A DNA stretch of 64,000 nt, taken from IMG/VR virus record IMGVR_UViG_3300021387_001774, positions 1 through 64,000 of that record. One strand, written 5' to 3'. The position numbers and the translations under genes were made by a program. The DNA comes from a virus. Taxonomy: Duplodnaviria > Caudoviricetes. The notes beneath the pieces are model-generated. The model was not told the DNA's origin, searched no databases, and was given only the letters and a program-made list of their open reading frames with translations. Below, piece after piece: positions 1 through 64,000 of this stretch (position 1 is its first letter; each line of letters begins with the position of its first letter).

Positions 1-135
1 ATTGCTCTTAAAGCATACCTTGCAGAGATTAAGGTTCTTAAGGGTAAAGAAGATAAGCAGACAGCTAAAGACGCTAAGAAAGGTGTTGGATTAGCTGGTG
101 CAGCTTCTACTACAGAATCGCTCTTTAGGTTTTAA
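1..135 (+). CDS. 3' end of a gene truncated by the window edge (possible virion/head protein)
   Basis: Frame 1 is open from base 1 (IALKAYLAE...STTESLFRF) to TAA at 133-135, followed by a strong hairpin terminator. Confidence 0.6.
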   Translation: MALKAYLAEIKVLKGKEDKQTAKDAKKGVGLAGAASTTESLFRF

Positions 136-158
136 TATCCTCCAAGGATAATGATAGG

Positions 159-184
159 AGGACGAGAGTTTAAACTCTCGTCCT
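159..184 (+). terminator. Intrinsic terminator
   Basis: Perfect palindrome AGGACGAGAGTTTAAACTCTCGTCCT followed by a T-rich tract. Confidence 0.75.
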
Positions 185-213
185 TATTCTTTTTTATAGG
201 AGATTTGAAAAGA

Positions 214-1545
214 ATGTTTAGTGTTGAATCTATTCTTTTTAAAGATACAAATACTACTAACAATATGGTAGTAAATACACAGACTTCCTTAAAGACTACA
301 GACGAAATATATAAAGATGCTAGTCAAGCTATGGAAGATCTTGAATTTTATGATACTTATAGTAAGTTAAGTACATATAATAATTTACAGAAACTTAAGA
401 TGGTAAAAAGGTTACATAGCGTAACACAAAATATAAGAAATAAACAAGCTAACAATAGTTGTGAATCTTATTTGTCTAACTTGGCTTATTCTATAGAAGA
501 AGATCAGAAAAACGGTGAAGAGAGTAAAGGTGAAGAGAAGAAAGAAGAAAGCAGCGGAAAGAAAGATGGAAACATTATAGTCCGTTTCTTCAGATGGTTG
601 AAGAATATGCTTAAACGTTTTGTTGAATTCTTGAAATCTATTTGGAAAAAATTTATAGGATTCTTCAAAAAAGAGAAAGAAAATTTTAACAAAGAAGTAA
701 AAGAAGAAGATAAATCTCCAGAAGTTTCAGAAGTAAAAGCTAATCCTGATGAATCTATTTTTAAAGAAGCAAAGTCTGGTAAAGATAGTAAAAAAAATGC
801 AGCAAAGATGGATAAATTCAGAAGTTTACTTGAATCAATTCTGGAAAGATATGGTGGACTCTATTCATTAGGCGGAATTAAACTAGAAAATGTAACGATA
901 TTGAGAACTGAAAAAGTTGTTGGTATGGCTACAGACGTTGTCACTAAAATGAAAGATAATAATTTGGAAACAATTAAAACACAGCTTGTTCAAGTAAAAG
1001 AGAATATTTCACAATTGGAAGAACGTCTCAAAATTGCAAAAGAACAAGATGGTTCAAAACTTGAAAATGTTCTCACTCTTTTATTTAGTAAAGGAAAAGA
1101 TAAATTCCAAATAAAAAGAATAACTGATAAAAATAATATTAGTGTTAAATCGTTGAGTCAAGTATTTGATAATTTTGATGACGATGCTATTAGTAAACAG
1201 ATGAGTAATATCGTGAATAGTTTGGATAAAGTAATAAAAATGACAGATAAATTTATCGATATTTGTATCAAAAAAGTAAATGATAAAGATATTACTGCTA
1301 AAACGTTGAATAACGATGCTGTTCAAAAACATAATTATTCAACAGATATTAGTAAAACTGACACAGCTACTGCAAATAAAGGTATTATCCATGGTGGATT
1401 AACTGAGCTTAAAACTATGGCTAAATCTTTAACAGATTTGAATGGTACATATACTAAAGCTGTTAACACTGTAATTTTATATTTAATCGATTTATCAAAA
1501 GTTGAAAATTATGTGGACTGGCTATCTGCTACAGGTCAATCGTAA
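214..1545 (+). CDS. phiKZ-like internal head protein with cleavable N-terminal propeptide
   Basis: AGGAGA RBS at 198-203 supports ATG 214 (the ORF-track start 151 runs through the terminator). S-x-E motifs (SVE, SCE, SIE) and an amphipathic helix IIVRFFRWLKNMLKRFVEFLKSIWKKF. The N-terminus is paralogous to 33085 and 35575. Confidence 0.6.
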   Translation: MFSVESILFKDTNTTNNMVVNTQTSLKTTDEIYKDASQAMEDLEFYDTYSKLSTYNNLQKLKMVKRLHSVTQNIRNKQANNSCESYLSNLAYSIEEDQKNGEESKGEEKKEESSGKKDGNIIVRFFRWLKNMLKRFVEFLKSIWKKFIGFFKKEKENFNKEVKEEDKSPEVSEVKANPDESIFKEAKSGKDSKKNAAKMDKFRSLLESILERYGGLYSLGGIKLENVTILRTEKVVGMATDVVTKMKDNNLETIKTQLVQVKENISQLEERLKIAKEQDGSKLENVLTLLFSKGKDKFQIKRITDKNNISVKSLSQVFDNFDDDAISKQMSNIVNSLDKVIKMTDKFIDICIKKVNDKDITAKTLNNDAVQKHNYSTDISKTDTATANKGIIHGGLTELKTMAKSLTDLNGTYTKAVNTVILYLIDLSKVENYVDWLSATGQS

Positions 1546-1565
1546 CAAACAAAACTAAAAAAATA

Positions 1566-1593
1566 AATCCCAGGGTTTTTATTCCCTGGGATT
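1566..1593. terminator. Bidirectional terminator between convergent genes
   Basis: AATCCCAGGG...CCCTGGGATT inverted repeat flanked by A/T tracts. Confidence 0.7.
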
Positions 1594-1606
1594 ATATTTC
1601 TTTTGC

Positions 1607-2251
1607 TTACTTTTCTTCTTTTTCAGCCCACATAGATTCCACGAGTGGTCTTGTGAGCTTAAAGATTTTTAATCCCCTAAAGTATATAAAGTAGCAAACT
1701 ACTACCATCACATACTGTGTTATTAAGAGGATTTCTTCACTGATTGGTTTATCACCAACAATGAAGATAGCTAGGAACATCGATGTAACATAAGCAATAA
1801 TGCTACCTAAGTTACCAGCCTTTGTATTCCGAGCCGAATGCTCAGCCCGGAAATTTCCAGTGAATGTAGCGGAATGCATTTCCGTCCATGCAATCGCTTC
1901 AATTTCACTAAATATGCAGGAGATAGTATCTCCTACAAATAAAACCAATGGATTATGAGTAAAAGTGAACCACAGAACTGTTACAAGGTCTATAGCTCTT
2001 ACCGTAAATCCAATTTTGTTCCGGATATAGAACATGGTCTTCCGGAAAGAAAAATTTTTGCTGGCTATGTCATTGACTATATAACCAGCAAGAAACATTA
2101 CAAGAATCTGTCCCTGTGTCCATATAAAGGACAGATTCTCAGCATAATAACGATTCCATAACCCCATAGTCAATCCACAGACTATTGAGGCTATGAACCT
2201 GTTCTGATTAATGGTCTTACTTACGACCATTCTAATTTGCATTTCTTCCAT
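1607..2251 (-). CDS. Six-TM membrane protein resembling half of an MFS fold
   Basis: Six hydrophobic segments; R..H..RN..AGNLGSII resembles the MFS TM4-5 loop. AAGGAG RBS supports ATG 2251; early motif directly upstream. Confidence 0.5.
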   Translation of the reverse strand: MEEMQIRMVVSKTINQNRFIASIVCGLTMGLWNRYYAENLSFIWTQGQILVMFLAGYIVNDIASKNFSFRKTMFYIRNKIGFTVRAIDLVTVLWFTFTHNPLVLFVGDTISCIFSEIEAIAWTEMHSATFTGNFRAEHSARNTKAGNLGSIIAYVTSMFLAIFIVGDKPISEEILLITQYVMVVVCYFIYFRGLKIFKLTRPLVESMWAEKEEK

Positions 2252-2266
2252 ATATTTCTCCTTATG

Positions 2267-2290
2267 CATTAATATAATATATAATTGAAA
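2267..2290 (-). promoter_or_regulatory. Early-type phage promoter
   Basis: TTTCAATTATATATTATATTAATG; near-identical copies at six other intergenic sites. Confidence 0.7.
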
Positions 2291-2312
2291 AACCCCCCGA
2301 ACAGGTAAAAAA

Positions 2313-2344
2313 AGAACTAAAGAGATATTAATCTCTTTAGTTCT
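2313..2344 (-). terminator. Intrinsic terminator
   Basis: 14-bp stem AGAACTAAAGAGAT/ATCTCTTTAGTTCT followed by a T run on the minus strand. Confidence 0.75.
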
Positions 2345-2357
2345 AGAAGCATTTGCC

Positions 2358-2915
2358 TTATTTCTTTAAGGCATTAACGTCATAAACAAGGATTATATTA
2401 AGTTTACAATTGTTTAACTGTTTTACATAGTAACGAATCAGCTGTAATCCTTGAGCTTGATTGTAACCATTAATTGGTTGTCTAAACATAGAATCAATGT
2501 TCCACATTTTGTTAAAGGCTGAACGATACTCGTCAACCATAAATTTGTATGCTTCTTCTTTAGTATTAAATGATACATGTCTTTTATGATTCGTAGAAAA
2601 ATCATAATTAAGAATTCCAAACAATTTCTGTTTAGAAGTTACGTATCCAAGAATACGTTTACCATTCATGATTACATATTTTTCACGAAGTAAACCTTTT
2701 TCTTTCATTAGCTCAGACGTAGTTTTTGCATATTCGGCAACGGTGTTTTCTACTGTTTCTGCAGTTATATCTCCCGGCAATCTACGAGCTGTAGTAATTG
2801 TAATTTTAGGTTTAGGAACTACTGGTTTGAAAATACTTATTATTTTCATAATAAGCTTTTTAAGAAATACTTTGGTAGCTCTAGTTCTTACGATTGTAGC
2901 TTTAAAAATTTTCAT
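2358..2915 (-). CDS. Hypothetical protein (early)
   Basis: 185-aa ORF, AAGGGAG RBS, preceded by the repeated promoter-hairpin leader. Confidence 0.7.
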   Translation of the reverse strand: MKIFKATIVRTRATKVFLKKLIMKIISIFKPVVPKPKITITTARRLPGDITAETVENTVAEYAKTTSELMKEKGLLREKYVIMNGKRILGYVTSKQKLFGILNYDFSTNHKRHVSFNTKEEAYKFMVDEYRSAFNKMWNIDSMFRQPINGYNQAQGLQLIRYYVKQLNNCKLNIILVYDVNALKK

Positions 2916-2917
2916 AG

Positions 2918-3016
2918 TTCATTTCTCCCTTATGTTTATAGTAGTTTCATCTCTACACTAATAGTATTATAATAAGATACAACGTATCTTTCATTAATAT
3001 AATATATAATTAAAAA
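2918..3016 (-). repeat. Early promoter + 5' stem-loop leader cassette, family A copy 1
   Basis: About 100 bp shared with 48114-48216. A 47-bp block is identical (2970-3016 = 48170-48216) and includes the hairpin AAGATAC-GTT-GTATCTT. Confidence 0.85.
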
Positions 3017-3053
3017 GATAATATTTTAATATAATAAGGAGTGTGAATCAAGT

Positions 3054-3857
3054 ATGGTTAAACGAGAAGATATAGTAGATTTTACAATGAATGTTGATCC
3101 TAAAATGACTGGAGATACAGTTATTGAAAAAGAGAATAATAAAGAATTTACTTATAATGAAATAAAGGATGCTTTTCCTATTCATAAACAAGATCCTATA
3201 AGATGTATAGTCTATTGGGATGATATATGTCAATTTACATCTATAGCTCTTATAGAGTTAGTTAATCAAATATGTGAATCTAATGCTAAAATTGATCTAA
3301 AGCATTTCTTTGGTAGACCAAATGAATATTCATATGGTATCAAATATGTATATAAATTATTTGAAAATGTATTAACTAAAGAGCAAATAAATGATATAAA
3401 GAAGAAATTCTATTGGAGAATTCTTACTATGTCATTACGTTCTGAATTATTTATTGGTCTTATGAGAATGGATACTTATTTTGATAAGCTTGGGTTTTAT
3501 TTTCCTTGTAAATTCGATAATTGTGAGACATTAAAGAAAGATCTTAGAAATATATTCTTTAAGAATTCTAGTGAGGAAAAACTATTTTTCCATTTTGCTA
3601 GTGAAGGTACACCATTTAATGGATTACTAAAACAAGGATATAATTCTATTATTACACCAAATATGGCTGATACTTATGAATATATTCTTAATAATAAACT
3701 TGAAAAAATAACTATGATTAGTCCATCAATGCATAATGGATTATCTGATGAATTATATGATATGTTTTGTAAATATAGTAAATATCCTAGACCTAATAAA
3801 TGTCAATTAAGCCTATATGATGAATTTCCTGTATTACATAGTAATGAAAGAATATAA
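3054..3857 (+). CDS. Hypothetical protein, possibly a degenerate HAD-like fold
   Basis: 267-aa ORF with AAGGAG RBS; IVYWDDIC weakly resembles HAD motif I. Confidence 0.5.
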   Translation: MVKREDIVDFTMNVDPKMTGDTVIEKENNKEFTYNEIKDAFPIHKQDPIRCIVYWDDICQFTSIALIELVNQICESNAKIDLKHFFGRPNEYSYGIKYVYKLFENVLTKEQINDIKKKFYWRILTMSLRSELFIGLMRMDTYFDKLGFYFPCKFDNCETLKKDLRNIFFKNSSEEKLFFHFASEGTPFNGLLKQGYNSIITPNMADTYEYILNNKLEKITMISPSMHNGLSDELYDMFCKYSKYPRPNKCQLSLYDEFPVLHSNERI

Positions 3858-3861
3858 AACT

Positions 3862-3887
3862 AAACTGGGTATTTGTATACCCAGTTT
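3862..3887 (+). terminator. Intrinsic terminator
   Basis: AAACTGGGTA...TACCCAGTTT hairpin after the stop codon. Confidence 0.7.
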
Positions 3888-3894
3888 TATTAAA

Positions 3895-3908
3895 AACAAA
3901 ACTATATA
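3895..3908 (+). promoter_or_regulatory. Late-type promoter (NACA-N6-TATA)
   Basis: AACA-AAACTA-TATA upstream of 3936. Confidence 0.6.
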
Positions 3909-3935
3909 CTATTAATAAAGGGGATTTATTTTTTT

Positions 3936-5189
3936 ATGAAAAAGAATGAATTTAGACAAAAGATGTTAGAAATGCATAAAAATGATGCAGACATCTATAA
4001 GATTAAAAAGAAACATAATGATCTTGGAACAAATTCCAAGATCTCTTTAATTACATATAATAATAATGATGAATTATTAATAATTAAAGAAACAGAAGAT
4101 GGTAATCCTATAAAGGTTATTAAATCAAGTAAAGAAGATTTAGATCTTTCAAATGATACAAAGTTGACTACAGAATCACTGAATATGAATTCCAATAGTT
4201 TCACTACTAAACAATTAGAAAATATATTACCTACAGTTGATACTGTTATTAAAGATTCTGACGATAAATTGTATGGAATATCTTTTGGTAATATTAAACA
4301 AATCGGTGTTAGTGATTCTATAGACGAGTCTGTATCTTGTAAAGATCTCAATAGATGGGTAGAAAATTCTTTTAATTATGACGTAATAGATAAAGAGTTT
4401 AGTGATACAGCTATAGTTTATAATAAATTTCATTATCATGATTATCATTTTAATCATAAACTTAGAAAGAATAAAATGCAAGTAACTGATGAATTTGGTG
4501 ATACAGAATTATTAGTTTTAAGTAAAGAAAAACTGCATATTATGCAACATGGTACAGAAGAAGAGAAGTATTCTATTATTTTTGATAGATATTCATTAAA
4601 TAAGAATACTAGATACAGATTATTAAGTACAGCTCAAATTGTTGAATACGAAGGATATATAACATATTTTGATGGATTAAATACTAGACATGGTGAGTTA
4701 ATAGAGACTATGGAGAACGGTGATAAAAAGTTTCACGTTTATCACCCAAGTAATGTAGTAACAGGAATAAACGCCATAGAATCAAATACATATACATATG
4801 AATTTGAATTAATTTGTGGTCCAGATAATAGTTTGAAAAATTTTAAATTCCTCCAAAAACTCGACTATTGTAGGGTTATAGAGGGAAATGGCGAAAATAC
4901 GAAATTCGTCAATTACCTTCGTAATCCTATTAATCGTGGTCTAACACATATCGTAAGTGGTTACACAATACGTTTTGTATCATTACATACAACCGGTGGA
5001 GACTATTTTATTTACAAAACAAACGAACGTCTTACTAGAACTAAAACTTCTTGGGAATGGCACGGTTTGCAACACCGAAAATATGTTCATGATTATTATA
5101 CAACTTGGTATTATAAATTCGATAAATATAATAATCTTAGTTCATTATATTCTTCTAGTGAACGTAGAGATAGATGGTGGGATGATTAA
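3936..5189 (+). CDS. Hypothetical protein, likely late/virion
   Basis: 417-aa ORF, AAGGGG RBS, late motif upstream. Confidence 0.6.
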   Translation: MKKNEFRQKMLEMHKNDADIYKIKKKHNDLGTNSKISLITYNNNDELLIIKETEDGNPIKVIKSSKEDLDLSNDTKLTTESLNMNSNSFTTKQLENILPTVDTVIKDSDDKLYGISFGNIKQIGVSDSIDESVSCKDLNRWVENSFNYDVIDKEFSDTAIVYNKFHYHDYHFNHKLRKNKMQVTDEFGDTELLVLSKEKLHIMQHGTEEEKYSIIFDRYSLNKNTRYRLLSTAQIVEYEGYITYFDGLNTRHGELIETMENGDKKFHVYHPSNVVTGINAIESNTYTYEFELICGPDNSLKNFKFLQKLDYCRVIEGNGENTKFVNYLRNPINRGLTHIVSGYTIRFVSLHTTGGDYFIYKTNERLTRTKTSWEWHGLQHRKYVHDYYTTWYYKFDKYNNLSSLYSSSERRDRWWDD

Positions 5190-5223
5190 TATTTATATAA
5201 ATCTAAACTATAAAAAAATAATT

Positions 5224-5249
5224 AGAAGGGGGTCTCTTGGCCCCCTTCT
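5224..5249. terminator. Bidirectional terminator
   Basis: AGAAGGGGGT...GCCCCCTTCT hairpin between convergent genes. Confidence 0.7.
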
Positions 5250-5255
5250 TCATAT

Positions 5256-5345
5256 TTAAATTTTCCGTTCAATAATTTTAGATATAATTATAAAAGAAAT
5301 AGCTAAAACTAATCCGATAGAACCTAATATTAATTCTCCTATCAT
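5256..5345 (-). CDS. 29-aa single-TM peptide (not in the ORF track)
   Basis: MIGELILGSIGLVLAISFIIISKIIERKI*; GGGAGAG RBS overlapping the upstream TAG; hydrophobic helix with a basic C-terminus. Confidence 0.55.
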   Translation of the reverse strand: MIGELILGSIGLVLAISFIIISKIIERKI

Positions 5346-5354
5346 TGTCTCTCC

Positions 5355-6953
5355 CTAAATAATCATTTTCTTATATAATTGAATTACATCATTAATGATT
5401 TTATCTTCACTAATCTGTATAGGCTTACCATTTATATCATCTCTTCCATAAAGATTATAATTATAGTTATTATGAACTAAACTACTAATCATATCTTTTA
5501 TGGGATTATTTTCATCGAATGATGTTGTCTTTATTTCGAACACACTTTGTACATATTTATACTTAAGTTCTATTAATTGCACATAATCGATATTATTTTT
5601 TAAATTCTTTAAAATAGTAGCACTAGGCATATTTGTAAATGTATAACTAACTCTAGTACCAGTTACAAAGTATGGAAGATATTTAATTCCAAGATCTTCC
5701 ATCTTCTTTATAAGTACAATCATCAATCTAATTAATTGATCTTGTGTACAAGACTTAACATTCACGCTACCAGAGAAAAATCTAGCGAAGACCATGGTAA
5801 CCACTTTGACTGTAAAATTATGCAATTTATAATTTTTCTTGTACCAATTGAACTCTTTTTCGTCTATATAGATGCTATTTCGACGACAAATTGTATCAAT
5901 TGCATCATCATTTGCATATCTATTTAGAATACTTATACTTTCGTCAATGTTACGGTAAAACATGTCAAATATATCAGATTCACTCAAAGCGTCTTCATCA
6001 TCATTACTATTATCATTATCGTTAATTCTATAACAGTCAAATGGATTATTTGCTCTAATTTTAAATCTATTAATAGAATCTCTAGATACTACTGTAATAA
6101 GGTGAATTATATATCTATCGAGATCAAATTTAGGTACAATAGTTGTTACAATCTTTACCACAAATTCATCAATAATTGATTCTCTAGTTTCATTATATTG
6201 TGGGAAGTTAGCCCAAATAGGTTTATTAGATGATTCTGTAGAACGTACAATACGATCAATATACTGATAAAGTTTATCCATAAGATTATTACAGTTTGAA
6301 TCAACGGTAACAATCTTGAATATTGAATCAAATACTGTAAACATAAATGAATAAACTTCGATATTTTTATCTGAGTTAATAAAGATATAATGTGTACACA
6401 ATGGAATAGCAAATTTAACTAACATAGAAATTGTGTAAAGTAATTTAAAATGCTCATTAGTGAATGTAGTACCTGGAGCATATTTTTCTGATTCTTTTTC
6501 ATCAACGAATGTTTTATAATGAGCTTCTACATATCCTTTTACTTCATTAATAAATGATGGTGTAAACAACGTAGTAATCATAAAATTGATAAAGTTCTGA
6601 TATTTACCAAAGTCTCTTCTAGCATCTACACCATAATGAAGTAGATCTTCTTCGGAATCCGTTTTCACAAATAACTTACTATCAATGGCTTTCTTTACAT
6701 TAAAGTATGACAGAATCACCTGTTGTGTTACTGTATAAGATATGGAAGAAAGAATTTTATTATTGTCTTTACACATCGTGTTAGCAAAGTTAGCATATAC
6801 TCTTTTCTTTCCAATAGCCATTTTAAAAGTATTATATACTTTAAGATCTGGATTCTTAAAAATTTCATCGAAATTAATAATGATATTCTTGTTTTTCTCA
6901 GTAAAGTATTTCACATTCTGCTTATTTCTTATAGTTTGTACATACTTAGGCAT
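5355..6953 (-). CDS. Probable promoter-specificity (sigma-like) subunit of the non-virion RNA polymerase, AR9 gp226 / phiKZ gp68-like
   Basis: About 530 aa, helical. The segment TFTNEHFKLLYTISMLVKFAIPLCTHY resembles a block I recall from this family (not verified by search). GGAGG RBS supports ATG 6953; an early-type motif lies upstream. Confidence 0.55.
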   Translation of the reverse strand: MPKYVQTIRNKQNVKYFTEKNKNIIINFDEIFKNPDLKVYNTFKMAIGKKRVYANFANTMCKDNNKILSSISYTVTQQVILSYFNVKKAIDSKLFVKTDSEEDLLHYGVDARRDFGKYQNFINFMITTLFTPSFINEVKGYVEAHYKTFVDEKESEKYAPGTTFTNEHFKLLYTISMLVKFAIPLCTHYIFINSDKNIEVYSFMFTVFDSIFKIVTVDSNCNNLMDKLYQYIDRIVRSTESSNKPIWANFPQYNETRESIIDEFVVKIVTTIVPKFDLDRYIIHLITVVSRDSINRFKIRANNPFDCYRINDNDNSNDDEDALSESDIFDMFYRNIDESISILNRYANDDAIDTICRRNSIYIDEKEFNWYKKNYKLHNFTVKVVTMVFARFFSGSVNVKSCTQDQLIRLMIVLIKKMEDLGIKYLPYFVTGTRVSYTFTNMPSATILKNLKNNIDYVQLIELKYKYVQSVFEIKTTSFDENNPIKDMISSLVHNNYNYNLYGRDDINGKPIQISEDKIINDVIQLYKKMII

Positions 6954-6971
6954 AAAATATAAATCCTCCAT

Positions 6972-7013
6972 AAATATATATTATTTTACTGATCATTATA
7001 AAAATATATATTT
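6972..7013. promoter_or_regulatory. Pair of face-to-face early-type promoter variants for divergent genes
   Basis: + strand AAATATATATTATTTTACTG (6972-6991) and - strand AAATATATATTTTTATAATG (6994-7013). Confidence 0.45.
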
Positions 7014-7067
7014 ATTTTTATTTTTGATCTAATAATTTTATATCATATTTTAAGGAGTAAGTAGAGT

Positions 7068-8492
7068 ATGGATGAGAAAGCTAAAGAAATAATTGCACCA
7101 TTTAGTGATTGGAGCATCGGTGAAATAAGATTTGGAAGAGTTATGTCTGCTATAGACGCTATAGTCGAAAGTAAAATTGAAAGATTAAAGAATGAAATGA
7201 AAGCTGAAATTCAAAAACTTCAAATAGAGAAAGCATTTCCACCAAAAACTACTAATGAAGATAAAGATGTAGATGAAGAGGAAGATCAAAAACTAAAAGA
7301 ATCTAAAACCTTAGAGAACGAATTTAAACACACAATTGCAGGAACATTAATTAATAAATTTGCATCAGAATTATACACTTTGGTCGATTCAGAATATTAC
7401 TGTGATGCGAAATGGAATGTAAATTTACCATTCTATACTTTAAAGTATTTTTATGAATATTCTCGTGTATTAAGAAAAAAACTTGATGAACTTATAAATT
7501 CGGTAAACAATGATTCTAATTCTAATGCTTTATATATTAGTAGCCGATCAGAAAACACAAAAACCTTAGATTCAACAGCAATTGTTTTTAATCCAAAAAC
7601 GTGTATTATATATAGACCTTCACCATTTGAATACAATAAATTTGATTATGATGTTAAATTAATAATTACTGAGGATAATGGAACTGAAAACTTTTTTCAG
7701 TTTAAGTGGCATCGTGGATATTCTATTATTGAATGTGATAATGGTAACCCAAATTTTATGTTATTTGATCCAATTAATCATGACTACACATTATTTTACA
7801 AATCACATAAAATGTTGTATGTGAATCATGATGATAAAAATTCAACTTCACTTAAAAATGAAGATAAAGAAGAGATTAATAAATCAAAAGTTTGGGGAGA
7901 ATTTTGTCATCCAGAAGATATATCGGATCAATATCGAAGTCCTAAAATACCAATATTGCACAAACTGAATGTTACAAAAGTAGAGGAAGATAAAAGAATA
8001 AAGATTAGAAATAAATTAAAAGAATTATTTGGTGGAGTTATCATGACTATAACTAATGAGAGAGAAGTTCATGAGAACTTTACTTATAGTAATTCTGATT
8101 TACGAACTCTTAAAAAGAATATACGTAAATATATCCGTAATTTAATATGCACAATTCCTGAATCAGAACCACTATATATTTATTCAAATAAAAATAAGCA
8201 GATAGATAAACCAATAACATGTTATAAAACAAGAAACTACAAAATAATACCAAGTAGTACATCAAATAATCCTTGGTTCGATATAAACGTTATTTGTGAA
8301 AACTGTGATATATCTATTCCTATACTATTTTTTGATAGAAACACATATTTCTTATCTGTAAGAAATGACGACTCTGAAAATAAAGTATATAATTTTGCAA
8401 TAGTAAATACTAAGACTAAAGAGTTTGTTATATTTACAAAGGATAAATTTGTATTTGATGGTTGGAAATTAGAAATTACAGCAGAACGTTAA
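7068..8492 (+). CDS. Hypothetical protein
   Basis: 474-aa ORF, AAGGAG RBS, terminator downstream. Confidence 0.7.
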   Translation: MDEKAKEIIAPFSDWSIGEIRFGRVMSAIDAIVESKIERLKNEMKAEIQKLQIEKAFPPKTTNEDKDVDEEEDQKLKESKTLENEFKHTIAGTLINKFASELYTLVDSEYYCDAKWNVNLPFYTLKYFYEYSRVLRKKLDELINSVNNDSNSNALYISSRSENTKTLDSTAIVFNPKTCIIYRPSPFEYNKFDYDVKLIITEDNGTENFFQFKWHRGYSIIECDNGNPNFMLFDPINHDYTLFYKSHKMLYVNHDDKNSTSLKNEDKEEINKSKVWGEFCHPEDISDQYRSPKIPILHKLNVTKVEEDKRIKIRNKLKELFGGVIMTITNEREVHENFTYSNSDLRTLKKNIRKYIRNLICTIPESEPLYIYSNKNKQIDKPITCYKTRNYKIIPSSTSNNPWFDINVICENCDISIPILFFDRNTYFLSVRNDDSENKVYNFAIVNTKTKEFVIFTKDKFVFDGWKLEITAER

Positions 8493-8497
8493 AAAAT

Positions 8498-8523
8498 AGT
8501 CTGGGGATATAAATCCCCAGACT
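8498..8523. terminator. Bidirectional terminator
   Basis: AGTCTGGGGAT...ATCCCCAGACT with A and T tracts on either side. Confidence 0.8.
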
Positions 8524-8532
8524 TTATTTTTT

Positions 8533-11500
8533 TTAGTAGAATATTATTATATTTAACTTTTGTATATTTCTATCAATTTCGCCAAATCCAAATCTAATAG
8601 TTCCAGGAGATTCTGTAAAGATTTCTTTAGAAAGATCAGAACGGAAATGTTTATCGATATTAAATACAAGAGTCTTGAAAGTTGTATTATTCACACCTGT
8701 GTGAGTTTCGATATGCATAGCAGATACATTAAATCTAACTCCGTCACAAATAAGTGAACCAACTACTTTCAATGTTTTATCGACAGGTATTTTTTGTGAA
8801 AGAATATTCTCTATAAGATCTGAATTATACTGTCTAGTAGTATCAGATGGTCTTACTATAGGATATCTTGCAAATCCCTGTGTAGCACTTATACTAAGTT
8901 CATCTGCACCATCACCATATTCTTTTATAATTTTTGTAGTTTTTTTCGTTAAATTAAATTCGACCAAATACCAACTATAATGACCATCCATATCATCACG
9001 ACTATATGGTGTATATATTATAGTATCGTCAGTTAAAATATCAAGTATCGGATTTGGATAATTTGGCTCTAATTTCTGGTTTCTAACAAATTCCATTAAA
9101 ATAAATATAGATTGCATTGTGCCATTATTTGGGAAAGTAACTGGAATATTTTTATATTCCGTATCTTCTTCTACAGTATTTGTTGTTCTAGAATATTTAT
9201 ATATTGCTGCAGTTTTACTAGAAATTAGTAATGGTCCTTTAACTGTATTTAATATGTACTCAAGGATAGCATAAGATCCTGTATCATTAACATCAAATGT
9301 CTTTACAACTATAAAGTCATTACCATTATACCAGAATACATAACTATTTCCATAATCAGTAACATGAGTTGTATCAGTAATACCTTTAGGTTCAGTACCT
9401 ACACAAATGAGACCTTCTAGAGTATTTTTCATATCATAAATACGTGCATACTTAGTATCCATTTCTACAAAATATCTTGGATCATGAATTGAAATAATTT
9501 CTGATCTGTTAGAATCTGGAATCATAATCAATTTATATAATTTATAAACTTCTTGTTCATCAAAGATATATTCTATGTATTCTTTTGTTTGTACAAATAA
9601 TGCTTCACCCATTTCCCATATGTCTGTAACACAACCTTTATTACCAATATGAATTGGAATAATAGAAGATGAACCTTCAGGTGTGAAATAGAACATACTT
9701 TCTACATTTCTGTAACTTCTAGGAGCATTATTGATATAGTTGAAATTGGATTCATTAAATTCAAAGTTGGTATTCAAACGTTTGTTTACAGCGTTTACAT
9801 AATCTTGACTTGTATAGCGGAATACACCATATCTTGTTTGCATATACTTGAGATACTTAGTAGAATCAAAAAGTATATCTCTCTTATAATCATCAACATT
9901 AGTAAAGAATAAATTCTTTCTATTTGTGAGATTAGCTACAAATAATTTAGTTTCTATATAAGAACCATCAGCACTACCAAACTTCATATATTTCATAGTA
10001 GTTCTATCCATATACATAGTAGGTTCCGCAATATCAACATACAAAGAATTTCTTTCGAAATCTAATCCTTCAACATTGCTACCAATCTTCTGATTTACAT
10101 TACTCTCTTCATTTGGATTATCAAGAGAAGAATCATATTTGAATTTAGTATAAGCTTGTAAACATTTGTTTTTACTATTCCATACTATCAATGAATATGT
10201 ATTTTCATAAACAATGTTGTTGGAAATAGCAATTACTTGAATATCAGAATCGGTAAGATTAAGATCTTCACTAGGAAGATAACCTTGATTCTTTATATAA
10301 TTTTTAAGATTTGTTCTTATCTCATTCTGAGAAATATCATATGTAAAGTTCTTTTCTTCGTTTATAGATAAAGTATCTCCTGCAGAAATGAGAGAATCAT
10401 AATCTATAGAGAATACTTTGAATACTGTAATTGACTGACTATAATCTAAATATCTTTCACCAGTATCGATATCATAATTAAATCTTGGGAATTTTCCATA
10501 GAATAATCCATAGACCTGAAGATCTGTATTATTTCTACCGATAATTACTGATTGCATATTAACATACTTAGGATCGAATTCTATAAATATATCTTGACCA
10601 GTTGTTCTATCTGTATAACCAGTTTTTACAACCTTAATACATTCGTTATTCTTATCGAATATACCAAATGCGTTATCTTGACCAAGAGCCATAACGATAG
10701 CAGATTTATTAGTATTAACAGTAGATGCAAAAGCAATCTTTTCTGAATTCAATTTGAAATCAGTTCTACCAGTAATACCATAAGAATTCAATTTAATAGT
10801 TTTATTTTCCTTATCGAAATAATAGCTATCAACTTTATTCTCTAAAGAAAGATTAGACTCTGTTAAATCATTAATATCGCAACCATATGAATGACGTTGT
10901 ACAATCAAACCGTATGAAGGAATGTTTGCAACAGAAGTACGTCTATTTTGTTCATTTACAACGTGAGAATTTATATCTTCTGTATTAATTATTGCACCAA
11001 TATCGTATAATACTGGATTAGTATAACGATCAATATTTTCAATCTTTTTAAGTTTGTCTTCAGCATTAACGGCTGTGAAATCAATTATGAACTTATTAGT
11101 TACGAAATCACTATTGTCTTGTTTCTTACCAGAAGTTACAAGTATAAATTTATCCTTTTCTACCTGTAATACTCCAGTATAAATCTTATCAATAGGACTT
11201 ATATCTTTATAGATTTCAGAATTCTTAACGAACGGCGTAATATTATATTCGATATTTCCAAGTGTATCAACGCTCTTTCTTATCATAAATACACCTTCAT
11301 TATTATCTACATTGTTTCGTATTGCCGTATTTGTACCAGAACCATTTATGAAGAATAGATCACCCTTGTATTCAAATGTATTATTAAAAGAATAAACATC
11401 CGAAATATCAATAGCTGTACTCTTTATAAACTCTTTTGTTTCTGGTTTATAAGAGTATTTATCATATGGATTTTCGAAATCATATGTAGAAACAACGATA

Positions 11501-14500
11501 TCATCATTATGTGGTTTGATATAATCGATAAAATCAACAGAAAGTTTTTCAACAAATTCAAACTCTGCAAGATTAAGTTTTCTAGTTTGTAAGTAATATA
11601 GCTTAGTTTTGTTATTGTCATCTTTACCATAAATAAAGAATCCGTCTCTATTCTGGAATCCATTTTCTACATAAATATCGAGATCAATGTGGGTTAAAGT
11701 ACCACTGAATGTTCCAGGTACCACCTCATCAGAAATCCAAATACCCTTATTATATTCAGATATGAAACAATATCTAATCTTTGAATTAGATAAAGTAGCT
11801 ATCAAGAAATCATTAGGATTAATACCATTTGAATTTCCAATTGTATATTTATCATTATTTATATGAAGTTCTATAAAACCGTCATCATCAAGTGTAATGA
11901 AATTATAGTTATCATTTATAAACTTCTTTTTGTGAGCATTTGTATCTTTTGTGGGACAGTAAGATTCGTCATAATCCTTATTTATAGCTATTGGATACAT
12001 TACTGTATTACCAACAACAAGGTTTCCAGAATCACGTAATTCTGTAACAGGATTATAACTAATTACTGAAGCCGGATACCAATGTTCATAGTCAGTTGTA
12101 AATAAGATCTTTCCAGTATTATTATCTGTAACATGAATTATATTATAACCTACTGTAGCATGAAGATTTCTAGACATACATGCTTTAGGATCAACTAATG
12201 GTGATGTAAAATCAGAAGCTATAGTTGGTAATCCATCTAATGATCTTCCAGTAATTACACCAGTATCAGTATTCTTAATTATATAGTAGTTATTATATGA
12301 ACCTACATGGAGTACTTCACGTGTACCAGCTTCTTCTGTCCAAGTATGACCAAAATCTTCTGATTTATAAGTCTTGTCATCAGTTCCAAGTAAATAGATA
12401 AAGTCTTTAGATACTTCGGAACCATTATCTTGTTTCCAAATAGAAACACAAGGATAGAATTTCTTTACACCAACATCGGCTGGAAGATTACTCTTAGTAA
12501 ATGTATCAGGATCATCCCAACCAGAATACCAAAGTCCAATAGCTGTAGGATCAGTTTTACCACTACCATACAAAATAACACCACGAAGATCATATCCATA
12601 TAATTTATAATCTTTTATCTTATCACCACTTAAATCCAAATCATTTACAGTAACTGTAGTCCATGAAGTAAACAATTCTTTAATATCAACTAAATTTGAA
12701 GTAGTTTCTGCATATTTGAGTTGATGGTTAGTAGAATCAAGTGCAAAATATCTATTATTATCAAAGAATAAATCTGTACAATCAAATCCAAGATTATATG
12801 AATGAATAGGATCATAATATTGTACTTCTTCTTGTGTTACATATGCTTCAGTATACTTAGAAGTAATATTTTCAAGACCAACATTATCGACCAATATACT
12901 TCCATATTCACCAACAAAGAAAATACGATTTAATCCAGTTGTATAAATTTTTGGATAATATGGTTGATCTTTCATATCTAGGAATATAATATCCATATTG
13001 GATTTTTTCCAGATAATACCATCTTTAGAATAGTAATATGTATGATCTGTAGATTTTTTATTAACCTTTACAGCATAGAAATACAAGAAATTATCATAGA
13101 ATACTTCAAATGAATCATCAAAAATGATTTCTTCATGAGTATTTTCTGTCATAGGTTTTACAAGTCTATGGAACACATCAGAGTTATATGAATAGAAAAG
13201 ACCATTCTTACCTATAGCAAGAGTTATGATATTATTAGAACAAATGCTTGTCCATTTTTCTTGATAAAGAATCTTTTTACCAACAAATTCATCTTCAGAC
13301 TTAGTAAGTTTTCTATAAACAATAGTTCTTTCTGTAGCATCTTTATTCAAGATATCTGTAGAAATATTAACAGTAAATAACATATAGAAATCACCATTAG
13401 CTACATCAGCATTATCTGGAATAATAATGATATCTACTGTATTTTCACTACGTTTAAGAATACCTACTCTGAATGAGTTAACAAATACAAGATTATTTTT
13501 AATATATTCGTTAATTGTTTGACATTTCTTAGACAAAATAGGATCATTAGATTTAATCAAATTATCAAGAATTGTTGGATCTTGCATTAAATCGTATTTG
13601 AATACTTCTGGATAATTTACATAAAGTTTTTTATTGTTGTAAATCTTAGGATTTTGACCAGGTTCTAGTTTATAATAATCGTCATTCTTAATAAATTTAA
13701 ATGGTTCCACCAATGAATCATCTATACCAAAAAGAACTTCGTTTTCGTTTAAATCAAATATTTCATAAACATCTCTATCGTTGATATATTCTTTAAATGA
13801 ACCATTTTTTTCGAGTTTATATAACGCATTAGTATCGTCATCTTTAATAAATTTAGTAAATTCTCCAAAATATTCTATTGGAGATCCTGTAAGTTGAAGA
13901 TCAATATCTGATGTAGAGAAATCTGTAATATCAATAAGTTTAGCTACTACATCTCCGTTGTTTTTATAATAAACGAAATCGTGTGTATCATCAAAACTGC
14001 TAATATACATATCTGTATTTTCTGCAATATCAGATACCTTTATTGTATTTGAAACTAATTGATCAGTCTCTATTTTACTAATATATGCGTACAATTCATT
14101 ATCATAAACATGATATGTACGTACTTGTTTAAGCTTGTTTTCTTCTATAGACTTTATAGGACCAATTAACTTAACGAAATTACCTGTAGAATCTTGTATC
14201 CATTCTTCCAGTAAACCATCATCGTTCTTATTATAGAGTCTACCATTAGAAATATATAATGGTGTATAATTATCGATAGTTATTTGATCTGATCCAGATG
14301 GATATGTACAGTTTGGTAATTTAGCTATACCTGATACATAACCACCATCTTGAGTTAATATCTCCGTAAAAGAAGAAGTATTTACAGTATAAAGATACGT
14401 TCTAACATCATCTGAAGAATCTTTACCTGTAATGAAATACTCGATATTTGGTTTATAAACTTCAAAATTATCGATAGAAACAAGATCTGTAGTAGAAATA

Positions 14501-17448
14501 TCAAAAGAAGTTACTTCGATAGGATCTGAAGCTGTAGCTTTTGATACTTTAAATATAGAGTTGGTATTCTTAAACCAAACAAAATATTTTGAATCAGATA
14601 CTTCTTCTTCGATATTAATATCATCTTTATGATCACGAATGAGTGCACCCAAAGATGTATAGATATCATTTGCTGAAGTACTAATAACACTACCATTTTG
14701 TACACTTTGAATAAATGTATTTGTAGTAGGTATATAATTGCTTCCTGATTTTACAGTCTTATTAGAAAGAACTAAATGATTCTTTTGTACAAAATCATGA
14801 GGATAATCATAATCTTTATTTATATTAGTACCAGCATTTACACCAGAAGTAACAGCACTATCTTCCATAGTTAAAATCATATTGTCAACGTCTGTATAAT
14901 CGATATTAACAAAATATGATCTATTCCATTGTGCTTCACTTGTACCATATGTATCAGTTTTTACAAAGAAATGTAAAGACTTTTTATTAGAAGCATCTAA
15001 TGTTTCAGGTACAAAATTAGTAACAACTAATGGACGTTTACGTACATATAAATAAAGAATGTCTTTAACGGTCGTTCCACCATATGAATCTGACCACTCT
15101 TTAGTAGAAGAAGCACTAAGAGTTAATATTTTACCTAAACCTTTAGCAACAGTATCACCAAAAATACGTTGTTGTTTAATAGTAGTTTTATTATTTATAT
15201 CATAGATTTGTAAATACAAAGATATTGCGCCTTGTTGATCAGATTTAGCCCAAGTTAACGGTTGTTGATATGTATAAGTGTGTGTTTGGTTGCCCCAAAA
15301 AGTTGTATCCGTATTACCATGATTGGCATTTATAGAACCTTTACTATCGGAGACTTTATAAGTTTGTAAACCAATTATAAAAAGTTTATCATCAACTAAT
15401 GAAAATATCGGATCATTCAAATCTTGTTCTTCATTAAATGTAGCAACCGTTTGTTTAACATGTGATATGGTACCATCATTATAAATAATAAATAATTTTT
15501 TATTTTTACCATGATTGCACTTGTATGTTTCGCCACCCCAGTTAACATCATATATGTGTTTAGGATTAGTTACATGCAAACCAGAAGCAGTAGTAAAGTT
15601 ATCTTCTAATTGAGTAGATGAAACAATCACATAATTACCAGTAGTGTGTTCAATAACTACATCTTGATATTTATTAGTATAAATATCATTTTCCGAACGA
15701 ATTTCATCACCTATATTTTTTATAATAGTTTGATTATTATTTATTCTGTCGAAAAATACAAAGTTACCATTTTTTTGTAAATAAATACTATTTCCATTAT
15801 CGAATTTTACTAGACGATTCTTTTCAATTTCTTCACCTTCAATTATAGTTTCTAATGTAATATTCGTATTAGTACGTTCAATGTTACCATGAATATCATT
15901 ATAAACTGTATTGGAAGCATCTCTATCTAAGTACGAATTAGTATTTACAACATCTCCAGGACGTAAATCAACTATATCAAAAGTCTTTTCACCATAAGCA
16001 ACAGCTATATGATTATCGATTTTCTTTGGACTCTTTCCTACAGCTACTAAACTCTGTTCATTATTGTATAATCTAACACTATCATCTTCTTTTAGTTTAT
16101 TCTCATTAGCTATGTAATTATTTGTATCTGCTTCCTCATTATCATCGAATACTTCAGAGACTTCATAATCAACTTTCAAAGCTTTATTTGTTCCACGATA
16201 TTTAATATCTTCTACAACGAGCTGATTATTCTTATCTTTAAGTACGTCATCTTTATTGATATTTCCATCAAGTTCATCATTAATGAAATCAAAACTATGA
16301 ATGAAAGAGAAGTTAACACTTCTTACATAATACTCTACACCTTCGCGGAATACAGTAAGATGTGTTTCTGGAATATAGATTTCTCTAGTAATCTTTGCAC
16401 CATTTTCATCAGTATACTCTTCTGAACTCTTAGTATAATAGGTTTCATTATACAATGGATCTACACTAGTATCTTCTACTAATGTGTAAGAATAGTACTT
16501 ATTGTGTTTATCTACAGTAAGACCAGTAGCGTTGAAACTATATCCATTTACTAATAATCCTTCAATTTCAAAGTTATAATATTCATCGAGTTCAGGATAA
16601 TCAGTATTAAGACAGAAAACATAGAATGTTTTATCACCATTCTTATATTTAAATACATCGATTTTAAACTTGTTTTCAAGATCTTTACCAAGTACTTTCT
16701 CTCTAGAGATAAACCATTTACCATTATCGAGTACAACATTAAGGTTTACCCACATGAAGCCATTCTGGATTTTAAGATTGAATACAAGAGAATCTTTTTC
16801 AAGTTCGCCAACTTCAAAAGCAATAAAATCAACATTCTGTTCACTAGGAAGTAAGTTTACATTACGAATATAAGATTGAAGATCTGGATTCAATCTCATA
16901 ATCTGACCCTTTTTAAGACTAACTTTATCATTTAAAATATAATCATTAGTCTTATCATTCTTAGCTTCCATTGTAGCAGCTAATGCAGAATTACGGAATA
17001 CACCATTGAGTTTATTCTTAAATAATGTAATAGCTTCTGTAAAGTAAGCATCAAGATCAATTTTCCAGTTATCAATATTAGGATCAGAACCCATTAATGT
17101 AACAAAATTACCATAATACTCTTCAAGTGTATTGAGCATATTATATATGGCATCTGGACCATATTTAGGTATTTCTTTACCATCATCAGTAGTGATAGTG
17201 TTATATCCAATAATATTGTTATTCTCATCAAATACTAATGCGTCAGCCATATTATATTCAATATCTTTCATCTTTTTGGCTAACGAATTTGCATCACTAG
17301 TGTCTGTATTTTTTGTAGATTCGAAAAGCTCAATTATCTTATTAAGCTTTTTATCGAATTCTTTCAATTCACTTATAGGAATAAAGTCATTATCTCTAAC
17401 ACCTTTATCTATACGTGAAAGTACAGGCATTCTATTATTATAAGCCAT
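8533..17448 (-). CDS. Giant virion protein, tail fibre/receptor-binding-like, with beta-propeller (Asp-box) regions
   Basis: 2971 aa, beta-rich; Asp-box motifs YKSEDFGHTW and YYSKDGIIWK; AGGAGG RBS; late motif upstream. Confidence 0.6.
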   Translation of the reverse strand: MAYNNRMPVLSRIDKGVRDNDFIPISELKEFDKKLNKIIELFESTKNTDTSDANSLAKKMKDIEYNMADALVFDENNNIIGYNTITTDDGKEIPKYGPDAIYNMLNTLEEYYGNFVTLMGSDPNIDNWKIDLDAYFTEAITLFKNKLNGVFRNSALAATMEAKNDKTNDYILNDKVSLKKGQIMRLNPDLQSYIRNVNLLPSEQNVDFIAFEVGELEKDSLVFNLKIQNGFMWVNLNVVLDNGKWFISREKVLGKDLENKFKIDVFKYKNGDKTFYVFCLNTDYPELDEYYNFEIEGLLVNGYSFNATGLTVDKHNKYYSYTLVEDTSVDPLYNETYYTKSSEEYTDENGAKITREIYIPETHLTVFREGVEYYVRSVNFSFIHSFDFINDELDGNINKDDVLKDKNNQLVVEDIKYRGTNKALKVDYEVSEVFDDNEEADTNNYIANENKLKEDDSVRLYNNEQSLVAVGKSPKKIDNHIAVAYGEKTFDIVDLRPGDVVNTNSYLDRDASNTVYNDIHGNIERTNTNITLETIIEGEEIEKNRLVKFDNGNSIYLQKNGNFVFFDRINNNQTIIKNIGDEIRSENDIYTNKYQDVVIEHTTGNYVIVSSTQLEDNFTTASGLHVTNPKHIYDVNWGGETYKCNHGKNKKLFIIYNDGTISHVKQTVATFNEEQDLNDPIFSLVDDKLFIIGLQTYKVSDSKGSINANHGNTDTTFWGNQTHTYTYQQPLTWAKSDQQGAISLYLQIYDINNKTTIKQQRIFGDTVAKGLGKILTLSASSTKEWSDSYGGTTVKDILYLYVRKRPLVVTNFVPETLDASNKKSLHFFVKTDTYGTSEAQWNRSYFVNIDYTDVDNMILTMEDSAVTSGVNAGTNINKDYDYPHDFVQKNHLVLSNKTVKSGSNYIPTTNTFIQSVQNGSVISTSANDIYTSLGALIRDHKDDINIEEEVSDSKYFVWFKNTNSIFKVSKATASDPIEVTSFDISTTDLVSIDNFEVYKPNIEYFITGKDSSDDVRTYLYTVNTSSFTEILTQDGGYVSGIAKLPNCTYPSGSDQITIDNYTPLYISNGRLYNKNDDGLLEEWIQDSTGNFVKLIGPIKSIEENKLKQVRTYHVYDNELYAYISKIETDQLVSNTIKVSDIAENTDMYISSFDDTHDFVYYKNNGDVVAKLIDITDFSTSDIDLQLTGSPIEYFGEFTKFIKDDDTNALYKLEKNGSFKEYINDRDVYEIFDLNENEVLFGIDDSLVEPFKFIKNDDYYKLEPGQNPKIYNNKKLYVNYPEVFKYDLMQDPTILDNLIKSNDPILSKKCQTINEYIKNNLVFVNSFRVGILKRSENTVDIIIIPDNADVANGDFYMLFTVNISTDILNKDATERTIVYRKLTKSEDEFVGKKILYQEKWTSICSNNIITLAIGKNGLFYSYNSDVFHRLVKPMTENTHEEIIFDDSFEVFYDNFLYFYAVKVNKKSTDHTYYYSKDGIIWKKSNMDIIFLDMKDQPYYPKIYTTGLNRIFFVGEYGSILVDNVGLENITSKYTEAYVTQEEVQYYDPIHSYNLGFDCTDLFFDNNRYFALDSTNHQLKYAETTSNLVDIKELFTSWTTVTVNDLDLSGDKIKDYKLYGYDLRGVILYGSGKTDPTAIGLWYSGWDDPDTFTKSNLPADVGVKKFYPCVSIWKQDNGSEVSKDFIYLLGTDDKTYKSEDFGHTWTEEAGTREVLHVGSYNNYYIIKNTDTGVITGRSLDGLPTIASDFTSPLVDPKACMSRNLHATVGYNIIHVTDNNTGKILFTTDYEHWYPASVISYNPVTELRDSGNLVVGNTVMYPIAINKDYDESYCPTKDTNAHKKKFINDNYNFITLDDDGFIELHINNDKYTIGNSNGINPNDFLIATLSNSKIRYCFISEYNKGIWISDEVVPGTFSGTLTHIDLDIYVENGFQNRDGFFIYGKDDNNKTKLYYLQTRKLNLAEFEFVEKLSVDFIDYIKPHNDDIVVSTYDFENPYDKYSYKPETKEFIKSTAIDISDVYSFNNTFEYKGDLFFINGSGTNTAIRNNVDNNEGVFMIRKSVDTLGNIEYNITPFVKNSEIYKDISPIDKIYTGVLQVEKDKFILVTSGKKQDNSDFVTNKFIIDFTAVNAEDKLKKIENIDRYTNPVLYDIGAIINTEDINSHVVNEQNRRTSVANIPSYGLIVQRHSYGCDINDLTESNLSLENKVDSYYFDKENKTIKLNSYGITGRTDFKLNSEKIAFASTVNTNKSAIVMALGQDNAFGIFDKNNECIKVVKTGYTDRTTGQDIFIEFDPKYVNMQSVIIGRNNTDLQVYGLFYGKFPRFNYDIDTGERYLDYSQSITVFKVFSIDYDSLISAGDTLSINEEKNFTYDISQNEIRTNLKNYIKNQGYLPSEDLNLTDSDIQVIAISNNIVYENTYSLIVWNSKNKCLQAYTKFKYDSSLDNPNEESNVNQKIGSNVEGLDFERNSLYVDIAEPTMYMDRTTMKYMKFGSADGSYIETKLFVANLTNRKNLFFTNVDDYKRDILFDSTKYLKYMQTRYGVFRYTSQDYVNAVNKRLNTNFEFNESNFNYINNAPRSYRNVESMFYFTPEGSSSIIPIHIGNKGCVTDIWEMGEALFVQTKEYIEYIFDEQEVYKLYKLIMIPDSNRSEIISIHDPRYFVEMDTKYARIYDMKNTLEGLICVGTEPKGITDTTHVTDYGNSYVFWYNGNDFIVVKTFDVNDTGSYAILEYILNTVKGPLLISSKTAAIYKYSRTTNTVEEDTEYKNIPVTFPNNGTMQSIFILMEFVRNQKLEPNYPNPILDILTDDTIIYTPYSRDDMDGHYSWYLVEFNLTKKTTKIIKEYGDGADELSISATQGFARYPIVRPSDTTRQYNSDLIENILSQKIPVDKTLKVVGSLICDGVRFNVSAMHIETHTGVNNTTFKTLVFNIDKHFRSDLSKEIFTESPGTIRFGFGEIDRNIQKLNIIIFY

Positions 17449-17485
17449 GATATATATTCCTCCTATATAAATAGGTATGTTTTAG

Positions 17486-17499
17486 TATATAGAAATGTC
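17486..17499 (-). promoter_or_regulatory. Late-type promoter
   Basis: GACA-TTTCTA-TATA; identical to the one upstream of 62613. Confidence 0.65.
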
Positions 17500-17553
17500 A
17501 TTTTACGGTATTATATAGAAAATTGTAAGAGGTTTTAAATAGTTATTATAAAT

Positions 17554-17579
17554 ATACTGGGGAGTATACTCCCCAGTAT
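17554..17579 (-). terminator. Intrinsic terminator
   Basis: Perfect palindrome ATACTGGGGAGTATACTCCCCAGTAT after the stop of the 787-aa gene. Confidence 0.7.
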
Positions 17580-17590
17580 TATTAGTTAGT

Positions 17591-19954
17591 TTAGCATATC
17601 ATAGATGCTCTAATATTACGTAGTTCGTCTTTTGAAAGCATACCGAGCTTATCAGCGGCAACAAAAGAAGTTGTCAAACATCTAGCCTTATTCAATACAA
17701 TAAGACCTTCACTTGATTTGGTAACATCGATTTTATCTACGATTTTACTAATGATTGATTCATAAAGATTTGTATCAAGTTTTGTTGTATCTACTTCATC
17801 TACTACAAAGTCTACAAGTCTCATAATATCGAAGTTAACAATAGTATGTTTTCCTTCGAATTGTTTCTTGTAGTTCTTTTCTACTTCTGTCTTAATCTTA
17901 GCAATTTCATCATCGAATGAATATCCATAAGCATCGATATCCTTAAGTGAAGAAATAGTAATTCTATCTGAGTTATCATCAGTATTAGCAGACTTAGAAG
18001 CAAATACTTTCATAGAAATTGCTTCTTCGATAGGAATAATACTTTCAATAGATTGAAGAGCTTTAATCTTTGATTCAACTTCCATCTTTTCACCTGGTTC
18101 AAGATTAAACATCTTTTCATTAAGAAGTTCATCAAGATAACCAAGTTTGCTCTTATTTCCACGAATATCAATTCCATCTGCAATTTCAGACTTGATTTCA
18201 GAAATAGACATACCGATCTTCAAGATTTCAGCAAGTTCATGTTCATGAAGATCTTCTTTAGAAATATCTTTTGAATCTTTTGGTGTAAGGATTGTAGGTT
18301 TAAATAAAGATGCTACAGCATTATGAACAGGAGAATCAGTTCTCTGGAATGAACCAGAAAGGATTCCAAGAATACCGAAGTCATTCATGAGTTTTTCAGT
18401 ATCTTCTTTAACCTTTTCAACTTTTTCTACCTTATCTTCAATTTCTTTGTTAATAGTATCTTTATCGATATTATCAGCAACCGAATCTTCTTTAGAAAGA
18501 AGACCATACATTTCAGTAGCTCTTCTACTTACTTCATTAAAGAAGAATTGACCACCATCTTTTGTAAATGCAAGATAAGCAGCAAGTTTATTAGTAGGAG
18601 TTATTGTACGATGATGCAATTTTTCAAATGACAGAGGCATGAAATCTTTGGCAAACGCTTCCTCAGATTCCTCATCATCCCAATCACTTCCCCAATCATC
18701 GTCATCATCTGAACTACTTCCCCAATCGTCTTCATCAGAAGAATTGCTATCATCGTCGTCATCCTCATCTTCGTCATCATATTCGTCTTTTTTAGGTTCT
18801 TTAGCCTTAAACTTATTTTCATCATACTGGAATTTGTCTTGATCTACTTCGATCTCTTTTCCGTCATCATCAGTATATGTATTTTCCTGAGATTCAATTT
18901 CTCCAGAATCAGATCCTTCTGTCAGATCATCATTCTGCTGTTCTTCACCATCAGAAAGAGAGAAAACCTTATTAGCATTAGCAGTATTATTAGGTAAAGA
19001 TGTTGTATCAATTTCATCACCTAATTCTTGGAATTCTTGAAGAATCTGTACTGCTTCTTCTCTAGAGAAAGAATTTTCATCGAAAGTTTTATAAAGTGAT
19101 TCTCTAGAAATATCAACATCTACAGACATATCATATTTCTTATAAAGATCACTCTTCTTATATTTCTTATTTTTTCTAAGAGCTTTACCATACCAGCCCT
19201 CAGAAGCTTGAACTTCATCTTTCTTCTCTTCTTTTTCTGACTCTTCAGCAGCTTCACCAACTTCTTTATCAGATTCAGCATTAGGATCTACAGAATCACC
19301 ATTAACTTTCTTTTCAATTTCCTCACGCTTTTCATTAATCTGTGTAACAGCATCACGTACTACAGAGTTCTTAGCTTCTGTTTCTGTAATAAGTTTATTT
19401 ACATCTTCTTTAATAGAATCAATTACAGATTCACCTTCGAGAGAAAGAAGCATATCCATCTTTCTCTTAAGTTCTTTACCATTGTTGAACTGTGAATCAA
19501 ACGTAATAGATTCAAAAGCGTGGTCAATATGATTCATAACCTGTTCAATAGACAAGTTATTAAACTTACCAGAATCAAATTCAGCTTCAAGTACATCTGC
19601 ACGATCTTTAGCTTCATTATAAATGTGTTCAGCGAGAAGCTTCTGTACAGATTCACTAAAGCTTCCAGGATTAGCAATTTCATGTGCAAAGTCAACATTA
19701 TGCATAGTATTCTTTTCATCAAGTAATGCATTATTGATCACTCGTTTGGCTGTCTCACCAATAGTTGCTGTAGATTCCTTAAAGATAGCTTCTTTAGTAC
19801 TTGTTTCAGCATTATCAGGAATATTTAATGTAGTTGATTGTTTAATAGTCTTTGTGAGGAACCCAACCATATGCTCTTCATATGAACGATTTCTCCATTC
19901 GTCAGCTTTAATACTTACTGCCGTAGAAAAATCTTCTTTAGAATCATTGATCAT
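17591..19954 (-). CDS. Acidic virion (head) protein with multiple putative protease sites
   Basis: 787 aa; many S/A-x-E motifs (SKE, AFE, SLE, ASE, SRE, SEE, SIE); long D/E tract; follows the baseplate gene in the same direction. Confidence 0.5.
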   Translation of the reverse strand: MINDSKEDFSTAVSIKADEWRNRSYEEHMVGFLTKTIKQSTTLNIPDNAETSTKEAIFKESTATIGETAKRVINNALLDEKNTMHNVDFAHEIANPGSFSESVQKLLAEHIYNEAKDRADVLEAEFDSGKFNNLSIEQVMNHIDHAFESITFDSQFNNGKELKRKMDMLLSLEGESVIDSIKEDVNKLITETEAKNSVVRDAVTQINEKREEIEKKVNGDSVDPNAESDKEVGEAAEESEKEEKKDEVQASEGWYGKALRKNKKYKKSDLYKKYDMSVDVDISRESLYKTFDENSFSREEAVQILQEFQELGDEIDTTSLPNNTANANKVFSLSDGEEQQNDDLTEGSDSGEIESQENTYTDDDGKEIEVDQDKFQYDENKFKAKEPKKDEYDDEDEDDDDDSNSSDEDDWGSSSDDDDDWGSDWDDEESEEAFAKDFMPLSFEKLHHRTITPTNKLAAYLAFTKDGGQFFFNEVSRRATEMYGLLSKEDSVADNIDKDTINKEIEDKVEKVEKVKEDTEKLMNDFGILGILSGSFQRTDSPVHNAVASLFKPTILTPKDSKDISKEDLHEHELAEILKIGMSISEIKSEIADGIDIRGNKSKLGYLDELLNEKMFNLEPGEKMEVESKIKALQSIESIIPIEEAISMKVFASKSANTDDNSDRITISSLKDIDAYGYSFDDEIAKIKTEVEKNYKKQFEGKHTIVNFDIMRLVDFVVDEVDTTKLDTNLYESIISKIVDKIDVTKSSEGLIVLNKARCLTTSFVAADKLGMLSKDELRNIRASMIC

Positions 19955-19973
19955 ATCTAATCTCCCGTATTAA

Positions 19974-22900
19974 TTATTCTTGTGTAACTACATTAACTGT
20001 GATATTTGGTTCGAAATCAATATCTCCAGTTTCTGTTGTAGTCATTTTTTGTGATACAGTAAGAACTTCATCTATAACAGATGTGTCGTTCATAATGGTC
20101 TGCACCTCACCATATTTATAGGTATTCATACCTTCTATATTTATATAAACTATATCAGGAACAGCAGATTTAATATTATCGAACATTTTATCGATACTTA
20201 CATCTTGATCCCCAATAGAATTTATATAATTTATAACTGAGTTTTTAATTTGTTCCTCTTTGTATTCCAATGAGGTATCTTCTTTGTATTTAACTCTAAA
20301 TACGAAACTCATAGCAATATTGTTAAGATATTCTTCAGAACCATCTGCTAACTTATATGCTTTGAATTTCTTAGACTTACCTGATGTAGAATTAAGACCA
20401 ATATAGATCTTTCCTCCATCAAAAAGATTCTTTTTAATCTCATTTGAACGATCAATGATATCAGTATACAGTTTATGAATTACCTCATACATGTATTCAC
20501 CAGCCATATATAATCTATTGATCCAAGGAACATTTTTACAAATACCGATATATTCTGTAGGTTTACTCTTTGTTTCGCAGTTAATATTTTGTACTGCTTC
20601 AGCATTTGGTAAATCAACAATTTCACCAGTATTTTTATTATAATAAACTAATTCTCCAGCATAATGTTTAATTTTAGCAGACTTAGTATAATATGTTATA
20701 TTTTCATCAAAATCATCTTCTATATTAATTTTTTCATAAATATATTCGTTATTTTCGTCTATACAATATACTTCATTGCCATTGGAATCTAATTTAGATT
20801 CTTTAACACGTACGAAGTATTCTTTATACTCCGATGGTCCTTCTTCTCTTTCTTCTGGAGTTAATTCTGTATAATTAAATTTAACATCACCTATTTTATG
20901 TGCAACTACATAAGTAGGAATAGATTGATTTCCAGCAATTTTGAAACTGACATTCTCACCATCTAAGGATTCAACTTTAAGTTGATAATGGTTGACTTTA
21001 GTTACGTCAGTTTCAGCAGGATCATAGAAAGGATTTTTATAGTAAACATTTGTATCATATAGATAGAATTTATCATTATCATATGTTTCATAGCCAGGAA
21101 TAACTGATTCAATATCAAAATCAATACCAAAACTTTCTGATAGATAATGAACTAAATCTACTTCATCAGATTCATAAGTAATACATTCTTTATTAGTAGG
21201 ATTGTTTTCTGTATCGTTAAACTTTCCAGTTACAGAAAATTTAACAGAAGTATCCACAGGAATATATACTGAATAGTCTTTAGAAATGGAACTAGCATTT
21301 CTAATACCTTTAATTTGGATTTCCTTATCATCAGAAATAAAATTATTTGTTTCCAATTCGGCTTGATACATAATGTATCCATCTTTAACCATAGAATCTA
21401 CATTAACAATACGAACCTTAGTTGGATCAAGAATATATTTTTCACCAGTTGTGGTACCTTCCATACCAACTTCAAATGTTACATATTGTTTCTTGTATAT
21501 ATCTTCATTAGTATTATTTACATAATTTAATGAAATTGATGGATTATGAGATTGTGTATAAAGCTTATTTAATGTATTTTGACCAGTATATACTAAGAAT
21601 GATAAGAATATTTTATTTGAAAGAGTTTTATCGAATGAACCAGAGATAGTTCCCTTATATGGATTTCTAACTACTTTAAGAATAGAAATATCCAATTTGT
21701 CTAATGCTGTCGATTCATTATAGAATGTAAATTTTAAGAATTCGGTTGTATTTACAAACATATCATATACTTGAATCTTAGGATTAGTAGTATTCTCAAA
21801 TCTCATATAGAATGGGAATGTTACTTCTCTTATAGCATCAACATTATAAGAACTATTATATTTATTTACATAATCTATGTAACTATCTACAACTTGTCCA
21901 CCGTTTTTAGAATCTTCTGGTACATATTCATATCTATTAGTTTTAGGATTAAAAACAAAAACATCTGTTGGAGAGATTAAATAATAATTATAACCTCTTA
22001 ATAACTTTTCTTTTTTAGTCAAATCAAAATATAAATTTGAAGTTCCTGTAGAAAGAATCATATTTTTATACTTAAGTTTATCAGAACACTGATAATACAT
22101 AGCTGTAAGATCTTGTTGCACTTTCTTTATAGATAATCCTAATTCTTGTCCCTTCTTTATAATTTCATTATTAGAAATCAAGATATCTCTAGAATATTGC
22201 TTAGAAATCAATTTAGCTCTAAGTTCTTCAAACGTTAATGAGTCTTTACCACCAGAAGATTCTTGATCTCTAGCAAATGCTAAACAAATTATATTTAGCA
22301 TAGCATTCTGTGTAGAATCATTTAAATCTTGATTATATTTTACAGAAAGTTTATCGATATTATAAATCATAAAAGGAAAGTCTATATTTCCTAATGTACC
22401 TTGAGTAGTATATACAACAAATCTAAGGTTATCCCCAACTGACAAAGCACTAGAATCATTCATTTTAGAAAAAGAAATATTTAGATTACTACTATTTCTT
22501 TTATTATCGTAAGAATAATTATAAGTATTTTGATATAGAGAAGTACCTTCTGTAAAACCTTTCATAAGTATTTCTGAAGTAGTATTTATTTTCTTTCTGA
22601 ATACTTCCATACCTACAAGCATATTATCAAACGCAATCTTAGTATCAGACGTATATGGATTTGATACATAAAGACTTATTTCTTTTCGTTCTAATTGGAA
22701 AATCTTTAAGAAGAAAGCTACATAAGTACTTCCTTCAAATCTCATATCACGAGAAGAAATATACTGATTATATATGTTAAAGACATGTCTCATACCATCA
22801 TTTGCTTCTGAAGGCATATCATAATAAGCATATATATTATACTCAGTAACATTTTCCATAGCACCAGTATCAGGATCATAAACTTTAGATGTAATAGGTT

Positions 22901-23372
22901 TAGCATTAATGATAACATCGTATGGAAGAGTGAATTTTGGATGTGATTCGAACACAATTTCCATATTTTTGTTTACACGTAACCTATAAACACCTTCAGC
23001 CGGTATATAAACCCCAAATTTTATGATTTCGTCTTTCTTGATACAGAATGCCATAGTTGTAGATGCAGGCGTTCCAAATACTCCAGCTAATTCTTCACTA
23101 GTAGTTTTATTTAATAGAGACTTTGGTAAAATAGCTGTAGCTATGTTAGTTTCATTAATTCTCGCTGCTTGTTCATACATCATTTTAGCTGCACCTTGAG
23201 CAGTCAAATGAGTAAAAATATTAAATGAACTTGCAGGATCATCGCTTAGACCTTCATAATCTTCCATAGCATATTTTTTGAAAGTGTCTATCCATTTTGC
23301 TGTAAGAGCCATAGCACTATTATGTGCATTAGCATCTAAAATATCTTTTATTTCAAGAGTTGTTTCTTCCAT
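19974..23372 (-). CDS. Baseplate wedge protein (T4 gp6/BplJ-like)
   Basis: 1132 aa. N-terminal NETNIATAILPKS...TPASTTM, central YTTQGTLGN and SSGGKDSLTFEELR, C-terminal IKNSVINYINSI: the layout typical of gp6-like proteins. Late motif upstream. Confidence 0.65.
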   Translation of the reverse strand: MEETTLEIKDILDANAHNSAMALTAKWIDTFKKYAMEDYEGLSDDPASSFNIFTHLTAQGAAKMMYEQAARINETNIATAILPKSLLNKTTSEELAGVFGTPASTTMAFCIKKDEIIKFGVYIPAEGVYRLRVNKNMEIVFESHPKFTLPYDVIINAKPITSKVYDPDTGAMENVTEYNIYAYYDMPSEANDGMRHVFNIYNQYISSRDMRFEGSTYVAFFLKIFQLERKEISLYVSNPYTSDTKIAFDNMLVGMEVFRKKINTTSEILMKGFTEGTSLYQNTYNYSYDNKRNSSNLNISFSKMNDSSALSVGDNLRFVVYTTQGTLGNIDFPFMIYNIDKLSVKYNQDLNDSTQNAMLNIICLAFARDQESSGGKDSLTFEELRAKLISKQYSRDILISNNEIIKKGQELGLSIKKVQQDLTAMYYQCSDKLKYKNMILSTGTSNLYFDLTKKEKLLRGYNYYLISPTDVFVFNPKTNRYEYVPEDSKNGGQVVDSYIDYVNKYNSSYNVDAIREVTFPFYMRFENTTNPKIQVYDMFVNTTEFLKFTFYNESTALDKLDISILKVVRNPYKGTISGSFDKTLSNKIFLSFLVYTGQNTLNKLYTQSHNPSISLNYVNNTNEDIYKKQYVTFEVGMEGTTTGEKYILDPTKVRIVNVDSMVKDGYIMYQAELETNNFISDDKEIQIKGIRNASSISKDYSVYIPVDTSVKFSVTGKFNDTENNPTNKECITYESDEVDLVHYLSESFGIDFDIESVIPGYETYDNDKFYLYDTNVYYKNPFYDPAETDVTKVNHYQLKVESLDGENVSFKIAGNQSIPTYVVAHKIGDVKFNYTELTPEEREEGPSEYKEYFVRVKESKLDSNGNEVYCIDENNEYIYEKINIEDDFDENITYYTKSAKIKHYAGELVYYNKNTGEIVDLPNAEAVQNINCETKSKPTEYIGICKNVPWINRLYMAGEYMYEVIHKLYTDIIDRSNEIKKNLFDGGKIYIGLNSTSGKSKKFKAYKLADGSEEYLNNIAMSFVFRVKYKEDTSLEYKEEQIKNSVINYINSIGDQDVSIDKMFDNIKSAVPDIVYINIEGMNTYKYGEVQTIMNDTSVIDEVLTVSQKMTTTETGDIDFEPNITVNVVTQE

Positions 23373-23395
23373 TTTATAACATGCTCCTACAAAAT

Positions 23396-23409
23396 TATAT
23401 AGTAATGTT
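23396..23409 (-). promoter_or_regulatory. Late-type promoter
   Basis: AACA-TTACTA-TATA. Confidence 0.65.
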
Positions 23410-23423
23410 TTTCCTTAAATAGT

Positions 23424-23456
23424 ATATAAAAGAGGGTAAAATACCCTCTTTTATAT
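23424..23456 (-). terminator. Intrinsic terminator
   Basis: ATATAAAAGAGGGTA-AAA-TACCCTCTTTTATAT. Confidence 0.7.
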
Positions 23457-25528
23457 TAAATATTTTGTAAAGTGGCGTTTCCAATAAAGAATCCATTTGG
23501 AGCTTTTGTACCACTTTCTCGTAATATAGCATGCTTAGAGAAGCCAGTACTTTCTTCAAATTGACCAAAGTTATTTGGTTGTTGACTCTGTTTATAATTA
23601 CTATTTGTACCAATGGGCTGATCATCTTTATATACATCTTGACTCTTTGACCATTGTGGTAATACCCATATTAATTCTGATCCTTTATTTATATATGGAT
23701 AACCTCCCCAGTAATTAGTCATTGCATCAATATACCATTCTGAATTCTTTCTATGTTCTGCTGTCTGTTGATTAAATAAAGGATTGTGACCAGACATACC
23801 ACCTGTTTTAGGTGCTGGTTCTATAAGAGCCATAGGTAATTTACCAGACATTCCTCTTTCTTCATCTTTTACAGTATCCCATAGTTGATTAGGTCTTCTT
23901 AATTGATGTAATTTGAGAAGTTCTACTTGGGATTTATGAGTAGAAAGATCTTCAAATACTGTAGTCAATTCTTTAAGACTTGATTCTCTATCATAAATAT
24001 TTTCCCATAATGGATGCTTAAGTTTTACTAACCATTCAGATTCTGATAAGAAATTAAAATCAGTGAATACTTGTGGATCCATTGGTTCATATCTATTATA
24101 AGAGAACGTTATAGATAATTTCTGTAATACATCTTTTTCTATCTGTGTATTGTGCTCAAGTTGTGAACTCATTGGGAAAGATGTTGGGTAACATCCGGTA
24201 AATTTACCCCAACGTTCTATACGACGACCATCTTCACCAATTACAAATACATAAATAGAACAAGTGTAATCTAGAATTCTTTCTATAATGTGTTCTCTTG
24301 TCGTTAATATATTTCCTCTAGATACATAATGAATATATAAAACCCATACCATGAACAATAATGATACTGGACCATATGCAATATCAGTAAATGTTGCGTT
24401 TACTGTACCAGGACCCCATAATTCATCCATACCTGTAGGAACTTTAATAGTTGAACTATATTCATCTTCTTCATAAGTGTGTTCACTAAGATTAAAATCT
24501 TTTCCACCAGTTACTTGAGTACAAGTATTACATAATAATGGAATAAATGGAGAAGTAAAATTAAATCTATCGAATGGACTATCATGATCAACAATAAACA
24601 TATTCTTAGCTTGATGTATACCCATTTTAGCCAATTCTTTCATATAGTTTTCTTTATTCTCTATACCATAGGCTGAAAAAAGAGATTCAGTATGATTTTT
24701 ACTGTTAAGCCAACCATCGTACTCTGCCATAAATTGTTCATATGCTCTTTGCGCATTGGTGAAAGCTGATTGTAAATTATCTAGAGTAGCAGAATCATAA
24801 AGAGCACTCATATCTACACTTTGTAGACGTGCAACTTCTGCAGGATCATCACTTTCAGCAGCTTCTGCCGCAGCTTTAGCCTCTTCAGAATTATTTAAAC
24901 CTTCTCTAAAAGCATCCAATGTAGTTTGATCAAATCCTTTATAATCTGCAAGACCTGTAAATGATGCATCGTCATTTATATCTGTACTTGCATACCAAGT
25001 TTTAAATTCATTTGTAGCAGCGTTATCAATAAATTTTCTATTTAATGTTTTTTGTTCAGTTACGAAATCATTAACTATAGACATCATAGCACTAAAAGAT
25101 AAGTTATTATTGGATAATGCTGCCGGACCACCAATAAAGTATTCGGGATCAGTTAATGAACACATTATCATTTTACCAATAGGTTTACTATATAACCATT
25201 TAAAAAATGGTATAGCTGTTAAATTTTCTATAGAAAAGTTAAGTTCTGGTCTTGTGAAAAAACAGTAAGTTCTAGTAACTCTTGGAAAATCAACATTTCC
25301 AAGCATACCCATTTTATTATAATGAAAAAAATTTGCATAAATAGGATCTAGAACGTTTAATCCTTTTGCACTCATTGCATTACCGAACATTTGGTTCAAG
25401 TTTTGCATAAAGTTTCTATCATTTACTGTATATTCACTAACATTATTTTGAAAGATATCTCTTGAATCATTCTGGAAATCTTTCATTATTTGATTGTAAT
25501 CTATTTTAGAATTCTGTGTTGTTGGCAT
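23456..25528 (-). CDS. Tail-tube-fold virion protein (tube initiator/baseplate hub-like)
   Basis: FFTRPELN and DYTCSIYVF...WGKFTGCYPTSFP...LSITFSYN resemble gp19/gp54-type tube motifs. GAGG RBS supports ATG 25528. Confidence 0.55.
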   Translation of the reverse strand: MPTTQNSKIDYNQIMKDFQNDSRDIFQNNVSEYTVNDRNFMQNLNQMFGNAMSAKGLNVLDPIYANFFHYNKMGMLGNVDFPRVTRTYCFFTRPELNFSIENLTAIPFFKWLYSKPIGKMIMCSLTDPEYFIGGPAALSNNNLSFSAMMSIVNDFVTEQKTLNRKFIDNAATNEFKTWYASTDINDDASFTGLADYKGFDQTTLDAFREGLNNSEEAKAAAEAAESDDPAEVARLQSVDMSALYDSATLDNLQSAFTNAQRAYEQFMAEYDGWLNSKNHTESLFSAYGIENKENYMKELAKMGIHQAKNMFIVDHDSPFDRFNFTSPFIPLLCNTCTQVTGGKDFNLSEHTYEEDEYSSTIKVPTGMDELWGPGTVNATFTDIAYGPVSLLFMVWVLYIHYVSRGNILTTREHIIERILDYTCSIYVFVIGEDGRRIERWGKFTGCYPTSFPMSSQLEHNTQIEKDVLQKLSITFSYNRYEPMDPQVFTDFNFLSESEWLVKLKHPLWENIYDRESSLKELTTVFEDLSTHKSQVELLKLHQLRRPNQLWDTVKDEERGMSGKLPMALIEPAPKTGGMSGHNPLFNQQTAEHRKNSEWYIDAMTNYWGGYPYINKGSELIWVLPQWSKSQDVYKDDQPIGTNSNYKQSQQPNNFGQFEESTGFSKHAILRESGTKAPNGFFIGNATLQNI

Positions 25529-25544
25529 ATTAATCCTCACTTAA

Positions 25545-25613
25545 TATATACTTTTGTTTTTCATCAAAAGATATTATATCTATTAAATAAGTAGAGAAAA
25601 ACATCTTAATATA
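25545..25613. promoter_or_regulatory. Divergent pair of late-type promoters
   Basis: - strand AACA-AAAGTA-TATA (25545-25558) and + strand AACA-TCTTAA-TATA (25600-25613). Confidence 0.65.
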
Positions 25614-25644
25614 TAGAATTTAAACAATAAATAGGAGTATTACA

Positions 25645-27024
25645 ATGGGTGTAATTACTGAATTATTTGATATGGTAGGCTTATGCTCAGAAGCTAGTAA
25701 AAAACTCAAGATGGATCCACAGGATGTATCTGCCGTTTCCAGTTTATTTACAAAAGCTAAATCCATATCTGCTCAAGCATCAAAATACGTTATGGAATAT
25801 CCTGTAGCTTGTTCTACAACAATTACTGATTATAAAACTGCATTAGCAATTACAAAACAGGTAGAGTTCGATTGTGCAAGATTTGTTATCTTAGCATCAG
25901 GTCTAAACCCTATTGTTAATCAACATAAAGGTGATAGTGTTCAGTCACATATTAATACATTAGTTTCTACATATGAAAGTTTTAGAGGATTTAAAGTCTC
26001 TATTACTCCAGCTACACCAGAAATGATTGAATCTGGTGAAATATATATGAATAATTATTATGATAGAACTCCTTATAAAACGTTTAATGAAAAAACAGAA
26101 ACGACAAAATTATCTTATAGTATAGAAGCTAACGACGGTAAAGATGATAAACCAAAAAATTCTACACTTTATTTTGACGATAAACATAATGGAATAGGTG
26201 ATAATGGCGGTGTTCAATATGATGAAATTAAAAACCCATTAGCAAATAATGAAGGTAAGACTTTAACTGCTGCTAATAGATTGGAAGCAGATACAGCTAG
26301 ATCTTCTGTTAAAGAGCTTAATGAGATTAATGGAAAACTTGGTAAAGTTGGACCTACTATCGTTAATGTACGTATGTATGTTAGAGCTGGTGATGGAACT
26401 GATAGAGCTATTGACTTCCCATTAGCTATTAAAGCCTCATTACAGTATGTTGATGCTGTAGATATTAATCAGATGTTGAATCAAATTGATAGTAAAACTA
26501 GAAAGCTATTTAAACTCGTACAGTTAACATCTGGTGAAATTAAGTTCTTTAAAGACTTCTTGTTTGCTTTGGATACAGTAAAGGGTGATGTTGAACGTGA
26601 AAGAACTATTGGAAATACTCCATTCTTTAGACGTCTTATGAGTAATAAGTCGAAATATAGAATGAAGACTGTAGCAAACACCATCCCTATTCTTAAAAAT
26701 TTTGTTGCAAGAAAGACTCAATCAGATCTTCCAATGTGTACTATTATCATTGATGAATCTGAACTTAGAGGTATTAAACTTCGTCTTTCAGATTGTCTTA
26801 GAAATAGAGAAAAATATATTGATCCTATCCTTGATACTTATATGCTTCTTGGATTAGGTATTGTTGATTCTGATAACGGAGTTATTCATTTCTTCTATTC
26901 TGGTGAACCATATCCAACAACTTGTGATATAGAGAAGATTGGAAAAACTGGTGGAGAAAAGGATATTTCTTCAGATCTTTCTAAAGCTCTAGCAAACATG
27001 ACTAGACTCGTTACAAAACACTAA
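25645..27024 (+). CDS. Putative virion structural protein
   Basis: 459 aa, AGGAG RBS, late motif, YSIEA site. Confidence 0.55.
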   Translation: MGVITELFDMVGLCSEASKKLKMDPQDVSAVSSLFTKAKSISAQASKYVMEYPVACSTTITDYKTALAITKQVEFDCARFVILASGLNPIVNQHKGDSVQSHINTLVSTYESFRGFKVSITPATPEMIESGEIYMNNYYDRTPYKTFNEKTETTKLSYSIEANDGKDDKPKNSTLYFDDKHNGIGDNGGVQYDEIKNPLANNEGKTLTAANRLEADTARSSVKELNEINGKLGKVGPTIVNVRMYVRAGDGTDRAIDFPLAIKASLQYVDAVDINQMLNQIDSKTRKLFKLVQLTSGEIKFFKDFLFALDTVKGDVERERTIGNTPFFRRLMSNKSKYRMKTVANTIPILKNFVARKTQSDLPMCTIIIDESELRGIKLRLSDCLRNREKYIDPILDTYMLLGLGIVDSDNGVIHFFYSGEPYPTTCDIEKIGKTGGEKDISSDLSKALANMTRLVTKH

Positions 27025-27037
27025 TGGAGTATAAAAG

Positions 27038-28474
27038 ATGTTTATTAAAACAAAAGATATCATAAACATGCCTATAGAAAAAATTCAAAGCATGTTTAAT
27101 AAATTTTCTAGTTATACTAATTCAAAAACTCTTTCTAGACAGGAAGAAAAAGAATTTAGTGAACAAGCATTATCATTTATGAATGCTATGAAAAAGTGTG
27201 GAGATGGACATTTAATTTCTCCAGAAATGAAACCTATTGTGGATAAGTTTGAAAAAGCAGATTATGACATTACTAAACTTCCTACATCATTGAAAGTTTC
27301 TTTCGAGAAAACATATACTGATTTTAAACAACTTGCTAATAATCATAGGGAGTTTAAAGATACAGGTGTAACTCTTTATTGTAAAATTTTTGAATTCTTT
27401 TCTCATAAACCTAATTTAAAGTTTATTCAAGAGATGAAGAATGATGGATTCTTTAAAAAAGCTTTTTCAAAAGAAAATTATACAATAGATGATCTTCAAA
27501 GTATAGAAATGTATTTACAGGATGATCGTTCTATAGAAACTGAATTTACAAGTGCTATAAAGATTTTCGGTCACACAGTTAAAACATCTGGTGAAGTAGG
27601 TATTAAACTTAATTTGCCCGTTATGGTTAAAGTAATTATTGCTGTAATTATTATAGCGTTGATCTCTGCTTTAATTACACTTATAATCTTGAATATCAAA
27701 TATAAATCAGAAGTATCTAAAGCGTTGGCTGCTATAAGTGAAAATGATGTTAAAGAACAAGGTGCTGAAAATATTAGAAAAACTACATCATATACTGCTG
27801 CTAAGAATATGTGGGAGAAAACAAGTCCATTAACAAAAAATACTTGCTATAAACCGATGGATTTCGTTATTACTTCTTTACAAAATACCATGAATAATGG
27901 TTATGGATATTTTAAAAATATCACTAATCGTTTAGGTAAAGCAAAGAATTCTAAAGAGTCTTATGAATATTCACAAGAGTTCTTACTTGGTGGCGGTTTT
28001 GCAATTCCGGTAATAGTTTCTTTTGTATTATTAATTATTATGTTAAAACCAATCGTATATTGGATTTATAACCTTAGAATGAAAACTAGTGTATTCTTCG
28101 AAGAAGAAGCCACATTAATTGAAATTAATATAGAAGATTTAGTTGAGATGCAGAATAAAGCTACAACAGATAAAGAGAAAGAGCGTATTGGAAAAATTAT
28201 AGAAAAACAGCGTAAAGCTATGATTAACATGAGTTCTTTATCTAATTTCTTCTATAAACAAACTAACGATGCTGCTCTTAAAGCTAGAGATGATATACGT
28301 GATAATGATGCTGTCGATTATGGAGCAATAGTTGAAGAAACTCCTGTGGAAACACCAGTTGACCCAGTTGGTGATGGTCCGGTAGAAGTTTCCTCCGCAA
28401 CTGATCCAAATACTCCATATGAAGTACCTCAACAAGATATTCCATCGACAGGAACATCTGTAGTATTATTCTAA
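27038..28474 (+). CDS. Putative virion protein with two hydrophobic segments
   Basis: 478 aa, GGAG RBS; hydrophobic stretches follow SIE and SQE motifs; same operon as 25645. Confidence 0.55.
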   Translation: MFIKTKDIINMPIEKIQSMFNKFSSYTNSKTLSRQEEKEFSEQALSFMNAMKKCGDGHLISPEMKPIVDKFEKADYDITKLPTSLKVSFEKTYTDFKQLANNHREFKDTGVTLYCKIFEFFSHKPNLKFIQEMKNDGFFKKAFSKENYTIDDLQSIEMYLQDDRSIETEFTSAIKIFGHTVKTSGEVGIKLNLPVMVKVIIAVIIIALISALITLIILNIKYKSEVSKALAAISENDVKEQGAENIRKTTSYTAAKNMWEKTSPLTKNTCYKPMDFVITSLQNTMNNGYGYFKNITNRLGKAKNSKESYEYSQEFLLGGGFAIPVIVSFVLLIIMLKPIVYWIYNLRMKTSVFFEEEATLIEINIEDLVEMQNKATTDKEKERIGKIIEKQRKAMINMSSLSNFFYKQTNDAALKARDDIRDNDAVDYGAIVEETPVETPVDPVGDGPVEVSSATDPNTPYEVPQQDIPSTGTSVVLF

Positions 28475-28510
28475 ATATAAAATAGGAGGTTTTACCTCCT
28501 ATTTTATATT
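28474..28510 (+). terminator. Intrinsic terminator
   Basis: AATATAAAATAGGAGGT-TTT-ACCTCCTATTTTATATT. Confidence 0.7.
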
Positions 28511-28540
28511 TATATATTATATACGTGAGGAGATAATACT

Positions 28541-28999
28541 ATGAGATATAAAAGAGAATTACAAGATTACATTTATAAAACTGAATTTATAACGTTTTAT
28601 AATAAGATTCCTGTAATAGTTTATTACTGTGATCTAAAATTAGCATATAAAAAATCAAAGTTTTTCAAAAAGATGAAGTGGAATTCACCATGTTTTGTAC
28701 ATGCGTGTTTCGGGCTATTTAATAAAATAAAAGAATATGCTATTTTTATAGCATATGATGAAGAATTTAAAAAGATATCACCAAAAGCACAAAAGTTATT
28801 ACTATATCATGAAATAGGCCATATAATGAAACAAACTGATGATGGTTTATCCAATGAAGAAGAAGCGGATAAATATGCTATAAAATTTGTAGGAAAAGTT
28901 TTTAAATCGGATGTTGAAAAGATGGCTAAATGGATTAGTAATTATGGAAAAAGATATTATGAAAATACATATATTGAGTTTATGAATAGGTTTACTTAA
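28541..28999 (+). CDS. Small zinc metallopeptidase (HExxH; ImmA/IrrE- or M48-like)
   Basis: LLYHEIGH followed by EEEADKYA; GAGGAG RBS; early-motif variant ATTTATATATTATATACGTG upstream. Confidence 0.7.
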   Translation: MRYKRELQDYIYKTEFITFYNKIPVIVYYCDLKLAYKKSKFFKKMKWNSPCFVHACFGLFNKIKEYAIFIAYDEEFKKISPKAQKLLLYHEIGHIMKQTDDGLSNEEEADKYAIKFVGKVFKSDVEKMAKWISNYGKRYYENTYIEFMNRFT

Positions 29000-29004
29000 A
29001 ATAA

Positions 29005-29030
29005 TACTGGGTACTTAATGGTACCCAGTA
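29005..29030. terminator. Bidirectional terminator
   Basis: TACTGGGTAC...GTACCCAGTA between convergent genes. Confidence 0.7.
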
Positions 29031-29033
29031 AAT

Positions 29034-29474
29034 TTATTGTGCTGATTTTTTTAGAATAAATTCTTCATTCATTATACAATCACTTATAGTATTTAAATCT
29101 GGTAATAAAACATATTCTAAATCATGAAATTCGGAAAAATCTTCACAAGAATTAACTTTCAATATCATATACCATAAATCTGTAGTTCCATAAATGTCGG
29201 AACTTAAAGCTTCTGGTCTATATCGATATTTAAAATTTTCTTCTTTAGTAAGATATTTTTCTTTACATGATTTTCTTATTTTTTCATAATATTTTTCCAT
29301 TAATATGTTATCAAAAAATCTAATACCTTGTGTAGTAGTAGAATATTTTGGTAATTCTTTATTTTCATATCTTTCCGAAAATGAAGCACTTTCTATATCT
29401 ATAGAATTACTGTATTCGTTTCTTAAAGTTTGTCCAAAGCTTTTCGCATCATCTGATAATGTTATTAATTTCAT
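29034..29474 (-). CDS. Baseplate wedge protein, T4 gp53/LysM-like
   Basis: YRYRPEALSSDIYGTTDLWYMILKVN fits the gp53/tail-X pattern RPxxLSxxxYGxxxxWxxILxxN. Confidence 0.75.
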   Translation of the reverse strand: MKLITLSDDAKSFGQTLRNEYSNSIDIESASFSERYENKELPKYSTTTQGIRFFDNILMEKYYEKIRKSCKEKYLTKEENFKYRYRPEALSSDIYGTTDLWYMILKVNSCEDFSEFHDLEYVLLPDLNTISDCIMNEEFILKKSAQ

Positions 29475-29485
29475 TATAAACCTCT

Positions 29486-30694
29486 TTAAGAAGAAAGGAT
29501 TTTTGTACTCATACCACTAGCAACAAAACTTGCAGCTGCTGCTGATGCAGAACCTCCACCAGATGGATAAGCGTCTGCTGCGGCTGCTATAGCAGTTAAT
29601 GCTGAAGCAAGCTGTGGGAATTTTGCTAATGGTGTTGCTGAAGGATCTGTTTGTAGCAACATTGCTCCAGCAGGTCCAGATAAACCACTTGTTGGATTTA
29701 CTGGTGAGTTTATATTTGGAATAGCTCCTATAACGAAATTCGGGAATATGACTTGTCCATTCTGACCAATCAATGGAGAATCGTTATGATATGTGGATTC
29801 TTTTAATGACATAGACATACCTTCATGTTTCTCTTGTTGTATTTCATATTTACCCGAATTACTCTTTTGAGAGAAATTATCATATTCAAATTTACAATTG
29901 GATGCTTTAGCTTCCATAGTATCTGATTCTTGTTTAAGTGTAGCAGTTTTAATGTTAATAGCTGTATCACCTTCGATATTTATTGTATCAGCTTTAATAT
30001 TTATAACATTTCCAGTTTGTTCTATAGTAGTACCAGATGTTTTAGAAGTAATAGAATCATTCTTTGTATCCAATATCCATGATCTATCTTCATTATCTGA
30101 TATAGCGATTTGACCATTTTCAGCATCCATTCCAATAACTTGAGCACAAGTTTCACCATTCTTTTTTGCCGTAGATAAAATAATAACTTTAGATTTACTA
30201 TCCAGTTTTATAAAGTATGTATTATCCTCAGAAAGAGCTGTATTTTCTGTAGGATTAGCTGGAACACTAAACATACATTTATCAGTAGCTCTTTGACCAA
30301 GTCTATTTATACTATATGGTAAAAACGCTAAAGTCTTTATATCGTTATCTATTATAGAAACTATTACTTTATCACCAACAACATAATTTGGCATATTTTG
30401 ATTTTGATTTAAATATGGTCTTACTAATATATAATTTTTCATATTTATTGATGTAGACCAGAAAGTTTTTATAGAACTATCATTTACACATTTTGATCCA
30501 GTTATTGGTACTTCTATATCTGATGGTTTATCTCCATCTTTAAAATCATAACCGATCATAAACTTAGGAATTATTAATCCTAATAACGGTCTATTATCCA
30601 ATTCCTCAGAAGTTTTAAATACAATGCCTACAGTTTCTTTATTATTATCAGAACCCAAACCTATAACATTTAATTTAGTATCAACTATTCTCAT
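29486..30694 (-). CDS. Baseplate central spike-like protein (gp5/gpV-like)
   Basis: OB-fold-like N-terminus (PNYVVGDKVIV), repeated short beta strands (INIKADTINIEG), Ala/Gly-rich C-terminus; lies between gp53-like and tube-cap-like genes. Confidence 0.55.
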   Translation of the reverse strand: MRIVDTKLNVIGLGSDNNKETVGIVFKTSEELDNRPLLGLIIPKFMIGYDFKDGDKPSDIEVPITGSKCVNDSSIKTFWSTSINMKNYILVRPYLNQNQNMPNYVVGDKVIVSIIDNDIKTLAFLPYSINRLGQRATDKCMFSVPANPTENTALSEDNTYFIKLDSKSKVIILSTAKKNGETCAQVIGMDAENGQIAISDNEDRSWILDTKNDSITSKTSGTTIEQTGNVINIKADTINIEGDTAINIKTATLKQESDTMEAKASNCKFEYDNFSQKSNSGKYEIQQEKHEGMSMSLKESTYHNDSPLIGQNGQVIFPNFVIGAIPNINSPVNPTSGLSGPAGAMLLQTDPSATPLAKFPQLASALTAIAAAADAYPSGGGSASAAAASFVASGMSTKILSS

Positions 30695-30697
30695 GTA

Positions 30698-32989
30698 TTA
30701 TCTCCCATTCCATGTTGCTTGACTCATATCGCTACCTATTGTTGCTGCAGCAGCTTTCATTCCTTGTTGTTCAGATCTATTCGCTGCAAGTGCTGAAGTA
30801 TTGCTATTAGATGGATTTAGGTCACCTACAGCCCACAATTGACCCACTCCTGATGAATATACACCAGTATATTTATTTTGAGTCATATTCATCAAACGTG
30901 TCTGATCGCCAATTCTATCGATGTCTCCAAGTTCTATCATCTTTTCTATATCTGAAGATCTAAATAACGTTAGGATATTTGACATTAATCTTGTATTAGC
31001 TACAGAAGCTAAGAATGAATCAACGTTTAATTTAGCTCCCCATGATGATCTAAACATATTTAGTGCTCTAGTTTTGTGTCCTTTTCTAAAGTTATGTGTT
31101 AATTCATCCATAGAAAGTCCACCAATAGAACCTAAATATTCAGATATTCCTGACGTAGGGAACATAACTTCTAGAGCCATACGTAATGGACCACGAGATG
31201 CTAATGGTAATGAGATATTTGGCTCCATATCTTTTATACCAACATCAACCTTTATCGTTTTTGGATACCCATCAGAACACCAATCATTGGAATCTCCGCC
31301 ACGAGTTACAGAAATAGATTCAATCATTCCATAATTAATAAAGATATGATTCTTTATATATACTCTAACTGCAAATGGTGATGTATATGTCATCTTACCA
31401 GTTTGTCTAGCAAGGCCCATAGTTAACAATGTTTGAAATTGTAATAAAGTATTTTCGAACTTTCCTAACGCGTCTCCATATGGATAATGGAATTCAAAAC
31501 TAAGAGAAATACTGCGTTGAAATGATGAAGAAGCATATACATCTGGAAGAGTGATACGTCCTTGACCAGACATAACGGCAGCTTTATCAGAAAACTGTCC
31601 AAGAAATTTTAGACCAGCATTAACAGCGCTTCTAAAGAAAGAGTTCTGATTTGCTCCTTCTTCAGCATTAGAAGTAGCAGCAGCATTCATTTCTTCCATA
31701 AGTGGGTTAGTTTCTGTAGAGTTAGAGAATGTTTCGTTTCCAACTACACCTTTTTGACACCTAAATGGAATAAACTGATTGTTATTATATTTAGCTAAAC
31801 CACCACTTAAATGTAGTGTTGGTAATACTCTAGTTAGATCAAGATATCTTACTGCTCCATTATATACGTATCTACCATTAGCATCATTTGACCACAAACC
31901 CATCATTTGTGATAACAACATCCACATAGAACGTACATACATATTAAACATATTAATCGCTTGTTTAAATTCTACAACTTTACCACCACCAAAAATAGCA
32001 GAACCAACTGTTCCAACTACACCAATAGCATCAGTTATAGATGAAAAAAACCCAGCAACTTTACCAAGAAGACCTTCACCACCAGTTCTAATAAAAAGTT
32101 CACTAGCACCAGCCCCACCACCTAAACCTAGCATTTTAAAGAAGCCTGTATTATATTTAAGTCTTCCAGGTTGTAATAAAACTATAGGCCAGTTATTCAT
32201 AATTTGAGTAGAATAAACTCTACCGATCTTAGTATACATTGGATTAGTACGAACATCATCACGTTTATTGAATTGGAATACTGGATTCATTACCATACAA
32301 TGACCAAGTCCAATACCTAGATCTTCAGAATGTGCTCTAAGTTTTTTTCTAATTTCTTCTATATCTTCATTTTCATCTTCTTCACATAATTCTTCTACTT
32401 CACCAGTCAATGGATTTCTAGGTGCAGCTCCACCACCTTTAATATAATTTCTAAATACCAAATCGTTCATTGTACCAACATCTTCAATTTGACCTAAATC
32501 TGAGTTTTTATCACCAAGATGTGTAGCTTGATATTCGATGTATTTAGAAATATATAGGCCTAATGCTTCTACTGATGATCTAGCATTATAATGATAAGTA
32601 TTAGATACTTTTAGTCTTCCTAAAGGATCATTAGGAATAAAGTTATGATAAACTACAGATTGATCATCTTTTATATTATTTCCACCTCTAGCTAATCTAA
32701 TACCATCGTTAATAACATAAATAGGAATTTGATCTCCAGTTTTTACATCAACAACATTCAAACACATGTTTTCATGTGAATACTGATTATTTAAATTTAC
32801 ATATTTCTGTCTAATTTTATGAACAGGATCTTGATTATCATTAGCCATATGTGCTTCATCACCATATGGATTTATACCACCAAAATGTTCATTACGTTCT
32901 GTATATGTGACACCGATATTTCTTATACTATCGCCACCACCAGTACCATTTCCACTAGTACCTACTGTATATAAATTTTCATTAGCCAT
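30698..32989 (-). CDS. Baseplate/tail-tube cap protein (T4 gp48-like fold)
   Basis: LPDVYASSSFQRSISLSFEF, YTSPFAVRV, GMIESISVTRG, DGYPKTIKVDVGIKDM: motifs of the gp48/tube-initiator class. Late motif upstream. Confidence 0.6.
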   Translation of the reverse strand: MANENLYTVGTSGNGTGGGDSIRNIGVTYTERNEHFGGINPYGDEAHMANDNQDPVHKIRQKYVNLNNQYSHENMCLNVVDVKTGDQIPIYVINDGIRLARGGNNIKDDQSVVYHNFIPNDPLGRLKVSNTYHYNARSSVEALGLYISKYIEYQATHLGDKNSDLGQIEDVGTMNDLVFRNYIKGGGAAPRNPLTGEVEELCEEDENEDIEEIRKKLRAHSEDLGIGLGHCMVMNPVFQFNKRDDVRTNPMYTKIGRVYSTQIMNNWPIVLLQPGRLKYNTGFFKMLGLGGGAGASELFIRTGGEGLLGKVAGFFSSITDAIGVVGTVGSAIFGGGKVVEFKQAINMFNMYVRSMWMLLSQMMGLWSNDANGRYVYNGAVRYLDLTRVLPTLHLSGGLAKYNNNQFIPFRCQKGVVGNETFSNSTETNPLMEEMNAAATSNAEEGANQNSFFRSAVNAGLKFLGQFSDKAAVMSGQGRITLPDVYASSSFQRSISLSFEFHYPYGDALGKFENTLLQFQTLLTMGLARQTGKMTYTSPFAVRVYIKNHIFINYGMIESISVTRGGDSNDWCSDGYPKTIKVDVGIKDMEPNISLPLASRGPLRMALEVMFPTSGISEYLGSIGGLSMDELTHNFRKGHKTRALNMFRSSWGAKLNVDSFLASVANTRLMSNILTLFRSSDIEKMIELGDIDRIGDQTRLMNMTQNKYTGVYSSGVGQLWAVGDLNPSNSNTSALAANRSEQQGMKAAAATIGSDMSQATWNGR

Positions 32990-33009
32990 AGTAAAATCCT
33001 TTTATATAG

Positions 33010-33061
33010 TATATAGATGTGTCTTACTATAATAGTTAATTTTAAAGCACATATTAATATA
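33010..33061. promoter_or_regulatory. Divergent pair of late-type promoters
   Basis: - strand GACA-CATCTA-TATA (33010-33023); + strand CACA-TATTAA-TATA (33048-33061). Confidence 0.6.
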
Positions 33062-33084
33062 GATTATAAATTTGGAGATATAAT

Positions 33085-34521
33085 ATGCTTGGAAATAATT
33101 ATAGTTTTGAAGAATTAATGAATTCTTCTTTAGGATTTTCTAGCGGTGTAAAGCAAATTGATATGAAATCTATTGGGTATGCTGACGCTATTGTAGCTGA
33201 TGTTACTAAAGCTGCTGAGGATTTACATTTCTTTGAGACATATACATTACTTAATGAGAAAAACATTAAAGATAAAATGAATATGTTAAAAAAGATTCAA
33301 AATACATATGCTAATAATATTACTGATTCATATTCTAGAAAAGGACTTGAATCATATTTGGATAGAAACTTTAGATCCACAGAAGCTGAAGCTGCACAGA
33401 ATGGTGGTTCTACAAACAACAATAATAATCAAAATGATAATAATAATGCTGAAAATGGTAAGAAAAAAGGTCAGTTTTTAAAGAGAATAATTACCGCAGT
33501 TATCAATTTTATTAAAAAAGTAATCGATTTTATTAAATTGGTATTCAATAAAATAAAAACGTTTATCGCCGGAATATTCCAAAAAGGTAAAGATCAATGG
33601 AAACTTAATCCAAAGAATCCATTTGGCGGTGATGGAAAAGATAAAATGTTCTTTGATTTTAGTTCATTTAATCTGGGTGGAGCTAAAAAATTTGTAAACA
33701 CATTTAATAAACTTGAATCTAGAATAAATCAAAATTCTACAACAGATGAAAGAACGTTTACAGCTAAATCAAATATAAATTCTAATGCTATAAATGATGT
33801 ACAAACATTTGTTAAAAAGATGCAATCACAAGTTAATATGGATATAGATAAACAAGCTATATTGTGGAATATTTATGGTATGAAAACTTGTGATTCACAA
33901 AAATCTTATCAAAGTTGTAATGTTGGTAAACTTTTAAATCTTTTAATGCAACTACAGCCTCCGAATCAAGGTGAAAATCCAACACAAGGTCTTTTACCAG
34001 AAATTATGAAAGTAAATGAAAAGATAGGTATAGCATTTAAACCAATAGAAGAACTTGTTAAAAATATAGAAAATGGTACTGTTAATGAAATTAATGGAGC
34101 TTTCGTTAAAGCTGGTGAAACTATTCAAAAGAATAATATAGAAAATAATGAAAATATAAAGAAATCTCGTTATGTTGCAGAATTTAAAATCAATAATGAA
34201 AATGTTACTATAGCTAATACTAAAAACTTAAATGATATGATTAAGTTTTTGAAAAACATTGTTGGTTATTCTAACACTGTAACCGCTATTGGACAAAGTA
34301 TAGTAAACAATATTCAACAAGTACTGATACCTATAAATAGTGAAGTAAATAACAATAATGATGAAGGAAATGAAAACAAAAATAAGAAACAATCTAAGAG
34401 CGAAGCTCAACAACAAAAAGCTCATAACAAATTAAATGATTATAATAATTCACCTTCTAAATCTACTCCATTAAGTAGACTTGGTAACAAAGTGAAGAAT
34501 GCATTTGGTAAAAATAAATAA
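33085..34521 (+). CDS. phiKZ-like internal head protein (paralog of 214..1545)
   Basis: SFE/GLE/STE motifs, shared propeptide, amphipathic FLKRIITAVINFIKKVIDFIKLVF helix; late motif. Confidence 0.6.
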   Translation: MLGNNYSFEELMNSSLGFSSGVKQIDMKSIGYADAIVADVTKAAEDLHFFETYTLLNEKNIKDKMNMLKKIQNTYANNITDSYSRKGLESYLDRNFRSTEAEAAQNGGSTNNNNNQNDNNNAENGKKKGQFLKRIITAVINFIKKVIDFIKLVFNKIKTFIAGIFQKGKDQWKLNPKNPFGGDGKDKMFFDFSSFNLGGAKKFVNTFNKLESRINQNSTTDERTFTAKSNINSNAINDVQTFVKKMQSQVNMDIDKQAILWNIYGMKTCDSQKSYQSCNVGKLLNLLMQLQPPNQGENPTQGLLPEIMKVNEKIGIAFKPIEELVKNIENGTVNEINGAFVKAGETIQKNNIENNENIKKSRYVAEFKINNENVTIANTKNLNDMIKFLKNIVGYSNTVTAIGQSIVNNIQQVLIPINSEVNNNNDEGNENKNKKQSKSEAQQQKAHNKLNDYNNSPSKSTPLSRLGNKVKNAFGKNK

Positions 34522-34527
34522 ATTATA

Positions 34528-34555
34528 TAATGTGGGTACTCATGTACCCACATTA
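34528..34555. terminator. Bidirectional terminator
   Basis: TAATGTGGGTAC-TCAT-GTACCCACATTA. Confidence 0.7.
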
Positions 34556-34558
34556 ATA

Positions 34559-35575
34559 TTATAGTTTACCAATAGATTTTTTAAACCAATATGTAGGATC
34601 ATTTTGATTATACAAATATTGATATTTTTCACATCCATGAGCATAACCATTTAATAATGATTCGAAACTTTCTTCGCCTTTAGCTTTAATTTTACCATGC
34701 GGTATAAGATATCCTCTACATATATTTTTTGATTTTATTTTTCCGTCAGGTTTTTTATACATACCTGTAACAATTAAAACAGAATACTTTGCAAATTGTT
34801 TTAGATCCAATGAACCATAAAATGGAAATAATGCTGTTACACAGCATGTTACACCATTTATAGTTTTCAAAGAAATTAATTCAGGTTTAATATCTTTAAG
34901 ATCATTTCCACCAACATCTCCAGTCAATATGTGGTTTAGAAATCCAGCTTTAGTTCTAACAGTGTTGAAAGATTTTTTAACATCCGATGGTGTACACATA
35001 GCATCTTTACCATGTTTAGCTTTAAATTGTTCCAATCGTTGTAAACATTTTGGAGATTTAAAAATATCTGTACCAACGGAGAATGTACCACAAGATCTAC
35101 ATCCTTGAATGAGAGAACCAAAACCTAGGGCCACCAATTCTCCAGCAAGCGAGCTAAGTCCAATCACACTTGCTTTTCCGCCAAGTCCAATCGATCCAAT
35201 TGTGGATCCATATTTCATAGCTCTATCTATACCAACAACAGCTTGTAGACCACCTATAGGTTTTTCTTGTTGAATTTCCATAGAAGCTATACAATTATCC
35301 AAATAACTTTCTACAGCACGTTTTTCATCAAGTTTATTATGTAAAAATCTTTCACTAAAAGAATTTAAAACTGTAATCATTTGTTGTTTTTGATTAAAAT
35401 GTTGTTTATTTAGATCATTTAAGATGTTTAGATTATCCAGATCTTCTATAGAAGCATAAAACAAACTAGTAATTTCATCATCAGTCATTGATTCAAATGA
35501 AGAATTATTTTTTGTTTTCTTTGTTTTTATTTCTGACATACCAAGGAATGATTCCATACTAAATAAGTCGCTCAT
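34559..35575 (-). CDS. Head protein with the shared cleavable propeptide
   Basis: SME, SFE, SIE, AVESYL, ASME motifs; directly downstream of the prohead protease. Confidence 0.55.
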   Translation of the reverse strand: MSDLFSMESFLGMSEIKTKKTKNNSSFESMTDDEITSLFYASIEDLDNLNILNDLNKQHFNQKQQMITVLNSFSERFLHNKLDEKRAVESYLDNCIASMEIQQEKPIGGLQAVVGIDRAMKYGSTIGSIGLGGKASVIGLSSLAGELVALGFGSLIQGCRSCGTFSVGTDIFKSPKCLQRLEQFKAKHGKDAMCTPSDVKKSFNTVRTKAGFLNHILTGDVGGNDLKDIKPELISLKTINGVTCCVTALFPFYGSLDLKQFAKYSVLIVTGMYKKPDGKIKSKNICRGYLIPHGKIKAKGEESFESLLNGYAHGCEKYQYLYNQNDPTYWFKKSIGKL

Positions 35576-35578
35576 AAA

Positions 35579-36460
35579 TTACACTCCACTCATAAGTACT
35601 TGATTAACTCTATAAGTATTAGTAGGAATCTTAATTGCCTTACTATGACTACGATCATTATCTAATACTATAGTAATAAGTCCTTCTTCAGAATAAGAGA
35701 TATTTTTAACATCTTTCATACTGAATCCATATATATCTTCCATAATAGGAAGAGATTCTTGAGCTTCTAACAAACGTTTGAACTCTTCTTTCTTACGTTT
35801 ATTAGTCCAAGAAGCATGTACACCATTCCAATTCTCTTTAGAAGCATCATAAGAATCAACATCAGTTACTATAGAGGCTTCTTTAAAACCACCAATACGA
35901 ACAACATCAAAACTAATAAAACGCATATCACCATGTTTATAAATATATGGCTCACCGTTTGCATCCTTACGTTCTTCATAATTAGGTGTGAGAATACGAA
36001 TAGACCAACCAAAATTTATACCTTTTTTAAACCAATCTAATGGAATATAACCTTTTGGTTGTACAAATTGGAAGTCTCCTCTAAGGAGATCTCCTTCTCT
36101 ATTATAGTTCATAACACGACCACAAGTATTATCTGGGTCAACTTTCATGAATCTTTCTCTAGTACAGTTTATATCTGGATGCTCTAATTCACAGAAACAT
36201 GTACCACGTTTAAACAACTCGGCTACATAAGGAGATTGAAGAGCATTCAATATAGCTACATCTTGATACATAGACATATTTCTTGACACCGTATTGAGTG
36301 CAATTAGTGGAGCATGCCTAATGATTTGTTTATCTTCTTCAAATTTACAGTCAGACATATTTAACATAGCTTCATTAAAGAAAGTTTCTATACTAAATAG
36401 GTCTTTTGCATTCATATCAATAACATTACGTTCACATGAAAAAATATTACTACTTTTCAT
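35579..36460 (-). CDS. Prohead core protease (T4 gp21 / phiKZ gp175-like)
   Basis: SRNMSMY (cf. NRNxRxY), CELEHP (catalytic His), GINFGWSIR (Ser), FISFDVV (Asp); late motif upstream. Confidence 0.8.
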   Translation of the reverse strand: MKSSNIFSCERNVIDMNAKDLFSIETFFNEAMLNMSDCKFEEDKQIIRHAPLIALNTVSRNMSMYQDVAILNALQSPYVAELFKRGTCFCELEHPDINCTRERFMKVDPDNTCGRVMNYNREGDLLRGDFQFVQPKGYIPLDWFKKGINFGWSIRILTPNYEERKDANGEPYIYKHGDMRFISFDVVRIGGFKEASIVTDVDSYDASKENWNGVHASWTNKRKKEEFKRLLEAQESLPIMEDIYGFSMKDVKNISYSEEGLITIVLDNDRSHSKAIKIPTNTYRVNQVLMSGV

Positions 36461-36483
36461 TACAAATTACCTCATAATTAAGA

Positions 36484-36535
36484 TATATTATAGTGTCCTT
36501 CTTTATAATTTTTATAATTATATATTATATTAATA
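36484..36535. promoter_or_regulatory. Back-to-back late (-) and early (+) promoters
   Basis: - strand GACA-CTATAA-TATA (36484-36497); + strand AATTATATATTATATTAATA (36516-36535). Confidence 0.65.
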
Positions 36536-36559
36536 GTAAACCATATAGGAGGAAAACAT

Positions 36560-37099
36560 ATGGCTAAGAAGAAAACAACATCAGAACCAAAAAACGAATT
36601 GACAACTATATCACCTAAGAAAGATGTAGTTCCAACTTTTGGTAAAGGTGTAGATCTCATGAATATTAAAAGTGTTCATGAAATGTTTAAACGTGAAGAA
36701 ATTGCTATCGAGCACGATAAAGCAAAATTTATTCACGAAATAAAGAAGTTTGCTGTAGCGGTAGCCAGCAATTCATACCATGCTGGAGTTCCTTATATTC
36801 TTGAAAGAAAAGATTCTAAGGATCTCATGAAGTCTATCACTTGGACAATTCCTTATTCAGTTAAGAATTGTCGACGGTTGAATAGACTGAAGAACAAAAT
36901 CTGGAATAGGACTCATACAAGAAAATTCGTTTCTTTAGATGAAGGAATTGAAGTTTCTTATTGGATCGATTCCTGGTCAGGTAATCCTATAGCTAAAATT
37001 CTTATCTGTGATAAGAATACAGATAAAGCTTATATGGAAATGGAAATTCGTGGACCTGAATGCAACATCAGTGTACAGTTGCAGCTCATCGACAAATAA
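36560..37099 (+). CDS. Hypothetical protein (early)
   Basis: 179 aa, AGGAGG RBS, early motif upstream. Confidence 0.75.
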   Translation: MAKKKTTSEPKNELTTISPKKDVVPTFGKGVDLMNIKSVHEMFKREEIAIEHDKAKFIHEIKKFAVAVASNSYHAGVPYILERKDSKDLMKSITWTIPYSVKNCRRLNRLKNKIWNRTHTRKFVSLDEGIEVSYWIDSWSGNPIAKILICDKNTDKAYMEMEIRGPECNISVQLQLIDK

Positions 37100-37123
37100 A
37101 TAATCAAGCATGGAGGGGATAAC

Positions 37124-37270
37124 ATGAATGATTATTCTAAAAAACAGGAAGTTGTTGACCAGATGGTCACAGCCTACATTAACGAGAAGAGTGAGAGTGC
37201 AAAAGCTCTTGCCCTTATAGCCCAAAAAGAATTCGAAGAATGGAAAGAAACTCATTCAGTGAATGAGTAA
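37124..37270 (+). CDS. 48-aa hypothetical protein (not in the ORF track)
   Basis: MNDYSKKQEVVDQMVTAYINEKSESAKALALIAQKEFEEWKETHSVNE*; GGAGG RBS; terminator follows. Confidence 0.7.
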   Translation: MNDYSKKQEVVDQMVTAYINEKSESAKALALIAQKEFEEWKETHSVNE

Positions 37271-37288
37271 TTTAAATCGAATTCTGGA

Positions 37289-37316
37289 TTCAGAGGAGGT
37301 CTTGACCTCCTCTGGA
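37289..37316 (+). terminator. Intrinsic terminator
   Basis: CAGAGGAGGTC-TT-GACCTCCTCTG plus a T tract. Confidence 0.75.
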
Positions 37317-37340
37317 TTCTTTATTTTTAAGGAGAAAACT

Positions 37341-38294
37341 ATGGAAAAGAAAACACCAACTGAATCGACTATCATAAAGTTCTATAATTACTTTATGAGA
37401 TCGCCAAAATTTAAAAGAGCCAAAGGGTTTTCATGGATACAGGAACCAGGTGAAGCCCTTCCATTTTTGTACTTTATTGTACTATTTATAGTAAATATTT
37501 TTGCATTTGTTATGGCATCAAATGGTAAAAATATAGGTGATGAAAAATACATCATCCCAACATTTGGGTTAATGTTTATCGGAATAATGTTTTTAAGTAT
37601 GTTTGTAAGTATATTAAAACTCTTTTTTCTGGATGATATTGACAGTATTGGATCTTACGACGATGTAATGAAATTAAAAAGGGAATTGGAATTTTTAATC
37701 AAAAGTATTCTATGTAAACATGTATCTAATGATGATAAATTCCATTTCGTTACAATTGATTATAAAAGATTAATAAATAAAATTGCAGCGATATTATTGG
37801 CATCAAAAATAGATACATCATATTTACGTAATTTTCTAGAAATAACAAATCTAAAATGTGATTCTCCTAAATTATCAAATAAATATTTCTGGGATTTTGA
37901 AGATTATGTGGGATTCGTAACAACTATTTTACTCAATGATTTTAAATTTTTAGATGAGTGTTCATTTCATGATTCATTCCACAACGCCGATTATAAAACA
38001 ACTCAAGCTAAAATAATACTTGATTATTGTAAGCTTGTTAGTAACTCACCAGATCTAAAAGACGAAATCATAGAAAATTTTGTGGATTATCAAGTTTCCA
38101 AAATTTACGGTATTACTGATTATACTAAAGTTAAAGATATTATTGATTGGCAACAGGAACCTTTGATCTTATCCAATGAATCTCTCTTCCTTAGAAATGC
38201 TGGTATTAGTGATAAAGACATTGAAAAATATCTCAAAACAAAACGTAAATGTAGAGCTAAGGAATTGATTGAGAAAACAGTTGATTGGATTTAA
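37341..38294 (+). CDS. Membrane protein with two N-terminal TM helices
   Basis: AAGGAG RBS supports ATG 37341; two hydrophobic helices, then a soluble domain. Confidence 0.65.
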   Translation: MEKKTPTESTIIKFYNYFMRSPKFKRAKGFSWIQEPGEALPFLYFIVLFIVNIFAFVMASNGKNIGDEKYIIPTFGLMFIGIMFLSMFVSILKLFFLDDIDSIGSYDDVMKLKRELEFLIKSILCKHVSNDDKFHFVTIDYKRLINKIAAILLASKIDTSYLRNFLEITNLKCDSPKLSNKYFWDFEDYVGFVTTILLNDFKFLDECSFHDSFHNADYKTTQAKIILDYCKLVSNSPDLKDEIIENFVDYQVSKIYGITDYTKVKDIIDWQQEPLILSNESLFLRNAGISDKDIEKYLKTKRKCRAKELIEKTVDWI

Positions 38295-38313
38295 CAATCA
38301 GTAATCTCAATTT

Positions 38314-38345
38314 AATAACCCAGGGTAAAGTTACCCTGGGTTATT
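38314..38345. terminator. Bidirectional terminator
   Basis: AATAACCCAGGGTAA-AG-TTACCCTGGGTTATT plus a T run. Confidence 0.8.
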
Positions 38346-38350
38346 TTTTT

Positions 38351-38524
38351 TTAATTAAAAACTTTGGTTATAATTTTAATATTCTTTGTTACATTACTAA
38401 CTTTCTTACGAAATGTTCTTCTAGCTTCTTCTAGATCCATTAGAAAATTATATTGCTCACTCATTGAATCTTTTGCTTGCTGTGAAATTACTTCTCTTCT
38501 TTGATTTCTTTTAGATTTAAACAT
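38351..38524 (-). CDS. 57-aa basic hypothetical protein (not in the ORF track)
   Basis: MFKSKRNQRREVISQQAKDS...KIITKVFN*; GGAGG RBS; fills the gap between two terminators. Confidence 0.55.
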   Translation of the reverse strand: MFKSKRNQRREVISQQAKDSMSEQYNFLMDLEEARRTFRKKVSNVTKNIKIITKVFN

Positions 38525-38552
38525 ACATTATACCTCCATTATTATGAATAAA

Positions 38553-38579
38553 ATGTGGTGGATAAAATATCCACCACAT
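38553..38579 (-). terminator. nrdD terminator
   Basis: ATGTGGTGGATA...TATCCACCACAT followed by TTTATT on the minus strand. Confidence 0.7.
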
Positions 38580-38585
38580 GATTAA

Positions 38586-40319
38586 TTATAGATGTAATAC
38601 ACGATTTCCGATATCAGCCATACGACCTTGACAACAACAGTTTGCATTACTTAAATAACCACAAACACGTCGTACTACAGTCATATCACTAATATTTCTA
38701 TTTCCACACTGTGGACATTCCCATACTAATTTATTGTTTTCATCTTTAACCATCTTAATCTCACCACTGAATCCACATTTATGACAGTTGTCGATCTTGC
38801 TATTCAATTCAGCATACCAACAATGATCATAAATGTATTTCATTACAGAAAGTATAGCTTCTTGGTTATTAATCAAATTCGGCATTTCTACATACGAAAT
38901 TGCACCAGCATTAGTCCATTTCTGGAATCTAGATTCATTATTAAGCTTAGTAAATGCATCTACAGGTTCTTTGATATCTGTATGATAACTATTCATTACA
39001 TACATCTTATCTGTAATACCTTTAATAACTCCATGTCTCTTTTGTAATGCTTTAGAGAATTTCTCAGTAGTTGATTCTTCTGGTGTACCATATAGACTAA
39101 ATCCATAATTTTCACCAGGAATCTTATTCCACTTATCACAAGTTTCCTTCATGTAACGAACGATACTTTCAGCAAACTCTTGATTTTCAGGGTCTGTATG
39201 TGGTTTACCTGTAAGAGCCATCATTGTCTCAAACAAGCCTACAAAACCTAATGATGTTGTAGAGTATCCTCCAACTAACAATTTATCAATGGTTTCACCT
39301 GGTTTTAGACGTGCAATAGCACCATTTTGCCACAAAATTGGAGCTACATCTGACTTGGTTCCCTTTAAATACCCTACACTTATTAGTAGTACTTTATGTA
39401 CCATTTCGAGTCTTTCATCAAGTAATTCCCAGAATTCTTTCATAGCTTCTTTATTATTTAACAGTGATTCATTATCTTTAAATCCATACTTATCCCTAAT
39501 AGATAATGCTACATCTGGAAGGTTTACAGTACAAACTCTCTTGTTGAACCTTCCCCAGAATTTTGGTTTATTATCATTTTCTGGATCTTTCCATACAGAA
39601 AGAAATGCTCTACATCCCATCGGTGCATAACAATTTCCTTCTTTATATTCTTTCATAACTTTTTCAGAAACATAGTCTGGAACCATACGTTTTGCTGTAC
39701 ACTCTGCAGCCAATTTAGTAAATTCCCAATATGGTTTTGTTTCATCATTATTTGTTTCATCAATAACTACTACTATCTTTGGAAATGCCGGTGCGACCCA
39801 TGCTCCAGATTTATTTTTTACACCTTTAATTCTTTGTCTCAAAATCTCTGATGCTACTAGAGCTAAATCATCTCTTTCTTGTCCCTCTGGTGCTTCATTA
39901 AGATAAATGAATAACGTCGAAAATGGTGTTTGACCGTTCGCAGTCATCAAAGTATTAATTTGATACTGTATCATCTGTACACCCTTTTTAACTTCTTCGG
40001 CCACCATTTCTTCAATAATTTTATTGAATACTTCTTCAGAAATATCTAAATTGTATTTTTTAATTCGCTCGCGTTCTTGTTTAATAAATTTTTGTCTTGA
40101 AACGTCTACAAACTTCGAAATATGATAGACATTTGTCGACTGTCCACCTAGTTGGCTACTAGCTACCTGAGCCATAATTTGTGTAGCTACATTACAAGCA
40201 GTTGTAAATGATTTAGGTTTATCAATTTTTGTACCAGAAATAACGGTACCATTTTGCAACATGTCGTCCATGTTAATAAGACAACAGTTATAAAGTTTCA
40301 TTGAAGCATAGTCCATATC
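38586..40319 (-). CDS. nrdD: Anaerobic (class III) ribonucleoside-triphosphate reductase, exon 2
   Basis: NCCL active-site loop, PMGCRAFL, GRFN, YGTPEES, CHKC/CPQC zinc site, RRVCGYL glycyl-radical motif. Confidence 0.95.
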   Translation of the reverse strand, partial: DMDYASMKLYNCCLINMDDMLQNGTVISGTKIDKPKSFTTACNVATQIMAQVASSQLGGQSTNVYHISKFVDVSRQKFIKQERERIKKYNLDISEEVFNKIIEEMVAEEVKKGVQMIQYQINTLMTANGQTPFSTLFIYLNEAPEGQERDDLALVASEILRQRIKGVKNKSGAWVAPAFPKIVVVIDETNNDETKPYWEFTKLAAECTAKRMVPDYVSEKVMKEYKEGNCYAPMGCRAFLSVWKDPENDNKPKFWGRFNKRVCTVNLPDVALSIRDKYGFKDNESLLNNKEAMKEFWELLDERLEMVHKVLLISVGYLKGTKSDVAPILWQNGAIARLKPGETIDKLLVGGYSTTSLGFVGLFETMMALTGKPHTDPENQEFAESIVRYMKETCDKWNKIPGENYGFSLYGTPEESTTEKFSKALQKRHGVIKGITDKMYVMNSYHTDIKEPVDAFTKLNNESRFQKWTNAGAISYVEMPNLINNQEAILSVMKYIYDHCWYAELNSKIDNCHKCGFSGEIKMVKDENNKLVWECPQCGNRNISDMTVVRRVCGYLSNANCCCQGRMADIGNRVLHL

Positions 40320-41280
40320 CACATAACTCATTCAATGAGCATGTTGACTATATCATCATCTCGTTAGAGATGCCAGGCACTTCGGAATACAGAGTTTCAC
40401 TGTAAACCTACTCTACTCGATTCATCTTTCGATGTCTTTCGATAGTCGATTAACCTTACTTATTTTTAGTATCAATAACAGTAAGTTTATTTTCTTTTGA
40501 AAATTTTGTATCAAAACCTATCGCCGTCAGACGTATATATTTATCTAATGTTGATGTAGATACAATATTTTCAAAATACTTTATGAGTTCTTGTCTACTC
40601 ATTTCTTTACCGTTGATAAATACTTTATAGCGAAATTTAGGATTTTTTGAACCTAGAAAAACACCATTAACTTTTAAAGTTTTTGATATTTTTTCAGATG
40701 TTGATTTTCGAAATTCATCATTATTCCATCGTTTAGAATTAGATAAAGAAACATTATTTAATCCTGTTTCTCTAGCGTGTTTATTATTATATTCCGCAGT
40801 ACACCATTCTAAATTTGAAAAATGATTATTCTTTTTATCTCCATCTATATGATTAACCTGAATTTTTATTTCTGGATTATCATTTTTACAAAAGAATTTA
40901 GCGACTAGACGATGGACTTTAAATCTAACGGGTTGTTTATTAATGGCTAATGTTACCTGTTCATATCCTTCTCTAGTTATATCAGGTTGTAAAAATTTAT
41001 TTGATAATTCGGAATATATTTTTCCAGTGTTATAAATCCTATAATCTCCAAATGTGTAATATTCTTTCATGTGAACCATCCTATATCACATTATTACACA
41101 TTATTTAAAAAATAAGTCTTGGCAAAGGATTACTTATTATAAATATAAGTTCCCCCTTTAGCATGAATATTAACTCATCATTTCCTATGAGAAACTAAGC
41201 GTTATTCACACACCTTACATTTGTAAGTTCACCTGGTTTTTCCATAGAATATCACTATTCTAGGCCACAATATTTTGTTT
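40320..41280 (-). mobile_element. Group I intron (IA2-like), 961 nt, in nrdD
   Basis: The 5' exon ends in U (CAU) and the intron ends in G. P1 CCAU/GUGG with U.G; P10 AUAUU/GAUAU; P3 CCAGG/CCUGG; P GCUAAAGGGGGAAC; Q AAUCCUUUGCCAAG; R AAUCGACUA; S GAUAUAGUC; extra P7.1/P7.2 stems. Splicing restores GIIHIH-DMDY. Confidence 0.92.
40456..41079 (-). CDS. Intron-encoded HNH homing endonuclease (NUMOD4/I-HmuI-like)
   Basis: YRIYNTGKIYS, KVHRLVA, VNHIDGDKKNNHFSNLEWCT..YN..H; looped out of P6a (ACTTATTTTT/AAAAATAAGT). Confidence 0.9.
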   Translation of the reverse strand: MVHMKEYYTFGDYRIYNTGKIYSELSNKFLQPDITREGYEQVTLAINKQPVRFKVHRLVAKFFCKNDNPEIKIQVNHIDGDKKNNHFSNLEWCTAEYNNKHARETGLNNVSLSNSKRWNNDEFRKSTSEKISKTLKVNGVFLGSKNPKFRYKVFINGKEMSRQELIKYFENIVSTSTLDKYIRLTAIGFDTKFSKENKLTVIDTKNK

Positions 41281-41769
41281 ATGGATGTGTATGATTCCAG
41301 CTTCATGAGCATCAACTAATTCTTTTGGGAATAGACGTTCTTTTGCATACCATTTAGAAACTTCTCCAGCCATATAATCACGCTGAGTAGGTAAAATAGT
41401 TGGATTCTTATTGGCGTTCTCTTGTTGTACTTCTTCATTATTACAATCGAGAATAGAACCAATCTTATTCAAGAACGTTTCACTTTGTCTATCGAGTTGA
41501 TGCTGATAACGATAAACAATGTAATTCTTTGCGAGTTTATATTTTCCTAATATGGAAATTTGAGTTTCGACGAAATCTTGAATTTCCTCTACATTATAAA
41601 CTCTATCACTATTACTCAAGGTATGAGTAATATGATCAACAATATGTTTGATTTGATCATCAGACAATTGTTCCGTTACACTAACACTTGTGTTAGCCTT
41701 CTTAAGAGCAGTAGTGATCTTGTTTGGATCATAACCTACTTCCACACCAGTTCGCTTTAAAATAACCAT
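41281..41769 (-). CDS. nrdD: Anaerobic ribonucleoside-triphosphate reductase, exon 1 (ATP cone)
   Basis: ILKRTG...KI..A ATP cone, VEEIQDFVE, ENANKN, QRDYMAGEVSK, AHEAGIIHIH; AAGGAG RBS. The spliced product is 740 aa. Confidence 0.93.
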
Positions 41770-41973
41770 AATGCGAAACTCCTTTATATTAAACAGAATT
41801 AATGACGTAAATAATGTATCAATCTTTTGTGTTCAGATGGATACATTATCTTGTTACTTAAAGAGTTATTTTTTAAAGGGTAAAAATTATTTATAAATAT
41901 TATTGTTATAAATTTTCATAATAAAAAATTATAAGATTCGGGATAAAAATCCCGAACCTATATTAATGTTCTT

Positions 41974-42429
41974 TTAAATTACCATACGATATAAATCGAT
42001 AATTAAATCAGATTCAATATCCCAAGGAGTCTGAAGATATATAATAACGTCTTTAAACTCCTTATTTTCTATAGTTTCTACAAATCCTTCTCTAAATTTA
42101 TTCAATAAATTATTCATGTATTCATTAGTTTTATCATAATGATTTGCTGGTCCAAATAAGTTTTCTCTAGCTACATTTTCTACAGGTTTGAATAGATCAT
42201 CAACTTGATTTATTTGAATAAATCTTGGTACTATAAATCTAGTACACTTACCATATGAAGTAATAACATTATTGAAAATTATCCCTTCTTTGATCAATAC
42301 AGGATCTTTTGAATCAGTGTATTGTTTATTATTTTCAAAGATATGATTCATATACTTAGCAATATATGAACCATACTTTTTAGATAGTTGTAAATCTACT
42401 TTCTGATAAACATTCATCGTATCCCTCAT
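41974..42429 (-). CDS. Hypothetical protein
   Basis: 151-aa ORF whose start overlaps the upstream stop (TAATG). Confidence 0.65.
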   Translation of the reverse strand: MRDTMNVYQKVDLQLSKKYGSYIAKYMNHIFENNKQYTDSKDPVLIKEGIIFNNVITSYGKCTRFIVPRFIQINQVDDLFKPVENVARENLFGPANHYDKTNEYMNNLLNKFREGFVETIENKEFKDVIIYLQTPWDIESDLIIDLYRMVI

Positions 42430-42650
42430 TATTCATTACCGTCTTTATCTTTTTTGAATTTAGCAAACTTGATTGCTCCATATATTAATACAATAAGAGC
42501 AATAATAGCTATTCCAATAATAGTAATATCTCTTACTAAAGTACTAATTATACCTTCAAAACTCAAAGTGATAACAACAGAGATTAAAGCAAACACCGCG
42601 ATCAAAACAATATACTTGATACTGCTTTTTAACAGATCTTTAATAGACAT
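42429..42650 (-). CDS. Small two-TM membrane protein
   Basis: 73 aa, two hydrophobic helices, charged C-terminus; GGAGG RBS. Confidence 0.65.
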   Translation of the reverse strand: MSIKDLLKSSIKYIVLIAVFALISVVITLSFEGIISTLVRDITIIGIAIIALIVLIYGAIKFAKFKKDKDGNE

Positions 42651-42670
42651 AGAAACACCTCCAAAGTGTA

Positions 42671-43204
42671 TTATATATTATTTTTCTTTCTTCCCCATAC
42701 AGCATTTAATTCTTCAAATGTATATTTAATAAAAACTATATAATAATTATCATTATGGTTATCACGCTTAATATAAATAGAACGGATACCATATTTCTTA
42801 TATAAATTTTCTATAATAGTTTTAGTATATTCGAAAGATTTAATATATTCAAACTTATAATCTTTTATATCATAATATTTCATACCACAATTATACAAAA
42901 TATTTATCAAATTAACTAATTTGCTATCAGGTATACAATCTGTAATACAATACATAGCCTTTATTCTAGAAATTGGTTTATCATTCTTTACACTACTATT
43001 TAAATACATTTTATAACTATATTCGAATTCTTCATGTTCATAAGATATTGAACTTTTTGTGCAAATATTTGGTCTTGTTAAAATATCCTCTATAAATAAT
43101 TCACACATGTCTTCAAACTTATTCCATTTTCTAGAAGGCGATTTCCTTTTACATGTTTTAAGTGGAATACTCATCCATTCTTTTGTTTCAGTTAAAATCC
43201 TCAT
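42671..43204 (-). CDS. Hypothetical protein, tandem paralog of 43201..43701
   Basis: Start 43204 overlaps the upstream TGA (ATGA); shares ILTETK, SRKWNxFEDMC, KAMYC, YGIRSIY and ELNAVWG. Confidence 0.7.
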   Translation of the reverse strand: MRILTETKEWMSIPLKTCKRKSPSRKWNKFEDMCELFIEDILTRPNICTKSSISYEHEEFEYSYKMYLNSSVKNDKPISRIKAMYCITDCIPDSKLVNLINILYNCGMKYYDIKDYKFEYIKSFEYTKTIIENLYKKYGIRSIYIKRDNHNDNYYIVFIKYTFEELNAVWGRKKNNI

Positions 43205-43701
43205 TTCTTTCCCCATACAGCATTTAATTCATCATAATCATAATTAATAAATACATCGTAACGATTATCAATTGAATCTGTTTTCTGTAAATATATTGAA
43301 CGAATACCATATCGTTTATACAGACTTTTTATTAAAGACTCAGTATATCCATATTTATAGTTTTCCATATGATAATATTTCTCACCGCATTCATACATAA
43401 TAGTTATTAAATCTATTACTTGATCGTTTGGTATACAATCCATAACACAATACATAGCCTTTAATCTAGTTATAGGATTATCGTTCTTTATACCATACAA
43501 AGATAGATTATATTTGAATAAAAATATATTCAATTCCTTTTTCAGTTCAAATTTAGTATTCATATGTGGTCTTGTTAATAGATCTTCTATAAATAGAGAG
43601 CACATATCTTCAAAATTATTCCATTTGCGAGATACAGTCTTCTTCTTTATTTTTCTAATCGGCATATGAACTAATTTTTTTGTTTCTGTTAATATCTTCA
43701 T
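43201..43701 (-). CDS. Hypothetical protein, tandem paralog of 42671..43204
   Basis: 166 aa; same motifs; directly downstream of the polymerase gene. Confidence 0.7.
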   Translation of the reverse strand: MKILTETKKLVHMPIRKIKKKTVSRKWNNFEDMCSLFIEDLLTRPHMNTKFELKKELNIFLFKYNLSLYGIKNDNPITRLKAMYCVMDCIPNDQVIDLITIMYECGEKYYHMENYKYGYTESLIKSLYKRYGIRSIYLQKTDSIDNRYDVFINYDYDELNAVWGKK

Positions 43702-43703
43702 GT

Positions 43704-45482
43704 TTATGCTCCAATCATCATCCTTTCAAAATCTTTTAATACATCTACTGTCTTAGGTAGATTGTATATCCTATTACAAAGTTCCACTATAGAAACGTCT
43801 GAGGTTTGTAATGCACTATTAAACTCTGCTCCACTCATAATATATCTATTATGCTCGTCAACTATTTGAAGTATTCTATACTTCTGATTCTCCTTTCCTA
43901 TTTTTCCTTGATTCATCAAAGATGGATAAAGTGATTTTGCATCATAATCAGCAACCATACGATAAATCTTAGTTCTTTTTCCATTTATAGTTAATGGTTT
44001 TACATCTAGAAGTTCTGTGTCTTGTACAACAGCTCCTTCAATAGATTCTTCAACACCATAATCTACAGTGTTACCAATAACCAAATTATGCTCCAGCATA
44101 TACATATAATACATATTTTTAATAACTATACTAACATTAACACCATTCCAGAAATCTGAGTTATCAGTTAACATTAAATAGTTTACTGAATCGTTATCTT
44201 TTTCTTCTATCTTTGCTAGCAATTTTGTATCACGACATGAATATTTAAGGAATAGTTTAAAATTCTTTACTGGAGCATTTCTAATAGTTAACCCAAATTC
44301 ATGAAGATTAACCTTATTAGCACCAATTACTTTCTCTGCAATTGCATCCAATCTATAAGATTTTTCTAGACCTCTTTTTCTTAGATTAGAATACAAAGAC
44401 ATTTGGTCTACAAACAATGTGTATCCTGGACATAAGGTTTTATCCCAATATCTAGAAGTATCAGTTTTAGCTTTCTTTCCTTTCTTTACAAACGGGTTAG
44501 CTGCTTTACGATCTGCAAATTCTATAAACTGGAATCTACGATATTGTTCTGGAATATCTGGATGGCACCATTCTTCAGATACATTTAATCCATAATGTTG
44601 CATACGTCCTATAATATATTTTTTATCGTAATTATCGTTCCATGCATATGCTATATCCGGTTTATCAGTATGAATCAAATTCATAAATCTTCTCATCATC
44701 ATAACTTCAGATTCAAAGAATTCAAAAATCAATTTAACATCTTTCATATCAGCAAAGTCTTCTGATATATATTCTCTAATATATTCATCAAGATTAGCTT
44801 TAACATCTTTTACATCTGGTGTATCTGGTAATTCCAATACAAGACAGAAGAAATGATTGAATTTAGTATTATAATATGTAATAACATTTATAGGTGCTAA
44901 TGGATTATTTTGATCAACCTTTTCTTTATATGCATAAATAAATGTTTCAATATCGTAGAATGATAGATTCATAACTTTTGGTGTAGCGTTACCATTCTCT
45001 AACATAAATTTACTTTTATAGAATTCTTCTATAGTAACTGAAGCTCCATAAATATATGGACTCTTATATACTTTTTCATTCATAAAATTATTAAACTCAT
45101 CTCTTGCTGCTACTGCTTGTTCCCATGTTGGATATCGTTTATTCATATTTGCTTTAAGTCGTTTATATTCATTCTCTATACCTAAATACTTACACATTTC
45201 TATATCTCTTTTAGAATACTCTACAACGTGAGTTTCTACTTTATCTTTATCGATATACATTTCATTATATGGATTACAATTAGCTTCATCAATGATTGTG
45301 TAAAATTCTATCGTTGGTCTTTCAATAAGTCTTAGAGAAGATGAATTAGTCTCATCATCTTTAATAACTTCGATCAAAACATCATCAGCTATCTTTTTCA
45401 TAGCAAATTGACCAGGTTCTGCATTTGGATCTGGTACCCATTGTGGTTTTATATAAATAGACTGTAAAAGATACTTGCTCAT
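43704..45482 (-). CDS. Family B DNA polymerase, N-terminal subunit (3'-5' exonuclease + motif A) of a split phiKZ/AR9-type polymerase
   Basis: ExoI FYDIET, ExoII AWNDNYDKKYI, SYRLDAIAE, ExoIII YSCRD, motif A DYDAKSLYPS; lacks KxxxNSxYG and DTDS. Confidence 0.88.
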   Translation of the reverse strand: MSKYLLQSIYIKPQWVPDPNAEPGQFAMKKIADDVLIEVIKDDETNSSSLRLIERPTIEFYTIIDEANCNPYNEMYIDKDKVETHVVEYSKRDIEMCKYLGIENEYKRLKANMNKRYPTWEQAVAARDEFNNFMNEKVYKSPYIYGASVTIEEFYKSKFMLENGNATPKVMNLSFYDIETFIYAYKEKVDQNNPLAPINVITYYNTKFNHFFCLVLELPDTPDVKDVKANLDEYIREYISEDFADMKDVKLIFEFFESEVMMMRRFMNLIHTDKPDIAYAWNDNYDKKYIIGRMQHYGLNVSEEWCHPDIPEQYRRFQFIEFADRKAANPFVKKGKKAKTDTSRYWDKTLCPGYTLFVDQMSLYSNLRKRGLEKSYRLDAIAEKVIGANKVNLHEFGLTIRNAPVKNFKLFLKYSCRDTKLLAKIEEKDNDSVNYLMLTDNSDFWNGVNVSIVIKNMYYMYMLEHNLVIGNTVDYGVEESIEGAVVQDTELLDVKPLTINGKRTKIYRMVADYDAKSLYPSLMNQGKIGKENQKYRILQIVDEHNRYIMSGAEFNSALQTSDVSIVELCNRIYNLPKTVDVLKDFERMMIGA

Positions 45483-45491
45483 TATTCCTCC

Positions 45492-46391
45492 TTAAATATC
45501 ATAGTATTTATACATGAAATATTCATATACATTATGTGGTAGTTCTATGTTAAAATATAATGTTGCTATATTACCTAATGGTGATTCAAATCGTTTAGTT
45601 ATCGTTCCTTTAACTATTTTCTTTTGCATAAAATCATTATGATAAATTGTAAATGGTTCATTATTTGCTCCATTTAATTTCATAGCTCCAATAGTTTTAT
45701 TTTTATTAAAGGCCTCTTCCCACGCATTTGGATCAAGAATAAGATACGAACAACATTCTTTATTATAATTTAGGAATATATCCGATACTCTATTTCTTCT
45801 AAATCCTAATGGTAGTATATATAAATTATATAAGAAATCTAACTTTTCAGAGTTTCGTATAAATAGTGTATTCTTATATTTTTCATCTTTATCATTATAA
45901 ATTATATCCATATTAAATAAGAATAAAGGTCCCGTATAAGATCTTTGTAATACTTCAAAATCATATATTTGCTCTTCTTTAATTGCTTTCAAAACAAATT
46001 TAGGGAAACAATAGAATGAATCTATACACATATCATATTTCAAATGACTATACCACATTAAATTCGATTTATCAGTAGAAATGTTCTTATTGACAAAATC
46101 ATAAGAACTTACTATAATTGGTACAGATACTCTATCATCTCCACAACTAAAGTAATTTTCGTCTTCTTCAGATATATGAAATGAATCTCTAGTAACAGTT
46201 GAAAATATCTTATAAAAATCAAATCTATCACCATTTGTAGGATCATGTGTAATAATTACTTCATATTCTCCGTTTATCCTTACAAATTGCATCAAACAAG
46301 GTGAATTAAGATTAAATTTACTTATAGCTGTACAGCATCGTTTTATCTTTTCTATTAATAATTTCTTATTTGGAATTGATTTAATACTCAT
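45492..46391 (-). CDS. Hypothetical protein heading the polymerase operon
   Basis: GGAGG RBS supports ATG 46391; about 300 aa. Confidence 0.65.
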   Translation of the reverse strand: MSIKSIPNKKLLIEKIKRCCTAISKFNLNSPCLMQFVRINGEYEVIITHDPTNGDRFDFYKIFSTVTRDSFHISEEDENYFSCGDDRVSVPIIVSSYDFVNKNISTDKSNLMWYSHLKYDMCIDSFYCFPKFVLKAIKEEQIYDFEVLQRSYTGPLFLFNMDIIYNDKDEKYKNTLFIRNSEKLDFLYNLYILPLGFRRNRVSDIFLNYNKECCSYLILDPNAWEEAFNKNKTIGAMKLNGANNEPFTIYHNDFMQKKIVKGTITKRFESPLGNIATLYFNIELPHNVYEYFMYKYYDI

Positions 46392-46425
46392 TAATTCCTC
46401 CAACAAAATAATTTAATACCAAATA

Positions 46426-46451
46426 CATTATAATTATATATAATTATAATG
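46426..46451. promoter_or_regulatory. Perfect 26-bp palindrome, bidirectional early-type promoter
   Basis: CATTATAATTATATATAATTATAATG is its own reverse complement; each strand reads AATTATATAT-N5-TAATG. Confidence 0.6.
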
Positions 46452-46460
46452 AGGTTTATT

Positions 46461-47438
46461 ATGAATAATATATCGATTATGTTTAACATGAATAAGATTA
46501 AGTATGATATACTTAATATGTACTTCGAAGAGAATGTAAAGAAAACAAATATAATCAACTATTTCTTTATTGATTTAGATTTTATATTAGCGAAATATAT
46601 GTATGCTTCAGAATGTAGTATAGAAGATTTTAATGAAGAAGCTTCTGATTTATTTATACTAGAAATACTAAATTTAATATCTCATTATAAACGATTTTTC
46701 TGTGAGAAAATTAATTCTAATGGTTTCTTTTATATAGGAATACCTGTTAAAAAATATAAGAAATACAAAACATTAAATGATATGATAGTTAAATTAAATA
46801 AACTATTAACAGTTATTCCTAAGATATACGTCTATTATTATGAAGATGATCATTATAATTATTGGTTAAAATATAATCTTATAAAGAATATTTGTTTTTA
46901 TAAACAAGGATCTAATGTAACACCAATAATATTTGACTTAGGTAAAATATATAGATCGGAGTTATTTTATATATTAACTAGAAATTATCATATTTTTAGA
47001 TATGACGGAAATAAACCATATTTATATAGTTTTAACGATTTTAAGAAAGAATATTTGACTGATATCGAGGATATTTATTTAAATAGTGTGATTTCATTAT
47101 TACCAGTATATGAAGCTTTAAATACATTAAATATAAATAAGAATGTACGAATTGATGATGTTATAATGAAATTTATAAAGAAACATCCTAGAGAAAACTT
47201 TAATTCATCAGAAACACAACAATTATTATTGAAAACATTTAGTTCTTCAAAGAAACTAGAGAAAAAATTAAATAGTATACTTCATAATATGAATAGTTAC
47301 GTTTATTCGAATATGAGTAAAACAGTAATGGAAAATTGGAAACACGTTATAAAAGACAATTCTATTTATCGAATAAACGAATCTTTGAAAATACCAGATG
47401 ATAAAAGAGTTAACATAGAAATACTGATGAAATATTAA
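46461..47438 (+). CDS. Hypothetical protein, possibly a degenerate PIN/5'-3' exonuclease-like fold
   Basis: FFIDLDFIL and ILNLISHYKRFF near the N-terminus; GAGG RBS supports ATG 46461. The fold call is weak. Confidence 0.45.
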   Translation: MNNISIMFNMNKIKYDILNMYFEENVKKTNIINYFFIDLDFILAKYMYASECSIEDFNEEASDLFILEILNLISHYKRFFCEKINSNGFFYIGIPVKKYKKYKTLNDMIVKLNKLLTVIPKIYVYYYEDDHYNYWLKYNLIKNICFYKQGSNVTPIIFDLGKIYRSELFYILTRNYHIFRYDGNKPYLYSFNDFKKEYLTDIEDIYLNSVISLLPVYEALNTLNINKNVRIDDVIMKFIKKHPRENFNSSETQQLLLKTFSSSKKLEKKLNSILHNMNSYVYSNMSKTVMENWKHVIKDNSIYRINESLKIPDDKRVNIEILMKY

Positions 47439-47443
47439 AAAAA

Positions 47444-47476
47444 AAATAAAGGTAGGATTATATCCTACCTTTATTT
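47444..47476. terminator. Bidirectional terminator
   Basis: AAATAAAGGTAGGAT-TAT-ATCCTACCTTTATTT. Confidence 0.75.
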
Positions 47477-47478
47477 AG

Positions 47479-48111
47479 TTAGCATTTAGAAGGTGATCGT
47501 TTCCAAGGTTTCCTTCTTTTCAAATATTCGTCTAACTGTTCCTGATCTTCATCAGTCCATACCATACCTGATAAAGCTACAGCTTCATCTTCTAGTATAG
47601 TACCATGACCGAGTTTTACCATAATTGACACTTTCAATGTTTCATCTTCTAGTTTCATTATAGTTAGATAATTCTTAATAGAAGAAAAATATTGAAAATA
47701 ATGATTATAATATCTAAAAACTCTATTAGATAATCTTACAAATTCACGATTATTTTCTCGATAATTTTTCCTGGTTTCATGAATTTTATCATAATTTTTT
47801 TCAATATATTCTTTCTTTTGCTCGCTTATTTTTTCTTTATTATTTTCATAATATTTTCTAGATTTTTCAGCTACTTTATCGCGATTCTTTTTATAATATT
47901 TTTTCTTTATTTCACTTAATTTCTCTTTATTATTTTCGCGATAGTTTTTATTATATTCAAGAATTTTATCGTGATCCTTTTCATATCGTTCTTTATATTG
48001 TTTAAATAACTTCACTTTATTCTTTTCATAATATTGTTTCCGACTTTCTTTAATTTGTTCTTTATGAGTCTCACGATATTTCTTCATGTACTCTCTTTTC
48101 TTCTCTGTCAT
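47479..48111 (-). CDS. Basic helical-repeat protein (early)
   Basis: About eight 15-aa repeats (K.YYE.NKEKI.E.) of the kind seen N-terminal to phage HNH nucleases, but no HNH motif. Confidence 0.65.
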   Translation of the reverse strand: MTEKKREYMKKYRETHKEQIKESRKQYYEKNKVKLFKQYKERYEKDHDKILEYNKNYRENNKEKLSEIKKKYYKKNRDKVAEKSRKYYENNKEKISEQKKEYIEKNYDKIHETRKNYRENNREFVRLSNRVFRYYNHYFQYFSSIKNYLTIMKLEDETLKVSIMVKLGHGTILEDEAVALSGMVWTDEDQEQLDEYLKRRKPWKRSPSKC

Positions 48112-48113
48112 AT

Positions 48114-48216
48114 TTCATTTCTTCCTTATGTTTATAGTAGTGTCATCTCTACTTCATTAATTATATTATTAATAAGATACAACGTATCTTTCATTAATAT
48201 AATATATAATTAAAAA
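48114..48216 (-). repeat. Early promoter + 5' stem-loop leader cassette, family A copy 2
   Basis: Near-identical to 2918-3016. Confidence 0.85.
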
Positions 48217-48276
48217 AAGAAAGGGTATTTAACCCTTTCTTTAATAATCATAAAGAACCTCCATTTTATTATCAAC

Positions 48277-48639
48277 TTATGACAGATCTAGATCTATTAT
48301 AGACTTACCTTTTACTTTTACAGATGATGTGTCTATTGTATCTTCTTTGTTATATTGATCTTCATTCCATTCCATTGTATGTTGTTCATGTTTTTTGATA
48401 TCTTTCATGACATCTGCTATTTCGTGTAAAGTTTCAGAAATAATCGTTGTTATTTTATCCATTCTTTTTGTATTTTCTTCTTTATTTTTTATTATAGTTT
48501 CCATTTTAATTTTTTCATTTTCAAAGAATTTATTGCCTAAATCGGTTATCTTTTCAAATTTTTCTTTTTCAAGATCAAGTTCTTTTTCTGTAAATTCAAT
48601 AGAACCAATAATCTTACCATTTTCATCTTTAAAAATCAT
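48277..48639 (-). CDS. Coiled-coil hypothetical protein, paralog of 62758..63255 (early)
   Basis: MIFKDENGKIIGSIEFTEKEL versus MIIKDKNGEVVGSVELSKDEM. Confidence 0.7.
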   Translation of the reverse strand: MIFKDENGKIIGSIEFTEKELDLEKEKFEKITDLGNKFFENEKIKMETIIKNKEENTKRMDKITTIISETLHEIADVMKDIKKHEQHTMEWNEDQYNKEDTIDTSSVKVKGKSIIDLDLS

Positions 48640-48660
48640 AACAATACCTCTGTAATAAAT

Positions 48661-48710
48661 AATAGTAGAGTTATTTCTAACTCTCCATTAATATAATATA
48701 TAATTAAAAA
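48661..48710 (-). repeat. Early promoter + GAAA-tetraloop leader cassette, family B copy 1
   Basis: 50 bp identical (inverted) to 62688-62737; hairpin AGAGTTA-GAAA-TAACTCT. Confidence 0.85.
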
Positions 48711-48739
48711 AAAGATGGGGAAATATTCCCCATCTTCTA

Positions 48740-50014
48740 TTACATTTTATTGAGTCTTTTAGCAGCATCGTTAATTCTATTATATTGATCACGTTTCTCT
48801 TGCCTAGAACGTAGTTTATGTTCACCATCAGGATAAATTTCAGCATATTTATTATTTTCATCAAGTTTCTTATGACTAAGACCAGTCTTATATCTAGTAT
48901 CTCTATGTGCAGCTTCTACCTCAAGCATTTCTTTAATAGCTTTAACACCAAGATTATCTATACGAAGAATCATATCGAAATAGATATTAATACAATCTAT
49001 AAGATATGCTTTTCTACTCAATAATTCTTTACAAGAAGCATTGATACCATCCCAAATAGAGTCTAGTATTTTACCATTATCTTTTTTATTTTCTATATCC
49101 GCATTCTTGAAATTAGCAAGACACTTATTTTTTCTTTCTTTTATTTCATTCATAACTTTATTATCTACTGTCTTGCTAAGAACAGCTTGACACATATTAG
49201 ATACGTTGAAAATATCTTGTTTATCAGCATCTGCAAGAATATCGAATGAATCAGGACTTCTAAAAATATTTTTTACTGATTGTTCTTGAGGTTCTTCTTC
49301 TGGATTTTCTACAAATAATGTTACTATTAAGTGATTAGGTTTAGGATATCCTTTAAGAACAATATTTTTAGAAGTATATCCATACACTTGTGTATCTCTA
49401 TTACTAAGTAATATTTTTGCAATTTTATATTTAGTTGAATGTAAAATCTTCTCTTTCCAAGTTTGTTTATCTTTATTTACTTTAGAACCAGATACAGTTT
49501 GAGATAAAGCATCTTTACAATATGCTTGTACTACCGGAATAGCTGCTTCAGCAGTAGTTTTTGTTTCTAGTTCTTTAGACATTTTTGTAACAGTTTCATA
49601 AAGACTATTAACATTCTTAACTAAAGAACGAATATAATTTTGAGCAGGTCCTTTAAGAATTGTAACTGGATCATCGACCATATTGTTTTCTTTTACTCTA
49701 GCTTGATCACCATATCTTTCATATAAACCAGATTTAACACGATCTAGATATCGTTTATAAAAAAATCTATTCTTATTTTTTCTAGCAAACATTCTAGCAC
49801 GTTTATTAATCGTCTCTACTTTACCTGGAAGTTCATGTAAATAATCAAAAACACCTTTACCTTTATTCTTTACCTTATCTACTTGCATCATATGATTTTT
49901 GTTAGGTTCTCCATCATTTTTAGGAGCTTCTGGAGCTTTAGCGGGTTTTTCTTTTTGATTATTTTCCATATCTTTTTCTATAGAATATTGTAAATCATTA
50001 AAATCTATAATCAT
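48740..50014 (-). CDS. Putative virion (head) protein
   Basis: AAGGA RBS supports ATG 50014 (the ORF-track extension crosses promoters and terminators); N-terminal YSIE motif; late motif at 50039-50052; terminator at 48712-48737. Confidence 0.55.
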   Translation of the reverse strand: MIIDFNDLQYSIEKDMENNQKEKPAKAPEAPKNDGEPNKNHMMQVDKVKNKGKGVFDYLHELPGKVETINKRARMFARKNKNRFFYKRYLDRVKSGLYERYGDQARVKENNMVDDPVTILKGPAQNYIRSLVKNVNSLYETVTKMSKELETKTTAEAAIPVVQAYCKDALSQTVSGSKVNKDKQTWKEKILHSTKYKIAKILLSNRDTQVYGYTSKNIVLKGYPKPNHLIVTLFVENPEEEPQEQSVKNIFRSPDSFDILADADKQDIFNVSNMCQAVLSKTVDNKVMNEIKERKNKCLANFKNADIENKKDNGKILDSIWDGINASCKELLSRKAYLIDCINIYFDMILRIDNLGVKAIKEMLEVEAAHRDTRYKTGLSHKKLDENNKYAEIYPDGEHKLRSRQEKRDQYNRINDAAKRLNKM

Positions 50015-50038
50015 AGTTTTATCCTTATATAAGTGTGA

Positions 50039-50052
50039 TATACTAATATGTC
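50039..50052 (-). promoter_or_regulatory. Late-type promoter
   Basis: GACA-TATTAG-TATA. Confidence 0.6.
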
Positions 50053-50063
50053 GATTTTTAGAT

Positions 50064-50118
50064 AAAAAAGAAACCCTAGAGAAGGGTTTCTTTTTAATAA
50101 GAGCTATTTCTCTTCCAT
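50064..50118 (-). ncRNA. Candidate small RNA of about 55 nt from an ORF-less early promoter
   Basis: Early motif at 50116-50139, then hairpin AAGAG-AAATAG-CTCTT, then terminator AAAGAAACCC-TTCTCTA-GGGTTTCTTTTTT; no RBS or ORF in between. Confidence 0.4.
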
Positions 50119-50145
50119 TAATATAATATATAAATAAAATATATA

Positions 50146-50170
50146 GGATATCCCTCATTGAGGGATATCC
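50146..50170 (-). terminator. Hairpin/terminator
   Basis: GGATATCCCTC-ATT-GAGGGATATCC just after the stop of 50177. Confidence 0.65.
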
Positions 50171-50176
50171 ATTATC

Positions 50177-51244
50177 TTATGTTTGAGATGTTTCTTGTTG
50201 ATTTGATACAGTGATATTTGGAGATAAGAATTTAGTTCTTATTTGATCCAATAAAATACTTATTGAGTCTTTTATTTCTGTATCAATGATATTTAATTTA
50301 TTTGTTTTCTTCTCGATGATATTTTTCTTCAAGTTTCCAAGACGTACAAACATATTCTCTAACTGTGGTTGAATATCTTTTGTAACTTTTATTATTAATT
50401 CATCGAGTTCTTTTTTGCTGATAGCTGTAACTTCAAGTTTCTTCACATCAATTGCTTGCCATATAAGTTCATCCAATTCATCTATATAATTGGAAGCTTT
50501 TCTCCTATCATCAACTATTTCAACAAATCCGTTACGAGAAATAATATCTTTACTATGATCTATCCATAACATTTCTACGTTACTTAATAAATCATCCATA
50601 AAAAAATATTCTTTGGTTTTATGAATTTCCGAATTATTGAAACCTGTTATATCGACTATATAATTTAATAATTCTGTATAATAAGAATTTTTAATAGAAG
50701 AAAATGTATTTCTAAAAATCATTTCACATTGATGTGTATAATTCATCTCTAATGAATGGATACTATTTGTAACATCTATCGTTTTTGAAATACTTGATGA
50801 AAGTTCTGTCTCTAATAAAAGTTCTAGCATAGATAAAAATTTATCTACATTAAATTCTTTTATTTGAGTCTCATCATGTTTTTTATAATTTCTATTCTTT
50901 ATCTTAAATTTACCAAATTCAATATATTCAGAATTATCAAATCTTTTTAATATTCCTTTTATAATAAGTGATAAAAATAAAATTATTGCATAAAGTAAAA
51001 AAACTACACATATACAAATAACTATTACGAACCACAAGTTATCTTTTAAAATAGTAAATATGTAATCGTACATATCTGCATTTATAACTTTAGTAACCAT
51101 AGGTTCCATTTGTATTATTTGTGCATTTTGTCCATATATAATAGCTTGTTTTTCTTTTTCATCAATACTCGTTTGTGAAAACGTAAAAGAAAAAGTTAGT
51201 GAAAAAATACAAACTAATGTTAATATCTTTTTAACATAACGCAT
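50177..51244 (-). CDS. Late membrane protein: signal peptide, short external segment, one TM helix, helical cytoplasmic domain
   Basis: MRYVKKILTLVCIFSLTFSFTFS-Q signal-like N-terminus; TM LWFVIVICICVVFLLYAIILFLSLII; late motif GACA-TGTTAA-TATA at 51270-51283. Confidence 0.6.
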   Translation of the reverse strand: MRYVKKILTLVCIFSLTFSFTFSQTSIDEKEKQAIIYGQNAQIIQMEPMVTKVINADMYDYIFTILKDNLWFVIVICICVVFLLYAIILFLSLIIKGILKRFDNSEYIEFGKFKIKNRNYKKHDETQIKEFNVDKFLSMLELLLETELSSSISKTIDVTNSIHSLEMNYTHQCEMIFRNTFSSIKNSYYTELLNYIVDITGFNNSEIHKTKEYFFMDDLLSNVEMLWIDHSKDIISRNGFVEIVDDRRKASNYIDELDELIWQAIDVKKLEVTAISKKELDELIIKVTKDIQPQLENMFVRLGNLKKNIIEKKTNKLNIIDTEIKDSISILLDQIRTKFLSPNITVSNQQETSQT

Positions 51245-51326
51245 TTCAATCCCCATAATAATGATCTAGTATATTAACATGTCAAAAAATAAAAGGTGTG
51301 TAACATAAATTACACACCTAATATTT

Positions 51327-52268
51327 TTAGAATAAATCTAGATTCATTATATCGTCATCGTCTGCATCATTTATATATGTATAAGGAATATTTTCTTTAT
51401 ATTTGTCAGACAAGTTGATCTTTATTTCACCAGGTTTATTATTTTCGTCTTTATTTAGGTTTTCATCTTCTTTACCAGATGCTAGTAATGTACCAACATC
51501 ATCTGTATTTTCAAACATATCAAATTCATCTGCGTTATAAAGTTCGACAGTTGTTTCAGGTTTAAGTTTCTTTATGTCTTTGGAATTCAGCTCTCTTTCT
51601 TTTTCATATTTTACTAATAATTCTTCAAGATAAACTTGAAGATCATTTAATGAACCATTGAATGAATCTAATACTAATGGAGCTTCATCAAAGTATGACA
51701 TAACCTTTACAATTAACATAAGCATTGCTAATATTTGATTATGAGATTTTGATTCTAGTTCACAGACACTTTCTTTATCTGTTATTTCGACTTTATAAGT
51801 ATATAATAGTTTACCATCTTCGTCTTTTTCTGAAGGATATTGAAGAACTTTTACTTTACTCAAAACGTCTTCTTGTGTAACGTTTGACATATCGTCATCA
51901 CAAATTTCATTAATTATATCATCCTCATCTTCTGAGTTTGAACAGACTTTTGAATAAATAACTGGTGTAGTCATTAACATAAGAATTAGAGCATTCTTAG
52001 TTTTTACAAAGGGATTAAAATACTCAAGCTTCTCTCTTCTTGATCTATAGTTAATAAATTCATCTTGTGTTGCTACTAAAGTATAAATCTTTTCATTGTG
52101 CTGATTTACAAAATAGGTTGGTACAGTTTTGCCCTTGATACGTTTATCTGCACCAACTATTTTAAGTAAACCGCAACCAGGATCATCTGATCTACAGATT
52201 CCAACGAAATCCATAATAGGTTTCAAAAACTGATCATTCAATTTATTGAAAATCTTGGTACGGTACAT
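51327..52268 (-). CDS. Hypothetical acidic protein
   Basis: 313 aa, AAGGAG RBS, acidic tail ending DDDDIMNLDLF; terminator at 51294-51319. Confidence 0.65.
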   Translation of the reverse strand: MYRTKIFNKLNDQFLKPIMDFVGICRSDDPGCGLLKIVGADKRIKGKTVPTYFVNQHNEKIYTLVATQDEFINYRSRREKLEYFNPFVKTKNALILMLMTTPVIYSKVCSNSEDEDDIINEICDDDMSNVTQEDVLSKVKVLQYPSEKDEDGKLLYTYKVEITDKESVCELESKSHNQILAMLMLIVKVMSYFDEAPLVLDSFNGSLNDLQVYLEELLVKYEKERELNSKDIKKLKPETTVELYNADEFDMFENTDDVGTLLASGKEDENLNKDENNKPGEIKINLSDKYKENIPYTYINDADDDDIMNLDLF

Positions 52269-52284
52269 TCTTCATTACTCCTTA

Positions 52285-53469
52285 TTAATGAAAATAATCT
52301 CCCTCTGGAGGACATTCAGTTTCTTCTATATATGATAAAGATTCTATATTAGAAGAATCTGATAATAAATCTGATATCTCAGATTCGACTTTAGATCCAT
52401 TATCAATACCCATATGTTTCTTTAGTACAGGTTGATTATCTGGATTCCAATCTTTAAAGTATGCATTAACTTTATCTCCATAATACAATGGTGTAAAAGT
52501 CAATCGTACTGGTCCTAAATCTTTTTCTAGACTATTTGCATACTCTTTAATTATGGTTAATGTATTATTTATATCATACTGTAGTTTATCCTGAAATTGA
52601 TATTTCATGAAAGGTGTGTATGATTTCTTATTTCTTATTACATTTACTCCCATATTTGTATCATAAATATATGTATAACCATGTTGCATAGACATAAAAT
52701 CATGATATAAAGTATATTTTGATAATTCTGTAGAATCAAACATATTCACATTATAATCACTAATTCTTATTGAATCTCTTAATGAATAAATCTTTGATTT
52801 CATCATAGGCTCTAATGTATCCATTTCTTTTATTTCCATAATAGAAACAGATGTTACTTCATCAAATAATTCTTCTCCAATATGTGTAACTACTACATCA
52901 ATAGAATTCAAACAATATAAATCAGCTTCATTTAATTCTTCTTGTTGCATAGTATAATACTTTGGATCTGGTATGCTTGGTGCACTTTCACTCATATGAA
53001 AACTTATTATTTCTTTCTTATCATTTTTATCTCTTATATCTTTAGAATACATATTCGTTCCTGGAAAGAATGCTTTTTTCATATCATAATCGTTTACTGT
53101 GCTTGAAATCATAGATTCATTTAATATAAACTTTGCTGTTCTATAATTCATGATGGATCCATAACAAATCACATCATGAATATATAGTCCAATTTCCATA
53201 TGTGTTGTATTATCACTACCTCTAAACCATGGTACGACATCTATATTGTTTTTACCACCTTTAGAAATAGATAAATTAATTTGAATAGCTTTTCCATAAT
53301 AAGTTTTTGTAGGATCTTCTCTTTTTAACTTAAAATTTTCTATGTCTTCATTTGTGAAAAACATATAGAAAAATCTATGAGCATCTAATATATTTGCTTC
53401 TTTGAAATCGGTAGGTTTTTCATTTATCCATTCTTTATCAAAATTCCAAGTCTTATTAGTTATATTCAT
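52285..53469 (-). CDS. Hypothetical protein, probable distant paralog of 53503..54615
   Basis: 394 aa, GAGG RBS; early-motif variant at 53491-53509. Confidence 0.65.
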   Translation of the reverse strand: MNITNKTWNFDKEWINEKPTDFKEANILDAHRFFYMFFTNEDIENFKLKREDPTKTYYGKAIQINLSISKGGKNNIDVVPWFRGSDNTTHMEIGLYIHDVICYGSIMNYRTAKFILNESMISSTVNDYDMKKAFFPGTNMYSKDIRDKNDKKEIISFHMSESAPSIPDPKYYTMQQEELNEADLYCLNSIDVVVTHIGEELFDEVTSVSIMEIKEMDTLEPMMKSKIYSLRDSIRISDYNVNMFDSTELSKYTLYHDFMSMQHGYTYIYDTNMGVNVIRNKKSYTPFMKYQFQDKLQYDINNTLTIIKEYANSLEKDLGPVRLTFTPLYYGDKVNAYFKDWNPDNQPVLKKHMGIDNGSKVESEISDLLSDSSNIESLSYIEETECPPEGDYFH

Positions 53470-53502
53470 AAACTTACCTCACTTCAAGCCAATAATATAT
53501 AA

Positions 53503-54615
53503 TTAAAAATATGGATATGTTAAATTATCCAATTTAAGATTATTAGATAATTCCAATACATTACTATCGGTTGTAAAGATACCATTTGTAGGGTGTCTAT
53601 CAACTATTTTTACACTTACATTAGCATAATTAAATATCAATGATATAGTACAATCGTATGCATCAAGATCTTCTCTTAACTGATCTTCATTAATTAATTT
53701 AAGATCCCCAACGAGGAACATATAATTCATTTGTTTTTCCACATTTGACATATCCATGTAAGATTTTACATTAGTAACATTAAAACCTTTCGACCCAGCA
53801 TAAATAATTTCACAGGATGAGAATCCATACTTTTCTATATAATATTTAGTATTTGCACTTACATCCATGATAAGTTCATTAAAAGTTGAATCTCCAAGAG
53901 TTATTCTTGAACTAAGATTATCAACAGTAATATTTAATTTATAGACCTTTGTACGTGGATCTATTAAATCGTTCAAAGTAGTTTTATATAATTTTTCATA
54001 ATATTTCTGTTCAGGCATGGTATATACAGCTTCTTTACAATTCATAACATCATCATAATATGAATCTTCTATATTGCCTAATAATACCATATCTTTTTCT
54101 TCATAAAACTGAGGACTTGGTATAAGAATCTGTTTTCCACATTCTTTTCTAAATACTTCACCTTCAGATTTTGTTTCATAAGAAACATTTACTTCTGTAA
54201 GAGCATCATAATGACGTCCATTCTTTTTACCACATTCTATAGCATCTGGACAATCTTCCATAATTCCCCAATCTACATCAGTAAATATTAATGGAGTATC
54301 TCCTTGAATTTCATTTATGCTACATTTAGCCATTCCATAATGTATAAATACATTTCTCGTTCTTGTATCTCTAAGACCATAATAAGTTCCATATACTTCA
54401 GAATTATTTATAACCATAACTCTTGTATATTTTGAACCATACGGTATAAACTCTGTTCCACCTGGAAATAATCCAAAGAACAGATCTAAAACGTTTGGAA
54501 TAGTATGTGATTTAATTTCTGATAGGATAATAAATCTGTTAGCTTTTGCAAATCCTGGTAGATCTGATACAGTTCTACCTATAGAATTTCTTTTTGTACC
54601 AAAATCTAATCTCAT
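53503..54615 (-). CDS. Hypothetical protein (early)
   Basis: 370 aa, AAGGAG RBS; early-motif variant TTTCAATTATATATTTTACTAATG from 54651. Confidence 0.65.
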   Translation of the reverse strand: MRLDFGTKRNSIGRTVSDLPGFAKANRFIILSEIKSHTIPNVLDLFFGLFPGGTEFIPYGSKYTRVMVINNSEVYGTYYGLRDTRTRNVFIHYGMAKCSINEIQGDTPLIFTDVDWGIMEDCPDAIECGKKNGRHYDALTEVNVSYETKSEGEVFRKECGKQILIPSPQFYEEKDMVLLGNIEDSYYDDVMNCKEAVYTMPEQKYYEKLYKTTLNDLIDPRTKVYKLNITVDNLSSRITLGDSTFNELIMDVSANTKYYIEKYGFSSCEIIYAGSKGFNVTNVKSYMDMSNVEKQMNYMFLVGDLKLINEDQLREDLDAYDCTISLIFNYANVSVKIVDRHPTNGIFTTDSNVLELSNNLKLDNLTYPYF

Positions 54616-54684
54616 ATTTAACTCCTTATATATAATAGTAGTCAGTTTAGCATTAGTAAAATATATAATTGAAAGTAAATTTAA

Positions 54685-54716
54685 AATATTCTGGGGATTT
54701 ATTCCCCAGAATATTA
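54685..54716 (-). terminator. Intrinsic terminator
   Basis: AATATTCTGGGGA...TCCCCAGAATATT downstream of the 2629-aa gene. Confidence 0.75.
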
Positions 54717-54723
54717 TTAGAAA

Positions 54724-57700
54724 TTACATATCATCGAATGGATAATATGGTAAATAAGATACATGTTTATTTAGTTTCTTTAGATACCACGAATTAGAAA
54801 GTCTGATAGAGTTGATCTTTTCTTCTTCGGCTGTCTCTATAGGAGAACCAAAGATAACTAACTCTATTTCAAATTGCTCATCATCGAATATTGAACCGCC
54901 ATTTTCTGTCGGTTTCAATGGATCTGAAGAACTCATGTATAAATCATTCATTATGTCGTCTCTACGTTTAAATAAATGATTATTCTTATTGTTTTCCCAA
55001 TGTGTAACATAATACTTCTTATAGAATTCCACAAGTGTCATTCTTCTAGAATGTAATAAGTCTACATCTGATTCATATTCGTTGTTATTATCGATGAATG
55101 TTTCTTTAAAATCACTCGTTTCGTTATACAAACCGAATATTTTTCTAATATACTTATCTCTAAGAGTATTAGTTTCATCGGTTAATTCATTATTCCATTT
55201 CTTACTATTTCTACCAATAAACGTATAAAGATATCCAATATGTTTAATAGTATTATCTTCTTCAACCTCTTTTTTCACTTCCTTGATGTTAAATCCATTA
55301 AGGATAAGCCTATCTTTACAGTTGTAGATATAAATACCATTATACTTCATAATACCTGTAATAATACCATTTACATTAGATACAGTTTTAATTAATGATG
55401 GTTCCATTTGAAGACCATATCCTTTATCCGTAATATCAAACTTAATAAATCTCAATACTGTGTTTAAACGTGTACGTTCAGTATAATCATTAACTATAAC
55501 TTCATAAGGTCCATTTGTCGATTTAAGTATATGAATTTTTCTAATATCCAAAGATGTATTATCTAATGTAATATAATTAGTAGCCATTATGTTGTTTTGT
55601 ACTGTTTGGATACCTGTTGAGCTATCGGTTTCCTCATGTCTATGTACAAAGCGTATGAAATAAAGATAAGTTTTAACTGTACCATCAGTATCAGCCTGAT
55701 TGCCAATCTTATAACACATATTTGCTTCATCGAAAATACAATGAATAGCAAACTGATAAATAGATCCATCTTCGGTTGTATAAGTTCTTTGTATAATCTT
55801 ATTGAAGTTAACTTTAGAACAATCAGCTCTATTATCACCTGTGTTATTTAGTCTTATATCAACCTTCCACTCTTTTGTATTTGTATCATATTTAAGACCA
55901 TAAGTTTTATTATCTTCAGCAGTTACAGTCATATAGAACAATGGAGCTTCACCGTTAAATTCGATGAAGTCATCAAGTTTTGTTATAATATGATTGTTTA
56001 CTGATGTAGGTGTAGTAATTTTTTCTTTTCTAGTAATATTATACATTGAATTATCATGTGTAAGTATAAGAACACCTAATGAAGTCTCCCTAATCACTGT
56101 CATATAATCAGTAAGTTCATAATGAAGTTCCATTACTTTTGTTTCTTTATTATACTTATACACATTATGTACTCCATCGACAGTAGCGAAGTAATACATA
56201 TCATTATTCTCAGTAACAAAGAGTTTAGTATAATATTTATCAATTATTTCATCTTCATCTATTCTATTTATTGTGTTAATATTTACACGCTCTGTATCAG
56301 TAAAATCGAGAATCTTATCAAATGTATAAGTTGTTTTATTAAACCTATAAACATACTTGTAACAAAGATATACTTCTCCATCAACTTCTTGAATAATAGG
56401 TTTAATGTTTTGATTACCTGACCATTCAGGAAGAGCTACAATATATTTAAAATCGTTATTGTTTGAATAGATTTCATTGAGACAAATCTCAAGACCTCTA
56501 ATACCAAATAGACCAAGAGATGTATTATATAATCTATCAAAATTAACATTTTTGTATTTTAGTTCATTATTTTGACCATATACTATATATTTCTTATCGT
56601 AAATAGGTTTAAGATTATCTGTTCTAGCCTTGGCAAACGTATAATACAATTCATCATCATTTGAAACTATTGGTAACTGATTACTCATTAAAACTGATTC
56701 ACCATTATCATCAATTGATGCTTGCTGTAATGTGTAAATATTCTTTTCATTATCGTATAAACTGTATGGATCAATAGATATTTCAGAAAAATCGTATATT
56801 CTTGAATGTTCTTTAGTCTTATTTATAAATACAAACTCTTCTTTATTTATTCCAGGATATGTTTCATCGTTAATACAAATTGACTCAACATTATCGTGTA
56901 TAGTCAATTCTGTTGGATCTGCAAAATAAGTTAACTCTTTTGTCTTTAAATCATAGATCACGTTACGTGAATAGTTAATAAACTTATCGCCAAGAAGAGT
57001 AAAGTTTGCATCATAAAGTAAGTATTGTAAATCTACATCATCAAATGGTTCAAGAGCATCGTCATATAGTCTATAAATACTATATTTTGTACCAAAGCAG
57101 AAGATTAACAATTCAATTCTTCCATCATCACGAGTATGTTTGAAAGCATTGACAATCATTGCTCCACCTACATCTATACTAAGTGGATCACCAAATGCTT
57201 TAGTATCATTTATTCCGTGTTTATAAACATACATTGTACCATTAACTGAAGTATCAAGAGAAACACCATAGATGTTACCGTTTTCGAATTCAGTAATATA
57301 ATGATAATCTTTTCTACTAGATACATCTGTTTCTGACCATTTTAATGTTTCACCATCGATAATATATGTATTGAATATATTCTTTTGAGTATCTCTTAAG
57401 GTTACGAATACATATTTAGAAGTTTCGTTTACTTCAATAAGTGGTTCATCATTACCTTCGTCAATGATATAATCAAAGTATTCTTCTTCAACATATTTAA
57501 GATCATCAGAAATACGTTCAATAGAAAGAACGCGTTTACCTGTTGAATAGGCTCTAGTTTCTATACCAAGTTTGAAGAACTTAGTAGTGATAACTTTATC
57601 ATATGTAATAGGAAGAAGATGATTAATGATATCATTTCTATACATATCTTGCATAAATAATGAAATATCTTCATAACTATAAGCTAACTCATGCTCATTA

Positions 57701-60700
57701 TAAGGATTATTACCTACATTATTGTCATATATCATACGTTTTGTATAATATACTGTATCTGGAGCCCAAGCTTCAAATGGATCAGTAGCTACTTTACTAT
57801 ATACTCCATCTGCTTCAGTATAGTATTCTACACCACTTCTAGGAGCAAGTTCAGAAGTCTGATCTACTATTTCGTAAACTTCTCTACCTGTACTAGCAGG
57901 AATCTTTATAAATAACTTATCATCCATAAATCTAAAGTTAGATTTATCAAAATTGAAAACATATTTTTCAGTATTTAACTCATAATAAAACAAATCTGTA
58001 TTTGACTTAAATAAATATGGATTAATAGATGCTGTATCAGGATCAACATTTTCTACGAAATCATCAGATGTACATTCTGTAAATTGTGGATTTACACAAG
58101 TAAACAGTAATACACCTTCAGGGTTATCTTTATTGACCCAATCAGGATTAAAGTTATTCTCGGGTTTGATATAATCTTCAGGTGTTAGAAGCTGATATAT
58201 AGCATCATCAATATAATAATCGGCTAATTTATCAAACTCTGTAATATCATACTGTTCATCAAAGTTTCCATTAAGATTCATCTTGTAATACTTGAATCCT
58301 CTAATTGGTTCTTTTACAACAGTCTTATCGATCTTTATTTTTGTATTATTACGTTTTACAGTACGTTTGAAAAGTTTAACCATATTAATATTTGATCCTG
58401 GTGGATAACTTTGTGCTCCAGAAGAATACAAATTAAATATAGTTTTACTTGGATCAAGTTTGTAGTAAGTTTTAATTATGTTACCACTAATAGTCATTGG
58501 ATATTCATCTTTTGTAACACTTGGTGTAGCAATCATATCGCTTAAAGTGTTATTTACACCAACTTTATACATGATGTTTGGAACAACGTTCTGCTCTACA
58601 GTTGTTAAATAAAGATCATTGTGACCTTCTACAGTATGTTCGGCTAGAGAATAAGATTTATATTCAACTTCTTCTTTTTCACCAATTTGTGTTACAATCT
58701 TATGAGGTTTAGAAACCAGATAAGGTCTATTAGTATTATTAGTTTCTTTTAGTGTAGTTATAGTATCATCCTGTACGAAATATCTTGCATAAACATCGTG
58801 TGAACTTATATTCAAGAATTTTTGATACTTATCATAATATAATTCGAGATAACCATTTTTAATGTCTGGTATAATTGTTTCAATACTATCATTTGTAACA
58901 TCCAATTTGAATAATGCTGGATAATATGGTCGCATTTGTACATAAGCAAGAACATCTTCAATAAATTCATAACCACCATAAATATCATAGTGATCATTGT
59001 TCTTCACTTCTACGAGTCGCATTATTCCTTCGCCAGATACACTATAATCTAGCTGATGTATAGATGGAATAAATTTATCAGAAACTGGATCATATTTACA
59101 AATGTATGGATGTTTATTGTTATTAACTACAGCTAAAATACATTCATGGAAATCATAGAATTCAACATTAGAATCTAATATTCCATCCAATGGACCATGC
59201 AATGGTAAAATAGAACCATTAGAATCCATTGTCAAATGCTTTTCACCACGAATAACATATTTTAGATGATAAATATCGTCGACTTCATGGTTCAAACCAA
59301 TGATATGATAATTGTTTCCAATCTTAATTACATTAATTATTTTAATTGTACTAACATCGGAAACAACATCTTCAAATATTGTAGTTAATGAATCATACTG
59401 TACAAATTGTTGACTAACACTATCATATCTATAAATATTTTGATTACCGTTAACAGAAATCCAAGCGAGTACTTCACCATCTTTAGTCTTAGTTATATTA
59501 GTGAGATTTTCGCTATCAACTTGACAGATAGAAACTTTATTATTATCTGTGAATGGTGTCGTATAAGTACCATCGTCGTCTCTAGCAAAAGTTTTATAAA
59601 CGTATTGTCCATTTGTAATAAATGATGTACCACGTTTATCATCAAGACAAATTATCTTGAATAAATTTTGAGTTGTAAAATCACAATTTACGAGTTCCAA
59701 CCATTTAAACTTAGTATCAACATTATCATTTGGAATTTCTTCGGTTAAAGCTGAATTACTTATCCATACAACGTCGTAGCTACTGTCTACTCCAGGTACA
59801 TTATGAAGTTTACAACAAGCGTATCTACCATATTTAGTATCTATAATACGCTCAACTTGTGGTTTATTTGGTGTATAAGTTCCATATTCTATATGCTTAA
59901 AAGGCTCAAACTCACTATTATTTGATTCATAAGTTACTGGACCTTTTATATAAACCATATCGTTTCTGAATTTTTCATATTCTTTTCTAACGATTTCGTG
60001 TATGGTATCTACAGCATCTTTGTAAGTAAATGTATCGTCAGCTTTATGAATAATCTTAAGCTTCTTGATAGCATTTATATCAGAAATTCTGCTCTCTGAT
60101 TTATCTAAAGAAAGTATATTATCATACTTTACAAATCCGTATTTGTTTGGAGAAATACAATACTTTTGAGAATTATAATCTGGATTTTGTATCACAGAAT
60201 AAGTAGATACTTCGTCATACGAAATATTATTATCTTCGATAGTATTATACAATACAGAAAGATGATCAACGAATGAAATATACAAAATACTATGGAAATC
60301 AATTACTGGTAATTCTTCATCGTATTTCTCAACATTTTCGTCATACAACTGATAATCACTAGTAAAAAGATCAAGATATTCATATCTCAATTTGTTTCCA
60401 CTGTATTCTTTCAATACATAATCATTTTTATAAATACTGTATTTTTGAATAGCTGCTGTTTTATCATCTATAGAAATAAGAATTCCACTTCTTCCATATT
60501 TATCAAAAGATGGAAGATATTTCAATACTTCACTATTGTTATCAAAGAATAGTCTACAAGTTATATTCTTACTTTCATCTACAGTATAAAGACCTTCTTT
60601 ATCTATAATAATTACTCCATTTGGAGTATCTACAACATCTTTAACATTCTGAAGATAAGCATTGTCAATAAGATAATATTCGTCCTGATTTGTTTCAGGT

Positions 60701-62613
60701 TTCATATAAAGAATAGAATTCTTATCAGACCATCCTTTATTTTCTACTTCTTCAAATGTTATAGCTTTAGTAATCCTTTGTTCATCAAATACAAAAAGTT
60801 CGTTATTTTCAAGAATCAAGAAATTAAACAATCTTGTTTTAATCATCTTCTTAATCTTATTTCTAAGATCAGAAGTATTATTATTTAGCTTATTGAATAC
60901 AGTCAATAAACTATTCTCAGTAAACAAATAACTGATTCCTGATATAACTAATTTGCTAGCATTAATAATGAATGAATGACTGGAAGATTCACCTATATAG
61001 TTAGCTCCAATATACAAGCCTGTAACATCAGAGAAACCGAATAATTCTGAATCTACTGGATTAATAGTATTGATTTTTTCTACAGGGAAATCTTCAAATT
61101 CATGTTCTGGGGACATGCTAAGATTAGTAGAATAAAGATTTGTTTCTTTATCCTTTTCTTTAATTCTATAACAAAGTTTATCTTTTTCAGTATAAATAAG
61201 AACAAGATCTGTATCATTATACTCCAAAACCATGCTCTTCTGACCAAATGTAGCATCAGAATTAGTTAAAGAATAAATCTGTTGATCAAGAATTGTATTA
61301 GAATTAGTATCAAAATAATGATAACTATTTCCAATCTTAGCAAGAATTTCATCTGATGAAAGACGAATAAAATCATCAACAGGTCTACCTAAATCATAAA
61401 GGTTATTAACATTATTAATACCTACAAAACAAGTATCATAATCATTATCTTTAAGACGAATGAATGTAAAATAGCCAATATCTTTTACCCAGAATTCTTT
61501 AATAGTTGAACCAGAATTATGTTTAATATTATCTTGAGAAGCAAGTACACGATTATCGAAAGTATTTCCATCAGATAAGATAGAAATTTCATTACGTATT
61601 TTATCGACGATAAAGGTACAAGCAAGATTATTAGAATGATAAGCATCTTCTATATTATGTGAACCTACTGCATCTGTAGCTCCATAAGTATAATCCATCT
61701 TTTTAAAATTAGTATCTAATGTACCATCGTCATTGTTTATAAAAGTCTTTCTAGCAACGTAACGATAAGGAACTATTTTACCAATATGAACTTTCAATCC
61801 ATTCTCGTTATTTGTATTATCAAATGTAAAGTAAAGATCAAATTGTGGTCCATTATCAAAAATATAAGAAACATCTCCTGTTTCTTTATATGAATGTACA
61901 TCAATAAGTTTTTTATCAATAATGTTACCAGTATTATCAGAATTATTAATGATAGCTTTGATAATAAATTCATCTGGATGATTAATTGGATCATGTCTTA
62001 TAAGGAAGAAACGACCAGATATAATTCTAGTAACAGTTACTGTTGGTTCTCTAGAAATATTCTTATCAGCATCAAACATAATTATGTCTGGATACTGTTT
62101 ATAAGTGAATGAGAACTCAATAATTTTAAGATATTCTTTTAGTGAAGTATTGAATGAGAATGTTAACATATTAGCATTAGGATCAATTACTTTTGAACCA
62201 CGTAATGCTAAGTTAGGCGTATCATTATTCAATTCAATAGATTTATTAATAAAATCGTAAGTAGTATACTTTGTATCAGCTCTTGTACCCTTTATAGCCA
62301 TAACTGATGGATGAGAATGTGTATTCTTTATATCATCAGGTACAAGATTTTCTTGAGCTACATCTACTCTATCAATTTGTGTATGTACACCCTGTACGTA
62401 GGCATCAACACCATATTCTCCAACGATTTTATCATTTACAAAATTAAGTTTACTATTAATTTCTTTTACTATATCATCAAGCTGTTTGTTGATATTTTCA
62501 AGAGATAATGAAACTTCATCATTGGAATAAATTCGTTTAGCTTTATTTTTTACTTCTTCTTCATACGCTTTTGTTACGTACATAAGGTTTGAAGAATCGG
62601 GAGATCCAGCCAT
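54724..62613 (-). CDS. Giant virion protein, tail fibre/receptor-binding-like, beta-propeller-rich
   Basis: 2629 aa; recurrent ETxxG/DTxxG blade-like motifs; AAGGAG RBS; late motif identical to that of 8533..17448. Confidence 0.55.
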   Translation of the reverse strand: MAGSPDSSNLMYVTKAYEEEVKNKAKRIYSNDEVSLSLENINKQLDDIVKEINSKLNFVNDKIVGEYGVDAYVQGVHTQIDRVDVAQENLVPDDIKNTHSHPSVMAIKGTRADTKYTTYDFINKSIELNNDTPNLALRGSKVIDPNANMLTFSFNTSLKEYLKIIEFSFTYKQYPDIIMFDADKNISREPTVTVTRIISGRFFLIRHDPINHPDEFIIKAIINNSDNTGNIIDKKLIDVHSYKETGDVSYIFDNGPQFDLYFTFDNTNNENGLKVHIGKIVPYRYVARKTFINNDDGTLDTNFKKMDYTYGATDAVGSHNIEDAYHSNNLACTFIVDKIRNEISILSDGNTFDNRVLASQDNIKHNSGSTIKEFWVKDIGYFTFIRLKDNDYDTCFVGINNVNNLYDLGRPVDDFIRLSSDEILAKIGNSYHYFDTNSNTILDQQIYSLTNSDATFGQKSMVLEYNDTDLVLIYTEKDKLCYRIKEKDKETNLYSTNLSMSPEHEFEDFPVEKINTINPVDSELFGFSDVTGLYIGANYIGESSSHSFIINASKLVISGISYLFTENSLLTVFNKLNNNTSDLRNKIKKMIKTRLFNFLILENNELFVFDEQRITKAITFEEVENKGWSDKNSILYMKPETNQDEYYLIDNAYLQNVKDVVDTPNGVIIIDKEGLYTVDESKNITCRLFFDNNSEVLKYLPSFDKYGRSGILISIDDKTAAIQKYSIYKNDYVLKEYSGNKLRYEYLDLFTSDYQLYDENVEKYDEELPVIDFHSILYISFVDHLSVLYNTIEDNNISYDEVSTYSVIQNPDYNSQKYCISPNKYGFVKYDNILSLDKSESRISDINAIKKLKIIHKADDTFTYKDAVDTIHEIVRKEYEKFRNDMVYIKGPVTYESNNSEFEPFKHIEYGTYTPNKPQVERIIDTKYGRYACCKLHNVPGVDSSYDVVWISNSALTEEIPNDNVDTKFKWLELVNCDFTTQNLFKIICLDDKRGTSFITNGQYVYKTFARDDDGTYTTPFTDNNKVSICQVDSENLTNITKTKDGEVLAWISVNGNQNIYRYDSVSQQFVQYDSLTTIFEDVVSDVSTIKIINVIKIGNNYHIIGLNHEVDDIYHLKYVIRGEKHLTMDSNGSILPLHGPLDGILDSNVEFYDFHECILAVVNNNKHPYICKYDPVSDKFIPSIHQLDYSVSGEGIMRLVEVKNNDHYDIYGGYEFIEDVLAYVQMRPYYPALFKLDVTNDSIETIIPDIKNGYLELYYDKYQKFLNISSHDVYARYFVQDDTITTLKETNNTNRPYLVSKPHKIVTQIGEKEEVEYKSYSLAEHTVEGHNDLYLTTVEQNVVPNIMYKVGVNNTLSDMIATPSVTKDEYPMTISGNIIKTYYKLDPSKTIFNLYSSGAQSYPPGSNINMVKLFKRTVKRNNTKIKIDKTVVKEPIRGFKYYKMNLNGNFDEQYDITEFDKLADYYIDDAIYQLLTPEDYIKPENNFNPDWVNKDNPEGVLLFTCVNPQFTECTSDDFVENVDPDTASINPYLFKSNTDLFYYELNTEKYVFNFDKSNFRFMDDKLFIKIPASTGREVYEIVDQTSELAPRSGVEYYTEADGVYSKVATDPFEAWAPDTVYYTKRMIYDNNVGNNPYNEHELAYSYEDISLFMQDMYRNDIINHLLPITYDKVITTKFFKLGIETRAYSTGKRVLSIERISDDLKYVEEEYFDYIIDEGNDEPLIEVNETSKYVFVTLRDTQKNIFNTYIIDGETLKWSETDVSSRKDYHYITEFENGNIYGVSLDTSVNGTMYVYKHGINDTKAFGDPLSIDVGGAMIVNAFKHTRDDGRIELLIFCFGTKYSIYRLYDDALEPFDDVDLQYLLYDANFTLLGDKFINYSRNVIYDLKTKELTYFADPTELTIHDNVESICINDETYPGINKEEFVFINKTKEHSRIYDFSEISIDPYSLYDNEKNIYTLQQASIDDNGESVLMSNQLPIVSNDDELYYTFAKARTDNLKPIYDKKYIVYGQNNELKYKNVNFDRLYNTSLGLFGIRGLEICLNEIYSNNNDFKYIVALPEWSGNQNIKPIIQEVDGEVYLCYKYVYRFNKTTYTFDKILDFTDTERVNINTINRIDEDEIIDKYYTKLFVTENNDMYYFATVDGVHNVYKYNKETKVMELHYELTDYMTVIRETSLGVLILTHDNSMYNITRKEKITTPTSVNNHIITKLDDFIEFNGEAPLFYMTVTAEDNKTYGLKYDTNTKEWKVDIRLNNTGDNRADCSKVNFNKIIQRTYTTEDGSIYQFAIHCIFDEANMCYKIGNQADTDGTVKTYLYFIRFVHRHEETDSSTGIQTVQNNIMATNYITLDNTSLDIRKIHILKSTNGPYEVIVNDYTERTRLNTVLRFIKFDITDKGYGLQMEPSLIKTVSNVNGIITGIMKYNGIYIYNCKDRLILNGFNIKEVKKEVEEDNTIKHIGYLYTFIGRNSKKWNNELTDETNTLRDKYIRKIFGLYNETSDFKETFIDNNNEYESDVDLLHSRRMTLVEFYKKYYVTHWENNKNNHLFKRRDDIMNDLYMSSSDPLKPTENGGSIFDDEQFEIELVIFGSPIETAEEEKINSIRLSNSWYLKKLNKHVSYLPYYPFDDM

Positions 62614-62650
62614 AATCTATACTCCTTTTGATTGAAATCAAGATATTTGG

Positions 62651-62664
62651 TATATAGAAATGTC
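62651..62664 (-). promoter_or_regulatory. Late-type promoter
   Basis: GACA-TTTCTA-TATA. Confidence 0.65.
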
Positions 62665-62687
62665 GTTTTGATAATATAATAGCTACG

Positions 62688-62737
62688 TTTTTAATTATAT
62701 ATTATATTAATGGAGAGTTAGAAATAACTCTACTATT
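62688..62737 (+). repeat. Early promoter + GAAA-tetraloop leader cassette, family B copy 2
   Basis: Identical to the reverse complement of 48661-48710. Confidence 0.85.
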
Positions 62738-62757
62738 AACTATAAGGAAATATTTTT

Positions 62758-63255
62758 ATGATTATTAAAGACAAGAATGGTGAAGTTGTTGGATCTGTTG
62801 AGTTATCAAAAGATGAAATGGCTATAATAAATGAGCCAGGTTTTGAATCTTTTGCTAAAGCGTATATGGATGCGCTCGTAGCTATGGAAAATCGTAAAAA
62901 AGAAAGTGAAGAAATCATACATAAGAGAGATAAAGAAAGTGAAGAGATTAAGCACAGTAGAGATAAAGAAAGTGAAGAGATTAAACATAAGAGAGATAAA
63001 GAAAGTGAAGATTTAAAATTGAAACTCGAAAACGAATTGAATGAATCAAAATATAACCGAGACAAAACGTTTGAAGAAAATATCAGCATGAGAAAAATGA
63101 AAAGTGAAGATATTATACGAATTGTAGCGGCTATAGTCGATTCAGTTAAGTATGGTATTAATGAATTTACTGGATTGTATGAGAAATATCATCAGAAGCC
63201 ACAACAAGCTACCACCGATGTTTCAAGTTATAATCCAGATAAAGCAATGATCTAA
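62758..63255 (+). CDS. Coiled-coil hypothetical protein with internal 11-aa repeats (early)
   Basis: Paralog of 48277..48639; KESEEIxHxRD x3. Confidence 0.7.
   Translation: MIIKDKNGEVVGSVELSKDEMAIINEPGFESFAKAYMDALVAMENRKKESEEIIHKRDKESEEIKHSRDKESEEIKHKRDKESEDLKLKLENELNESKYNRDKTFEENISMRKMKSEDIIRIVAAIVDSVKYGINEFTGLYEKYHQKPQQATTDVSSYNPDKAMI
62899..63011 (+). repeat. 33-bp in-frame tandem repeat (about 3.4 copies)
   Basis: AAAGAAAGTGAAGA...AGAGAT units starting at 62899, 62932, 62965 and 62998 (partial). Confidence 0.9.
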
Positions 63256-63284
63256 GAGAAGAATGAATTCAAAAGGAGTAAATC

Positions 63285-63575
63285 ATGAATGGAATCATTG
63301 AATTGAAAGATGGATTTGTATGTATTGATAAAATATCACACATACAAGATTTAGAGTTTTTGGATGCATATGGAGTGGTTAGAAATCAGATAATTATCCA
63401 TATGGTTGGATGTCCTGAAATAGTTCTAGAGTTTCAAACTCTAGAGGAAAAAGCAAAAGAATTAGAAAAACTTAAAACTTCAATTTCTAATTATTATTGC
63501 TATCATGATATTGATCGTATAAATAACTTTTTAATCGATCTATCAAATTTCCTAAAAGGATCTCCAAGATTCTGA
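63285..63575 (+). CDS. Hypothetical protein
   Basis: 96 aa, AAGGAG RBS; terminator at 63580-63609. Confidence 0.7.
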   Translation: MNGIIELKDGFVCIDKISHIQDLEFLDAYGVVRNQIIIHMVGCPEIVLEFQTLEEKAKELEKLKTSISNYYCYHDIDRINNFLIDLSNFLKGSPRF

Positions 63576-63615
63576 ATATATAAGGATCTCCACATTAGGA
63601 GATCCTTATTTTTTT

Positions 63616-64000
63616 TTATTTTGTATCAACTTTATAATAAATCAATCTATTTGGTCCTTTATATCTACCAATTTGATTTCTATCTGGATCATATATTAAT
63701 TCCCCAATAGCATTAAATAAAACAAAATGGTGTCCACCATAAGTTGGATTACTATTAGTTAACATATCAACAATAATAAAATATGAATATCCTTTACCTG
63801 GTAATCTAGGAGAAGTAAATTTATCCATATTCCAATCTTCTCCACCACCACGTAAATGTTTTGCAGCGTATTGATAAACTCTATGTTTTGTATCACCCAA
63901 TAAATCTAAAGCACATTGGGCTATTTGATCTGGACCATTTACTACACAATTATATTCTAGTGCTTGTACACCTTTGTAATTCTTTAAAGATTGAGATCGT
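63616..64000 (-). CDS. 3' part of a possible papain-like (C39/DUF261-like) peptidase, truncated by the window edge
   Basis: The frame stays open past 63900 to the window end (RSQSLKNY...NCVVNGPDQIA...). GHHFVL...LIYDP fits the His/Asp part of C39-like peptidases; the catalytic Cys would lie outside the window. Confidence 0.45.
   Translation of the reverse strand, partial: RSQSLKNYKGVQALEYNCVVNGPDQIAQCALDLLGDTKHRVYQYAAKHLRGGGEDWNMDKFTSPRLPGKGYSYFIIVDMLTNSNPTYGGHHFVLFNAIGELIYDPDRNQIGRYKGPNRLIYYKVDTK

Follow-up and report, generated by a model that had tools for sequence, protein, structure and literature searches.

The window analysed here, i.e., the first 64 kb of one IMG/VR virus contig of 263,686 bp (29.5% G+C; completeness estimate 94%), carries a series of short intergenic elements of the form NACA-N6-TATA, together with a gene at 5355..6953 (-) encoding a 532-aa homologue of AR9 gp226 and phiKZ gp68, which act as the sigma-like subunit that gives the non-virion RNA polymerase (nvRNAP) its promoter specificity. 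Eleven such elements had been listed in a first-pass annotation of the sequence, and all eleven were found at the places given there, each pointing at a gene and ending a few tens of nucleotides before its start codon; the coordinates on the plus strand include the N at position -11. ORFs were called on the contig and their starts were refined by RBS before intergenic counts were made.

Promoter-like elements and their downstream genes in the window

The AACA-N6-TATA element at 3895..3908 (+; PWM score 18.2) is located 27 nt before 3936-5189 (417 aa, no family match), and a hairpin lies just upstream of it. The GACA-N6-TATA element at 17486..17499 (-; PWM score 20.5) precedes the giant ORF 8533-17448 (2971 aa), the orthologue of which in the related contig G002 also carries the motif, and a second, weaker intergenic match that had not been listed before is present at 17514-17526 (-). 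The site at 23396..23409 (-), before 19974-23372 (1132 aa; homologue of AR9 g212), is overlapped in antisense by another previously unlisted intergenic match at 23389-23401 (+). Two virion structural protein genes, 23456-25528 and 25645-27024 (homologues of AR9 g213 and g214, respectively), are preceded by the candidate late promoters at 25545..25558 (-) and, divergently, at 25600..25613 (+). A comparable arrangement is encountered at 33010..33023 (-), before the virion structural protein gene 30698-32989 (homologue of AR9 g205), and at 33048..33061 (+), where a divergent element starting with CACA (PWM score 12.8) precedes 33085-34521 (478 aa, unknown). The remaining sites are located at 36484..36497 (-), before 35579-36460, which has a weak match to a head maturation protease; at 50039..50052 (-), before 48740-50014 (424 aa from the RBS-supported start), with an early-type promoter further upstream at about 50123; at 51270..51283 (-), directly after a hairpin and before 50177-51244 (355 aa, unknown); and at 62651..62664 (-; PWM score 20.9), before the giant ORF 54724-62613 (2629 aa).

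The downstream genes had been labelled as protease, baseplate, tube-like, head and giant fibre genes. Three of them match virion structural families, and the protease label is in line with the weak match mentioned above, but the baseplate, tube-like, head and fibre labels were not confirmed, and no family match was obtained for the two giant ORFs and several other genes downstream of the motif. A variant site at 48131-48143 (-) (ACACTACTATAAA) was considered as a late promoter and rejected, as it belongs to a leader sequence that recurs after early promoters.

Distribution, consensus and conservation of the motif

Over the window as a whole, the 13-mer ACA-N6-TATA occurs no more often than expected (32 matches versus 33.5±6.0 in dinucleotide shuffles). 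The intergenic DNA of the window (3,556 nt) contains 13 matches versus 2.1±1.5 after shuffling (maximum of 9 in 500 shuffles), and the intergenic DNA of the contig (23,463 nt, 8.9% of the genome) contains 56 of the 128 matches versus 10.1±3.2 (maximum of 22), the contig-wide expectation being based on 300 dinucleotide shuffles of the intergenic segments themselves. The contig-wide excess is about 14 sd above the shuffles, and the motif reaches a density of 2.39 per kb in intergenic as compared to 0.30 per kb in coding DNA. Enrichment relative to shuffled intergenic DNA, which had been put forward as a test of the promoter, is thereby established both in the window and in the contig. Up to 100 nt upstream of gene starts, 51 matches are in the sense and 17 in the antisense orientation, the distance between the end of the motif and the start codon is usually 14-38 nt, and 47 genes of the contig have a site within this 100-nt range. 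The signal is positional, and appears only once the location relative to genes is counted.

Depletion of the motif within genes was marginal, both in sense (49 versus 58.8±7.4) and in antisense (22 versus 33.3±5.9), and was left out of the evidence.

To derive the consensus, only ACA-N6-TA was forced, and intergenic sites at 10-60 nt before a start were collected, using the AR9 numbering. At position -11, the contig has G20/A17/T7/C6 (n=50), which upholds the variability of this base that had been noted from the eleven sites, and the related contig G002 has G28/A16 (n=53), whereas A is found in 52 of the 58 AR9 sites processed with the same pipeline. Three positions that were not forced are conserved in both contigs and not in AR9: A at -2 (45/50 in the contig and 47/53 in G002), T at +2 (46/50 and 49/53) and A at +3 (45/50 and 45/53). 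As a positive control, this pipeline recovered AACA-N6-TA in AR9 with 59 upstream copies. The late consensus of this phage is RACA-N5-ATATA, and the earlier observation that -11 is relaxed and the start element extended relative to AR9 is borne out by these larger sets. A PWM made from the sites finds almost no near-variants, indicating that the consensus is strict.

Two IMG/VR contigs, G001 (a 90-kb fragment) and G002 (276 kb, 99% complete), were reached via the alignment of the gp226 family and used whole; a search of IMG/VR with a 690-aa virion protein as query found no related loci. Between G002 and the present contig there are 117 reciprocal best hits with a median protein identity of 47%, and G002 has 46 upstream copies of the motif. 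The motif is kept in 28 of the 35 G002 orthologues of motif-bearing genes and is present in 8 of the 82 orthologues of genes that lack it (odds ratio 37, P=1.3e-13), with the same trend in the G001 fragment (8/2/3/29, P=5e-5). Among the promoter-bearing genes in the window, 9 of 11 have a motif-bearing orthologue in G002. At the 28 orthologous site pairs, identity is only 29-46% over the spacer positions -7 to -3 as compared to 86% for position -2, and the ACA and ATATA blocks are conserved amid diverged DNA. The AR9-like late promoter that was suspected in the window is, by these measures, a genuine conserved promoter-like element. A weaker link extends to AR9 itself, in which AACA-N6-TA is found more frequently at the orthologues of genes with the motif than at those of genes without it (10/8/5/21, odds ratio 5.25, P=0.02).

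The gp226-like subunit and the two RNA polymerases

The start of ORF 5355-6953 is the ATG at 6953, which is located behind GGAGG and agrees with the coordinates of the first-pass annotation and with a 532-aa database homologue. As a single protein, its product matches only PHROG 25005 'RNA polymerase' (E=4.6e-6) and g245 of phiR1-37 (tblastn E=1e-6), the latter being its best single-sequence match among sequenced phages and annotated as RNA polymerase in NC_016163. No match was found in Pfam or NCBIfam, and phmmer of the single sequence (538-aa ORF) against PDB returned nothing relevant. A family profile built from 18 homologues matched PDB 7S01_A over most of its length (E=2.9e-12; the same chain is present in 7UM0 and 7UM1), as well as g226 of AR9 (E=1.4e-10), which is annotated as a non-virion RNAP subunit, and phiR1-37 g245 (E=1.2e-20); the same profile matched nothing in phiKZ, gp68 included. 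The AlphaFold2 model of the protein (mean pLDDT 75.5) had 7s01_A (9.4e-14), 7um0_A (2.4e-11) and 8que_B (4.8e-7) as its top three Foldseek matches, of which 8que_B is PHIKZ068, i.e., phiKZ gp68. The 5355-6953 product is genuinely homologous to AR9 gp226 and phiKZ gp68, as had been proposed from the sequence. It exceeds AR9 gp226 (464 aa) in length by about 70 residues, and identity in the structural alignment is roughly 15%. The gp226 family as a whole comprises 436 representatives at 50% clustering (E≤1e-3).

Homologues of the beta and beta' subunits of multisubunit RNA polymerases are present in the contig as two sets, and Pfam Rpb2_6 and Rpb1_2 each match two loci. On basis of reciprocal best hits that were checked against the AR9 annotation, the nvRNAP subunits were assigned as beta-C (163153-165732; AR9 g089), beta-N (132315-133826; g105), beta'-C (115874-118000; g154) and beta'-N (185113-186600; g270), and the virion RNAP (vRNAP) subunits as beta' (225520-227211; g145) and beta (231289-236136; g189). 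All four nvRNAP core subunits expected for a gp226-type system thus have their genes in other parts of the genome.

A second promoter class, tTTTtTAATTATATATTATATtAATG, was found at 60 intergenic sites, with a G six nucleotides after TATATTAT in 53 of the 60. This early class (TAATTATATATTAT-N6-G) matches the early promoter annotated in the AR9 record, and, written as AATTATATATTAT-N6-G, is nearly identical to the published AR9 early consensus AAATATATATTAT-(6N)-G+1 (PMC5312081). It precedes, among others, the nvRNAP beta-C gene, and the gp226 homologue has only a degenerate early-like element upstream and no clean early promoter. The late motif is absent before all five nvRNAP subunit genes, and is present before both vRNAP genes, the tail sheath homologue and several virion protein homologues. 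In AR9, the injected vRNAP reads the early promoters and the nvRNAP the late ones (PMC5312081, PMC9209446, PMC7598289); with nvRNAP genes lacking the late motif and vRNAP genes carrying it, the layout in the present phage mirrors the AR9 scheme. Some of the motif-bearing genes are non-structural, including a primase homologue (112299-113372) and an endonuclease homologue (201720-203108); 'late' may mean 'non-early' for this motif.

Recognition of the promoter and nature of the DNA

With good confidence, RACA-N5-ATATA can be regarded as the non-early (late) promoter of this jumbo phage, present in about 47 copies at 15-40 nt before start codons and most likely read by its own five-subunit nvRNAP that includes the 5355-6953 product, probably on thymine DNA. 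The reading enzyme, start site, timing, template-strand reading and DNA base composition are all inferred. Under this proposal, the virion RNAP would read the early promoter and thereby allow expression of the nvRNAP genes, after which the nvRNAP, with its split beta, split beta' and gp226-like subunit, would express the virion genes, including those of the vRNAP subunits. Transcription is predicted to start at the first A of TATA, which would generate 5' UTRs of about 17-41 nt that include the RBS.

The late promoters of AR9 and PBS1 are AACA-(6N)-TA/G, of which the last purine is the start, and are read by a five-subunit nvRNAP with gp226 (PMC5312081, PMC5449584, PMC9209446; PDB 7S01, 7UM0, 7UM1). 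The present system shares with AR9 the ACA at -10 to -8, the 6-nt spacer and the T(-1)A(+1), the location of the sites a few tens of nucleotides before the start codons of virion genes and virion RNAP genes, and the combination of a gp226 homologue with four core subunit homologues. It differs by the base usage at -11 and by the A(-2)T A T A(+3) start element, which suggests a specificity that would be shifted from A to G or A at -11 and from TA to the 5-nt ATATA at the start.

In AR9, gp226 and the beta-N subunit gp105 bind the template strand 3'-UUGU-5' at -11 to -8, with the -10 U in a pocket between gp226 I207 and gp105 R363, the -9 G stacked on gp226 Y210, and the -11 U packed without room for a C5 methyl; V206 of gp226 keeps out the thymine methyl, a V206G mutant accepts T, and V206 has been reported to be absolutely conserved in gp226 of dU phages (all PMC9209446). 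By analogy, the gp226-like subunit and beta-N would recognize the ACA block of the present promoter on the single-stranded template. The arginine corresponding to R363 is conserved in beta-N, in a YR motif, and the gp226 homologue retains the I-W of the 2.1bis helix. The equivalent of V206 is P251 in the window protein and P, L, K, V, R or A among the members of the clade, with V at this position in 32 of the 111 alignable family representatives, and Y210, F261 and Y263 of AR9 gp226 are not kept. Since these pocket residues are not conserved, the recognition chemistry may differ in detail from that of AR9, and we infer that the ACA is read in the same place by a homologous subunit with other pocket chemistry. 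The template base at -11 is most often C, which, like U, has no C5 methyl and would suit a thymine genome, although 17 of the 50 sites have a T there.

The phiKZ late promoter, 5'-TATG-3' (-3 to +1), is read by the beta-like gp123 on the non-template strand (PMC12809450). The present promoter resembles it in having a short conserved element over the start site, in which TATA and TATG differ only in the last purine, and in the structural homology of its presumed sigma-like reader to gp68. Unlike the present phage, phiKZ lacks an upstream, -10-like ACA element, and the beta-N found here has no detectable sequence similarity to the phiKZ genome, since tblastn with this homologue, as well as with AR9 gp105, gave no match. 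A hybrid of the AR9 and phiKZ modes can be entertained tentatively, in which a re-tuned gp226-like pocket would accept T at -10 and prefer a methyl-free pyrimidine (C) at -11, and a beta-like subunit would read the TATA start element. If this were true, the promoter code would be the older part and indifferent to thymine or uracil, and the need for uracil would be a lineage-specific addition to it.

An AR9-type late promoter with an altered consensus outside dU phages was not described in the literature searched, and the present element is best considered a well-supported variation on the AR9 system. Published knowledge of the AR9 late promoter, and of the way its template strand is read, comes from one cultured dU phage lineage, and the same promoter code is recognizable by sequence alone in an uncultured phage and its relatives. 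The shifted consensus (-11 G/A, ATATA), combined with gene content that argues for thymine DNA, constitutes a natural experiment on change of the uracil-selecting pocket of gp226, and the promoter can readily guide the annotation of transcription units in the clade.

The first-pass annotation had raised the question of a uracil-substituted genome, in which the same promoter and enzyme would operate with deoxyuridine for thymidine, as in AR9, PBS1 and phiR1-37, and recognition would need the template-strand uracil at -10. The closest characterized relatives of the reader subunit, phiR1-37 g245 and AR9 gp226, are indeed from dU phages, and the contig has about 44 genes in common with Bacillus phage AR9 (median identity 28%) as compared to 16 with phiKZ, with no chimallin-like match to phiKZ detected by BLAST. 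The nucleotide-metabolism genes agree with this reading only in part: no thymidylate synthase (ThyA/ThyX) was found in the phage, as would be anticipated, but a canonical dUTPase is encoded at 194866-195483 (-) (Pfam E=2.7e-25; TIGR00576 110.2 bits versus a cut-off of 102.55), with all five motifs (AGYDL, RSS, GRIDSDYRGE, RIFQ, RGEGGYGST) visible by eye, while strict regular expressions matched none of them. A dUTPase is also present in G002, whereas the dU phages AR9 and phiR1-37 have no match to this family. Moreover, a homologue was found neither for Ugi (g104) nor for dCMP deaminase (g221) of AR9, and PF00383 gave no match, although the absence of Ugi weighs little for such a small, fast-evolving protein, and no UDG was found in the phage. 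The variable residue at the uracil-selecting V206 position and the predominance of C at template position -11, where AR9 requires U, likewise argue against uracil. Because of the dUTPase, the lack of Ugi, dCMP deaminase and UDG, and the unconserved V206 position, a dU genome is considered unlikely, and thymine DNA is probable on the indirect evidence of gene content, given that the phage lacks thymidylate synthase. The dU phage phiR1-37, for which no late promoter consensus was obtained (PMC5312081), keeps the AR9 signature SD-x-V-IW-x-Y, unlike the gp226 homologue of the present phage.

Reading of the motif by the host RNAP, with a housekeeping sigma factor or in a phage-modified form and with the gp226 homologue being irrelevant, is far less probable than reading by the nvRNAP. 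The ATATA block does resemble an AT-rich -10 hexamer, and the late promoters of T4-type phages consist of a single -10-like element. The positions -25 to -6 upstream of the ACA show no -35-like conservation (information content <0.35 bit throughout), and with 5 nt between it and ATATA, the ACA is located neither where a -35 element would be nor at the TG position of an extended -10 promoter, whereas its sequence and spacing agree with the AR9 AACA-N6-TA (PMC5312081). The two complete multisubunit RNAP sets together with the AR9-identical early promoter also speak against host transcription, as does the finding that phiKZ-related phages transcribe without host RNAP (PMC7598289). Finally, the view that a short AT-rich pattern simply recurs by chance in intergenic DNA that is itself AT-rich, with which the shuffle-like count over the whole window and the 70% A+T of the genome would agree, is refuted by the excess over shuffles of that same intergenic DNA, the constrained orientation and distance of the sites, the unforced conservation at -2, +2 and +3, and the retention of the motif at orthologous genes with diverged spacers.

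Early-type promoters and a repeated leader element

Besides the late motif (RACA-N5-ATATA), a second and longer promoter class, tTTTtTAATTATATATTATATtAATG, was detected at 60 sites across the 263,686-bp phage contig (G000), with a G located six nucleotides past TATATTAT in 53 of these sites. The core of this class is essentially identical to the early promoter of Bacillus jumbo phage AR9, AAATATATATTAT-N6-G, which is read by the virion RNA polymerase. Within the window, motif matches are found at 2274(-), 2999(-), 6977(+), 28513(+), 36521(+), 48199(-), 48693(-), 50123(-), 53492(-), and 62698(+). Comparison by exact word revealed no conservation of the class at orthologues in the related 276-kb contig G002, and therefore the early consensus of the latter phage may be slightly different.

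A repeated element, GTAGAGATGAYACTACTATAAACATAAGGAAG, was encountered 3' of early promoters; it is located at 48131-48143(-) in the window, downstream of an early promoter, and in about 6-8 other places, including G000 82091(+) and 137875(-). One stretch of the element nearly matches the late motif, but the element looks like a part of the 5' leader common to small early genes.

Late promoters of giant genes and possible late promoters within genes

A high-scoring late promoter precedes each of four giant ORFs, two of which reside in the window (8533-17448(-), 2971 aa; 54724-62613(-), 2629 aa) and two elsewhere in G000 (64312-72747(-), 2811 aa; 82696-89916(-), 2406 aa). The two window ORFs have no match in Pfam or PHROG, and the ORF at 64312-72747(-) weakly matches the AR9 tape measure protein g204. 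Other high-scoring late motifs, at G000 102807(-), 261076(-), 106594(-), and 261830(-), are positioned within genes or far from same-strand starts and may represent internal or antisense late promoters, of which 13 and 7, respectively, have been described in AR9 (PMC5312081).

Replication, homing endonuclease, and gp226-like genes

As in AR9, the DNA polymerase is encoded by two genes, which are distant from each other: window 43704-45482(-), homologous to AR9 g132 (exonuclease and partial catalytic part), and G000 156530-158638(-), homologous to the catalytic subunit g152. The late motif is absent from both. The product of window 40456-41070(-) is homologous (44% identity) to the HNH homing endonuclease g271, which in AR9 is located within the intron-split beta'-N gene, and is also similar to a phiKZ region adjoining RNA polymerase genes.

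For the window gp226-like protein (5355-6953(-)), a homologue of the sigma-like AR9 specificity subunit, no Pfam match was obtained at E≤0.01; its truncated 355-aa database homologue P0037 carries a precomputed Sigma70_r4 (PF04545) match. At its N-terminus, the dUTPase (G000 194866-195483(-)) is extended by about 60 residues with a very high content of E, R, and K. There is a weak late-like site, ACATATACTTATA, 20 nt 5' of the dUTPase gene.
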